A DNA stretch of 64,000 bases from Ginglymostoma cirratum (lineage: Eukaryota): NCBI GenBank assembly GCA_024137785.1, contig JAHRHZ010000013.1, forward strand, positions 8,706,139 through 8,770,138, in the 5' to 3' direction. The notes under the pieces were generated by a model. It saw only the letters and a list, made by a program, of their open reading frames with translations. It searched no databases and had not been told where the DNA came from. The translations under genes were made by a program, and so were the position numbers. Position 1 is the stretch's first letter; each line of letters starts with the position of its first letter. Positions 1 to 64,000 of the stretch are shown in pieces.

Positions 1-21
1 CCCCATGCTTGTTATCTCGGA
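1..21 (+). mobile_element. 3' end of PLE family B terminal repeat (cut by window edge)
   Basis: ccccatgcttgttatctcgga matches the family B terminus at about 36512-36533 and 54420-54432. Confidence 0.6.
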
Positions 22-1444
22 AACACAGCTCTGGCTCTGTCATTGTTATCGATTAGGAACAGGGATAAGTAATTCTGCTTCTCATGCCTGCTCCACCATT
101 AAATTGGATTGTGATTGATTCTAAAACAAGCATTAAGTGACTCAAAACTTCCATTTTATTGAAAATTCATCCTCTTCCAATCACATCTTTCTTTGACTTC
201 AGATCAGTTAATTTCCTCAACTATTGCTCAATTTAAAAGGTGCATTACAGCCTTTCTTACCCCATATCAAGGTAGTCATCAAGACTATATTAATAAATAA
301 CATTATCTCTTATAGCCCTGTCCCTCCCACTTGATGTGGGAAACATTAATCCACTGTTTTTCATCATCTGAAACACTGAAATCTCAAACTCTCCTTGCTA
401 GTCTCCACTGAATTGTTCAGCAATGCCCATTTAACCAAACCTTTGCTGTTTCTCTTGTGCACCTATCACCCATTTTTTTTCTAAGCTTTATTGGGAGCCT
501 ATCCCCATCTCTATTAATTTCAAAATGTTTTAGCTTGTACCTCTTGGTTTTCCTTTTACCTCTTCTATGTTCAAGTCAGACATGCCAAGTAATGACTTGA
601 CAGAGACAGATTGACTCTCCAGGACTTGAACTTCCAAGGGTCAGAGAAGGGTTGTAAGGTTGAAGCTGGAGGGCCCAGCTACCTCTGCAGTGTCTAGAGT
701 GGAAACTGTTGAGTGGCTTACGTATGGTTCCTTTTCCAGCTGGGTGCCTCCTAGCATTGCTTTGGCTCTTTGTGAGGAGAAGCCACCTAGACTAGGCTCA
801 AGATTCCTTATCCCCTTGTTGCCATGCTCCTATTTTCTATGTTTCTATCAGTGAACAGGTTATTGGTGGTTATTGTTGCTTGTTAGTGTAGTTGATGACC
901 CTTTTTATCTTTTTGCTGGTTATCAAGAGAAGCATGATAAGTCTTTAATTGACCAGATTTGATTTACTAAGCCTTTTGCAGACAGGAAATGCTCGGACAA
1001 TTTTCTACATTGAATGATAGCTGCCAGTGTTGTAAACGTACTAGAAGAACTTATGTAAAGGTATGGTTGATGCAAGACCAAAATTTGTCAGCATTATGGT
1101 TAGGTCGTTGCTCAGGCCCATAGCTTCTGCTTTATCTGATGCACTCAACTGATTCTTCATACTACAGAGAGTGAATTGAATTGGCTGAAGATTATTATTT
1201 ATGATTATGAGCTCCTTAGGAGGAGGCTGAGGTGAATAATTCAAGTAGCACTTAAGCCTGAAAGTGCTATTAGAAGCTTTAAACTTGCTCTGAACACTGA
1301 CGTGGTGGATTACGCAATCATGGAGGATAGAAATGTTTATCAAACTTCTCAGATTAGTTAAAGTGTCCATCTGAATTTCCTTCATGAAGTAATTGAAAGG
1401 CAAACTAGGCTTGAAGTGTTAAATGGCCTCCACATATTCCTCTG

Positions 1445-1700
1445 AAATCTACAGCACAGAAAAAGCCTGTCAGCCCCCCTTGAGTCTGTGCCAGTCAGAA
1501 ACAAGTACCTAACTAGTCGAATCTCATTTTCCAGTGCTTGGCCCATAGTCTTTTATACTTTGGCGTTGTAAGTGCATATCTAAATACTTCGTAAATGTTA
1601 TGAGACTTTCCGCCTCTGCCCCCTCTTCAGGAAATGAGCTCCAGATTCCTACTGCATTCTGTGTGAACATGTTTTTCCTCTAAACCTCTTGCCCCTCACA
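1445..1700 (-). mobile_element. CR1 LINE 3' end fragment
   Basis: Reverse complement resembles the CR1 ORF2 C-terminus and 3' tail seen in other copies here; boundaries approximate. Confidence 0.55.
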
Positions 1701-2887
1701 TTTAAAAATTCTTAAATATTTTAGTTTTTATGAAATAACCTTTACATGAGGGGGCGACTGCAGACATTGAACAATGACATTAGAGCTTTTTGGTAAATTA
1801 ATGTTAACCAAATTATAGAATGCCAATAAATTAGGCACATTGTAATCATCATGTCTCCATACGCAGTAATAGGGAGCACTCCTGCTTCATCACAGTTCCC
1901 AAATGCTTGGAGACCAAGGTCGGATTCATAGAAAGGACAGGACTTTTTTAGATGGCGAACTTCTTTCTGTGCAGATTGACTAAACAAATGTCAAATTACC
2001 AAGCTGATACATTGTTTTTTACCCCTTGTTCTTGTTCAAGTTACTTGATGTGTTTCTTAGGTGTCTGTATTTGAATTTGTGATTTTGTATTAAATGTTTC
2101 AACTATAATCCATCAAGTGGTGGTTTAAGGAACATTATAAAAAACACAAAGTATAATCACTCAAAGCACAAGAATAGAAAGAAAGAAGAAATGTACAATT
2201 ATTACAAGTTGAGTAATCCATAAATTAAATGCTACCACCCATTCCCTCTGCTCACTGACCAATAAAATAAATAATTTTCAAAGCGGATTCTGTCCTATTT
2301 AATTCCTAGAATACATTGTTCACTCAGATTTACCTGATTTAGCACTTTCATCAAATCTATCATCCATGTAATCCTTAATCTTTTAGGTTGTAGCGTGGAT
2401 CTATTTTATTCGCAATGTTTTCTGACATATATTAGGACAATTAATTATTACTAAACAATTAAGTGAGTTAATGAATGCAAAATTGACCTCCAAACTGTCT
2501 CTGACGCTGGCGCTGCAATGCCCCAATGTCTAAAAATGGTTTATAGTTTGATACTGAACAGCCCATTCAGCACTCTACTGGGAAGGTTGTCAGTGCTTGT
2601 GAGTTGTGTGTTTAGAGAACTGTCAGGTTAGATTGCAACTGACTCATCTAATACACATTTCTAAAACTTTGACCATTCAAGTACGGTGAATAGCTATGAT
2701 AATCACTCACAGATGAAAAATAATCAGCTTCATGAAGGAAGGCAGTGGTAAACTGCTTTTCTGAACAGCTATGATTCATGGGGTTACCACAATAGTGTTA
2801 GGATAGGAGTTCCAAGATTTTGACCCAGCTACTCTCATAACTTGGTTAAACATAAGATTCCTTTCACAAAACCACATTAACTCTTCC

Positions 2888-2990
2888 AGTCAGTTCTGAG
2901 GAAGGGTCACCAGACCCGAAACGTTATCTCTGTTTTCTCCCTCACAGATGCTGCCAGACTTGCTGAGCTTTTCCAGCAACTTTGTTTTTG
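2888..2990 (+). mobile_element. 103-bp PLE family A micro-insert headed by a hammerhead motif
   Basis: Perfect 10-bp TSD taactcttcc (2878-2887 and 2991-3000); sequence matches the 3' terminal region of the PLE at 15408-16858. Confidence 0.85.
2891..2932 (+). ncRNA. Minimal type I hammerhead ribozyme motif (family A)
   Basis: CTGAGGA-A-GGGTC(acca)GACCC-GAAA-CGTTA: CUGANGA core, stem II, GAAA box and short palindromic stem III (AACGTT). Confidence 0.75.
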
Positions 2991-3676
2991 TAACTCTTCC
3001 TGATCCCACTCATGATTTTCTAAGTATTCACTACCGCCCTCTTAATTATAGCTTCTAGCAATTTCCCTATGACGTGTTAGGTTACCTGGCCTATAGATTC
3101 TTTCTTTCCTCCTCCTTTTGGTCTTGAATAAAGGTATTACATTTTCTATTTTCCGATTATCTCTCTAATGAGAGAGCAGTCCTATGGTCCACGAGGTTAC
3201 TGAATGATGCTCATTTCGCATTACAGGTCTGGAATTGTCTGCTGTCTAGTTGACTATAGAACATATTGCTGTAAGAAATTGCCCTGAATACACTGTATGC
3301 ACTCATTTGCTCCAATACATTTGCCAATCTGATTCACCCAAAAGACATGTAGATTATAGTTGCTCATTATTATTGTGATAGCTATCTTACACCACATGTA
3401 TTTCTTATTGCATACTTCGTAATTAGTAGTGGTAGGCCTATAAATTATTTCCACAATTGACTCTTATTTTTCTTATTTCATATCACTACCCAACAGATTC
3501 TATATCCCCTTCAAGCCAAGGGTTCCTTTCATGACTGTACTAATAATTTCATTAAAAACAGAGGTAGCATATCTTTTTTTCTAACTTCCTGTCTTTTTTG
3601 AAATGTCAAATGTCTCAACATTCAGACCACAGGCTTGATCTCTTTGCAACCATGCCTTCCTAGTGGCCTTCAGATC

Positions 3677-4544
3677 TGTGATAATATGAACTTCAGCACT
3701 TTAATAACTGATCATGGATTGCAAGAATTAAAGATAAACTGCTACATACGGAAAGAAGCAGCAATAACTCTGCCAGGAATAAGCTTCTAAGGGGCAAGAA
3801 TAAACACAGGAATAGAAAATAATTAACCATTCCAAATTTTGGCAAAGATCTGTAGCTCGGGTTGTGGGTGAGGTTGTTGATTTGCTTGCCGAACTGGCTT
3901 GTTCACGTTCATCCAGCTCAGTGGGCAAGTCAACAACTTCAGTAATTAGCCATGTTTGGGAAAAGAAGGATGCGAAGCTCCAGGAATAAAACTGTTTTCA
4001 CATCTGCTTGATAACTGGCTGTTGTATGTCACAAGGATATCAAATTGTCCCGCAGAAAAATTAAAGGAGTTAATTGCAGAAAAGCTGCATCTTCAAACAG
4101 GTAGTTAATGCCAAATATAACAAGGAACAGAGAAGTTACTTCTGAAAAGAAGGTAAGCTGCAGACTTGATATTGGCTACTCCTCTGAAACTAACAGGATA
4201 AAAGAATCTTCAATGTATCACATCATAAACCTGAAGGATGAAAATCTGTATAAGAATCCAACACCAGAACCCTTCATTAGCAGAACTTCGAAGAACAACA
4301 CTGCGCAAGGATCAAACCCTGGATACTTCCAGAGACAGACACTGTTGGTTGTAATTGTAGCTACGTTCGACTATTAATCGGGTAATAGTCAAGTTGAATT
4401 GGGAGGCTTAACTTGTTTACTTATGGAGTTTTATTTTGGTTGCTACCTGCAATAAAGTTTAAATCGTTGCTTCAATATTTCATTGTCTGTGAGATTTCTT
4501 TATAAGTATCTAAATTAAAGGTAACTTGTGGTGATTTACCCACA
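3677..4544 (+). mobile_element. Probable solo LTR
   Basis: TGTG...CACA termini, 4-bp direct repeat gatc (3673-3676 and 4545-4548), AATAAA at 4451; interrupts a decayed CR1-like segment. Confidence 0.5.
3831..3942. mobile_element. 112-bp palindromic PLE family C micro-insert
   Basis: Arms gaggttgttgatttgcttgccgaactgg / ccagctcagtgggcaagtcaacaacttc; 11-bp TSD taattaaccat/taattagccat (3820-3830, 3943-3953); same terminus as the PLE at 38412. Confidence 0.7.
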
Positions 4545-4929
4545 GATCAGTACACATTGCTTTTTATCCATGCTAATAATTCATTGATTCATTGTGAACA
4601 CTGTGCACCTTTAACCTGTCTTTCCATCATTTTGCAATCTCTGACCTTATCTGCTGGTGCACTCTTAAGTTTGTATACACCACCCCTTCCTGTTATAATC
4701 TGGTTATTATCCAAGTTGCGATCCTGCTCTGTAACCTCATTTCCCTTCCATTTGCTTACATGACCCCTCCTTCACAATAATTAGTTTATACCCCTTTGTA
4801 AATACTGGACTTGTTAGAAAATTGGTACCGGCATTTTTCTTATGAAGATCATCCTAACAGTACAGCTTCTGTTTTCCCCAGTACTGGAACCAGTGCCCAT
4901 AGTTCAAAACTCATTAAAAAAAAATTAGT

Positions 4930-5150
4930 CTTTATCTAGTCTGCAGTAGCCTTACCTTTTCACACTGCTTTATCTGGACCACTGTTTTATCTCCTCTCAT
5001 ATGTTACTGCATCTGGTCTGCAGCTCTCTTCTCATGCTGCTTTATCTAGTCCTGTACTGTCTTCCCTCACCTGCTTATCTGATCTGACCCTCTCCTCTTT
5101 CACTACTTTACTTGTTTTGCCACTCTCTCCTTTCTTGCTTTAACTGGTTC
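4930..5150. repeat. Decayed ~33-35 bp minisatellite
   Basis: ctgctttatctRgtc-like motif recurs at about 4930, 4965, 5007, 5037, 5071, 5103 and 5135. Confidence 0.5.
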
Positions 5151-5161
5151 ACCACACTCTC

Positions 5162-5690
5162 TCAGAGATAGTAAGAACTGCCGATGCTAGAGTCAGAGAC
5201 AGTACAGTGCAGAGCTGGGGGAACACAGCAGGCCAGGCAGCACCAGAGGAGCAGGAAAGTTAACGTTTCGGGTTGGGACCCTTCTTCAGAAATGAGGGAG
5301 AGGGAAGGGAGCTCTGAAATAAATAGAGAGAGGAGGGGTGGAGGTGGGGAAGGTAGGTGGGATGGTGATAGGTGAGTGCAGGTAGGGAGTGGTGGGGATT
5401 GGTCAGTGGGATGGGTGGGGCGGATAGGTGAGAGAGAAGATGGACAGATTGTGTCAGGTCGAGGAGGTGGGGATAAGAGGAAGGGTTGGTCATGATATGA
5501 AGCCAGGGGTGGGGAGATTTTGAAACTGGTAAAGTCCATATTTAGGTCATTGGGTTGTAGGCTCCTGAGGTGGAATATGAGGTGCTGCTCCTCCAGTTTG
5601 TGGGTGGCACCATTGTGACACAGGAGGAGGCCCAGGATGGACATGTCACCCAGGGAGTGGGAGTGGGAGTTGAAATGGTTCTCAACCAGT
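5162..5690 (-). mobile_element. PLE family B inverted 3' arm (GIY-YIG C-terminus plus pLTR with HHR)
   Basis: NHFNSHSHSLGDMSILGLLLCHNGATHKLEEQHLIFHLRSLQP, then a pyrimidine-rich UTR and the family B terminus. Confidence 0.9.
5257..5293 (-). ncRNA. Minimal hammerhead ribozyme motif (family B)
   Basis: Minus strand reads CTGAAGA-A-GGGT(ccca)ACCC-GAAA-CGTTA. Confidence 0.75.
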
Positions 5691-5691
5691 C

Positions 5692-6390
5692 TCCCGAACA
5701 TCCCAGATGTCCTCTTACTTCAAGGACTGCAACTTGCTGCCTTTGGTGGTCAAAAGTGCTCTCGACCGCATCTCTTGCGTTTCCCACACCTCTGCCGTCA
5801 CGTCCCCCTCTCCCAACAAAAACAAAGACAGAATCCCCCATGTCCTGACATATCGCCCCATTAAACTCCATATCCAACATATCATTCTCCACCACTTCCT
5901 TCACCCACAATTTGACCCCACAACCAAAGATATATTTCCCTCCCCACCCCTATCTGCCTTCGATATGAACCGCTGTCTCAGCAACTCCTTCATCTGCTCC
6001 ACACTCCCCACGAGCCCCACCACCGCCAGCACCTTTCCCTGCAACCATAGGAAGTGCTACACCTGCCTATACCCCTCACCTCCATTCAAGGCACCAAACA
6101 AATCTTTCACATCAGACAGAGATTCACCTGCACATCTGTCAGTTTGGTCTATTGCATCCGCTGCTCCCAATGTGGCCTCCTTTACACCGGTGAGACCAAG
6201 CGGAGGCTCGGAGATTGCTTTGTTGAGCACCTGCACTCTGTTTGCGACAAACAACAACACCTTCCGGTTGCGAACCATTTCAACTCCACCTCCCATTCGC
6301 TAGCTGACTTGTCCATCCTAGGCCTCCTTCAGTGTCACAATGATGCCACCTGGAAACTGGAGGAACAGCACCTCGTATTCCGCCTCAGGA
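5692..6390 (+). mobile_element. PLE fragment: RT C-terminal linker plus GIY-YIG endonuclease (frameshifted)
   Basis: DRIPHVLTYRP, PCNHRKCYTC, LVYCIRCSQCGLLYTGETKRRLGDCFVEHL...NHFN...LEEQHL (VY-x-YxG-ET GIY-YIG signature). Confidence 0.92.
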
Positions 6391-6499
6391 ATTGTGGTAG
6401 GCTTGTAATACCCAATGAGCACGTCTTCAAGACGAACATAGTAAAACATGAAGGAATAGAGAATTTAATGGTAATAGTGAAGGAATAATAACAAAATGC

Positions 6500-8240
6500 A
6501 ATTAAAGCTTGTTTATCTAAACATGAAAAGCATTCACAATTACATAGAAGGCCTAACAGCACAAATACAGATATACAGTTTAGATCCAATGGTGGTTATA
6601 GAGACATAGTTACAAAATGAACAAAGTTTGGGAGGTAAACATTCCAAGATCTTGATTGACAAGACCAGGAAGTCGAATTGGTATGGGTGGAAATTAGGAT
6701 CAAAAGAGGACATAAAATGCTGATGGGAGTAGATTATTGGCACCCTAACAGTAGTTGTACCATTGGAGAGAACATTAAGCAAGAAAATATTGGGGCATGT
6801 AACAAGGAAATGTAATAATTGTAGAGGACTTTAATCATCTAATAAATGGACAAACCAAACTGGTAAAAGTAGCTTGTGAGCTAAATTTTAGAATGCTTCA
6901 GCAACAGTCTGTCGGAACAATATGTTATATAAATAGCAAGGATCGAGTTATTTTCGGCTAGTACAGGCAAATAAATGGATGTAATTTAGAGTATCACAGT
7001 AAACGTTCAGCAGGAAAAAATAGCATAATTGAAATATATATTGATTTTTAAAGCGACGTAGGGGTGGCATGGTGGCTCACTGCGCCAGGGACCTTAGGTT
7101 CGATTCCACCCTGGGGTGACTGTCTGTGTGGAGTTTGCACATTCTCCCTATGTCTACATGGGTTTCCTCTGGGTGCTCCAGTTTTCTATTCAGCCCCCAA
7201 AGGTGTGCAGATTAGGTGGATTTGCCATGAAAAATATCCTGTAGTGTCCAGGGATGTGCATGCTAGGTGGATTAGCCATGGGAAATGCTGGATTACAGGG
7301 ATAGGATAGGGATGTGGGCCTGGGGGGGGGGATACTCTTTGGAGGGTCAGTGCGGACTCAATGAGCTAAATGGCCTACTTCCACACTATAGGGATTCCAC
7401 AATTTCTAAGATAACATAGACCTAAACAAAAAACAGTATTTGAGGAGGTTACTAGCTAAGTTTGGTTGGTTAAGTAGACTAAAGGGTGTGGTGATTCAAC
7501 TCAACTGCACATGTTGCTAAATTGATGAGTCCGGTGATCACAGATGGGACACTGCCAATCTTTGCTGCAGTTCCATGGCAACACCCTGACCAATCAGAAT
7601 CTACCTGTCTGGTCTGACAATTAATGTAACCAGATAACTGTTCCTTCTGCAACTCCATGCCAATGATGGCCCAACCTATCCAGCGCGCTCTTCTCATGCT
7701 CTGTAAGTTGTGTTCCTTTTAACAAGTCAGTTTCTTGCATCCTAGTGAATGCAAGACGATAAGCTTTGACTCTTGTTTCCTTTTCGCAATGTTTAAGCTC
7801 TGTAGTACCAAACAGTTGTTAAAGAGAGTGTTTGAAAAGCATTATCACAAAGTAAAATAAGATACCTGAGGATTGGGGTTGTATTAGAAAGACTCAGCAA
7901 AAGTTTATCAGAAAGTAGGTAAAAAAAGAGGAAATAAAGGGAAAAAAAATGAGAATCCCAGAGCATAACAAGCCCAGAACCTAAAAGCAGTTTGTAAAAG
8001 TTTTTATAGTATATTATTCGAAGAATTAGTGAAAGTCAGGGACAAGAGAAGTATCACAACAAATGAGAGAATGATAGACACACTGAACAGATATTTGGCA
8101 CTTGTCTCTGCAAGTGGATACAAATTACATACCAGAAATAAAGGGCAACGACAGGGCCAATAAGGATGAAGAATTCAATATAATTAATAGCGGCAGAGAA
8201 TAAGTATTATGGAAATTTAAGTGATGAAAAAATAACAATG
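6500..8240 (+). mobile_element. Old CR1 LINE remnant (AP endonuclease region onward), interrupted by an HE1 SINE
   Basis: Degenerate GVxYxPP and xxGDFN-like motifs near 6725-6835; boundaries approximate. Confidence 0.45.
7061..7408 (+). mobile_element. HE1-type V-SINE
   Basis: tRNA-like head (ggtggctc...ggttcgattcc), V-domain tgtgtggagtttgcacattctcc...gggtttcctc, CR1-like tail. Confidence 0.9.
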
Positions 8241-8401
8241 TCCACCTGAAGGCATTGTAGTTCCACCACTCACCATCTTTCCTTTTTTGGGGATGCTCCC
8301 ATCACAGTGGCCCCACGATGAAGACCATGCAATAATATTTACCATTAAAAATTGGTCTATTAAATCGTTATTCACATATACATTCGGTTATTTAAACGTA
8401 A

Positions 8402-8965
8402 TTTTTTATTTCAAAAATATAGTTTATTCATAAAATATCTCTGTGTATATACATTATCACAAACGCAGTTTGGTTCTGTACAGTAGCATATCAAATAAGC
8501 AGACAAAACATTGGACTTTGACTTTATCCAAAACAACCAAAAACCTCTCATGCATACAATACTAATATTTACTTGTATTTGAGACACCAGGAGGGTCCAA
8601 TAACTGAATGGACACCCCCCCCCCCCCCCCCGTTACCTTCAGCAGGAAGACCCCAGAAGGTGGTCTTTCCCCACTGTGCTTTGGCAGCAGCTGCCACCAA
8701 CTTTTACTGCGTCGCTCAGGACATATTTCCAGATCTTGGAATGTGCCAGTGTGCAATACTCGGTTGAGGTCAACTTCTTGTTCTGGAAGACCAAAAAGTT
8801 TCAGGCAGACCAGAGAGCGTCTTTCACTGAATTGATGGCCCTCCAGGTGCAGTTGATGTTTGTCTCGGTGTGCATCCCGGGAAATAGACAGTGGAGCACA
8901 GAGTCATGCGTCATGGAGCTGCTCAGGATGAACCTCAACACAAACCATTGCACCTTCCTCCAGAC
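8402..8965 (-). mobile_element. 5'-truncated L1/Tx1-clade LINE (ORF2 C-terminus plus 3' UTR)
   Basis: Minus strand encodes VWRKVQWF...LFPGMHTETNINCTWRAINSVKDALWSA; AATAAA and A-rich tail; 11-bp TSD tttaaacgtaa/tttaaacataa (8391-8401, 8966-8976). Confidence 0.8.
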
Positions 8966-11879
8966 TTTAAACATAACTGTTCATACTTGTGCATTCCCTC
9001 AATCTTCCCTGTTTTGCGGATACCTTTGCCTCTGCTTGTGCTGCTATGTTGTGCTACCCTAGTGGATGCAGTGTGACTGGTGGAAAGCTGCTGACTTTTA
9101 CTGGGGTATCTTCAGATAGATTTGAAGAACAAACTCTAGTGAACTTTGACACAAGCAAGAGCACTGTCAGAACGGTAGTGTTGGAAGTGTTTTTGCTACC
9201 ATTTTGAGAGTGCACAGCAGGTTTGTGCTACAGAGGTACTGTCAAACCTAAAAGGCAGAAGCTCAACAGTACTAATAATATCTTGGAGAACAGATTGCAT
9301 AACTGCCATAAGAGTCTGCATGTCTCTTAAAGCATTAAGGTCACATCCATGACACAAGCAATCTGATCCTGCATGCAATGAGCATGGATTTAATTATGTC
9401 CATCTGCAATGGAAACACAAACAGCAACTATGAAAGGCCGCATCACAAGTAGCTTTATAAGTATTTTCATGGAGTTAGCTACCACTTCCACACTGGAAAT
9501 GATTGACTTCAAAATCTCTTCCACATATGTAACCAGTATCCTCTATAGCCTTTGATAGTGGAAGGGGGTATCCAGCAGGCCTGTTAATGCATCAAGCAGC
9601 TTGAACTGCATTTGACTGTATGCCATCTTTTCAAAATCCCCACCTGAGTCCCATGTAGTAAAACCCATCTGCAACTGTGCGGTCTAATGAAAAGTGTGAC
9701 AAACAATCTTTTTTCCGTTGCAGCTCACTCTGCCCAGTGATTCATTCATGTCATTAGTATTACAGTCACTTGCAAGTTCATATGGAACAGGACAAGGCAC
9801 TGGAGGCCTTTTTGATGAATGTCAGCTGGAGGGAAGCAGCAGTGTTTCTGTGGAGCCAAAAGAAACATCCTCTGGCAGTGCTGACCCAGAGACTGAACTC
9901 CAAGCAGTGGTAGGCCTGGAGCCTGGATTCTTGGAGGTGGCAGTGCCCTGAGCAAAGACTCCTGGTGGCAGTTGGCCCGGAGCCTAGACTCTTGATAGTG
10001 TTGGCGAGGCAGCAGCTGCAGCAAAACCGGGGTAGCCTGGGACATTGCCATCGTCGTTGCAGTTCCTGGAACGAGACTCCTCAAGGACCGGTACACGTTG
10101 CAGAGACCTTGCAGAAGCCCTGATCTGTGCTTGAGATTGCAATTTGAACAGAAGATGAGGTCTTACTGGAGTAATTTCTTTTTATTTTTATTTGAACTCA
10201 AAATGATACTAGTTTGTGGTGACAAAACACTTTTGACTGTATATTCAGGATATATGTGATGATAAATCATTCATTCAATAAATCATTAATTAATTCATTC
10301 AGTCCAAATGTGAGCAGTGGGCCAGAGAAGTAAATTCCATGAGTTTCAACCTAAAGATTTGGCGGCAATATCAGAAGAGGTTTTCTGATCTCAAACTGGT
10401 TGTCAAGAACATCTAATGTACTTTCACATGCCATTTCCTACCTACCGAATCAGCAGGCTCTTACCATCCTCAATGAACTGTACCTTCATCACTCACTCAC
10501 TCACCCACCCATCAGCAGTGCCTGGTACCTAGCCTAATATCCACATTCCCTGTCTCTCCACCATATGCACACCTAGTCAGCTATAGTAGGTTTATCAACA
10601 AAATACTTTGCTTTTCCAAACAAAGCAGCCTCAGGATGAAGGGTTAGAGCATCACCCCACGCTGATGAATAAGCACCGTCATTTCATCTCACAGTTCCAG
10701 CCACCAGCTTATATACTGTCGTTGGAAACCATTCAGCTGCTTTTCAGCCAGTACAACTCCCATTTTAAAAGGTGCAGCTGCCTTTAAAAGCTGGATGCTA
10801 CTTGGAATATGTCAAACACAGGACCTACAAGAGTTAAGCCAGCCAGCAACATGACTCACACTGAGATGAATGCTGCAATCAGAGAAATGAAGAGCCATCA
10901 CAAAGTTTGTGTTGCCTCAGGCATGGAATGATTGCAAGTTGTGGTTCGAGACTTCTAGTCTGACATTTTTCAGAAATGTATTTTTTCTGCTCCATGTTAC
11001 AACCCTCTATTACTCTAATCTAGTTACAGTGGGCATGGACTGACAACACAAAATTAGCACTCATTTGGCATTAGTTCACAGAACAACCTAAGCATTACAT
11101 GTCTAGAAAATGGAAAGAAATTTCCTATTACTTCTGTATTTGGGTAGTGTCTGTAGACTGCAGATCAGAGTGAAATACGAGTGTTATCCTAAACTACCCT
11201 TTACTTAGGAAAAATGGGGATTGTTGGCGGCCCAACATGAAAAGTGCCTCATTTCCAAAGCATGCATTGCTCAACTGTATGAGCTCAATGTAAAACAAAA
11301 CTGCCATAAATTAGTTCGTTTTCTGTATTAAAGTATTTGAAGTATTAAAAATAATTACTTTTGATTAAATAATATATTCAGATTAAATGACTTCTTGGCA
11401 TGCCTAGAAAATTATAGACACCTTGAAGTGATTTCAAATCAGTCAACCCACTGAGGATTTCCAGTTGTACCTTCAATCATGAGAATATTGTCACAAGCAC
11501 TTGAAAGCATTCCAATTATTGTCAATTATGTGTAGATATGACACACACTGTGGGATAGTTGATACTGATTAAATGTGGAATTCAGTGTTCTGTCACATTT
11601 TACGTAATTAGCGATCACAGATTTCATTCTTCTTGTAGAAAATTGTAAGAGAGAAAGCTGTTTTAATAGAAGCGTTGACATCTTTTTTAAGGAATTTGAA
11701 TAGGACAAGTTTACAAGCTGTACTTAAAAAACAGGTACGAGGTGGACAGTGCATCTGTGTCACCAACATATTGTCAATATTGGAAATGATTCAGGATTGA
11801 TTTCCATTCAGCTGGCTAGGCAACATGCTTCAGCATCTTGTTGATTTTCAAAATCCATACATCATTCAGCTTCTCACAG

Positions 11880-12460
11880 AGTCAGCCAGCAAGTCAAAGT
11901 GACGGAAGAGGGACCAGAGGGAAATGGATGAGAGATGCAAGAACAGAATGGAAATGCAAGATTTTAGTGGGAATGGGGAACAAATTAATTCTTGGTGCAA
12001 CCCCACAAAAATTATGTTGAAAGATTTGAGAATTTAGAAATGGCCACAGAGTTGATTAATAAGGCTAAAAAAAAGGTGCAATTCTTTTATCAGGGGTGGT
12101 GGTGAAGCAGTGCTACAAACTGTAGTCCTAGTTGCACCCTGGACATCATGGAAGGACAACAGAAAAGCCAAAATTTTGAAACTTTTGAGGCCTTGAAGAC
12201 TTACTTTGGACCCTATACTAATGTTATTTATAAATGCCATGTGTATAATATCAAGTGTCAGGAAGAGTGGGAGAATATTTATCAGTATGTGATTGCACCG
12301 AGATATCCAGTTGTAGCATGAAAATTTGGGCTTTTGAAGTATGTTCTCATCAAGAGATAGGATTCTTAGGGTTGAGAGATCCTGGTAGAAAAGCATATCT
12401 GCTGAGAGAAGAGAAACCTCCTCAAAACAAAACTACTGATATGCAGAAGATTGCCTTATA
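11880..12460 (+). mobile_element. Highly decayed Gypsy gag-like fragment
   Basis: Pieces resembling FNxRxQxxGExIxQYV and LGxRD...LLRE gag motifs; many stops. Confidence 0.35.
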
Positions 12461-12974
12461 GGCATTTGACTATCCCACTGCTCCTATAATTGTTATCTTA
12501 GTTGATGATGCAGGGCTGATGGAAGGCTGCTGATTTTCTGTGGGGGAGATTGCAAATGGCTTTGTAGGATGCCACAACAATTTTGAGCCATGAGAGCTGC
12601 CTTGGATTATAACATCTCAGTAGGGCCAGCAGCTGCCTTGATGGTCAGGCTGGCTAGGGAACAGCAACATTACAATGATGAACTATAGTAGGATTGGGAA
12701 TGCTGTTCTAAGACACAAGGGTTTGTGCCATGGCGTCACTACCACTGCCAGAATAGATCTTCTGGAGGCACAGGTTGCTGAATTGCATGCCGGTTGGATT
12801 CTGATGCCTACTGCTGCGCTAGCAGCAGTCTGAAGCTGCATGGCACGAAACTAGGCTTGCACATCAATAATTGTGGATCTCATGACCTTTGAGCTTCCAC
12901 TGGAGTGCTAAATGTCCTGTGACTTCAACCTGTTATAAAATGGAAGCTGCAACATCGTCCAGCAGACAAAAAAG

Positions 12975-13330
12975 AAAGACTTGAAGTTGTGACTATTGAA
13001 AGTCTCAAAGTATTTACAATTAAATGAAGTTTGAAGGGTAGTCACTGTTGTGATGTAGGAAGTGGGACAGTCAATACACGAACAGCAATCTCCCACAAAC
13101 AGCAAAGTGATAATGGCCAGATGATCTGCTTTGGTTGATGAATATGGAGAATTCCCCTGCTGTTCTTCACAGAGTGCCATATGATCTTTTACATCTAGCA
13201 GAACAAACAGATGGAATCCCAGTTTAACATCTTGAACAAAAGACAACAGTGCAGCTCTCCATTAATACTTAAAGTAGGATTTGAATATGGTCAGAGGCAA
13301 GAGCACTCCCGACTGAGCCACAGCTGATAC
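12975..13330 (-). mobile_element. Ancient Deu-domain tRNA SINE (SacSINE1/AmnSINE1-like)
   Basis: Minus strand: head gtatcagctgtggctcagtcgg, Deu core gatgttaaactggg...gatgtaaaagatcatatggcact...cagcaggggaattctcc, tail gctgtttgtgggagattgctg. Confidence 0.7.
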
Positions 13331-15407
13331 AGATGTTGCATTATGGCTGGATCCACAAGTACTGCAATAAAACTGAACATTTTCAGATCATAATCTTTAA
13401 GTCTACATAAAACCCTGTTTCGGTTTTGATCTATCTCCCTCCATGCTTCCTGGCAATGTAGCAGGCTGCCAATACACCAAGCAGCTCTGCGTGCATGTCC
13501 ATTAGCATTCTTCCATGTGCTGGCTCATCGGAGTTCTCAACTGCAGCAGAACTCAACTTTAACTTCACCCTCCATGGAACTGACATTTATGTCATCATAT
13601 TTCTTTGGATGGCTGTAGCTGTACATGTCCACTGACTCACCATGTGCTGATCATGTCTCTGTACTGCCCTGTACGTTCGGCATAGTATCAGTATCTGAGC
13701 TGTAAACGTGAAAATCAGTATTGCTTCATCAAGTTTGTTTCTGTTCTTGCACCCTTCATCGTGAAACCACATTGACTAGGCATGCAATAGGTCCTGGATA
13801 TGTGAAGTATAAATGCAGCAGAAGTTGGGTAGAAAGCACAAGATATATGGCCACACCATCAGCAGCTGAAACCCCATGTCAAATGGGTGAGAGTGAAGTG
13901 AGATTACATAAGAGACGTAGGACAGAAACATACCCACACCTTGATTATTCTCAGCAGTCTGTTACAATGACCTTAGTCACTACCATGCCAATTTGCAGCT
14001 GTGACTTCTCCAATAATGTTTTCCAACCTGAAAATGTTTGGTCCTATTGCAGTACTTGTGGATCTAACTATAATGCAACATCTGTACCAGCTGTGGCTCA
14101 GTTGGTAGTGATCTTGCCTTTGATCATGTTTAAATCTCTCTTTAAGCTTAGTAGAAAAAGGTGTGCCTTTGTCCCCGTGATTTTCTGCTGCTCCCTCCCA
14201 TTATGCACCACTTTGTCCTGCAAGAAAGAGGGACGTATGTCAGAGAATGTTCTGCAATATGCACCTATGATATACTGTCACAGCTGAATAGCTAAATGTA
14301 AAAACAATTTTCTGTTTAAGATGTTTTAAGTATTGTAGTTATTGTCATCATTGACAGCTGATTCTATGCTGCATCTGTACAGTGACCTTCTGAGACAGGT
14401 GGCCACCGCAATAAGAAAAGTATGTCGACTACTTCTCAAGTCTTCTCATCAAAAACAATTGCTGGAGATGTAACTGCTTGTCCAAGGAAGACTGGTAGAT
14501 ACTTTTTAATCTTGCTGATGTACAGACTGACACACCTGTATGCAGAGTTAAAGAGACTAATGGTAGTCTGACTGTTACTTGTGGTGTTATTTGTTGTTTT
14601 GTCAGTTCTGTTGGAGGGTCACCTTAATCTTGGCTTTCAGCCTGTTGAAATTGGAAAACTATCCAATGAGTCAACACTCAATTGTGACTCCTTGTGGCAA
14701 TTGGTTGAATGAGTTCCATGAATAAGCTGAGGTAGACAGTAAAGAGAGTTGACACATACATACAGTCTTCATTGACACTCACAAAGTTATATACCATTTA
14801 ACCCAATTCTTAAAATATCTCCTCGTCACTTTATGGAAGTAATTTCTGATACGGATAAAAAGGTTGTTTTCAAAGAATGTTCTGTTCCATTTTCAGTGTT
14901 AATGTCCAATCTCACTCAAACTCATTCACTTACAGATTTAAAAATGGATCCAAATGTTTAAGTGCAAATGTAGCAAACATCAGTTGGATACCTCATAATA
15001 TACCGCATGATTCTCAATTGTATGCATCTCTTCATTGTAAACATAAATCCAGCCGATCTCTAAATTGAATTAAATTATATATTTTATGAATTGCTTTTAG
15101 TGAAAGAACACATTGCACAATTTGCATTTCATCTTTGAAGATTACTCTACTTAATCAATCTGACATTAGTCATTACATGTGTTTTTAGTGAAGTGTTGAT
15201 TCCAGGAGATGAAAGAATTTTAATACATCAATACAAAACACACGATAACTCTCGGAACAACAGTACTTGATCTGCACAAAAAGCATCAATTATTGATATT
15301 TGTGGCACTCTCTTTTCCAGCAATAATGTAAATATCCACTTAAGAATACATTTCATATGGCTGGGAAAGGCAGTATTAGAGAGAATGTCCACTGAAATTA
15401 CCACGGA

Positions 15408-16858
15408 CTGTTTCTCTGATACATCGATGATATCATTGGTGCTGCTTCCCTCTTCCATCCAGAATTGGAAAACTTCATCAATTTTGCCTCCAATTTCCAC
15501 CCTGCCATCACGTTCACCTGGTCTATCTCTGCCTCCCCCCTTCCCTTCCTCGACTTTTCTATTTCCATTTCTGGGGATAGATTGGTCACTAATATCCACT
15601 ACAAACTCACTGACTCCCACAGCTGCCTGAACTATACATCCTCACACCCCACTTCCTGTAAAGACTCCGTCCAATTCTCTCAGTTCCTCCATCTCCATCA
15701 TATATGTTCAGCTGAGGCCAACTTCGATAAGGAGGCCTCCGAAATGTCCACCTTCTTCCTCAACCGAGGATCTCCCAGCCCTGTGGTCGACAGGGCCCTT
15801 AACTGACCCATCTCTAGCACTTCCACCCTCACCCCTTCTCTTCCCTCCCACAACAGTGATAGGGTTCCCCTTGTCCTCACCTATCATCTCATCAGCATCC
15901 ACATCCAGAAGATCATCAGGCGCCATTTCTGCCACCTCCAGCAAGATGCCACCACCAGACACATATTCCCCTCCCCTCCCTTGTCCGCCTTCCGCAAGGG
16001 CCATTCCCTCCAGAACACCCTGGTCCACATTTCCTTCACCCCCAACACCCCCCCACAGCCCTACAGCACTTTCCCCTGTAACCGGCGAAGGTGCAACACC
16101 TGCTCATTTACCTCCTTCCTCCCCAGTGTCCAAGGGCCCAAAAATACCTTCCAGGTGAAGCAACACTTTGCCTGCACTTTCCAGAACCTAGTCTACTGCA
16201 TTCGCTGCTCACAATGTGATCTCCTCCACATTGGGGAAACGAAGCGTAGACTAGGTGACTGCTTCGCAGAACATCTATGTTCTGCTCGCAAAAAAGACCC
16301 TGAACTACCTGTAACTTGCCACTTTAACGCACCACCCTGTTCCCTGACCAACTTGTCTGTCTCTGGCTTGCTGCAGTGTTTCAGTGAACCTCAACGCAAG
16401 CTGGAACAACACCTCATTTTCTGCTTGGGTACCCTGTGGCCCTCCAGACTCAATATTGAGTTTAGGGCCTAAATTCTCCCATGTCCCAGCCTCCTACCCC
16501 ACACCAGGCCTTGTTACCACATAGCCTGCCATTACACACTACCTGCTATTAGTCACTAATAGTCCCCGTTAACAACTATTCACCCTTCAGCCTGATCATT
16601 ATCAACTCTATATCTATCCAACTGCTCTTCTCTCTCTTTGGGCTCTATCCTATCATTTACTCCCTATCCCACCCCCCTCCCCTTTTTTCTGCATATAAAC
16701 TGACGTTTTCCCAGCCACCATCAGTTCTGAGGAAGGGTCCCTGGAGCCGAATCGTTAATTCTGTTTTCTCCTTCGCAGATGCTGCCAGATCTGCTGAGCT
16801 TTTCCAGCAACTTTGATTTTGCTCCTGATTTACAGCGTCCACAGTTCTTTTGTTTTTT
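15408..16858 (+). mobile_element. 5'-truncated PLE family A: RT catalytic end, GIY-YIG and pLTR
   Basis: YIDDIIGAA catalytic motif, LPFLD, KLTDSHSCLNYTSSHP, PCNRRRCNTC, LVYCIRCSQCDLLHIGETKRRL...HFN; UTR with HHR motif; frameshifts and stops present. Confidence 0.93.
16722..16763 (+). ncRNA. Degenerate hammerhead motif (family A)
   Basis: CTGAGGA-A-GGGTCC(ct)GGAGCC-GAAT-CGTTA; the GAAA box is mutated. Confidence 0.55.
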
Positions 16859-16971
16859 AATAAAGGGTAAATTGTCTGATCATTTAAAAAAGTGGAGTAT
16901 TTTCAAACCTTTTCAATACTTCTGGTAAAATTGTCTGAAATATATCTTCTGACACTTTCACAATTTAGCTG

Positions 16972-17162
16972 CTTTGGATATGGAGGGATTTGTTTACAAG
17001 GAAAGTTTGAATGGGTTGGGTTTGCACTCAGTGGAGTTTAGTAGAATGAGAAGAGATTTTGTTAAAGTTTATAAGATTCTTAGGGAGCTTAACATGGCCG
17101 ATACTGAGTGGTTCTTTCCCCTTGTTAGAGAATCTAGGGCCAGAGGGTATAATCTCAAGGTT
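16972..17162 (+). mobile_element. CR1 ORF2 C-terminal fragment
   Basis: YKESLNGLGLHSVEFSRMRRDFVKVYKILREL...FPLVRESRARGYNLK. Confidence 0.75.
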
Positions 17163-17392
17163 GATTGATACCATTGTTATTTTACATGTCAGAAATGATC
17201 AATTTAAATATCTGACATGACGGGCAACGCGCAAGTTTATATTCTATGTCAACAGTGGGGTGAAAGCAGGAAAAACGATATCCAGGTCCTGAAGCTGACT
17301 TACGGCAACTGACATATGAAAAGATGGGGCTTACTGTAAACTTCATGTCCCTTTCCCAAAATTGGACTGCCATGAGTACCATGAAAGCTGAG

Positions 17393-17700
17393 ACAGCTGG
17401 TGGCTCAGTGGGTAGTACTGCTGCCTCACAGCCCCAGGGACCCGGGTGACTGTCTGTGTAGAGTTTGCACATTCTCCCTATATCTGCTTGGGTTTCCTCC
17501 GGGTGCTCTGGTTTCCTCCCATAGTCCAAAGATGTGCAGGCTAGGTGGATCGGCCATGCTAAATTGCCCATATGGTTCAGCGATGTGTAGATTAGTTGGG
17601 TTATGGGGGGATGGGTCTGGGTGAGATGCTCTGAAGGTCGGTGTGGACTTGCTGGGCTGAAGGACCTGTTTCCACACTGTAGGGATTCTATGGTCTATGA
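17393..17700 (+). mobile_element. HE1-type V-SINE
   Basis: Same head, V-domain and tail as 7061 and 49707; ends agggattctatggtctatga. Confidence 0.9.
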
Positions 17701-17999
17701 ACTAAGTTTACAAGACCTTGAAGGATCAACTAGAGGCCAGCACTAAAACCATATTTTGGAAAAGTAAAACTGTGCTGAATGTGGAGCTATGCAAGATTTT
17801 TGTTAAACAATGACATGAAGTAATATGGTTAAATATAGAGTTAGATCACAGAATGTCAAAGAATGGTAAACAGGTTTGAGTGATTAAAGTGATTTCCTTT
17901 TCCTATATTTCTACCAGTATACCCTTCCATCTCCTGAACCTGCTTCAGTTGGACTATGACCGATGCACACCTTAAACTATTTACCTGTGTTTACTTCAC

Positions 18000-18305
18000 T
18001 GTGGGAGAGTCTAGGGTCAGAGGGCATAATCTCAGATGAAGGAGTGCCACTTCTGAGACAGAGATAAGGAGGAATTTCTTCTCTGAGGATGGTGAATCTG
18101 TAGAATTCTTTACTGCAGAGGACTGTTGAGGCTGGGTCATTTAGTATATTCAAGGCTGACATTGGCAGATTTTGAATCAGGAGTTCTGGAGAAAAGACAG
18201 GAAAGTGGAGTGGAGGATCATTAGATCAGCCATGATCTCATTGAATGGTAGAGCAGACTCAATGGACTGAATGACCTACTTTTACTCCTTTGTTTTACGG
18301 TCTTA
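18000..18305 (+). mobile_element. CR1 3' fragment
   Basis: GESRxRGHNL-like start, aggaatttcttctctgagg...gtgaatctg, tail gatcagccatgatctcattgaatgg. Confidence 0.75.
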
Positions 18306-18529
18306 TTTCTAGAACTCAAATCTACCCATATCATTCTCGAGTGTTCCAGTATCCATAGCCTGTTGAGTGAAGGGTTCCAGATTTCTACAATCTAAAGTAA
18401 TTGTGATACATACTTAGAGTCATGCAGGCAAATTAAATCAGCAGGTATGTGGGATTAAAGTAATTGAAGAGTTCAGCACAATTGGGGGATGCAGCTGCAA
18501 ATCTATCAACTATCAGAAATGAGAAAATA

Positions 18530-18643
18530 GATTAGGTGAGGTATAGGGGGATGGGTCTGGGTGGGATGCCCTGAGGGTCAGCGTGGACTTGTTGGGCAGA
18601 AGTGTCTGGTTCCACACTGTAGGGATACTATGATCTTCTATGA
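18530..18643 (+). mobile_element. HE1 SINE 3' fragment
   Basis: gggatgggtctgggtggg...ttccacactgtagggatactatga. Confidence 0.75.
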
Positions 18644-18811
18644 TATCCTGCAAATCATCTTAAAACTGGAAAATAAGCTTGCACATTTTGCCTCTGAAAA
18701 TCAATTTCCAGATATGTTAGGTTTCCTGGAGTATATTGCCATCCTCAAAACATTCTGACAGACTGAATTCCTGCCCTTTGTACAAGAACCTGATTTTCAT
18801 CTCAAAGGAAT

Positions 18812-19070
18812 GGGGTCTTATGGTACAGTGCTTGTGTCCCTACCTCTGAGCCAGGAGGCCTAGGTTCAAGTCCTACTTGCTCAAGAGGCATGTAATTACA
18901 TCTCCGAACAGGTTGTTTAGAAAATATCTGGAAGGAAAATCAGCAGGGAAGCGGTGGTCCAATGATATTATCACTGGACTGATGATCTAGAGCCCCATAC
19001 TAATGGACTGGGACGTGATTCAAATCATGCCCTGGCAGATGGTGAAATGTGAACTCAATAAAATGTGGAA
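18812..19070 (+). mobile_element. Two adjacent tRNA-derived SINE fragments
   Basis: B-box-like ggttcaagtcc at about 18863; second head gggaagcggtggtccaatg...atcactggact matches the 22081/48149 family. Confidence 0.5.
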
Positions 19071-19166
19071 AGCAAATCAGCTCAGTTCTTACTTCAACAG
19101 ATCATTGCTGTGTAGTGAAGACAAAAATCTAATACAATGCCTATAATTAATCCTTTTTGAAGGACT

Positions 19167-20680
19167 TAAGTTTGGTGGGAGGATGAACAATGATGAAGAT
19201 GCAAAGTTGATTCATTGTGATTTGGACAAGTTGAGTGAATGCACAAATGCAAGACAAATGAAGAATAATGTGCATTTATGTGAGGTAACCCATTGTGGTA
19301 GCAAAAACAGGAAGGCAGACCATGATCTGAATGGTGATAGATTGGGAAAAGGGGAGGTGCAATGAGACCTTGACATCCTTGTACACTAGTCACTGAAAGT
19401 TAGAATGCAGGTGTAACAAGCGGTGAAAAAGTCAATGGTATTTTGGCCTTCGTTGTAGTTTTGATTCCAGGAGCAGGGATGTCTTGCTCCAACTGTATAG
19501 GCCATGTTGTGGGCTCGCCTGGAGTATTGTGTGCAATTTTGGTTGCTTATCAGAAGAAAGATGTTTTGGCAACATGGAGGGCACACAAAGATGGCTTACC
19601 AGACTGATTCCTGGGATGGCAAATGACAAATTGTGACGACACTATGGCTTTAAGAGATGTGTTTTGTCCTGGTTTCTTTTACAGAAAGATTGGGGAAAGG
19701 GTGCCAAGCAGTCCATTAGAAGATAAGCCTAGGGTGTTTTATTTAAAAGTTGTAACAATAGAATTAGCCTGAATGGTGTGGTCAAGCTCTTGCAGAACCA
19801 GGAATTTTAGGTTTAGCATTCAGCAGTTGTTGCTGGGGTCACAGCAGGGTTCAAAGGCAGTGAATCTCTCCCAGCTGCTGCATTCTGTCAGAGTTTTCTC
19901 TGGATGCTTTTCGTTCGGGGCTGCTGGAGTTGCATGTGAGACAATCTGTTTTTCTGAATTTGCCTTTTGTCAAGGGTGTGTTTATGAGATGTTACTAGAA
20001 TTGAACAGTTACTGCTTAGTAGTAAAATAATCTATTATTCTGTTAAGTGTTCCAACAGAGTACAGTTCCAAGTTCATCTTTCTTTTATTGTATTTTAAGC
20101 GTAATGTTTGAATAAATTATGTTTTAATTGATGTCAAGTAGTTTAAACAATCAAATTGCACCTGGAACATAGCACCTCACATTTACCTTTAAAATAAGAA
20201 AACGTTAGGGCCTAGGCTACCTTCTTAATATATTTTGAGGGGGTTTCTGGTCTGGTCCATAACGATATGAGGAGAGACTGGATCAGTTAGGACTATATTC
20301 ATTAGAGTTAAAAGAAAGAAAGAGGATCTTTAGAAACCTATAAAATTCAGGAAGGAAGTTCCTGATGAATGGGGAGTCAAGAATCATGGGTCACAGTCTA
20401 AGGATATGGGGTAGGCCGCTTAGGACTCTGTTGAGGAGAAACCTTTTCACCCAAAGAGTGGTGAGGCTGTGGAATTCTTGGTCACGGAAGGTGGTTCAGG
20501 CTAAAACATTGAAACTTTTCAGTAAAGAATTAGATATAGTTCCTCGGGCTGATGGAATCAAAGGATACAGGAAGAAAGCAGAAACAGGCTACTATGTTGG
20601 ATAATCAGCCATGATCATATTGAATGGTGGAGCCAGTTTGCCGTGTTGAAGGGGGTTACTCCTGCTCCTGTTATCTATGC
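19167..20680 (+). mobile_element. CR1 LINE 3' portion split by a solo LTR
   Basis: KLGG...DLDKLSE, LEYCVQFW, GESRIMGHSLRI...FTQRVVRLWNS; CR1 sequence is continuous across 19631/20265. Confidence 0.85.
19632..20264 (+). mobile_element. Solo LTR (633 bp)
   Basis: Starts TGTGACG and ends CATAACG (CA mutated); 4-bp flanks aaat/atat restore the CR1 target tgac-atat-gaggag; AATAAA at 20111. Confidence 0.7.
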
Positions 20681-22080
20681 ATCCTTGCAATATTTAGCAA
20701 GTATTTAGATGAATATTTGAAATGCCAGAGCATACAAAGCTTTGGGCCAAGTGCTTGGAAATGTGTGATAACCAGTGCAGACGTGATACAAAGGGCCTCT
20801 TTTCAGGCTGTAATACTCTATGATTCTATATAGTTGCTAGGTCATACTGGAATGAGATAACAATATAAAAGATTTTCTTTAAAAAACATGCCTTGAGAAA
20901 ATCAATAGAATTGTTCCCATCGTTGACTTTGTTTATTTAGGCCTAAACTAAAGAAGATTGACTTGGATAACTGAATTGAAGACTGTAAGAAGCTTTTTAG
21001 CTTTTCTATTCTCAAAAGCAAAAATTCACCGTAATGCTTAATTAATATCAGATATGTACCTCCTACACTTGACATTTAACAGTCTCAGTGGTGAGTTGGT
21101 AGACTGATGGCGATGCTGTGCCTCTGTTGTAGGGGTAGTGCATGCTGTTCCTGATGGTGTGTCACTTTTGTTATTGATGTTGCACCATGTGCTGGTGATG
21201 CTTTTGGTGTTGTCTTATTTGATAACTATGTTGTTGGCATTATTGATTATGATTTCTACTTTTTAAGCCAAAATGTAAGCCAATGACAATAAGGTGTTTA
21301 GCCTGATATGTCTTTCTGTAAAACTGTATCATGATGTTGAACCCATATTATTCAGCAAATTCCTTACACACTCTGGAAGTTCATTATCCTGTTCTTTCAG
21401 GAATCATTTGCTCGGCAAACAGAGCTCATAATTCTGAGCTGATTGTTATAACTCTCAAATCTTTTATATTTCTGATAATATGAAACTTTGAGTGATAATC
21501 TGTTATGAGATACCATTCTTCTGAATAAGTTGGCACAAACAATATGCCATGGCTTGTACTTCATTAGCTGCCCGCTGCTCTTTATGGTGTGTGTTTCAGT
21601 ACTTCTGGTCTACATTGCATGTAAATACCATTGTAGATACCTATCTGGTACAGAGTTGATCTGGCTCCAAGCTTAACAATTCTCCATTTCTATGTGCTGT
21701 TTGTGTATCTTTTGGAGACATTCTGTCTATATCATTTTAGGTACAGCGATTCTTGATCTGACTAGCAGGACACCATCTTTTTTGTGAGATGCTGGCCTTG
21801 TTTTGCATATATCCAAAAGGGCATCAGAACCCTGGATCCAGACATCCCACCCCAGTTCTCAACTAATCCTATTTCAATGGTAGGGGAACATGGTGAGACA
21901 TGACATGCATGGGGGCAACCTGAACCCAGCAGGGATATTTGAACTCCATGGTTAGTTCAAGCAGATGTGTTTTAATTGAAGCAAGGATATTATCCTGTAA
22001 TTTAGCATTTTTCACGTCTATGTATACATTTAGTGACTGTTTTAAGAACAGTTTAACCAGTCCCTTTGTAGAAGCTTTGT

Positions 22081-22430
22081 GGGAGGTGATGGCCGAATGA
22101 TATTAGCACTGGATTGTTAATCAGCCGCTGAGTTAATGTTCTGGTGGACTTGGGTTACAGATGGTAGAATTTTAGTTCAATAAAAATAATCTGTAATTAA
22201 GAGTCTAATGATGGCCAAAACTCCATTACTAATTGTCAGGAAAAACCCATCTGGTTCACTAATATCCTTTAGGGGAGGAAGCTGCACTCCTTACCCAGTC
22301 TGACCTACATGTGACCCAGACCCACAGCAATGTGGTTGATCCTTAACTGCCCACTGGGCAATTAGGGATGGGCAATAAATGCTTCTATATCCAGTGACAC
22401 CCTCACCCCATGAATGAATTAAAAAAAAAA
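22081..22430 (+). mobile_element. tRNA-derived SINE with L2-like tail
   Basis: Head gggaggtgatggcc; body aaaacccatctggttcact; tail gggcaattagggatgggcaataaatgc...ccatgaatgaat-(A)n; second copy at 48149. Confidence 0.85.
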
Positions 22431-24064
22431 CCTGCACATGTCCATGATTGGAAGGGTGATATTCAAGCTCAAAGTGCAGAGGATAGATAAATCACAAAAG
22501 ATCAGCCTTGGAGCTTTGCAATTAATTATGAGATAGCTAAATGTGATATGGTCCTGTGTTATGTATTCACCTATGAACTAAAATATTTCATTTCACAATC
22601 ATGATCTATAAGTATTGTGTGGATAGAAAGAGGCTGACGTTTTTCAAGCACAACCATCACATAATAATGTCTATGTTCCACCCAGGGTAGTTAACCAGTT
22701 AATGATGCAATAACAACCACACAATCTGCGCTCTATAATGTTGACTGAGGACTGACATTGACATGCATGCCTGTGATAACTTCCCTAGCACCCCTCAGAA
22801 CCCTGGAGTCCGGACCATATCCCACCTTTCCCAAATCGGGCCTACTGCGAGGTCAGGGACTCTGAACACTGGAAAGAGACTTTTCTCTCCACTGGCAAAA
22901 GAACTGTTTTAGAGTTTGTATGCTGCCTACTCAGTATCCTCCTGTTGCTTGTTACTGAGTGTGAACTGAATAGTCTGCACATGTTCATTAGTACAGTGTG
23001 CATGCTCAAACAGTAAAGTTGTTTGGCCAACAGCAAGTGGAGACTCCAGTGGTCTCCCCAGCCATTGTCCAGAGAGATCCAGTGCAAGTAGCACCCTAGA
23101 AAAGCCACATACAAGACATGGGATGATAAGGCACTCTACTGAATGATCCTGTAAAATATGGTATATTTGGTAAACCCTGTGTTGTAAATACATTACAGAA
23201 TGTTCAGTTCAACTTCCTAAATCTCTTCCTATATTTCATCTCTGACTTCAAGTTAAAATCTCACTTCTTAAAATTTTTCTAACTGTGTTCATTCCATGAG
23301 TAGTATACACTTTGGACCGACTTTGTGAAGAAGTTTTACAGTGTCTAAATATCTCTTATCCTTGGTTTCAAGGACTAGCAAAACTGCTGGCATGTAGGTT
23401 AAGCAAAGCATGAAATGTATCTATTAATGCTATATTACAAATAAATTGGAATCTAAGCAGGCATGAATTGTGAGAAGGTGCAGGTCAAATTGTTTCTGAT
23501 CCATTGTTTACCCACAAGATCAGATTATTAATGATGACTGTGAAGATTGCTACTTTCAGCAAAATTCTGTCTTGAGGTTTAACGCAAAATGAATTCCTTG
23601 TTTCTTTTTATCATTTAGTATTTTCAGTCCTGAATGTTATGTTTTTCAGAATTGAATGATGGGACAACTGACTATGAAACTAAACATAAAATGCAGAGTT
23701 AAATATCATAATAATTATCCCTTTGGGAAAGAAGCTACCCTCTTACTATTTAAATTATCTACTATAAGATTAAGGATACATCTAATGTAAATCTAAACTG
23801 TCAATTAGATTGCTGCTTTGTAATTACTTTTTGTAACAGTTGTTCAGTTTCCATTAAACAAGCTGAAAGCAACCAAACGTTTTCAGCGTTGAAGAGCAAT
23901 TTATTATTTTGAGAAAGCTTTGCCGCTGTTTGCAATGCAAATTATGAGCAAAAACATTAGAGAGTCTAAACATAGATCACATGCTTGAGTGGGAACGGCA
24001 TAAAGGTCAATAGACTAAAACTCTTTGTTGTCAGGAAAGCTTTTTGACAAGTGTTTCTTTTAGT

Positions 24065-24440
24065 GTTACTTTGGCTCAGAATGAGTGTTCCTAGCTCTGT
24101 CTCAGAAAATCATAGGTTCAAGCTTCACTCCAAACCGGAACAGATTTTAGGTTGGTACTTCAATACTGCAATGTAACAGGTGTTGCCATTTGGCTACAAT
24201 GTTAAACTAGGGCCCTAATTGTCTACCTGTGAAAAACTAAAAGTTCTTAGAGCATGATTGAAAGATGTTCACTTGAGTGCTTTTAGAATTCCATCTAATC
24301 TCACCAAAACTCATTATCTGGTCAATCATCTCATTCCTTTTTGTAGGACTCTGCAAATTGGCTGTGTGTTTCCTGCATTGCATTATGCAACACATCAGAA
24401 AAATTACTTCACTAATTGTGAAACTGAAGTTGCAAAATGT
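24065..24440 (+). mobile_element. Very decayed Deu-domain SINE
   Basis: tggctcag head, aatgttaaactagggcc core, gcaaattggctg...tttcctgcatt tail; colinear with the 12975-13330 copy. Confidence 0.5.
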
Positions 24441-25889
24441 TTTAAGCAGGGGAAGTGGCGGTGTAATATGAGTGGGCTCATAACCCGGGGCTCAGGCTAA
24501 TTGTCTGAGGGCATGAGTTCAAATCTCATGAAGACTGGTGATGCAATTAGAACCTGGTCAGTCAAACTCTCTTAACTGTGCAGGCCTACCTCTTCCTGCA
24601 TCGCCTACAGCATTTGCTTAGTGAGTTCCTAGAATTTATAGGAGTATGTGTCCTCATGTAGTTTCAGTACTAAAACACATATGTCTGGTGTTACTTCTCT
24701 TGGAGAGTCTAATTCTTAGAAATTGCATACAATCTTTTGTTTTAGAAGGAGCAACAAGTTTGCTTCGTAGTCAATTGTAGACTATTTCATTTGATAGCCA
24801 TTAACAACTTTCCTAACTTATGAGATGAAATTTGGAATGAGAGGGTGAGGCTTAGAAAGACATATATTGTAGGATGATTCCCCATGACCACTAGTCATTT
24901 TAGTGACATGAAATCCTGAGGTTTAGGGATGGATGATCAAATTAAATATTGATTTGCTGTCTAATTTGTCTCCAATAGCAGTTTGCATTTATCTATGCTG
25001 GCCTGATGAGACCATTAAACATCTTCCTGCATTGGAAAGGGATTCTGGGGTTAGCGCAGTGTTTCCCAAGCTCTGTGTTAAGACTTCATTGAGATTGCCA
25101 ACATGGTTAATGGGTTCATGAGCTATCCTTCCTTCGAGACTGTGGCTTGACACAAAGACACATGCAACATCTGGCCAAGCCCTAATCGTACTTGTCGTTT
25201 GATGGTATGTACAGCCACCTACTTTAGTGAAGGCAGAATGCAGCAGAGGGCTTGAATTGTTGCTATCTTTCTGTGGAACAACACGGAACAAGAGAAATAA
25301 TAGTCATTGTGAGCTAAGGAGAGTACCTTCTTTGAGAATTGGGGAACATGGACAGCTTGCCTGAAAACCAACAAAAGTCGATGAAATAATAAAACTTTTA
25401 CAAGCTACTCCAAAGCAATGATTTTCATAATTGTGTACGGATTGTTACGAATGCTGCTTTGTTGCACTTATTTTGTTGGTGTCTGTGTCAATGTTAATTT
25501 TCCAAGCCTTCAAGTGGGCTCATGATGGTCAAGAGTTTGGTAATTACTGTGTGAGGGAGTTGGCACTTAAAGTCTTTTCCACTTTCTGGTTCTTGCTGCT
25601 CTATCTGCTGGTTTGTTCTGGCCATTCTAAGTGATTTTACAAAGAATAGATCAGACAAAGCTCTGCAGTTCTGTGAAATCCAGTAATTAGTAGACGTAGG
25701 TGGTTAAACAACTAATTAGAGGAGCAAGCTCTACAAACATACCCAACCTCAATTATGTGGGAGCCCAGCACAGCACTGCAAGGGTTAAAACTGAAGCATT
25801 TGCAATTTGCAACCATCTTTAGCCAGAAGTACCAAGTGGATGATTCATCCTGGCCTCCTCTTGAGGTCCCCACCATCATAAATTAAGAT

Positions 25890-26450
25890 GTACTGTGAAG
25901 AAAAGGACCTGGTGGATGCATTGTACTCAGATTTTCAGACAGCATTTCATAAAATGCCACATTAAAAGTTATTGTGAAAAATAAAGCTCATTATGAAGGG
26001 TAAAAGAATATTGACATGGATGAAAGATTAACTGGCCAGCAGGAAGCAGACAGCTGGCATTAATAAGTGAATTTCTGGCTAGCAAGCTGTAATGCGTGAT
26101 GTGCCGTTGGGATCAGTGCTGGGACACTTGTTTACAATTCTGGCAAATGACTTGGATGAAGGAATGGAAGGGTATGGTTGCTGATTTGCTGATAACACAT
26201 AGATAGGGAGAAAAGTAAGTATCAACTATGATATAAGGAAGCTCCAAAAAGATATAGGTTATGGTTATAAAAATATACTGAATGTATTAAATAGTAATTT
26301 AATGAATAGATAAGACAAGGAATAAGGAAATAGATACAGTGGACAAATGTATGGCAAAAGAAGTACAATGTGACAAATGTGAAATTCTCCATTTTGGTAG
26401 AAAAAAAGCATATTATCTACATGTTAGAGAATCCAGAGCTTTAAAATGTC
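25890..26450 (+). mobile_element. CR1 RT fragment
   Basis: DALYSDFQTAFHKMPH, GVPxGSVLG-like and FADNT motifs. Confidence 0.7.
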
Positions 26451-26499
26451 AGCCACAGTGCTCAAGACTTGCTTTTCAGATTTAGACCCTCCATTAGCC

Positions 26500-26910
26500 A
26501 TGGTTTTTCTTCCCACACAGCTACAATATTAGCGTCAACAATGCGGAAAATTGCCCAAGTATGTTCAATCCTCAGAATACAGAACAAATCTAATCGGATC
26601 AATTGTCATCCACAGCACATCTGCAATCACCAGCAATGTGATGAAAGGCGTCATTACTACCAAGCAATGCTCACAGGGCAATAAATTGCTCATTGATGCA
26701 CAGTTTACATTCCATCAGGACTACCTGGCTGCAGGCCTCATTATAGTCTTGGTCCAATCATGGAAAAAAGAGCTAAACGCATGAAGTGAGGTGAGTAACT
26801 GCCTTTGGCATTGAAGCAAGATTTGTCCAAGTTGACATCATGGATTCCCAGCAGAATTGAAGCCAGTGGGAATCAAGGGGAAAGAAATGTCTGCACTGGT
26901 TGAAGCCATA
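26500..26910 (+). mobile_element. L2/CR1-group RT fragment
   Basis: WKIAQVC-like, AQFTFHQDY, LVQSWKKEL and DIxxAFDxV-like motifs. Confidence 0.55.
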
Positions 26911-26989
26911 CCTAGTACGTAGGAAGGTTCAAATAGGCAGCATCATGTGGTGCAAATCGATCAGTTTGAGGCAGGAAAGAAGCCGTTGG

Positions 26990-28050
26990 AACTTGTTCCC
27001 AGAATACAGATATGACCCTGAATATCATGTTGGTTGTACTCAGGGCCTGGAGAAAAGCCTGCTTCCTGGAGGATGATAGGAGAAGGTTGCCCATCCTCCT
27101 CAAATAAGACTTCACTTAAGGTTGCCAAGCCATGAGCAGTCAGAGTGTAGTACGGTGGAGATGGATCGAATGCCATAAAAGTTTCAGCGATTTCCTGAGC
27201 TCTGGAAAGCTAAGTCTCATCTAGCACCATCACTCTATTTTGTGTTACCATGTTAGCAACTCCCTGTCAGATATTCCCATGTCGTGGCCTTATGACCATA
27301 TCCAGAGTGTATAAATGCAATTATGCATGGTCTTACCTAAAGTGGAACCTAACTGTGGGGATTCAGGATATGGTCAAGGCTCAGACATTGAAAATGCAGT
27401 GCATAAGAAGTCATATATTATCTTATAAGGACACAACACCTCAGTGAATTTATTAAATCAGTAAGCCAAATTTTTTTTTGGCTAAATGAGGTACTGTCAC
27501 AGTGAGGCCCAGCGAGATTTCTTGATGTATCATACCATTAACTACCTACTGCACATCTGTGCCATCCTTCTCATTCAATTCTAGCCCTATGTTACCATGT
27601 ATTATTCCCAGAAAAAAACATTCACCAGATTGCTGTGCGTCCACATGAATACTGGCATTCTGGAGCTGTCCTGCTTAGTAAAGGATTGAGTCAAAGGATA
27701 TTGGAGAAGGGGAGGTCCTGGTCAAGGAGAGGGTGCAAAGGAGACGACTGCTGTTCTCCAAGAAACAGCAGAGGAGCCAGACCCTGCTTCAACGTCTCCA
27801 CTTGAGTCAGTGGCGTCTCAGTTGTGCAGGGGAACAGCCAGCAGTGTCACTCTGCCAAGGTAAATGTTTTACCACCTTTCCACCATTTGTACCAGCACAA
27901 ACCGCCATGTCACCCACTTTCACCCCATTCAATCGCCTCCTGTCTCTCCTTATAGGAAACGACAAATCGCAATAGGGTATAAAGGATGGGTAGAAGGGTG
28001 CTCAAAGTTAGACACCTCGGCCCCTACAAGGAAAGATCCCGCTGTTAGCC
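26990..28050 (+). mobile_element. Harbinger/PIF Myb/SANT-like gene remnants (two exon-1-like copies, GT-AG intron, exon 2)
   Basis: SSQSVVRWRWIECHKSFSDFLSSGK (cf. RTxxQCRKxFNDL); EVLVKERVQRRRLLFS; donor at 27860, acceptor at 27955, then ETTNRNR...LGPYKER (cf. EKxAHNRRE...LTPxEE). Confidence 0.5.
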
Positions 28051-28189
28051 TTATTCATTGCAAACCAATTCTAACCACTGGTGGCAACGACTTCTCTCCC
28101 TTCTTTCTTGCATGAATAATCATGGACCAACGGCTAGCTCCTCCAGCAGTTACCTCCTTGACATCAGACAGCAAAAGTACAGAAACCTA

Positions 28190-29027
28190 ATTTGGTGGCA
28201 TTGTAGTTAGTACAAAGGGATGTTCATCAAATGGGTCACTGGGCTGAAAAATGACAGGTGGAGTTCAATCTGGATAAATGCAAGATATTGCATGTTCGTA
28301 CAACAATCAGGGGTAGGGCCTTGGGTAGTGTTGTAGAACAGAGGGACATAGGGGTGTAGGTAAATTATTCTTTGAAGTTTGCATCACATATAGACAGGGT
28401 GGTTGAAAAGATGTTTGACACGCTTGCCTTCATTGCTGAGTCCTTTGAGTACAGGAGTTGGGAAGTTATGTGGAGGTCATACAGGACATTGGTGAGGCCT
28501 CTTCTGAAATATTGTGTCTAGTTCTGGTCACTCACTTATAGGAAGGATATTATTTAGCTGGAGAGGTTTCAAAAAAAATTTATGAGGATGTTGCCAGGAA
28601 TGGAAGGTTTGAGTATAAAGAAAGGCTGGGATTTTTTCACTGGAGCATAGAAGGTTGAGAGACGACCTGATAGAAATTTATAAAATAATGAGGGGTATAG
28701 ATAGAATTAATAGTAGTTGTTTTCTCTCTAAAATGGGGAATTTCAAGTCGAGGGGACACATTTCAAAGTGACAGAGAATTAAAAAAGACATGAGGGCCAT
28801 ATTTTTTACGCAGAGGGCGGTTCGTGTGTGGAATGAACTTCCTCAGGAAGTGGTGGATGTGGGTACAATTACAACTTTTAAAAGACATTTAGATAAGTAC
28901 ATGAATAGAAAAGGTTTGAAGGGATAGGGGCCAGCTGCAGACAGGCGGGACTAGTTTCGTTTCCGATTATATTCAGCATGGACTAGTTGGACCGAAAGTC
29001 TGTTTCCATGCTATACGACTGTGTGAC
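28190..29027 (+). mobile_element. CR1 LINE 3' fragment
   Basis: LVRPLLKYCV*FWS, RLRDDLIEIYKIMRGIDR, FTQRAVRVWNELP; CR1 3' tail. Confidence 0.88.
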
Positions 29028-30791
29028 CTCAGAGGAAGTATCAGCAAGGTTGCTTTCTGATACCCCAACCAGCTTTGATACTGACATATTAGTGGGAACG
29101 TTAGTCTTAGAGAGTGTGAGAACACAATCTGGTGATCACATAATTGCAACCTCCTCAGCAGGCAGAGGATGAACTACCCCAGATTGCTGGCATTCAGAGG
29201 ACTTTCAGAGACCAGGTATCTGCTGAACCCAGGCAAGAGAAGATACTGTTGTATTGACAATCAGGGAATTCACCAACATGCACAGCAAGGAACAGGAGCA
29301 ACAGGTGGATATGTGGGTTACAAAGGATCCAATTTGCCAGAAGATGCAATAATGAAGCAACATATGCAATTATTTAGCTACCTCATGGACAAGTTACTGG
29401 CTGCTATGGAGACCCAGGCCCAGCACCCTTAGGGACTGCAGGAGAGATGCACACACCTGAACTCCATTGCCCTAACCTTTGGTCCTCAGGACCAAAAGCT
29501 TGGCTGGGAAACTGGTACAATTGAAACTCCAGGTGCCCTTTCCTCACAAGGAGACAGTGTGATGCCAGGATGCACCCATGCAGAGGAGGAACCATACACA
29601 AGCCCATCAGAAATCTCCTACCACGATGCTCCAGAGGTAGCCTCCACCTCAACCCTGCTTATCCCTCTCTGCCTCTTGAAAGTTCAAGCCAAGGAGGGTG
29701 CAGTTGCCTGTGGCTCATCCAGACCCAAATGCTGACAAAACTTCAATGCCAAGTAGGCTCATTCGGTTCCAGCTGCAGAACCAGGGACTACATTAAGACA
29801 AGTGTGGAGGGAGAGGGATAAGAAAATATATTGAAGGTGCTTTGGTGGCATGGGTGATAGTGCATTGTACATTATTTGGATTTTTTCCATAAACTGCACT
29901 CGGTTGACAATCTATTTGAATAGCCCAGAACAAACTATGTCAACTTGATGTCTAACTTTATGGCCATGCAGGATGTTCCATGGATCAATGTGTGTGTTGA
30001 GAGCCTGTTGCAGCAACTGGAAGCAAGATGAACAGGGCATATAGAGGATATTGAGCCCTACTGATACCATTACCTATCATACTACAATATCCTTATTTTT
30101 TTCCCTGGCCTCTGTGTTCAAAACTGTTAAGGTGAATGAGGTGATCAGTAATATCTGGAGCTTGGAGGTGTACAGCATATTGGGATCCAATACATTAGCA
30201 CAACCGGTTTAGTCTGTATTCTAAAATGTTTATTAGTAATATATAATTCTGTTCCCCTTTAAAAGCCTTTATATCCTGCAGATCCTTTATAGGCCAAGTC
30301 CCTTACAACATGCAATCTGAATGTGGTTGTAACCATTTTCTTTCCAATTGTGCACTTTCAATTTGCAGTACAATGGATGATGACAGTGAGCACCCTTGGG
30401 TTATAACGGCTTGCAGTCTGTGTCTGTACATGTTGGTGAAATGCGAATACCCAAATGCCTTTTCTGATAGCCCTTACTGTGAGCCCCATCGGCTTCACAC
30501 TTCCTAGATCCCTACCCAACTGTCTACATAAGCTGGCACTGGCCTACCTTTCCCTCCAACCTGTGGCAAATAAGGCAACCATACCAGGTGTGGCCAGCCA
30601 GTATCACCCTGTTGAAGCTTATAGCACTCTTGACCTTGGATGAATACTACTCCTGCATGACCCTCTTCCTATTTATGCTTTATAGTATCCCCTCTTGCAG
30701 GTACTATGTCCCTCCTTCACAATTGGCTTCCCCACCCTCACCACCCCCCCATTCCTCCCCCAGGCCTGCAGCCCCCAATCCTAAAGAATAC

Positions 30792-32005
30792 TAACTTCAT
30801 TGAGTTTTTTGAAGAAGGACTGATGAAGACAGGGCTTTGGACATGATCTATATGGACTTCAGTAAGGCTTTTGACAAGGATTCTCATGGTAGACTGGTTA
30901 GCAAGGCTAGATTATATGAAACACAGGGAGCACTAGCCATGTGAATATAGAACTGGCTCAAAGATAGGAGACAGAGGATGGTGGTGGAGAGGTGCTTTTC
31001 AGACTAGGAGGAATGTGATCAGCGGTGTGCCACATGGTTTGGTGCTGGGTCTACTGCTTTGGTCAATTATATAAATTATTTGGATGTGAATATGAGGTAC
31101 GTTTAGTAAGTTTGCAGATGACATCAAAATTGGTGGTGTAGTGGACAGCAGAGAAGGTTACGTCAGAATACAAAGGAACCTTGATCAGATGGGCCAACGG
31201 GCCGAGGAGTGGCAGATGGACTTTAATCTAGATGAATGTGAGGTGCTGCATGTTGGAAAGGCAAATCAGGGCAGGATTTATACACTTAGTGTTGCTGAAC
31301 AAAGAGAACTTGGAGTGCAGTTTCAAAGTTCATGAAAGTGGAGTTGCGGGTAGACAGGATAGTGAAGAAGGTGTTTGGTATGCTTGTCTTTATTGGTCAG
31401 TGCATTGAGTATAGGAATTGGGAGGTCATGTTGCGGCTGTACAGGAGATTGGATAGCTACTTTCAGAATTCTGCATTCAGTTCTGGTGTCTGGCTATATG
31501 AAAGATGTTGTGAAACTTGGAAGGGTTCAGAAAAGATTTATAAGGATGTTGCCAGGGTTGGAGGGTTTGAGCTATTGGAAGAGGCTGAATAGGCTGGGGC
31601 TATTTTCCTTGGAGCATTGAGGCTGAGGGTGACCTGATAGAAGTTTATAAAATCATGAGGGGCCTGGATGGGGTAAATAGCCAAGGTCTTTTCCCTGAGA
31701 CAGGGGAGTCCAAAACTAGAGAGCATAGGTTTAAGGTGCAAGGGGTAAGATTTAAAAAGGACCTAAGGGGAAACCTTTTTATGCAGAGGGTGGTATGTAT
31801 ATGGAGTGATCTGCCAGAGGAATTGGTGGAGGTTGGTATAATTGCAACACTTAAAAGGTATCTGGATGGATATATGAATAGGAAGGTTTTAAAGGGAGTA
31901 CAGGCCAAATGCTGGCAAATGGGACTAAATTATTTTGGATATCTGGTTGTCATGGACGAGTTGGACCAAAGGGTCTATCTCCATGCTGTACAGCTCTGTG
32001 ACTCT
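30792..32005 (+). mobile_element. CR1 LINE RT to 3' end
   Basis: YMDFSKAFDK, SGVPHGLVLG, SKFADDIKIGG, RLNRLGLFSLE, FMQRVVCIWSDLP; CR1 tail. Confidence 0.92.
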
Positions 32006-33974
32006 ATAATAGGTTCCTGAGTCTTGCTCCAATGACAGCGGTCCCACTTGACACTTCCTAATCCTCTTTGTTTCTATGGTTGGACCTATGCTCTAATCGT
32101 GACTCACCCCTTGAATGACCTAACTGGATAGTCGAGATGAGAAGTGCCCAGACTCCAGACTGATATCTGTACATTTCCCCAACCACATTAATCCTACCAC
32201 AGGAACTGGCTGTCATGGAGCCACAGGACTGACCATGACCCAAGCCCTGGTCTGCAGAGACACATACCTCCGACAGCACCCCTGACCGTGGTCAGTCCCC
32301 TGGACTGGCATTGGAAACTGCCCTTGATTTAGTTTGCTGGGTTGCCCTGACTGATGGATACCTCCATGAACTCCAGTGAAGAATACTGCCTATTACTTTG
32401 AGACATATTTGCCTGCTTGATGCACATACAGTGTGTTTGCTGCATAAGTTATGGCAAAAGGCACGGCTGTGAGTTTCACATAGCACGCTGACATACGGCT
32501 CCCTTGACTGAGGGCGGCTGAGCAGCAAGGTAAGCTGGCTGGTTGTGTGGCTGTGTTAATTGACTTGACTATACAAGCTGAAGCAAGGCAGGGATGGTGT
32601 AGCATTGGCAGGTTGGTGCTAAGTCAACAAGGACTAAGAGAGAAAGTGAGTGGCCCTGAGATACAGCCTGGTCCAGATCATGAGATGGTGTCTGTCCCTG
32701 CGTATGAAGTGGCTGTGATGCAGTCTTTCAATGCTAATTGCCAGTGTGCCCTGCAATCCCTGTCCATGCTTACTAATGAATTAGAGAGGTGCCATGATGG
32801 CCATAGGGCTGTTGGCAAATGCCAGTGTCTATGGACAAGAGGTGCATTCAGCTGGTGGCTGTGAATCATGCCCTGAGATGTTTTTGGTGCTAAGCATCGT
32901 GGACGCTATTTGCAGCAAGTGATGAGCTGAAGACAGCCTATAGTCACTGATTAATTAATATCTAGTTTGTTTGGTATGTTTGGTAGGATAAGAAGCTGAA
33001 TACTAATGAGGTGAGTTGGGCTGTTAACAAGGTTTTTAACAAACTTTAATCCCCCTTAACTGGTAATTCACTGCTGCCTAGCAAGAAATTCACCTCAACA
33101 AAAGCAGTAAAGATGTAGCAAGCTGGTCTCAACGTTAAAATAGGCCTTGCCAGACTTCTCATCTGATTCTGCCACAAATCTCACAATAGCCTGTGTTGCT
33201 CAGAACCCAATAAGATTCCACCAAGTGGTACTGATTTATCGTTTATGACAATGATCATTATGATCATGACCCCTGACGGGAGTGCTCATTTGTGGGCGTG
33301 TGATATGATAGGATCAGTCTTGTATGTCAGACCTCAACCGATTGAATTGCCTGTTACAGTCATGGTTTAGGTACATGTGGGAGGAATTGCCTCATTGGGA
33401 GCAATGCTACTGAGCTGCAGATGCACTTGAAATCAAACCCAGCTACAGTCATTGCCTTTAGAAAAAAGTAGAACAGACGTAAGACAGTAAAAATAAATCA
33501 AGGTCAATTTTGTGTAGGAAAAAGTGAGAAACATTCCAGCAAAAAATGTCAGACAAACAGAAAAACTTGGAACGCATGTCATTGCTTTTCATGTATTAAC
33601 ATGAGAAACCAATTTGACAAAATTCAACTAACAATGACTTCGAAACTGGTTACATAATCTGTGCTGTCATCACTGAGTTCTGAAAAATGTGAAGAGAATT
33701 CAGCATATTCTTTCTATTCCTATTCATCTCATTCTGCGCAATATATTTGAAGAGAATCAATGGAACTCTGAGTTAGAACAGTGCATTATAAACTTTGTAC
33801 AGTTTTCCCAGCTGTAGACTGTAATGAAAGTACAGAAAAACATAAAAACTAGGAGCAGGCATAAACCATCTGGCCCTTTGAGCCTTTTCTGCCATTCAGT
33901 ATGATTGTTGCCTTAACTCCTTTCCTGTTTGCCCCATTTTATTTTTGTTTAATTCTTTGTTCATTCAAATCTTA

Positions 33975-34640
33975 ACCTGAAATGCTGGTAGGACCAGCAT
34001 TTATTACCCATTCCTAATTGCTTTTGGGAAGGGTAAGGAAGCCACTTACCTGAATGACACAAACTACGTGGTGTAGGCCCACCAAGGATGTTGGCAGGGA
34101 ACAATTAAGGTCCAACATTTTGACCCAGTGACAATGAAGGACCAGCGATTTTCTTCCAAGGTAGATGATGTGTGATTTTGAGAGGAACTTTGCAATTGAT
34201 TGTGTTCCAGGTACCTGCAACCTGCAGTTCTGAGGAAGGGTCACCGGACCTGAAACATTAATTCTGATTTCTCCTCACAGGTGCTGCCAGATCTGCTGAG
34301 CTTTTCCAGCAACTTCAACTTTTGCTCAGTGGAGAACTAATGGATTTGGAAGGTTCTGTCAAAGAAAAGTTGAATAGTTGCTGCAATATATCTTGTAGAT
34401 GGTACTGTGTTGTGTGTAAGAGGATGTTTAAGACAGCACATGGAATGCCACTTAAGTAGGCTGCTTTGTCCAGGATGGTGTTGAAATCCTTGAGTGTCAT
34501 TGGAGCGGCACTCATCTAGGCAGGCAAGGAATATTCCATCATATTCCTGACTTGCATCTTGTAGTCAATAATAAGGCTTTGGAAAGTCACCAGGGTGGTA
34601 ATTCTTACCTCATTATGAGAATTCTTGTTTGTACCAAACC
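33975..34640 (-). mobile_element. L2-like LINE 3' fragment
   Basis: Reverse complement ends in the gggtaataaatgctgg tail shared with the 22081 SINE; QVRNMMEYS and LDKAAYL motifs. Confidence 0.7.
34222..34315 (+). mobile_element. PLE family A micro-insert with hammerhead motif
   Basis: cagttCTGAGGAagggtcaccggacctGAAAcatta...gctgagcttttccagcaactt inside the L2-like fragment; possible short caac duplication. Confidence 0.75.
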
Positions 34641-35018
34641 AGTAATGGGGTCTGGAGTGAACGGTCGTGAGAGTGCCCAAATTGATCATTCTTGAGTGCA
34701 TTATTGATGAAAGTCTGAGGTGAGGCTCTCTATCATGGTGCATTTTTGAACAGTATGAGCACAAAATAGGTCTCTGGCACAGCTGGAGCTGAGGCACTGG
34801 AAGCTGAGACACTGAGTGGGGAAAATTCAGTATCTCCAGCTATTCCAACATGGGCTGCTTGGTGCTGGACGTTGGAAATAGCACTCTGAAAGGCTTCCTG
34901 TCCATTTCCAGAAGCTTTCCAACTGGCTAAATTTTGCTTAGTCTTACTGTCGGATAGCTTTACTGGCTGATTTTACTCACGATTTACCAAATAACGTTCA
35001 CACAGGTGCAAGGTTATT

Positions 35019-35334
35019 TAGAATCATAATCATGGAATCCCTACAGTGCAGATAGAGACCATTCAGTCCACCAAGTCTGCACCAACCCTCCAAAGAGCAT
35101 CCTACCTCCCCCATCGCCATAACCCCACATTTACCCAGGCTAACCCACATAGCCAACACAAACCTGGACACTATGGGGCACGGTCATTCCATCTAACCTG
35201 CACATCTTTGGACTGTCGGAGGAAACTGGAACACTAAAGGAAATTCACATAGACACGGAGAAAGTCAGTTAGAACACACATAGTCTTCCAAGACTGGAGT
35301 TAAACCTGGGTGCCTGGTGCTGTGATGTAGCAGT
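35019..35334 (-). mobile_element. HE1-type V-SINE (diverged)
   Basis: Reverse complement of the HE1 tail, V-domain and head. Confidence 0.8.
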
Positions 35335-36100
35335 TAAAGGGGCAGACACTCAGGTTGCATGTCAGACAAGTTAAACTATCTCTTTTGAAATTTGTAATGT
35401 TCTAAAGTTTAGAGAAGTACTGGGTATGCTTTTGGAGGTATTTCAGTGAATTTCTAATGTGGCCAGATGCTGACTGGTTCAAACAAAGACTGTAAAGAGA
35501 CAAAGGCTGCTGTTGCAATACTTCGAGGCCTGCATCACAAAAGGAGCTGTAGGGAGAGAAGATATGCATAATATCCTCTGCTTGATGCCGTACTCCTTCA
35601 TAATGCTTGACAGTAATAGGAGGCTGACATTCAGATCAGCCAATGTACACACAATGCATCTTTATCAACATTTTCCTGTGTACCAGTCCATCAGAGTCCT
35701 CACACAAGTCCCCTCTATGAGACCCTACCTTCCTTTGAGTTTGCACACAAACTATACTTTAGTCTTGGCATGGCTGTAGCCCACTCATACCCAGTGACCC
35801 TCAAATTCCCAAGCTAATATTTTCAATCTCAGGTGAGGTAGCAAGAGTTGGGAAATTACCCGGCACACTATGCCCAGTTCAAGAGAAATCATGTGAATGG
35901 TGACATTTTTGCTCAGGTGGGGGCTGGAAGCAAAATGGAATCTGTCCTGCTGAGTCCATACTCAAATCAAACACAGGCCCAGGGCCTGCTGCGTGTCAAA
36001 GCATGCTGTTTATAATTCTCTGCGACTTTGCTCCTGGTGTTTTGTTAAACATCAGACTGACTATGTCACATTGTTCCACCTCTATGTCACTCATGTCAAC

Positions 36101-36564
36101 CCATGCCTCTCCCCTCCCCCAACTGCATCCCAAAACCAGCCCAGCTCATCTCCACCTCCCTAACCTGTTTTTCCTCTCACCTATCCCCTCCTCCCACCTC
36201 AAGCCCCACCCCCATCTCCTATCTACTAACATCATCCCGCCCCCTTGACCTGTCCATCCTCCCTGGACTGACCTATCTTCTCCCTACCCCCCCACCTACA
36301 CTCACCTTTACTGGCTCCATCCCCGCCTCTTCGACTTGTCTGCCTCCTCTCCACCTATCCTCTCCTCTATCCATCCTCTATCCGCCTCCCCCTCTCTCCC
36401 TATTTATTTCAGATCCCTCTTCCCCTCCCCCATTTCTGATGAAGGGTCTAGGCCCGAAACGTCAAGCTTTCCTGCTCCTTTGATGCTGCTTGACCTGCTG
36501 TGTTCATCCAGCCCCACGCCTTGTTATCTCGGATTCTCCAGCATCTGCAGTACCTTTTATCTCT
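36101..36564 (+). mobile_element. PLE family B pLTR / 3' UTR fragment
   Basis: Colinear with the minus-strand arm at 5162-5500; ends tctgcagtaccttttatctct. Confidence 0.88.
36432..36467 (+). ncRNA. Hammerhead ribozyme motif with canonical core (family B)
   Basis: CTGATGA-A-GGGTC(ta)GGCCC-GAAA-C-GTC; GUC triplet at 36461-36463; stem I ttt/aag is weak. Confidence 0.8.
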
Positions 36565-37589
36565 CCACTACTCACCCCTTTGTCCATTACAGCTCCCATG
36601 CCAACTTAATGCCTCTCATACTAACTCACCAACTACTTTTCGTCCTGCAAAAGAGGAGAGAATTTCATGATTGTCTTATATAATATACAGATGACATTTG
36701 AGTACATTGTACACAGGCAACAAAACCTGGTACACTAACGAGCTTACTTGAGCACATCAAAATGCTTAACAGGACTATTTACAAATTGTTTAATACTTCA
36801 ATTAAGAGCTAGCCTCTATTTACATACAATGGCTCACTTTAAAGCCTCTTTGGTGATTAGCTATAGTCGATAAGAGTAAAATTCATACCTTAGTCCTTTC
36901 ACAATGCTGTTCAGGTTCAATAATTTCTTGGCTCCTGCTGTCGGAGCATGCAGTCCATAGTTAGTTTCGGATGAGTTCCTTCTTCAAGTGGACGAATTTA
37001 ACTATAAGGATGGTAAGGACGATCAAAGCAAACAGGGCGAACCACACAGGCAGGTGTGACAGGAGATGTACACATGGATGTGTCTGCACATTTGAGCTAT
37101 AGTCCCACAAATCATCCCATCTGTTACTCACTTTGATTTCCCTGCTACCCTTTTGAATTTGCTCTGTCTGCTAAATAGCGGTAGCAAAAGCTTTATGCGC
37201 CAGACCTGCTATAATTTTTCAGGTAAAATTTCATTGCCAGCGTGATACTTTTCCCAATAATCCCCTAAAGTTTGTCTGAATTCATCACTGACATTGACAA
37301 CGATTTCACTCCTCCTGTGGATGCCTGTGAGGTTGATGAGGCTGAACCTGGCTGGTATGTGTGGCCTGATACAAAAGGCAGTGTTTTGTATGTTACATGT
37401 GAAGGTCCCGTACTGCAAGTGTTTTAGGGAAATTGTGATGTAATATTCTCCCTTCCACCTATACACTACTCTGGTTGTATTGTGTTCAGGCTCCAGATCT
37501 CTAAAGTACAATTTAAAACAACATTTGTCCAAAAACCACAAAAGCACAATCATTTGAATGTACGAGGTAGGGGCACACAATTGGTGCCG

Positions 37590-38780
37590 TAGTGTCGTCC
37601 AGCATAGACACAGGCCCTTTGGTCCACCATGTCTATACTAAATACAGACACCACGATAAACCAATCCAGTTTATCTACACTTGGTGCATAACCTATCACA
37701 CCCTGGAATTTTATGTACTCATCCAGATGTTCCTTAAATGTTGCGGGTATATCTGCCTCCATCATCCGCTCAGACCGCATATTGCCTATTTCTACCACCC
37801 TCTGCGTGGAAAAAAATTTCTCAGATCTTTACACCACATGCTCCTCACTTATGCCCTCTGGTCTTAGACACATTGGCCATGGGGAAAAGATTCTCATAAT
37901 CTACCCTACCTATGCCTCTCATAATTTGTATACCTCAGTCAGATACCCCCTCAGCCTCCTCTGCTCCAAGGAAAACAAACACAACCTGCCCAGTCTATCC
38001 TCAAAACTGAGGCTAATCATTCCAGGCAACATCTTGCGAATCTCCTCTGCGCCCTCCAGAGCAATCACATCCTTCTGATAGTATGACAATCAGAACTGCA
38101 TGCAGTATTCCATCTGTGGCCTAACAAATGTTTTTGAAGTTGTGACAAGACTTCCTTGCTCCTTTATTGTAAGTCCTGGCTAATGAAGGAAACATCCTGC
38201 ATGCCTCCTTCACCACCCTGTCTACCAGAGTTGACACCTGCAGGAATCTATGGACTTGTACTCCAAGGTCCCTTTTGCATCAGCACTCCCAGGGTCCTAC
38301 CATGCATTGCATACATCCATCCCTTATTAGACCTCCCAAAATCAGGATTAAATTCCATCTGCTATTGCTGTGCCCAATATTAACCTGTACCCTGAGACCA
38401 TTCTCCTCACTGAGGTTGTAGACTTGCTCGCTGAGCCAGTGTGTTTGGTTACAGGCATTTCGTCAGCCTGCTAGGTAACATTGTCAGTGCGCTTCCAGTG
38501 AAGCGTTGGTGTTCTGTCCCGCTTCTTATTCGTATGCCTTGGTTCCCTGGGTGGTCAGCATTTCTTCCGGTTCTGTTTTTCAGTGGTTTGTATATCGGGT
38601 CCAATTCAATGTGTTTTTGATGGAGTTCCAGTTGGAATACCACACCTCTAGGAGTTCCCTGGCAAAAAAAAAAGCATTCTCCTCACTATCAATAGCACCA
38701 CTGATTTTCGTGTCATCTGCAAACTTACTAATTCTACCTTCTACATGCACATCCAAGTTATTAATGTGCATAATAAACAA
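37590..38780 (-). mobile_element. CR1 LINE 3' portion, split by a PLE family C insert
   Basis: GRISKFADDTKISG and TFKEHLDEY motifs; continuous across the TSD at 38399-38411 / 38675-38687. Confidence 0.85.
38412..38674 (-). mobile_element. PLE family C (Poseidon-like) 3' fragment with degenerate hammerhead
   Basis: ARELLEVWYSN...(H)IELDPIYKPL GIY-YIG tail; CTGACAA-TGTTACC(tagca)GGCTGAC-GAAA at 38452-38490; perfect 13-bp TSD cattctcctcact. Confidence 0.8.
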
Positions 38781-39106
38781 AGTAGAGAGACAGTACCAGA
38801 TAAAGTGTACTATTCTAAAAGGATGTACTGGTGTAGAGAGACCTAGTTGTATATATGCAGAAGCTAGTAAAGATGGTAGAACAGGTAGAAAGATTTATTA
38901 ATGAAGCATAGGGAAATAATGATAAATTTATACAAAACACCAGCTTCATTTCAGATTGAATATTGTGTACATTTCTGGATGGCACATTATGGGAAGGATG
39001 TGTATACATTGAAGAATAGTCCGAGGGATGAGATCCTCGGTTACATGAATTGATTGGAGAACATGGGACTGTTTTCGTTGGAGAGGAGATGGCGACAAGG
39101 AGATTT

Positions 39107-40124
39107 ATCTTTGTTGTCCAGATGTTCCAGGGATGAGTGCAGGGCTAGGGATATGGCGTCCTCTGTGGACCTGTTATGTCAGGAGGCAGACTGTAGGGGA
39201 TCAAGGTAGGTTGGGAGACTGGAATTGATGTGGGCTATGACAAGTCTGTTGAAGTGCGTCATGATTATTGAAGTCAGAGATATTGGGCAGCAAAAGTAAA
39301 GAACTGATCATCGACTTCAGAAAGAAAGGAGGAGAACACGCCCCAATCTACATCAATGGAACCGAGGTCGAGAGAGTGAAGAGCATCAAGTTCCTCAAAA
39401 TGAAGATAAGTGACGACGTGTCCTGGACTTCCCACGTAAATGCGACAATCAAGAAGGCACAACAATGCCTGTTCTTCCTCAGGTGGCTCAGAAAATTTGG
39501 CATGTCCATAAAGTCCCTCACCAACTTCTACAGATGCACCATTGAAAGCATTCTGTCTGGGTGCATAATGGCCTGGTATGGCAACTGCTCTGCCCAGGAC
39601 CGTAAGAAACTACAGAAGGTGGTGTGCACAGCCCAGACCATCACGGAAGCCAACCTTCCATCCATGGATTCTATTTACGTGGCTCACTGCCACGGAAAGG
39701 TGGCCAACATCATCAAAGATCCTTTGTACCCTGGTAATGACCTCCTAAAACCTCTTCTGTCAGGCAGAAGGTACAGAAGCCTGAACACACGCACAAGCAG
39801 GTTCAGGAACAGCTTATTTCCGGCATTTATCAGACTGTTGAATGGACTCTAGCCTCAAATAATGTAACCTGCAATGTAACCTGTATGCCTCTAAGTCTGA
39901 GATAAAAGGTACTGCAGATGCTGGAGAATCCGAGATAACAAGGTGTGGGGCTGGATGAACACAGCAGGCCAAGCAGCCTCATAGGAGCAGGAAAGCTTGA
40001 CGTTTCGGGCCTAGAAGTCTTTTTGATCTGTACATCCTTTGCTTGCTGTGATCTGCCTGTACCGCTCGCAAACAAAGCTTTTCACTGTATTTCGGTACAT
40101 GTGACAATAAATCAATCAATCAAT
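39107..40124 (+). mobile_element. Rex1/Babar LINE, 5'-truncated and 5'-inverted
   Basis: + strand KELIIDFRK...KKAQQCLFFLR...FYRCTIESIL...WYGNCSAQDRKKLQ...SGRRYRS; - strand 39107-39279 LTSIIM...LDPLQ...NRSTEDAI...HLDNKD; aataa(atca)n tail. Confidence 0.9.
39899..40014 (-). mobile_element. PLE family B micro-insert truncated inside HHR stem II
   Basis: 6-bp TSD aagtct (39893-39898, 40015-40020); minus strand begins ctaggcccGAAAcgtc and runs to the family B long terminus. Confidence 0.85.
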
Positions 40125-40186
40125 TTGATTGAAACTTTCCAATTCGTGAGCAGTCTGGATACAGTGGATGGAGTGAAACTGTTCCA

Positions 40187-40953
40187 TTTACTATACGGTA
40201 AATGGAAAAGCCCCGGGGAAAATTGATGCACAGAGAGATCTGGGTATTCAGGTCCATTGTACCCTGAAGGTGGCAACGCAGGCCGATAGAGTGGTCAAGA
40301 AGGCATACGGCATGTTTTCATTCATCAGATGGGGCATTGAGTGCAAGAGTTGGCAGGTCATGTTACAGTTGTATAGGTCTTTGGTTCGGCCACATTTGGA
40401 ATACTGCTTACAGTTCTGGTCGCCACATTACCAAAAGGATGTGGATGCTTTGGAGAGGCTGCAGAGGAGGTTCACCAGGATGTTGCCTGGTATGGAGGGT
40501 GCTAGCTATGAAGAGAGGTTGAGTAGATTAGGATCATTTACATTAGAAAGACAGAGGTTGAGGGGGGATCTGATTGAGGTCTACAAAATCATGAGAGGCA
40601 TAGACAGGGTGGATAGCAAGAAGCTTTTTCCCAAAGTCGGGGACTCAATTACTAGGGGTCACAATTTCAAGGTGAGAGGGGAAAAGTTTAAGGGAGATAT
40701 GCGTGGGAAGTTCTTTACGCAGTGGGTGGTGGGTGCCTGGAACGTGTTGCGAGCGGAGGTGGTAGAGGCGGGCACCATCGTGTCACTTAAGATGTATCTA
40801 GACAGATACATGAATGGGCAGGGAGCAGAGGGATACAGATCCTTGGAAAGTAGGCGACAGGTTTAGATAGAGGATCTGGATCGGCATAGGCTTGGAGGGC
40901 CGAAGGGCCTGTTCCTGTGCTGTAATTTTCTTTGTTTTTTTTGTTCTTTGTTC
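40187..40953 (+). mobile_element. Young CR1 3' fragment with open ORF2 C-terminus
   Basis: Uninterrupted 198-aa frame LYRSLVRPHLEYCLQFWSP...RLRGDLIEVYKIMRG...; (ttctttg)n-like tail. Confidence 0.93.
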
Positions 40954-43379
40954 CAACCGTTAAAAGAATTGAGAACCAAAGGGCACAGTTTTAAAGTGTT
41001 TTCCAAAAGAAGCAAACACGAGTTGAGAAAGGCTTTTTCACAGGGCAAGTAGTTAGGGTCTGAGAATTCACTGTCTGCAAGTGTTGTGAAGGCGAGTTCA
41101 ATTGAGGCACTCAAGAGGGTATTGGATACTATTTAAGTGTGCTGGCACGCAGGCATATAAGGAAAAGGCAGGAGATTGGCATTAAGTTAAAATCTGCTGC
41201 AAACCTGTGCAGACATGATGGGCTGAATGCCCTCCTTCTGTACCATGACAATCTGTGATATGCCTGAATTGGAAATTCTGTAGTCAATGCTGATCTCTGC
41301 ACCTAAATTTTGAATAAACACACAACTGTGAAGGTCTGCAACAAGATCTTCAAAGTTTGACTCTCTGTCTATATTTCTTTGCAATTCTGACTTTCCTTCG
41401 CAATGAATGCTGTTTTGTTCTAGATCTGCCAGCCTGAACATTATCAGGGGAGTTTTAACAAAAGCAAATTAATTTGGGTGGGTTGAGAGTTCATGCCTTA
41501 AAAATCATCAACCCACTTACAACTACTCACGATTTTAATGGAGGTGGGAAGGTGTCTGCACAATCAAACTGCTTTGAGGTGTCTGATCAGTACTTTAAAT
41601 ATTACAGTGAGGCTGTGACCCTGCTTGATCCTCAGGAAACCACGTAGTATACCTGGGTGATGACGCTGACAAATCTAGGAAGTAAATGCCTGTATACTTA
41701 CCTGTGGGATCCAGTGCAATATGTATAATCTTCATGATCAGGAACCACACCCCCAAATTCTCCAATAAAGCTCCAACCTCCTTCACAGCTATTCCTCTGA
41801 CCTCAAACCCCCTTTCAGGCCTTCAGCTGCTTTCCTCTGAGGCCACTAATCTCCTTCTCAACTTTTGATTCCTGCTGTCACCCTTCATCCGCTCAATGTT
41901 CTCTTCTGTCCCTCCAAAGAGGATTACAACCTCCCTACTGTACCCTTACAGCCTTCCAATATTCTAGAAACAACCCTGTCCCACACCCATACTGAGAATG
42001 TCTACCCTCTTTCTGCAAGGATGAGTGGCCTTGCCCCTTTTGATCATTCCTAGCTGTTCCTAGTAAGTGGAGTGAATTGACTGGTTAATTCCAATAATTG
42101 CATTCATTTCTAACTAATGAAAAAATTCTTGGCAAATGTTTTTGTTCATCTTGTGTTGGTCCAAGAATTTCATCTCTAATGACCCATACGAATGCTAAGT
42201 AATGCTAAGTAAGTTATGCATAACTTAGCCATGTAGACCAGATCTAACTTTTTCCTGATTTGTTGTAGTAGCTGAGACAGCAACTGAAGTTGGATTATGA
42301 GGGATAAATAAAATCGTGGGTTTTTTTCTAATTATTGCCTAGTACCTCTTACCAGAAATTAGCTTCTCAAACATTGAGTTTAAATATTACAAATGATCAC
42401 TTGAGTAATATACAAGAGGACCGGGTGATCTCTGAATCCATTGCACAACAAGACTCAAATTTTGCCAGACGATCCTCGGAGCTGTTTTACATTTAAGGGA
42501 TAGTTTTACAAAATCATGAAGCCTTGGTTTTCAGGAGATCATATTTGGAATTCAGATATGTACTTGGCACAAGTTTCCATCTACAGCAGAACGTAATTAT
42601 ATACAGTTATTCCTTTAATTCCTCCCAACACTATGATTAGAGAGACATAACAACTGCAATTTAACAGATTCATACCACTATTACCAATAAATTGTCAAGG
42701 AGTTTTTCCTTCCATTGGTTGCCTATCTAATGGGTATATTAATATAGGTCATTCAGAACTTAGTTTTCAAAATTATGGAATAGATTCAAAAACTGTCATT
42801 CAAGGCACAAATATTGACTTGCTGAAAGATTACATCTTCGCAAGTTTTTGCATGGGTTAGTCATGAGAACATTGAATGCCAGAGGAGGTTTTAAGGGGTG
42901 AAAAAAGGATATAATGAATAGAAACAGGAGGAGCCCTTTCTATCAAGCCACCTAACATATCTCTTGCTTCCTTGGGAGACCAAAAAACCTGTCTTCTCGG
43001 CTTTAAATATAGTCAATGATGACACAACCACAGTCCTCCGTGGTAGAGGAGAATTCCAAAGGTAAATTGTGCATAGGTTGCACTCAACGTGCAGAGATTC
43101 AATCAATGGAAGCAATGATCAGAGAATCCTGTTTCGTATTATTTCTAATTTCTTCTTAGTAAAATTAGTCACAGGGAAATCAAAACCACCGAAAGGTCAG
43201 CTCTATTGTACCAAAAACTTTTAATGTGATTCAGTGCAAAATTGATGTTTTAAATCAGAGCAGTTATATCAAAAAGTTGATTGGGAGAGAGTTAGTGCAT
43301 TTTACAATAGATCAGCACTAGGTCAAGTCTGTGATACACAAGGTAAATTGATCTGAATTTTTTTACCTTGATCTTTGTC

Positions 43380-44520
43380 TGCCTGCATTTGTTGCCAGTC
43401 TCCTATTGCCTTTAAGAAGGTGAGGCTCTGCGTAGAACTGTTGCACTCGTCTGTTGTGGGTACACTATGGCGCTGTTCAGTTGGCAGTTCCAGGATTTTA
43501 ACTCAATGGCAATGAAGAAATGGCAATATATTTCCAATTTAGTATGGTATGTGACTTAGAGAACTGGCAAATGCTGGCATTTCCATGGTCCAGTTTCTTT
43601 TGTTCATCTAGGTGATAGAAGTCATAGAACATAGAACATAGAACATTACAGTACAGTACAGGCCCTTCGGCCCTTGATGTTGCGCCGACCTGTGAAACCA
43701 ATCTGAAGCCCATCTAACCTGCACTATTCCATTGTCATCCATATGTTTATCCAACAACTATTTAAATGCCCTTAAAGTTGGCGAGTCTACTACTGCTGCA
43801 GGCAAGGCAGTAGTAGTCAGAGTAGTCAAGTCTTGGGTTTGAAATACACAACTTAAGGATTCATAATGAGTTGTTGCATAGCATTTTATACATAGTGTTC
43901 GCTACTTGCACTGTGCACTGATGGTGGAGCATCTCAATGTTTGTGGTAGGTAATGGGATGCTGTTCAAGCAAGTTGCTTTAACTTGGATGGCATTTAGCT
44001 TCTTAAATGTAATCAGATGTGCATTCATCCAGGCAGGACATTGATGTTCTACAACACTTTTAACTTTATCTGGTAAATCGTTGCCAGGTTTTGGGAAATT
44101 GTGAGGTGAGTTACTCCACTTAGAATTCCTGGCCTCTGACTTTCTCTTGTAGCAATCCTATTTATATGACTGCTGCACTTATATTTCTTGTCCGCTCCAC
44201 CACCAGCCATCCCCCACCCCAGGATGTTGACGATCAGGAATTCAGCAATGGTATTACCATTGAATGTCAAAAACAGATGATTAAACTCTGTTTTTGAGGA
44301 CCATTATTAGTGTAAATGCTACTTGCCTCTTATCAGTACAAAGTTGAATTGTGTCCAAGTATAGCTGCATATGCACATAGACTGCTTCAGTATCCGAGGA
44401 GTTATGAATAGCATTGAATATTGTGCAGTCATTAGAGGATATTCCTTTATGTTACAGGGCAATCATTGATGAAGCAGCTGAAAATGATTGGTTGTGGGAC
44501 CCTCCCCGAGGAGCTCTTGC
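43380..44520 (-). mobile_element. L2-like LINE fragment with a nested CR1 3' end (43622-43810)
   Basis: Similar to 33975-34640 and 63520-64000; the nested copy has a (catagaa)n tail. Confidence 0.65.
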
Positions 44521-45261
44521 AGAAGATGGTTGTGTTTGCAAAGTACGTCTTTAAATTTAGGGTAAAATGCAGGGGCATATGTAATCTGTTCTGAAGTCTG
44601 CCTGACAGAAAGTCTTGTTTGATTGTTAGCCATCAAAAGGGAAGCTTAGGTTGTTTCGCTGGGAAGAGTGAACAAGGAATTTATTTCTGAATACAATGGC
44701 AGAAAACTAAGTGTCTTTAAAGTTTCATAAATTTGAGAATGTTAGGTTGTAAACAGCTTTAGATGAAAGAAAGTTGCACTCTTAAGGAGAGTGAATTTAC
44801 ATTTCTACCTCGATACATGCCTGTGTGATTCATGTCACCATGGGAAGGGTTCAGAAAAAGCCACTAAAAATTATGTCACAGGTTCTTCCTACAATATCAC
44901 TGAATATTATAGGCAGCATTTTTTAATCTATTTGGAATGAGGAAACAGTGAACAGGTACAGGCCATAGAAGTCTCTAAGATTTTTTATGCAGGCTGGAAG
45001 CTTGTGCTTGGATTAAAAGTACCAGTCTTTTTTGGAGAGTCAAAACATGTCTTGGAAACTCAGCTGGCTTGAGTTAGATGGAGAGTATCCAGGAAAGGAA
45101 ACTTCCCTGTGAAAGACAGTTTGAAAATTGCTGTGAAATCAGGCTGTGAAATGAAAAGAACAGGAATAAACCATCAAAAACTAAGAATCACTTTGGATTA
45201 ATGCTTTGGGAAAATGGAATGACCACCTAAAGAACAGAGTAAAATGTACACATGAAGTGTT

Positions 45262-45340
45262 ACAGAGATAGTAGAAACTGCCGATGCTGGAGAATCTGAG
45301 ATAACACGGTGTGGAGCTGGATGAACACAGCAGGCCAAGC
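45262..45340 (-). mobile_element. 79-bp PLE family B terminal insert
   Basis: 6-bp TSD agtgtt (45256-45261, 45341-45346); family B long terminus. Confidence 0.8.
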
Positions 45341-45349
45341 AGTGTTGTT

Positions 45350-46950
45350 TTTGGTAGGATTGAAAATAAGGAGGATAATATTCAGTTCTGTAGATTAAAG
45401 AACAGGTGTCCTGTAGAGTGTTTTGACACGTACAGCTCTGACTGTTTCTGCTAGTTTATCAGAACAATCTGCAGAGTAAGAAACTGTCAGAGAAGTGATA
45501 CTGAATGATTTTGAGCTTGTGCCTGAAGTTTATCAATTAAAATTTAGGATGACCAGAAAGAAATCTAATCAGTCATTTGTGGAATTTGCAAGAGAAAAAG
45601 AAATGTGATGGATCTGTGTTGCATCACTCAAGCAAGACAAAACTTTTGAGAATATAAAGCCTATGTGATAATTGGAAGAATTCAGAAATAGCATTCCTGC
45701 AAATGTAAAAACTTTTTTAGATGAATGAGAAGGATTAGAACTAAATCACGATGTAAAGAGTACTTCAACATAATTCTTTTGTAATAAGATTGAACATAGA
45801 AAAGCCAATTGCTCGAAGTTAAATGGGAGACTGATTGCAGTTATAGGACTATCCAAAGTATCTACTGGAAGGAAGCATCAGGAAAGCAAGTATGTATTTA
45901 AACTGTAGCGGTAGTACAAGGAAAACATGTTTCCTTAGAAAGTACTAAGAAGGAAGAGATAGTTCAGGACATTTGTTACTTTGGTATAATTTGAATTAAA
46001 GATATTGGGAGATGCCATAGCAAGTCAGTCACTGATACTAGTTAATGATATTATTTGTCTTCCAAAGGACTTAATGAAGGACAGAATATTAATTGAAGAT
46101 GTACACAGGGATACAAACCAGAGTTGGATTAAAGAGTGATTTGGTAAACGGAGAAGTCCTATGGGAGTAGTGAAATGAATTACCATTGATGGTTAATTGG
46201 ACTTTATTTTGGGAAATGTCCGGATAGTTTCAAGAATACTAGCTTGGGCAAGGGTGGTGGAATAACTAGTGGCGATAAAAGAAATTGAAATGTTACAAAA
46301 GAGACATGTTGGATTGTTTCCAGACTGTGTTGTAACTAGATTCCAGGATCACTAAATTAAACAAGAGGGAAATGAGTCAATGAAACTGGGGGGATGATCT
46401 GTAAATTCAGTAATCAGATACAATTATTAAAAATGTAGCTAAAAGAGATGAAGGTGAAGAGAATGAGACCAATGTGTGGAACAAAAGGATTGAGAATTGT
46501 AAAAGTTGTATCAAACAATCTACTCAGAATTTGAATCAGAAGTGACACCTAAATGCTATTATTTGAAAGAAAAAAATGAGGAAATAGAGATCGCCTCAAA
46601 TGTAAGCCAACAAGAAATGGGCAGTAGTCTGTCGGATGGTAATTCCATCCAAGAAATGGAATGAAACTTTATCTGTGGCTCATGAAATCCAGCGCTAGAT
46701 CACTCCAGTATAAGAATAGCACAGGCAAAAACATTTTTGTTGGCCAGGATTTTATAAGGATGTTGTCAAATTTTGCTAGACATGCCATATATATCTCATA
46801 GTGGGGATACCCCAGCCCTTAATTAATTAATATTTAATTCCGATACCAGCTTTTAAAAAAAAACTAGCAAGCAGGGTCTTTTACTAACTTGCGTAAGACA
46901 TTTTTCTCAAACCAGGAATAGGAATCAGTATCTTTTTATAACAATTATGA
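45350..46950 (+). mobile_element. Decayed Gmr1-like Gypsy internal region (gag/SCAN-like, protease, integrase HHCC)
   Basis: ELVPEVYQLKFR...QSFVEFAREKE, LEEFRNSIP, GDAIASQSL (cf. RDTGASQSL), GLFPDCVVTR, VAHE...FWPGFYKDVVKFC*TCH directly after the protease region. Confidence 0.75.
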
Positions 46951-47926
46951 AACCATGTCACCACCTATATCCCTGTCACCTCACTCGCTTCTCACCCACC
47001 TCAGTCCCCATACCCTCTCAATCCTCAGCCTCACAAATCACTCATCCAATATCTATGATATGAAAACCTCACAATCCTGTACAAATATTTTGAAGCATTT
47101 GAGAAAATCTATCAAAATAAACAAATGGTGCTTGATTTACATTTGCAAAACAAAATCTACTTAACAGTTTATGAATATGTCGACATAAAAAAATTGTCCT
47201 AAAATGCACTTTTTAAAAATATCATAAACCTTTAACCATTTGTAACTTAATCAAGTTTGCATTCCCCTGATAATTGGATTTAGAATGCAGCCAAATATTC
47301 ATTATGGGATTCCATTGAAAGAGTACATAAACAACTCCTGCTTAGCTGAATTCAGCAGAGTTTGGAATTCACTCAAAAAGTCTTAATAAGATTAATTAAG
47401 TAACTGTGACAACAAAATCACTTGAGCTGAATCCATTAAAGAGTTTGAAGACAGCTAGAAACTCAGTTATCTGTTCAAGCTTTGAAACAACCAAGCAGAC
47501 AGCTAAGCCCAACTTCAAGGAATAAATGAATGCAAAACAAACATTTCGCATAGGTTGTCCCCTGAATTCCACTTCTGTGCAATGCAGAATACCAATTGAT
47601 CCAGTGGATCATGTAAAGTCGGTTCTGCTATAATGAGATAGTTGTGTTCCTCTGCAACATCATGTTATAGAAAATCGCAGTAGAAATAACGGGGCATGGG
47701 AAAAACTGGGTTGGGGCAGACCACCAAAACATATCGCTTAAAATCGCTCAAAAATCACCCAAAAGCCTAACACAAAGGGTAGAATAGTTTGAATAAATGT
47801 TTAATTTATATCCAATAATGAAATAAAAGTAAATTTAATACCATACCTTGAAAAAATGTCAAGATGAATTGATGGCTGATAAGGTTTTGAAGTTGCTCTA
47901 TTGTTAATGCAGGGACTGAGAGTCGA

Positions 47927-47958
47927 CAACATCATCATCATCATCATCATCATCATCA
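47927..47958. repeat. (ATC)n microsatellite
   Basis: About 10 tandem cat/atc units. Confidence 0.9.
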
Positions 47959-48148
47959 CCTTCAGGTGCAGTTGTGGTTGCAGGGTCAGGGTGAAAAATC
48001 CAGAAGTAGATAGCAGTGGTTCATTGTCTTCTGACTGTATCTTGGGGTTGGCTTAAAAAAGACATCCAGTTTTTGCTGCTTTGCCCTTTTTCTTCTTCCA
48101 TGAAAAAGCTGTTCATAAGATGCAAAATAAGATCTTATTCCATGAACA

Positions 48149-48523
48149 GGGGAGGTGATGGGCTAGTGGTATTATCGCTGGACTGATAATCCAGAGACCT
48201 GGATAACATTCAAGGGACCCGGGTTCAAATCCCACCACGGCAGACGGTGGAATTTGAACTCAACAAAAATATCTGGAGTTAAGAATGCAATGATGACCAT
48301 GAATCCATTGCCAATTGTTGGGGGAAAAACCCATCTGGTTCACTGAGGAAGGAAACTGCCATCCTTGCCTGCTCTGGCCTACATGTGACTCCAGATCCAC
48401 AACAATGTGGTTGACTTTGAACTGCCCTCTGGGCAATTAAGGATGGGCAATAAATGCTGCCTAGCCATGTTTATAAATGATAAATGATGCCCTCATCCCA
48501 TGAATGAATAAAGGAAAAAAAAA
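48149..48523 (+). mobile_element. tRNA-derived SINE with L2-like tail, nested in the Tigger-like element
   Basis: A/B boxes (gggctagtgg, ggttcaaatccc); same body and tail as 22081. Confidence 0.88.
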
Positions 48524-48654
48524 ACTGCTGCATTCTGCATTGTAATTGTTGTCCTCTCAGAGCTGCAACTGCTTCTCAATTTCCCTCAGGATAGAAGACA
48601 AAACTGAAGAGGAAAGCTCTTGTGGTGCTGCACCCTGGACTTCATCTTCTTCAT

Positions 48655-48860
48655 AAAAGCTGAAAGAACTGCGGATGCTGTAAATCAGGAACAAAAACAA
48701 AGTTGCTGGAAAAGCTCAGCAGGTCTGGCAAGAAAAAGAAAACAAAAATCAGAGTTAATGTTTCGGGTCCGGTGACCCTTCTTCAGAATCGTTAACTCTG
48801 ATTTTTTCTTCACAGAATGCTGTCAGACCTGCTGAGCTTTTCCAGCAACTTCTGTTTTTG
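48655..48860. mobile_element. 206-bp palindromic PLE family A insert centred on a hammerhead
   Basis: Perfect 14-bp TSD ttcatcttcttcat (48641-48654, 48861-48874); head-to-head arms; HHR on - strand at 48750-48788 (CTGAAGA-A-GGGTC accg GACCC-GAAA-CATTA). Confidence 0.9.
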
Positions 48861-49706
48861 TTCATCTTCTTCATCTGCAGTTTCCACTTTCCTGTCAGAG
48901 ACAAGTTGTTGTAGAGAGTTTTCAAAGTGGGACTCAAGCAGAAAGCGCTTCACGACAAAGTCTGCGAAATGATCACATGACGCCAGTGTGGAGACCCTTT
49001 CAGCACTAACATTGCGTGTATTCAGGACAAAGTCCACGCAACAATCATGTGCTGTCGACTCATACTCCTCCACACACTGATGGAATCGCGTTATAGCCAA
49101 CACAGCAATAGCCATAGTGTTTTGGCAAGAGCATTCCCTATCCGTCAGTCACATTAAAGCCAATTCACATTGCTGGAACACGCATTATAGCAGAACCAAC
49201 TATACTATAATGCGGATAAAGAATTTTCCAGTTTCACAGTTTACTTGACCATTGAAAACTTGTCAGATGTTACTAGTGACAACCTGGCAGACATTTTTAA
49301 TGTCTCACTGGACTTTCAAAACAAAGCTGTATCATTACTTAGCGTACTAATAAACATATATAACTTATGATACAGCATTTTATTATGAAATTTGATGTAA
49401 ATCCTTGCATGAGACTTTTTTTATGTAGCCAGACAACAAATAGAATTGACAGGATGTTTGTACCATTCTGATGGATGATTGCATTCACAAATGATGGTTG
49501 GGTTTTGGATGGGAAACAAATGCTTCCAGATCATGATAGTAATGGTCCACGTGATCAGCCTCTTGACCAGAAAATGATAGGTGCAGTTGGTGTTCTGTTT
49601 TTGCAATGGTCAATGTTATTTTTATGGAGCATGGAGGGGCAACCATATTCTTCACAATGCATCACATGGCCAAATGACCTTCCGGGGACCTCCTTGTCTT
49701 GATCGT

Positions 49707-50027
49707 GGGCGGCATGGTGGCTCGGTGGTTAGCACTGCTGCCTCACAGCACCAGGGACCTGGGTTCGATTCCACCCTCAGGCGACTGTCTGTGTGGAGTT
49801 TGCACATTCTCCCTGTGTCTGGGTGGGTTTCTTCCGGTTTCCTCCCACAGTCCAAAGATGTGCAGGCTAGGTGGACTGGCCACGCTAAATTGCCCGTAGC
49901 GTTCAGGGATGTGTAGGTTAGGTGGGTTATAGCGGGGTGGATCTGGGTGGGATGCTTTGAGGTTCGGTGTGGACTGGTTGGGCCAAAGGGCCTGTTTCCA
50001 CACTGTAGGGATTCTATGATTCTATGA
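49707..50027 (+). mobile_element. HE1-type V-SINE (near full length)
   Basis: gggcggcatggtggctcggtggttagcactgctgcctcacagc...V-domain...gattctatgattctatga. Confidence 0.93.
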
Positions 50028-50154
50028 AGAAGTGATACTGTGTGCATCATGCCTGACTAATGCCCCCATTCAATACTCCACAACCAGTTGGGTCTTAAAA
50101 TGACAATCGTAGCCATGTACACCACAGGACCATAATTTTCCTTCTAAAAGAGCC

Positions 50155-50345
50155 AGACCATTGGGCTGCTCTCTCATTAAGATTGAGACGACTGGTGGCG
50201 GTTTAACCTGAGGATCACCGCACCTCAGGAGAGGTGAGAGATTGGGAAGAAGAGTCCTTCATGGTAATCTCAGCCAGTGCAGGAATTGAATCCACACAAT
50301 TAATATCACTCTGCATCATAAATCTAGCCAACTAAGCTAACTGAC
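50155..50345 (-). mobile_element. tRNA-like SINE fragment
   Basis: Minus-strand head gttagcttagttggctag...ggattcaattcc; tail atgagagagcagcc also seen at about 3165-3190. Confidence 0.55.
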
Positions 50346-50632
50346 TGTCTTTGCAATAGTGTTGGTGAGAATAAAGTTTTCTCTCATTTCTTGTCATTTT
50401 TGTTGTGCTCCCATCACATTTCCACTAGGCAAGAGGCCTGAAAATCTCTGCTTATGGCCATCAAGTCAGACATGTAAATTGAATACATTGAACTTAACGT
50501 TTGATTCTCCAGGTATGTACCACTGTTAGGCGACACTATGCTAGGAGTCAAATCACTAAAAATGTGCTGTTTACATATTAAAAGTCATGAGCATTGCTGA
50601 AAATAATTTTTTTTTGCTTTAATTTTGTCCAG

Positions 50633-50782
50633 ATCATGGCCAATGTCATCATTTTCATCTGTGGAAATTTGGCAGGAGCCTATCACAAGCACTTAATGGA
50701 ACTTGCCCTGCAGCAGACATATCAAGACACATGCAATTGCATTAAGTCACGTATCAAGCTTGAATTTGAAAAGCGCCAACAG
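50633..50782 (+). CDS. ADCY2: Internal coding exon of adenylate cyclase type 2 (end of first membrane cluster leading toward C1)
   Basis: Polypyrimidine-cag|ATC...CAG|gtaaat; 150 nt, phase 0-0; IMANVIIFICGNLAGAYHKHLMELALQQTYQDTCNCIKSRIKLEFEKRQQ is nearly identical to vertebrate ADCY2 as I recall it (not BLAST-verified). Confidence 0.92.
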
Positions 50783-51324
50783 GTAAATATTTATGTTCCA
50801 TATATATGTATTGATCCATGACAGTGTTTTTCTATTGAGATATTTGACATTGACTTTTAGCTAATGTAATCCATTCAGACGATTTTGATTGGTTTATTCT
50901 ATCACTTGGGCCTCTCAATAATATTTATGTTCTGAATTGTAAGGAATTTGAGCTCAATCTTGACAAGGATTGATAGCAAAAGCAGTTGATAGCAAAACAA
51001 GTTGGAAAGATTTATTAAGGATGAAAATACAAGGTTGACCAAACCAGACAATAATTTACTAGGTCAGTCAGGCCATATTTCCTGTATTAACCAATCCCTG
51101 TTTTAACCATGTAGACCATACTGGGACTGGTCATATGTTCTCTTGTTTGTAGTATCATCATCCACACAACTGTGAGGCTGTTCTTTGTGATGGTTCTATT
51201 CTCTGCTGAGGTAATGGTTTTTGATTCACACTTTCAGAGTTCCTGCGTGATTTTTGCCTGGTGAGTGGACCTAAGTTTGTGTAATCCCAAGTGTAAGACC
51301 ATCTGTGTTGATTCTTAGAGCATG

Positions 51325-52520
51325 TAATCACACAAAGGGTGGTAGAGGTTTGGAACTCTCTTACATAAGCGGCTGTTGATGCTATAATAGTTGTTAATTT
51401 TAAATCTGAGACAAATTTGTTTTTGGTGAGCAAAGGTATTAAGAGGTATGGGCCAAAGGCAGGTATATGGCATTATACCACAGATCAGTCAAGTCATTGT
51501 ATGCCAAAAAGGCTTGAGGGACTGAATGGCTGACTCCTGTTCCTATGTCCCCATGTGTTTGAACTGTGATGGGTAAATTGTGCCCAAAGTTGTCCGGATC
51601 TTCCCAAAAGCAAAAACCAGTTGAACTTGCAAATGTCCAAAACTGGTCCACCTCATCTTGTCTACTTCAAAAATGGAGCTCCAGTATGACCAAATCATCC
51701 AGGTATTACTGCTTTTATTTTTGTTAACCTCCGGGTCACTAGAAAGTGCTCCTCTATGTGGCACCTACGCCTTGGTCCATTTGGGAGGAAGAATATCAAA
51801 GAAGAAGTATATTGTCTAAATGATGAGAGATTGCAGAGTTTTTGAGATGCAGAGGGATGTTGGCATCACAGTACATGAATCATGATAGGCTAGTATGCAA
51901 GTACAACAAGTAGTTAGGGAAGCACACAGAATGATATCACTTACTTTGAAGGAAATTGAATATAAAAGTAGGTAGGTTATACTTCAGTTAAAGCATTGGT
52001 GAGACCACATCTGCAATGTTTTGCACAGTACTAATCACCTTATTTAAGGAAGGAGGTAAATGTGTTTGATGCAATTCAAAGAAGGTTTACTAGACTCCTA
52101 CCTGGAATGGGCAATTTTTCTTATGAAGAAAGGTTGGGCAGGCTAGGCTAGTACCTGTGGGGCTTAGAGGAGGAAGGGGCAACTTGATTGAAATACGCTA
52201 GATCCTGAGTGGCCTTGATAGGTAGCGTGTGGAAAGGGATTTCCTTTAATAAGAGAATCTACAACGAGGAGTAACTGTCTAAAAATAAGGAACCCCCTTT
52301 TAAAACACAGGTGAGATGATTTTTTGTTCCTCTCAGAGAGTTGTGACACTTTTGAACTCTCCCAAAAGGCAGTGAAAGCAGAGTCCTTGAATGTTTTTAA
52401 GGCAGAGGTGGATGGATTCTTCTTAGGCAAGAGAAAGTGGGATTGTAGATTTGAAATTACATTCAAATTGACCTTAATCATATTGAATGTCAGAACAGGT
52501 CAAGCAGTGTAGTCCTGTTC
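51325..52520 (+). mobile_element. Two CR1 3' fragments (51325-51560, 51770-52520)
   Basis: QRVVEVWNSL, ALVRPHL, RRFTRLLPG and AESLNVFKAEVD motifs. Confidence 0.75.
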
Positions 52521-52682
52521 TTTATTTTGTAACAGAATGCATTGTGTCAGTTTCAGCTGATTAGAACCAGTCCTCAAACTGCAATACCAGTACAGCAATA
52601 TGCCCCTCATCACATGTACACTTCTTAGGTTCGGAGATTAAGAATAGGTACAGGAATAGACTACTTCGCTCTTGGCCTTATA

Positions 52683-52780
52683 AGGGGATGGGTCTGGGTA
52701 GAATGCTCTGAGGGTGGGTATGGACTTGTTGGGCCAAAGGGCCTGTTTCTACACTGTAGGGATTCTATCATTCTATGATC
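52683..52780 (+). mobile_element. HE1 SINE 3' fragment
   Basis: gggatgggtctggg...cactgtagggattctatc. Confidence 0.75.
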
Positions 52781-53785
52781 TACCATTCAATTAGATTATA
52801 TCTAATTGATCATCTACCTCAATGTCATTTCCTGTTCCATCTCCATATTCCTCAATGTCAATAATCCTCGGAAAGCTATCAGTTGCTGTCATGAACATGC
52901 TCAATGATTACATTTCCACTTTCCACTGGGTAGACAATTCCAAAGTTTCACTGTCTTCTAAATGAAGAAATTTCTCCTTTTCACAGTCTTAAGTGATCTA
53001 CTCTTTATCCTGGGATTATGTCCTTTAAGTGGCATAAGAAATAGGAGCAAAAATAGGACATTCATGCCCTTAAGCCTGCCCTGCCATTCTGTAAGATCAT
53101 GGCTGATCTGTCCCAGGTCGTAACTCATCTTTCATGCCAACTCATCATAGCTTTAAACTCTTCGACATAACAAAAAAAAATCTATATTCCTTCTCATTAA
53201 ATACTTTCAGTTTTAGCCTGACCAGCCAGGCGAAACATCTTATCCACTCCCACCCCATCCTACTTTATAAGAGTAGTTGGTTAAAAGAGGTCAGACCTCA
53301 CTCTTAAAAAATCTGGAGAATACAGGTACACTGTCCTTATTAAACAATTCTGTCGCAATATTGGATTAATCTTGTGAACCTCCATTGCACTCCCCCTGTG
53401 GTAAGTACATTCCTCCTTAGATAAAGGGACCAAAACAGTACACAATACTGCACTCAGGTGAATTCTTAACACTTGTAGCAAGACATCTTTACTCTTGTAC
53501 TCAATTCTCTCCAATCAAGACTAACATACCACTTATCATCTTAATTGCTTACTGTACCTGCATGCTAACTTTTCATGACTTATGAACAAGGACATCCAGG
53601 TCCCTTTGGGCACCTGCACTTTCCAATGGCTCACCATTTAAGAAATAGTTTGCCTTTTTGCTTCATTTCTACCAAATTGAATAACTTCACGATTATTCAC
53701 ATTATAATCCAATGCTATCTTCTAGACTTATTCACTTAATTGATGAAGTAGACTCCTTACATCCTCTCACAATGTACATTCTCAG
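52780..53785 (-). mobile_element. CR1 fragments
   Basis: Reverse-complement CR1 tails and IEYKSKDVLLQ motif. Confidence 0.7.
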
Positions 53786-53786
53786 T

Positions 53787-54432
53787 CAGAGATAAAATGT
53801 ACTGCAGATGCTGGAGAATCCGAGATAACAAGGTGTGGGGCTGGATGAACACAGCAGGCCAAGCAGCATCATAGGAGCAGGAAAGCTTGATGTTTCGGGC
53901 CTAGACCAGGGTCTAGGCCCGAAAAGTCCAGCTTTCATTGCTGACTCATACTGCTTNNNNNNNNNNNNNNNNNNNNNNNNNNNNNNNNNNNNNNNNNNNN
54001 NNNNNNNNNNNNNNNNNNNNNNNNNNNNNNNNNNNNNNNNNNNNNNNNNNNNNNNNNNNNNNNNNNNNNNNNNNNNNNNNNNNNNNNNNNNNNNNNNNNN
54101 NNNNNNNNNNNNNNNNNNNNNNNNNNNNNNNNNNNNNNNNNNNNNNNNNNNNNNNNNNNNNNNNNNNNNNNNNNNNNNNNNNNNNNNNNNNNNNNNNNNN
54201 NNNNNNNNNNNNNNNNNNNNNNNNNNNNNNNNNNNNNNNNNNNNNNNNNNNNNNNNNNNNNNNNNNNNNNNNNNNNNNNNNNNNNNNNNNNNNNNNNNNN
54301 NNNNNNNNNNNNNNNNNNNNNNNNNNNNNNNNNNNNNNNNNNNNNNNNNNNNNNNNCATAGGAGCAGGAAAAGTTTTCCTGCTCCTATGATGCTGCTTGA
54401 CCTGCTGTGTTCATCCAGCCCCATGCTTGTTA
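53787..54432. mobile_element. Palindromic PLE family B sequence flanking the assembly gap
   Basis: tttcgggcctagacc/ggtctaggcccgaaa inversion at HHR stem II before the gap; cataggagcaggaaa/tttcctgctcctatg palindrome after it. Confidence 0.7.
53957..54356. other. Assembly gap (400 N)
   Basis: Run of N. Confidence 1.
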
Positions 54433-55136
54433 CCTTGTTGTAGTGTGCAAGCTTGTCCTGAAAGAAAGAAGCAAGTGTGTCCTGGTTAAAATAGCAAAAC
54501 GTTTTGATGATTTGTGTACCAGTGTAAAATAGCATTGCTGGTGTGTGAAAAGTGGTTGATGTAAGAGGAGGTAAAGGAAGTAACAGTGAGTAGGATAATT
54601 GATACAGGTTGAAAATACGACAGCATGAAAAATTGTTTTTGTTGGTGATTGCTGGTCATTGAGGGAGTAAAAGGTCAAAAATGCTGCAGCAGTTGTTGAT
54701 GTTGAATTAAGCAAAGAGTGATGAATAATACCAGTTAGGAAGCCTACCCTAGCTTAGCTGGTGAGGTCAGTTCACTTGCAGCCTGATCTGGGACAATGTT
54801 TCTGACACACCTGCACTTAACCACCCAGCCCTCTAATGATGCTTGTCTTGATAATTCTTTGCTATCTGTTGAACAGAACATTTTTTCCCTATCAACCTCA
54901 CGCTGAAACCTTCAGTGCAGTCTAAAACTAGAGGGGCTCTTACAGCATTTACTGTGTCTGGCATTGAGCAGTGTGCTTTGATAACAGTTGTGTATCTCTT
55001 TTTTAACAGGTGAAGAGTACTTTTAAAAGTCATCAGAAACATGAAAAATTTATGCCCCTAATTCAGGCAGTTACCATTGAAGAATGTGAATGGTGTTGAT
55101 GGTCTGTCCTTTTTACATAATTAATGAGGGACCAAG

Positions 55137-55470
55137 TGAGCACGGTGGCGCTTGTGGTTAGCACTGCTGCCTCTCAGTGCCAGGGAGCCGGGTTTGATTC
55201 CACCCTTGGGCAACTGTCTGTGTGGAGTTTGCACATTCTCTCCATATCTGCGTAGGTTTCCTCCCATAGTCCGGAGGTATGTAGGCTAGGTGGATTGCCC
55301 ATGCTAAATTGCCCATAGTGTCCAGGGTTGCGCAGATTAGGTGGATTAGCATTGGGAAATATAGGGTTACAGTGATGGGATGGGTCTGGCTGGGATGCTG
55401 TTCGCCGGGTCAGTGCGGACTCAATGGTCCGAATGGCCTGCTTCCACATTGTAAGGATTCTATGATTCTA
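55137..55470 (+). mobile_element. HE1-type V-SINE
   Basis: gcacggtggcg...gttagcactgctgcctc, V-domain, gattctatgattcta tail. Confidence 0.9.
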
Positions 55471-56949
55471 AATCGAAGGCCTTCTTTGCCTCCCTGTGAT
55501 CAAACTTGCATTCAGAGTGATATATGACACTGCATGAAAACACACTTCTATTTCATTTATTTATTGTAAAAAGCATTGTTTGCATAGCGTGAGGGCTCTA
55601 AGGCGCTCTGTTGTGAAGTAGTAGCATTTGGATTTGTGTTTATTCTTTTCTTGATCTGGTTTTTCATTGAGTTTTGATCAGACAAAAGGGATATTTAGCT
55701 GAAGAAATTGTTATCATTATTTCCAAGATGAGGTTAAATTTCAATGAACTGAAGTGGAAACGCATAGTAGTGTAGTTTGACTAGAAAATGTATATATCCT
55801 GCATCCAGTTGCAGTCAGCACAGCTTTATTAAAATTATTTGACTGCAGACATTAAAATATTAGGCAAAAGGGATAATGTAAATAAGGATTGTTTTTTATT
55901 TAGATCATTCTCTTCTCCAAATAGGGCAATCTTTTTCTAAATATCTCTGAGTAATAAATGTTATCATTTGGTAAGGACTGAAGCTATGGACAGCAATGTA
56001 TGTTAATTTACTTTATTCATAACAGCTGCTAGGTATTGGTGAGCAGCAGCAAAAACTAATGAAATTAAAGAATTAGGAAATAAACAGTTACAATGAGGAT
56101 GAGTACAATTATTAAATAAGATGAAATCAACAGATATAAAGATGAGAGAAAGTTTGGACAAAGAGAAAAGAACACAAAATAAAATGAGAAAAACTTTAAG
56201 ATTTGACACCTTTGAAGTCTCCTAAATCAATCTATGATCTAAAGCTGTAAGACTCTGCACTTAGTTACTCATTTTTTGGCAAAAGTACTTGATTAATATA
56301 TTAATGAAAGGCTACTAGACATAACTCTCTGTGGTGATCTTGAAGTTTTAGCTCGTATTTTAAACCAAGACTGCTACCTGCTCATTCAGCTACTGGTCAA
56401 TTTAAGGGTGTCTGCAGATATACTGCATGTCCCTAATCACTGGATCAGGTTCTTAAACACCTTATGTACCTGTCACACTCCTTTATTTACATCTGTACAT
56501 TGTAGGTTCTCAAAAACAGCTCTGAAAGTTCTAAACCCCTCCCTTCACATGTTTATTCTAGGCTGGTGTCCTCATGCTTCAGAACTGTGAGCAGTTATAT
56601 CATCAGGATTTACATAAATATCATTGCATCCTATCTCCTCATAAGTTGCTTTCACTTGGTCGACATTATTGCAATAATTTGGTCTCTATTACTTACATAA
56701 TCCTTGTAATCATTAAAACATAATTAAAACATCATTATTAACATAATTGTAACTATTTTCACCATCTCTATCTCATCTCCCACCCCATCCTGTCCCTCCC
56801 ACCTCCCCCAATTTTTAATCTCAAAGATCAACATGATCTGGAATTCTGACTAGACATTCCAATCTGATTCACTTGTGTTCAACACCAGGGAGATGGTATT
56901 GCATCATGTCTGGAATAACTACATCGCCTTATTTACCTGTTCCTCCTGA

Positions 56950-59900
56950 AAGTACCTTCAGGCATTCTGACAGTATAAGATTGTGATTGATCAATTTCTC
57001 AGACGATGATGGATTCTCACTTCCTATTTCTTAATAAGACCTTCTGTTCTGACTTTGAGGTTGACAGAGTGTTTGCCCTATGTCTAGAGCTGAACCAGCT
57101 CTGATGCTTTATTTGCTGTGGCTATTCTCTACTTAGTTTCCCTTCTTGTTGTCTTGAGAGATTATCTTTGTCTTAAAATTGTTTTCTAAAACTGTTTTGA
57201 ACATCTGTTTTACACTTCTGTATCTATTTTAACCTTCTTTCCATCAACAATTTAGCAGGGGTGAGTCCATTGTTTGAGCTAATTCCCAGTCTAGATTTTA
57301 TGCATCAGTGACTTCACAGTCTGGACTTCTCATTCCACCCCTTTGTTCAGCAAGGATGGAGTGCTGAACCTATCACCTGGTTGGTGTCTGCCTCCAAAGT
57401 AAACTTTCTGAAATCCTCATTCATGAACTGAGGTCCATTTTTTGATCCTCATTCAGGGAAAACATGTGTCACAAAGATCCTTTTCATTGCTTTGATCACT
57501 GAGTTTGCTGTGGTTGAGTGAAGTCTTGCCACTCCAACCCATCCTGAATAATAGTGAACTAGAACTAAATATATCTTTTAAAATCAAACAAATCTGTTGC
57601 AAGACTTTCCCATAGCTTTCCAGGAATGTTGAAGAATTCATTGTTCCCGTAGCATTTGGATGCATGGCACATGATTTGCATGACAAAATGCAATCCTGTA
57701 TGTCTATTGACATGCATGGCCACCATACTATGTATTGTTAACACAGTGTGGAGCTGGAGGAACACAGCAGGCCAGACAGCATCAGAGGAGCAGGAAAGCT
57801 GACATTTCGGGATGGGTCCTGACCCGAAACGTCAGCTTTCCTGCTCCTCTGGTGCTGCCTGGCCTGCTGTGTTCCTTCAGCTCCACATGGTTTTATCTCT
57901 GACTCCAGCATTGGCAGTTCTTACTGTACTACTTATTGTGCTGTTGTTACAGAGATGTCTCCCCTGAAGTTTCTGTGGGATTTCTCTTCACATGGATTTC
58001 GATATAACCATTTAATGGTTGTGCACTAATAAATCTTCCTCTATTGCCATGTGTTGTTTTGGTTGTGGCACCTTTTCACTTGATCTGCTGGACTACATTT
58101 CAATCAGCCCTGTAGACAGAGTTGTCTCACTTTTGTGTTCTCCTTGTTAAATCTTTGAGCTGCACAAATTTGTCTGAGTTTGCCTGAGCAGCGTTACATT
58201 GTTTGTTACAGCCGTAGAACAAGTCTTAACATCTTTTACAACATTAGGATATTTTACTGCTTGGTCCAATGCTGCTCTCAGGAGTATATTTGCCATATTT
58301 GTGCCTTGCCTGGAAGATGGACTATTCCATACACGTATCTCATAAGCCCAAACTTGAACATTTGTATGCTGCAAAACATTATTGTGATCTCTTTCAATCC
58401 TAATAACAAGGGTTAGCGAGGGCTTGTGGTTTGTCTTGACCTGGAATTTCAGTCCCATGTGGTAGTCTGCGAAACTTTATCATTCCCATGTAATTAATAA
58501 TGCTTCCTTCACTTTGTTTGTGTACCTCTGTTCAGCTTCTGTCAAAGCTCTTGATGTAAAATAGATTGGTATTAATGTTTCATCAGTTTGTACTTGAATA
58601 AAGAATACACCTAGGCCTGTGGATGATACCTGTATGGCTACCATACTGAATAAACCTTAGCAGTAATGTGCTAAAACATCAGTGGAAAGTATCCTATCTT
58701 TAATCCTTTTACAAAGTGTGGTTTGTTTCTGACTGCAGTGTCAAAGCCAACCATTTTTCAAAAATAATTCTAAGGGTTGAGCAAGACTTGTTAAGTTGGG
58801 GATAAATGTTCCCACTTGATTTACTATATGGTAGAATTGCTTTACGTCATTTATACACTTTGATGCTAGAGGTGTACTGGCTGTCCTCTTTCAGTCCACT
58901 GAGATGTATTGTTCATGCAGAACTTGTCCTAAAAATGTATAAATATATATAAATGCCATTCTAGAGAATTGATGTTTCTCATTTAGTGTAAGTGTCCTGT
59001 AATGCCTATAGTACCTTTCTGACAATCTGGTCATGTTCCTGTTCTGTTTTCCCATTTCCCATGACATTATATGGCAGTTAGTCTCCTGTTTCTCTTCAAG
59101 GGTTTTAGATGTTACCCTTTGGATATCTTGGCAGTGAGGAGATTGTGACCCAAAAGCTGGAACAAATGTAGTTAACAAACTTGAATCTTGGCCGAAGGAT
59201 ACCTGCCAGAACCCACTATTTGGATCCAGTTTTGTAAAAAAAAAACTTGCCTCTGTGGTGAAATGTGTACCATTTTTGGATTTGGTTTTCAAGATAGAAG
59301 CAGTTGGTTCTTGGTTATTTCTGTGAAAAGTTTTGTTTTTTTAAAGAGAAAGGTCAGAGGGGCCTTCTGGAACAGTGATTTAAATCCAACATGTTGCTCG
59401 AGAGCACATAACAGTGATATTTATGCAGTTGGTTTTATCATCAGCTGGGAAGATAACCTTTCCCAATGTTTTAATTGATGAAATAGGATGGATTTCCCTC
59501 CTTACTCTTTTTATTTAATTGACTGCGATCCACACACAATGTTAGTTCTCCACTTGTCTTGGAAATAACTACCAGCCCAAAGCACTGTGGTGTCAGTTAT
59601 ATCAATGGTGATGTGATGCTGCTTTTGATCATGTCATCTAACTCAATTTTTACTTTCCCAAAGGATGATAAAGCTTCCAGGGTGTACAAAAGCAGATGTG
59701 TTTAGCAGTATCCTACAGAATAACTCGTTTCAGTTTGTCTGAACCTTTAAATAATTTTGGAAATTCATGCTGAAGTTCTCTCCCATCTTCATCCTGAAAG
59801 TATTGTATCCACTCTCTCGAAGAGACCTGAATGCATTTCTATTCAGCAATGATGTATTCTGATTCCTCATGTATAATATTTCATTGACATTTTGTCCTGT

Positions 59901-61020
59901 GTGACTAAGCTTCATCTTGATTTGCCCACGCAAGTGAAGATCTGTGCCTTCTAGACCATGGCGTTTTCTGTTTGCTGGTCTGACTCTCTCAGACTTCACT
60001 ATGGCAAACAGTCTGTCAGTATCAAAACAACTGCCTCTGTTTCGAGTTCAGATTCTGTTTCAAACCCTTGTACCTTCAAGTTGATGATCCACAATTTGTT
60101 TTGACTCTCTGACCTCCCCTAGGAATTTGCCTTCACCTTTTGTTCTGTATCTGTAACTTTTTGAACTTTTTCCTTGTCACATGCCTTCTGTTTCTGTAGA
60201 AATTTTCCTTTTGGAGAACCTTTTCTTTGTTTTTGAGGTGATGAAGGTGCCATTAACTTAGAATATTTTAAAAGTGCCCCAGCTGACCACATATGTAACT
60301 CTGACCTTCCCCTCATTACGCTTGTTTTTCAGTTTGAAGTTGCATAATGCACAACCCATTATGTCAATAATGTTGGTTCCCTCTCTTTTGGCTTTTATGG
60401 AGGATCATAACACCTCCTTGGAGCCTACTCATTTGAAGCTCTCACAAGAATTCCAGATGTTTCCTCACAATACTGGCTGATATTGGGCCCTGATTTCTGC
60501 CTAGATAGCAAATTGGATTGCCTCTCCAACATTAAATTTCCTTTGAAGAAAGTCTGACAACTTCTCTGACAAGCCTCACTCTAATTACTCTACAGTCTTG
60601 ACCTAGTTTATCCTTCAAAGGCTCTGTACCTGTAACATGCTGCTTGATGACATAAATCCACTACAAAGACATCCATTGATTCACCTAAATGCCGAGATTA
60701 CTGGTTAAACCTTGCCCATCTACCAATAAATCTCCTTTCTGGCTGAAATTCATGTCAAAGGACTTCATCAATACATCATACTCCATGGTGCTTTCTTCCA
60801 TGCTTTGTCTTACATGAATATCATTAGCTATTGGATCCACAACATAATGAAACATGCTGACTCAATGACACTGATCCATTGTGTATAAGCCTGAAGACGT
60901 TCTGTTGCACTGAAACTGCCATTTCCAGAACTCCCACTTCTGGTCTCATTAAAAGCCTTCCAACTTATTAAATAAATGAGGTAGTGGCAAGGTCTCTACT
61001 GGAGTTGCCATCTCTATGGA
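56950..61020 (-). mobile_element. Decayed Gypsy LTR retrotransposon internal region (gag, RT, RNase H, integrase)
   Basis: RWARFNQ...GESMDVFV (gag); FTKLDPNSGFWQV...LLTTFVPAFG (RT); SRALTEAEQRY...FQVKTNHKP (RNase H); WESLATDLFDF and NGPQF (integrase); LTRs not located. Confidence 0.85.
57739..57926. mobile_element. 188-bp hairpin PLE family B insert in the Gypsy integrase
   Basis: About 65-bp near-perfect inverted arms joined at HHR stem II (tttcggg atgggtcctga cccgaaa); 13-bp TSD tactatgtattgt/tactacttattgt. Confidence 0.85.
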
Positions 61021-61129
61021 CTATTGCATCGAACTGACTTGGGTGAGTACTTTGGATTTTCCTTCTTACCAAGTTCTGATTATGCATTTTTATTATTTTG
61101 TTATTCAAATGGTGTATCTCAGGCTGCTC

Positions 61130-62535
61130 TAGAGGAAAGGATTTGCGGGGGCTCTGACATTAAATTTCAAATCCTCTTTGAACACAGGAGAGATGTCAGA
61201 AGACCCAAGGGTGCATAAATTGACACCAATGTTCATGAAGGATAGTAGAGATAACCAGGAAGCTGTAGAACAGTCTAGTTTTAGGGACACTATTGGAAAA
61301 AAATTCTGAGGGACAGAAGTAAACTTCATGTAGAGAAGAGGCAAGAATTAATCAAGGACAGTCAGTATGGCTTTGTCAAGGGGATCATGTTTTACAGCTT
61401 TGGTTGAGGTTTCTGACAATGTGATTATATGTGTGAAAGAGGGTAGTGTAGTGGATGAAGTCTACGTGGACTTCAGTTAGGCTTTTGACAAGGTCTCGTT
61501 TGGGAGACTGCTCAAAAAGGCAAGAGTACACGGCTTGCAGAGCAATTTGACAAACCAGATCCAAAATTGGCTTAGTGGTAGTAGGCAGAGGATGATAGGC
61601 GAATGTTGTTTTAGAGCATGGAAGGGTGTGTCTGGTGGTGTTCAGCAGTGTTTTTTATGCTGGGTCCCTTGCTGTTTGTATTGTACATTAATGGTCTAGG
61701 CATGAATCTAGGAAGTTTGATCGGTAAGTTTGTAAATGACACTAAAAATGGTGGTGTAGTAAACAGTGAGGAGGAAAGCCTTACACCATAGGATGATATA
61801 TTCAAGTTGGTCGGAGAAGCAGATCAATGGTAAATGGAACTTAATTTTGCGTAGTAAAATTATGCATTTTGGGAGGGCTAACAAGGCAAGGGAGTGCACG
61901 ATGAATGGTAGAACACTAGGAATTGTAGGAAATCTACATTAAAACTAGGAAAAGAGGTACCTTGGTATGTATGCCCATAGATCTTTGAAGGCAGCAGGGC
62001 AGGTGGATAGGATAGTTAAGGCAGAGGGGACTCTGCAGTTCTGGTCACCATACTATGGGAAGGATGTGAGACTAGTGAGAGTACAGAGGAGATTTGCTAT
62101 GTATCACCTGGGCGGGAGGATTTCAGCTCTGTAGAGCAATGAAATAGGCTGAGGTTGTTTTCTTTGAGCAGCAATGGATGACTGGCAACCTGATTGAAGT
62201 GTACAAAATTATGACAAGCATAGATAGGGTACATGGAAGAAATGTTTCTTCTTGGAGGGATCACTAACCAGAATTATAAATTTAAGGTAAAGGGCAGGAA
62301 GTTTAGAGGGTACTTATGGTAGCTTTTACTTTCAGCCAGTGGGTGGTGGGTATGTGGAAGTCACTACCTGAAAGGGAAGTAGAGACAGTAAGCACCAGAA
62401 CATTTAAGAAGCATTTAGGTGATCACTTAAAAGTATCATAGCACCGAAAGCAATGGGGAAAGTGATGGACAGTGGGACTAGGACAGCCTTGGACATGATG
62501 GGCAGAAGGGCCTCTTTCCATGCTGTAAATCTCTG
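61130..62535 (+). mobile_element. CR1 LINE RT to 3' end (old)
   Basis: SQYGFVKG, VYVDFS*AFDKV, KFVNDTKNGG and LIEVYKIM motifs. Confidence 0.85.
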
Positions 62536-63519
62536 GTCTTACAACTCTAAGCTGTTTAATTGGACAGTTAAATGTTTTGTGTGCTCAAACTAGACCCGTG
62601 CCAGTTACGATGTATGAGAACTGAGTGCTATGATGAAGCATGCTACTGTTTAAGAAGCCTTGATAGCAAATGGAAATTTAGTTCATGAAAATGTGCAATC
62701 CAGTTTCCAGCCTTTTATGTCCCAAAAGACATGAAGCTAATCCTTTCTAGCAGTGTTACACTCATATCAATAATCTGGATGTCTATTTAAGCACAGCAGC
62801 ATTTATTATATTTTTCATGGTAAAGTGTATTAAATGTTGTCCATTGTCCTAGGAAACCAAGAAAAGAAAGGTACTAAAAGTGTCTTGGCTGTTGAAACAT
62901 TGGTGCTCATAAAAACTATGGATACAGCATTCTAAAGGAAATCCTTTACAGAAGGAAATTTGACAGAAGTTTTGTCATTGAATGTTTTCTGGATAATCTT
63001 TTTCTTTGGGACAGTGTACTTTCAACAAAGGATGTTTCTGAGAAAAGGCTTAGGATTGACTTTGCTGGCATAAAAGAAATGCTGGAGAAAAATGATTGTC
63101 AAAATGAGGTAGATTGACACAAGTCAGAGGTACAAGAAATCATCAGAAATCCTCAAAGTGTGACGCATGGTAAAATTGGAGTTAAATGATTAATTAATTG
63201 ACTGGATAGATATAGGGAGTGGGCGATCATATAACACTGTTGAGTGGAAAGAGCTTTGAGACAGAGTAGTCAATAAACCTATTCACAAGGAAAGATGTCT
63301 TGATTTTTGTCTCACTGACTGACTTAGATCCAAGTTGACATTCAGAGTCTTCTTTTTTCAACTGTCCTTGAGACTTAGATTTAACATCAGACCCTGGCTC
63401 TGCAGCACCTTTCCCGAGCTACAACCGTGCTCTGTCTTGTACTTTAAACTAATCACAGTCTCTGTACATTGAAATATCAGTCTAGACTATCTGAAGGTGG
63501 CTACACAAACACTGTTTGT

Positions 63520-64000
63520 AAAGATTTTCTTTCATTCTGTCTTGAGACATGGACATAGCTGGCTGACCAGGATTTATAGCAGGTCCAGAGTTGCCCTTGA
63601 GAAGGTGGTGTTGAGCTGCCTTCTTGAACCGCTGCAGTTGTTATGCCATTGGTAAACAGACAATGCCGTTACGGAGGGAATGCCAGGATTTTGATCCAGC
63701 AACAATGATATATTTACATGTCAGGGTGATGAGTGACTGGGATGGGAAATTGCAGCTGGAGGTGTTCCCTTGTATCTGCTGCCCTTGTCCTCCCCGACAG
63801 TAATGATTGGTTATTTGGAAAGTGCTGTCTACAGATCTTTGGCAATTTTTTTTACAATATGTCTTGCAGGTAGAATAGACTGCTGCTACTGGACTTCCGT
63901 TGTGGAGTGAGTGGATGCTTGTGAATGTGGTGCCTATCATGTGGTCTACTTTGTTTTGGATGGTGTCAAGCATGTTTAGTGATGTTGGAACTGCATTTAT
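63520..64000 (-). mobile_element. L2-like LINE 3' end
   Basis: LDTIQNKV...SIHSLH...VAAV...GSKSWHSLRN; tail matches the 33975 copy. Confidence 0.75.

Follow-up and report, generated by a model that had tools for sequence, protein, structure and literature searches.

The published architecture of Penelope-like elements (PLEs) is one in which an inverted pLTR is combined with a one-sided tail of 30-40 bp and two internal RT start sites. The origin of inverted pLTRs and one-sided tails is a named open question (PMC8557442), which the part of PMC11167929 considered here answers only partly. That part, on the Poseidon element of Anolis carolinensis (Frangieh et al. 2024, PMC11167929), reports two adjacent internal RT start sites that bound the tail in vitro, nicking and extension of both strands, a predicted dimer, and a product length set by the RNA 5' end, with uncleaved RNA as the dominant template and no need for hammerhead cleavage. 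The Poseidon start sites lie downstream of the hammerhead and define tailed and untailed ends, like the two termini described below, although Poseidon belongs to a different clade from families A and B of this study; in the text covered, genomic 5' ends are not related to transcript start, and one-tailed palindromes are not derived from double priming. Penelope of Adineta vaga (Arkhipova et al. 2013, PMC3846280) shares with our inserts an inverted pLTR at one end, palindromic head-to-head junctions, solo pLTRs, an optional 31-bp tail, target-site duplications (TSDs, 8-10 bp there) and a TATA box with initiator in the pLTR. The Adineta examples mostly enclose an ORF, unlike the short inserts here, and their palindromes are explained by self-priming on an antisense template, their solos by recombination or deletion.

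The described passages on EN+ Neptune/Nematis PLEs (Craig et al. 2021, PMC8557442) lack a size class of 80-210 bp made of pLTR ends only, whereas many inserts here consist of just one or two pLTR ends, with clustered 5' ends. Metazoan PLE hammerheads (Cervera and de la Pena 2014, PMC4209133) share the minimal type I core without helix III and occur mostly as single dispersed motifs ascribed to truncated PLEs, with opposite-strand pairs 100-700 bp apart; termini, TSDs and breakpoints are not analysed in the portion covered. Non-LTR retrozymes (PMC7229834; 10.64898/2026.07.22.740005) are likewise non-coding, hammerhead-associated, pLTR-related and found in vertebrates with PLEs, but they form head-to-tail tandem units with complete hammerheads and circular RNAs, whereas the inserts here are single or head-to-head and mostly without a complete core.

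Identity and anatomy of the inserts

The window, a 64-kb stretch of the Ginglymostoma cirratum genome, is a shark example of this published Penelope insertion anatomy. All nine short inserts listed in an earlier note on this DNA (family A at 2888, 34222 and 48655; B at 39899, 45262, 53787 and 57739; C at 3831 and 38412) are present at approximately those coordinates, roughly one per 6-7 kb (Table 1). They are very probably dead-on-arrival integration products of endonuclease-containing PLEs, with A and B as two related Neptune-type subfamilies and C separate. The first reading offered in the note, minimal Penelope integration products, is supported, and such products are already described in the literature. 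Its count of three distinct families held for C only; judged from their sequences, A and B share homology as Neptune-type subfamilies, with profile E values as low as 1e-12. Both have the EN+ Neptune/Nematis order of an RT domain followed by a C-terminal GIY-YIG with cysteines between its boxes, a CX2-5CxxC zinc-finger-like linker between RT and EN can be read directly in ORFs 15807-16472 and 5674-6303, and an optional 30-40 bp tail, an inverted 5'-truncated partner and TSDs of variable length, all EN+ PLE traits, are found in A/B. The coding remnant of family C is a short frameshifted ORF end only, and a homolog search with one open frame gave no homolog among 18 candidates; by resemblance, C may belong to the Penelope/Poseidon clade, in which the RT-EN protein is without the linker.

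Table 1. Penelope-like inserts and related features in the window. Positions of 5' ends are counted from the first C of CUGAnGA in the hammerhead core.
Position	Strand	Feature	TSD in flank test
2888..2990	+	Single untailed arm of family A with complete minimal hammerhead (core from 2896); 5' end ~-8	10 bp, P=0.002; 2878-2887 and 2991-3000
3831..3942	.	Family C head-to-head palindrome; left arm tailed, right untailed; no hammerhead core	11 bp, 1 mismatch, P=0.007; 3820-3830 and 3943-3953
5159..5687	-	Long, tailed inverted arm of family B, with endonuclease C-terminus, 3' UTR and hammerhead core at 5289	
5692..6390	+	Right arm of long head-to-head insertion with 5159-5687; Neptune-type ORF fragment, 3' end lost	
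15405 (or 15411)..16860	+	Family A long 5'-truncated Neptune-type copy, stop-interrupted; from just before YIDD through thumb, linker, GIY-YIG and 3' UTR to tailed pLTR	none
16694..16727	+	TATA-like hexamer (-33) and initiator-like A (-4, 16723) directly 5' of hammerhead core	
34225..34323 (earlier note: 34222)	+	Single untailed arm of family A; hammerhead core at 34230; exact match puts 5' end at -5, local alignment at up to -16	none (P=0.70)
36076..36566	+	Family B 5'-truncated copy, ~490 bp, tailed; hammerhead core at 36436	
38412..38674	-	Family C copy, 263 bp, untailed; ORF end and decayed hammerhead (core at 38487); sits in CR1-like RT	13 bp, P=0.002; 38399-38411 and 38675-38687
39899..40014	-	Single tailed arm of family B; 5' end +12, in stem II	candidate 6 bp, P=0.098 (chance-compatible singly); 39893-39898 and 40015-40020
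45262..45340	-	Family B single arm, tailed; 5' end +51, without hammerhead	candidate 6 bp, P=0.098 (chance-compatible singly); 45256-45261 and 45341-45346
48655..48860	.	Head-to-head palindrome of family A; tailed left arm with full hammerhead and 5' end -2; untailed right arm, +23	14 bp, P=0.002; 48641-48654 and 48861-48874
53787..53956	.	Palindrome of family B with blunt junction; tailed left arm, 5' end +10; right arm, 5' end +8, degrades into 400-N assembly gap (53957-54356)	none (P=0.70)
54357..54436	.	Family B untailed arm beyond gap and short inverted stub; junction +29 in self-complementary hexamer; either far end of 53787 element with hairpin tip deleted or separate insert	
57739..57926	.	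Palindrome of family B; untailed left arm, 5' end +14 to +18; tailed right arm, +6	13 bp, 2 mismatches, P=0.037; 57726-57738 and 57927-57939

Longer copies of the same build had been missing from that list, namely B36076-36566, A15411-16860 and the pair 5159-5687/5692-6390, which over 5159-6390 repeats the head-to-head build with long arms. Neither of the two places where full proteins had been reported (5692 and 15408) encodes one; both are broken fragments. The 15.4 kb copy begins just before its YIDD motif and carries 9 stops in the region aligned to P0001, one of them inside the ORF remnant and one just before YIDD, in an alignment that also crosses the 3' UTR; over 15.4-16.5 kb, the remnant aligns colinearly with P0001 (45% across 510 columns) and with P0002. 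The 5692 piece corresponds to P0001 residues 139-372 only, in two frames, with a CX4CxxC linker and a GIY-YIG motif. P0002 matched RVT_1 (E 1e-6) and P0001 matched GIY-YIG (E 0.002), both just under curated cut-offs, and a Pfam search with the window fragments alone gave no RVT_1 or GIY-YIG match.

The claim of TSDs of 6-14 bp in seven of nine inserts stood up in a flank test against 600 random intervals, where seven scored at least 6; five of these lie beyond chance and the two 6-mers are marginal. The duplication at C38412 is real, because a paralogous CR1-like copy near 61.8 kb has the target motif once.

Positions of the 5' ends relative to the hammerhead

A scan for the minimal hammerhead pattern gave six matches against a shuffle mean of 0.49 (maximum 2 in 100 shuffles), five of them within these elements. 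The inserts had been called hammerhead-bearing; the pattern is indeed enriched, but both catalytic boxes occur in only three of the nine (2896, 34230, 48786), and there was no hammerhead among 16 weak matches in an Rfam search. Predicted cleavage sites lie at +29 (B) and +31 (A). Breakpoints had further been placed at or inside the hammerhead, and the six quoted ones do lie there (about -8, -5, +12, -2/+23, +10/+8 and +14/+6), but others had been left out: B45262 (+51), the two C3831 arms (+43 and +52, downstream of the hammerhead) and the 263-bp C38412.

Across 10 A/B events, arms have 5' ends at -8, -5, -2, +6, +8, +10, +12, +16, +23 and +51, the next ones lie at -360, -398, -1110 and -1316, and none falls between -16 and -360. 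The resulting cluster at -8 to +23 has a p of 0.0002-0.5 depending on the null, with arms of one palindrome being non-independent and the 54371 junction excluded. Ordinary random 5' truncation by an enzyme of low processivity, with the clustering as small-sample noise, is quite unlikely in our judgement. PLEs are described in the literature as heavily 5'-truncated, and one-arm-per-event sliding-window tests with exponential means of 20-45 nt gave p 0.03-0.5; under steep exponential nulls, a sliding window leaves the clustering non-significant (p as high as 0.21 at 25 nt, and as high as 0.50 at 40 nt). Against this, a fixed window of -16 to +30 holds 6/10 events (p at most 0.004 under all eight means tried), a log-uniform null gave p 0.0002-0.002, and the interval from -16 to -360 is empty. 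Only one detectable A/B arm ends downstream of +29, although planted fragments are found, and in that control arms down to ~35-45 nt would be detected. Moreover, the length of short arms depends on whether they are tailed (one-sided Mann-Whitney p=0.028, 5 v 5), whereas their 5' position does not (p=0.69), which is what a positional stop would produce.

What would set such a stop? The earlier proposal that hammerhead cleavage does so is contradicted, because 9/10 short A/B arms still carry 8-39 nt of sequence 5' of the predicted cleavage site, with no arm stopping there. We consider it very improbable that self-cleavage creates the RNA 5' end at which cDNA runs off. The 54371 junction, at the gap edge, does lie exactly at the predicted site: it begins at +29, where the predicted 3' cleavage product has its first base, and falls within a self-complementary hexamer. 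The Anolis hammerhead cleaves with protein help (PMC11167929, part covered). However, 54371 abuts the 400-N gap and is equally explained by deletion of the 53787 hairpin tip between two hexamer copies, and the same part of the Anolis work reports that catalytic mutants give the same insertion band and that no RNA-seq reads end at the site (PMC11167929).

It is possible that hammerhead folding sets the cDNA stop. A stall or template switch of the RT at stem II, or at a protein bound there, independent of the transcript 5' end, nevertheless seems unlikely to us. Of the ten short arms, six end at +6 to +23, in stem II or at its base; this stem formed in 4/6 folded copies, and across it the bases at the A48655 hairpin junction are paired with the GAAA box. 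Yet stem II measures only 4-5 bp, and shuffled sequences fold as well as the hammerhead regions do (z -0.95 to +0.82). Three A arms continue through the stem as far as -2, -5 and -8, and it is also passed by four long arms; when the RNA 5' end is extended in vitro, the Anolis RT products become longer (PMC11167929, part covered).

All three A/B copies that extend further upstream carry a TATA-like hexamer (-36 in 5159-5687, -35 in 36076-36566, -33 in the 16694..16727 region) and an initiator-like A at -4; being homologous, they amount to about two observations. Within a poorly conserved C/T-rich UTR, the A and B boxes can be aligned, and 0.9% of initiator-like sites in the window have such a hexamer 28-33 nt upstream. 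From these motifs, transcription is predicted to start at -4, just ahead of the hammerhead core. Conservation of the initiator-like motif could stem from its overlap with hammerhead stem I, and the ends in family B fall 10-20 nt before -4 would be reached, within stem II, where a structural stall fits equally well. The short inserts are without the TATA-like box. Counting by eye along the Anolis template, we find a comparable pair (AT-rich run at ~-44, initiator-like A at ~-14), and a TATA-initiator pair has been published for the rotifer pLTR (PMC3846280). The Drosophila Penelope promoter is TATA-less, unlike the one suggested here, and transcription from its upstream pLTR has been published.

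Termini, palindromes and a possible integration route

The two-terminus rule proposed earlier, a short terminus or a further ~35-40 nt, was borne out by all 16 intact 3' ends (7 untailed, 9 tailed), with the family C tail known from a single copy. The four head-to-head junctions are present as well, and each of the three complete palindromes joins one tailed to one untailed arm; by hand calculation, one tail per palindrome has a chance of ~0.12 for 3/3, or 0.06 for 4/4 with 53787/54375 included. The A48655 junction has a 3-nt microhomology. At 53907/53908 the join is blunt, an outcome not predicted by fold-back self-priming. Identities between the arms of a palindrome (0.84, 0.90, 0.92) do not exceed those to other copies (up to 0.89, 0.96, 0.98), and a single RNA template is therefore unsupported.

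The likeliest of the accounts considered, though still tentative, is that RT starts internally in the 5' pLTR, runs off at the mRNA end and, with priming from two nicks, yields one-tailed palindromes. Target DNA is nicked in a staggered manner by the element-encoded GIY-YIG nuclease; here the stagger would be 6-14 bp, giving the TSDs observed. RT would then start inside the RNA at one of two sites ~35-40 nt apart, producing untailed or tailed 3' ends. If the mRNA begins in the promoter of the upstream pLTR, just ahead of the hammerhead, start sites in the 5' pLTR copy would reach the RNA 5' end after only ~100 or 135 nt and leave tiny arms, whereas those in the 3' pLTR copy would give ordinary longer 5'-truncated arms. 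Both nicks might prime, one per start site, and the cDNAs might be joined head to head with little or no microhomology, so that each palindrome would carry exactly one tail. The hammerhead would be a passenger that marks the transcript start, not a cutter that sets the breakpoint. Against this account, both C3831 arms end 43-52 nt downstream of the core.

The same 5' ends at the transcript start are also predicted if a full insertion (inverted pLTR, direct pLTR, ORF, pLTR) lost its interior by recombination between direct pLTRs, so that a solo-pLTR product remained as a TSD-flanked single arm or palindrome. Such a parent structure, with 9-10 bp TSDs, is known in Adineta, where solos are ascribed to recombination or deletion (PMC3846280). 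We give this origin little chance, as no full-length parent occurs in the 64 kb, where short forms make up 6/10 A/B events, and recombination would need repeats of ~100 bp, presumably an inefficient substrate. Returning to internal start and run-off, a more far-reaching version, in which a distinct short-product pathway dominates PLE insertions by number and a dimeric RNP primes both nicks, each subunit using one of the start sites, with run-off at the capped end just ahead of the hammerhead, is conceivable but somewhat less probable. A scheme of short-product run-off with double priming was not found stated in the open-access literature searched. A bolder version still, in which some palindromes re-amplify as units, is highly doubtful.

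Equally hard to credit is a non-autonomous class of MITE-like hairpins or retrozyme-like units, mobilised in trans by Penelope proteins, which was the second reading of the earlier note and is unsupported in this window. Both termini are indeed retained in the palindromes, whose hairpins are very stable (z -4.4 to -17.2), and B39899 and the left arm of B53787, ending at +12 and +10, are 96% identical. Yet MITEs have a TSD of fixed length that matches a DNA transposase superfamily, whereas the length varies here (11, 13 and 14 bp in palindromes, 6-13 bp in single arms). PLE-derived retrozymes do exist in vertebrates, including the one chondrichthyan sampled (10.64898/2026.07.22.740005), and pLTRs can act in trans (PMC3846280). 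The window, however, holds no head-to-tail tandem units with at least two complete hammerheads, Tandem Repeats Finder reported 3 arrays (periods 3-16) with none in these elements, and 6/9 inserts lack a complete core, so that a complete hammerhead in each unit is not seen, nor is a TATA-like box in the short ones. Recurrence of identical palindromic junctions, suggested as a check, was not observed: all four in the window differ, whereas MITEs come as many near-identical copies of one unit. The sample is small, and the comparison has low power because only two of the four palindromes share a family, and those come from different subfamilies.

Meaning for Penelope-like elements

The clustering of 5' starts is a testable clue to how Penelope-like elements copy themselves, and it calls for genome-wide counts. 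The palindromes mimic microRNA hairpins and may break assemblies. If run-off with double priming holds, the origin of inverted pLTRs and one-sided tails could be tested by counting alone in a repeat-rich genome with such a density of inserts, and one and the same scheme would account for the inverted pLTR, the tail on one side and, as passengers, the thousands of dispersed minimal hammerheads.

Insert inventory, families and protein remnants

The observation made in the earlier note is largely right, its errors being the family count, the completeness of the proteins and the selection of breakpoints. All nine listed inserts were recovered by self-comparison, alignments and profile searches, as were four additional pieces, in a 64 kb window of repeat-rich animal DNA (~41% G+C) to which every insert count below refers (Table). 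Profile searches of the window returned no further short copies of families A, B or C at E below 0.3. When fragments of a left-out copy were planted with 5-10% extra divergence, 21/21 were recovered down to 34-36 nt (untailed arms, stopping at the short terminus) or 60-64 nt (tailed arms, ending ~35-40 nt beyond it), and 9-21/21 at 40-44 nt, so that much shorter copies of the A and B subfamilies would have shown up. The three families had been called distinct; A and B cross-match in profile searches at E down to 1e-12, with an alignment that covers the stretch between the endonuclease end and the tail, the tail included, and by this measure are related subfamilies, while C gave no cross-match.

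The longer relatives at 5692 and 15408, proposed as sources of full proteins, are both remnants. The best protein relative of the window's long element is P0001, an uncharacterised zebra shark protein (54% identity), which points to shark-like DNA. The 15.4 kb copy begins just before YIDD and has an ORF interrupted by stops, and the 5692 piece aligns in two frames to residues 139-372 of P0001; both contain the CX2-5CxxC linker, described in passages of PMC8557442 as a mark of Neptune and Nematis elements. Eight window ORF fragments gave no RT or GIY-YIG match in Pfam, so the protein identity rests on P0001 and P0002, both colinear with the 15.4 kb copy; a solved-structure search with the RT fragment gave nothing below E 1.5. 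At its C-terminus the annotated P0001 sequence continues across the 3' UTR of family B (window 36076-36465) into the hammerhead region, so P0001 is probably a Penelope-like element (PLE) copy annotated as a gene. Neither remnant explains family C; its ORF end had no match in a homolog search, and a resemblance suggests that it may be Poseidon-like.

Among other features, the inverted repeat in the Table is unrelated to the Penelope termini and may represent an ancient DNA transposon or a MITE, and the 195-aa ORF resembles the C-terminal portion of a LINE ORF. ARAGORN found no tRNA in the window. The window's only assembly gap falls at the B53787 palindrome; the sequence leading into it is degraded, and an inverted stub follows it. 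Hairpins of this kind may disrupt assembly from short reads, and their number may be underestimated.

Inserts, additional pieces and other features of the window (handles give family and start; P values are for target-site duplications, TSDs)
Feature	Position	TSD	Observation
Insert A2888	2888	beyond chance, P=0.002	
Insert A34222	34222	none (flank test)	
Insert A48655	48655	beyond chance, P=0.002	
Insert B39899	39899	weak candidate, P=0.098	
Insert B45262	45262	weak candidate, P=0.098	
Insert B53787	53787	none (flank test)	
Insert B57739	57739	beyond chance, P=0.037	
Insert C3831	3831	beyond chance, P=0.007	
Insert C38412	38412	beyond chance, P=0.002	
Additional piece B36076	36076-36566	chance-level match, P=0.098, not counted	
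Additional long inverted pair (B5159)	5159-5687/5692-6390		
Additional long copy A15411	15411-16860	none (flank test)	
Additional piece with junction at 54371	54357-54436	none	arm identity 92%
Assembly gap	53957-54356		400 N
Inverted repeat	13268-13386/14028-14146		119 bp, 85% identity, ~640 bp enclosed
ORF	39265-39852		195 aa; Pfam ALKBH8_N (E 1e-10); ends just before insert B39899
SINE-like family, seven copies/fragments	7070-7399, 17398-17704, 18528-18644, 35023-35334, 49712-50028, 52678-52782, 55140-55470		~300 bp
CR1-like LINE fragments	28.2-32.0, 37.9-38.8, 40.2-40.9, 61.4-62.2 kb		
Palindromes with Rfam microRNA precursor matches	57767-57868, 48703-48849		sub-threshold, several families, best E 0.0006
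Family A motif	2930-2953 and homologous copies		pyrimidine run, CAG, then ATG ~20 nt past cleavage site

Termini, target-site duplications and hammerhead folding

All 16 intact 3' ends lie at two termini, seven at the short terminus and nine ~35-40 nt beyond it, and each of the three complete palindromes carries one tailed and one untailed arm, as had been claimed. Such a 3/3 outcome has a chance of ~0.12, so the one-tail rule leans more on the literature than on the window. The architecture is already published: passages of the cited papers describe an inverted 5'-truncated copy with a 30-40 bp tail, often at one end only (Craig et al., PMC8557442), an inverted pLTR with a 31-bp tail, palindromic junctions and 8-10 bp TSDs (Arkhipova et al., PMC3846280), the tail as the segment bounded by a pair of internal RT start sites (Frangieh et al., PMC11167929), the Drosophila 34-bp repeat and inverted forms (Schostak et al., PMC2377424), and dispersed minimal hammerheads from truncated PLEs, opposite-strand pairs included (Cervera and de la Pena, PMC4209133). 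A segment ~50 nt after the core in A and B is complementary to the tail (16758-16860 and homologous tails) and could enclose the short terminus; none of 12 predicted pairs has compensatory changes, and a conserved pairing is therefore not claimed.

TSDs, tested with 8 nt of slack per end against 600 random intervals, exceeded chance in 5 of 11 elements. Those claimed for seven of the nine listed inserts were borne out, two of them weakly; the match at B36076 was excluded from the count because of its uncertain 5' end. Searches at A15411, B36076, B5159, B53787 and A34222 found just 4-8 nt matches, taken as chance. The C38412 target motif is single in a paralogous CR1-like copy, and for A34222 an attempt to match an empty-site paralog gave no flank alignment spanning the insertion point, which leaves the insert's 5' end between -5 and -16. 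The seven TSDs are 68% A+T versus 59% for the window, a raw comparison that leans the same way as the preference for AT that has been reported for nucleases of Penelope elements.

A minimal-core scan gave six hammerhead matches, five within these Penelope-like elements, versus 0.49 in 100 shuffles; both hammerhead boxes are kept in only 3/9 listed inserts, and Rfam returned no hammerhead match in the window. Isolated motifs folded no better than shuffles, and the palindromes fold as long hairpins (z -11.5, -17.2 and -4.4), with sub-threshold microRNA-like Rfam matches only; they might be mistaken for microRNAs or serve as input to small-RNA silencing. Minimal hammerheads need a dimer partner, according to parts of PMC4209133 and PMC6765202, which a head-to-head pair cannot supply since its two cores lie on opposite strands. 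The family A motif in the Table resembles a splice acceptor followed by a start codon and is not kept in the same way in B.

The retrozyme-like or MITE-like class suggested earlier was rejected by membership tests. Retrozymes are described, in the available portions of PMC7229834 and 10.64898/2026.07.22.740005, as head-to-tail units with complete hammerheads; the window has no head-to-tail hammerhead array, and TSD length varies among inserts. Recurrence of identical palindromic junctions had been proposed as a sign of amplification as units, and all four junctions differ, a weak test within one window.

Position of the 5' ends

Breakpoints had been placed at or inside the hammerhead; the listed inserts are real, and the choice of breakpoints was selective. 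Counted from the first C in the CUGAnGA core, the 5' ends of 14 A and B arms (10 events) lie at -8, -5, -2, +6, +8, +10, +12, +16, +23, +51, -360, -398, -1110 and -1316. Long-arm ends were taken from protein alignment, and some ends were judged, local alignment having given -9 (A2888), -16 (A34222) and +14 (left arm of B57739); the statistics omit the gap-adjacent 54371 junction (+29) and family C (+43, +52 and about -187), for which the reference is poor. Six of the ten events fall within -16 to +30 (p ≤ 0.004 under each of eight exponential-mixture nulls). Sliding-window p values start at 0.0002 (log-uniform) and, with the steepest nulls, reach 0.21 for a 25 nt window and 0.50 for a 40 nt window; the clustering is suggestive, unproven. 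Tailed and untailed short arms (5 v 5, partly dependent) differ in length (p=0.028), with no such difference in where their 5' ends lie (p=0.69), a pattern in favour of a positionally fixed stop.

Hammerhead cleavage, previously proposed to set this stop, would place the ends at +31 in A and +29 in B; no end of the ten short arms lies there, and nine arms include upstream sequence, in line with catalytic mutants that yield the same product in experiments reported in part of Frangieh et al. (PMC11167929). The lone exception, the 54371 junction, lies exactly at +29 inside a self-complementary hexamer, so that a tip deletion of the neighbouring 53787 hairpin would give the same junction; with no TSD and 92% arm identity, it may be either a cleavage end or such a deletion.

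A predicted transcription start beside the hammerhead fits the breakpoints better than the cleavage site. All three A and B copies reaching upstream carry a TATA-like hexamer (-33, -35 or -36) and an initiator-like A (-4), aligned between A and B; across the window, 0.9% of all initiator-like sites have a TATA-like partner of this kind. A similar pair, judged by eye, occurs in the Anolis template as given in part of PMC11167929, and PLE transcription is described in sections of PMC2377424 and PMC6765202 as beginning in the upstream pLTR. If transcription begins at -4, the mRNA would have its RT start sites ~100 and 135 nt in from the 5' end, and RT initiating at these 5'-pLTR sites would produce exactly the short arms seen. 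Family A ends (-8, -5, -2) fit this start closely; family B ends fall 10-20 nt short of it, inside stem II, where an RT stall also fits.

Formation of the palindromes

For Anolis Poseidon, both strands are nicked and extended and a dimer is predicted, according to passages of PMC11167929. Priming at both nicks would leave 3' ends outward and 5' ends central between the TSDs, and the palindromes observed have this layout, with TSDs flanking; one start site per nick would give exactly one tail per palindrome. The long inverted pair has the same head-to-head build with long arms. Junctions show 3 nt of microhomology at A48655, ~1 nt at B57739, none at B53787 and a short filler at 5687-5692; fold-back self-priming as the palindrome source is compatible with the A48655 junction but at odds with the blunt one at B53787. 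Arm-to-arm identity was uninformative as a test for a single RNA template.

Short inverted inserts may already be discussed in older papers (Arkhipova 2006; Evgen'ev and Arkhipova 2005; Pyatkov 2004; Dalle Nogare 2002). The model of run-off with double priming was not found in searches of an open-access library, including passages of PMC8969392 and PMC6765202; Figure S2 of PMC11167929 presents genomic coverage of the region. The remaining lead is the clustering of 5' ends beside the predicted transcription start, together with a model in which run-off and double priming would give rise to these short Penelope-like inserts.
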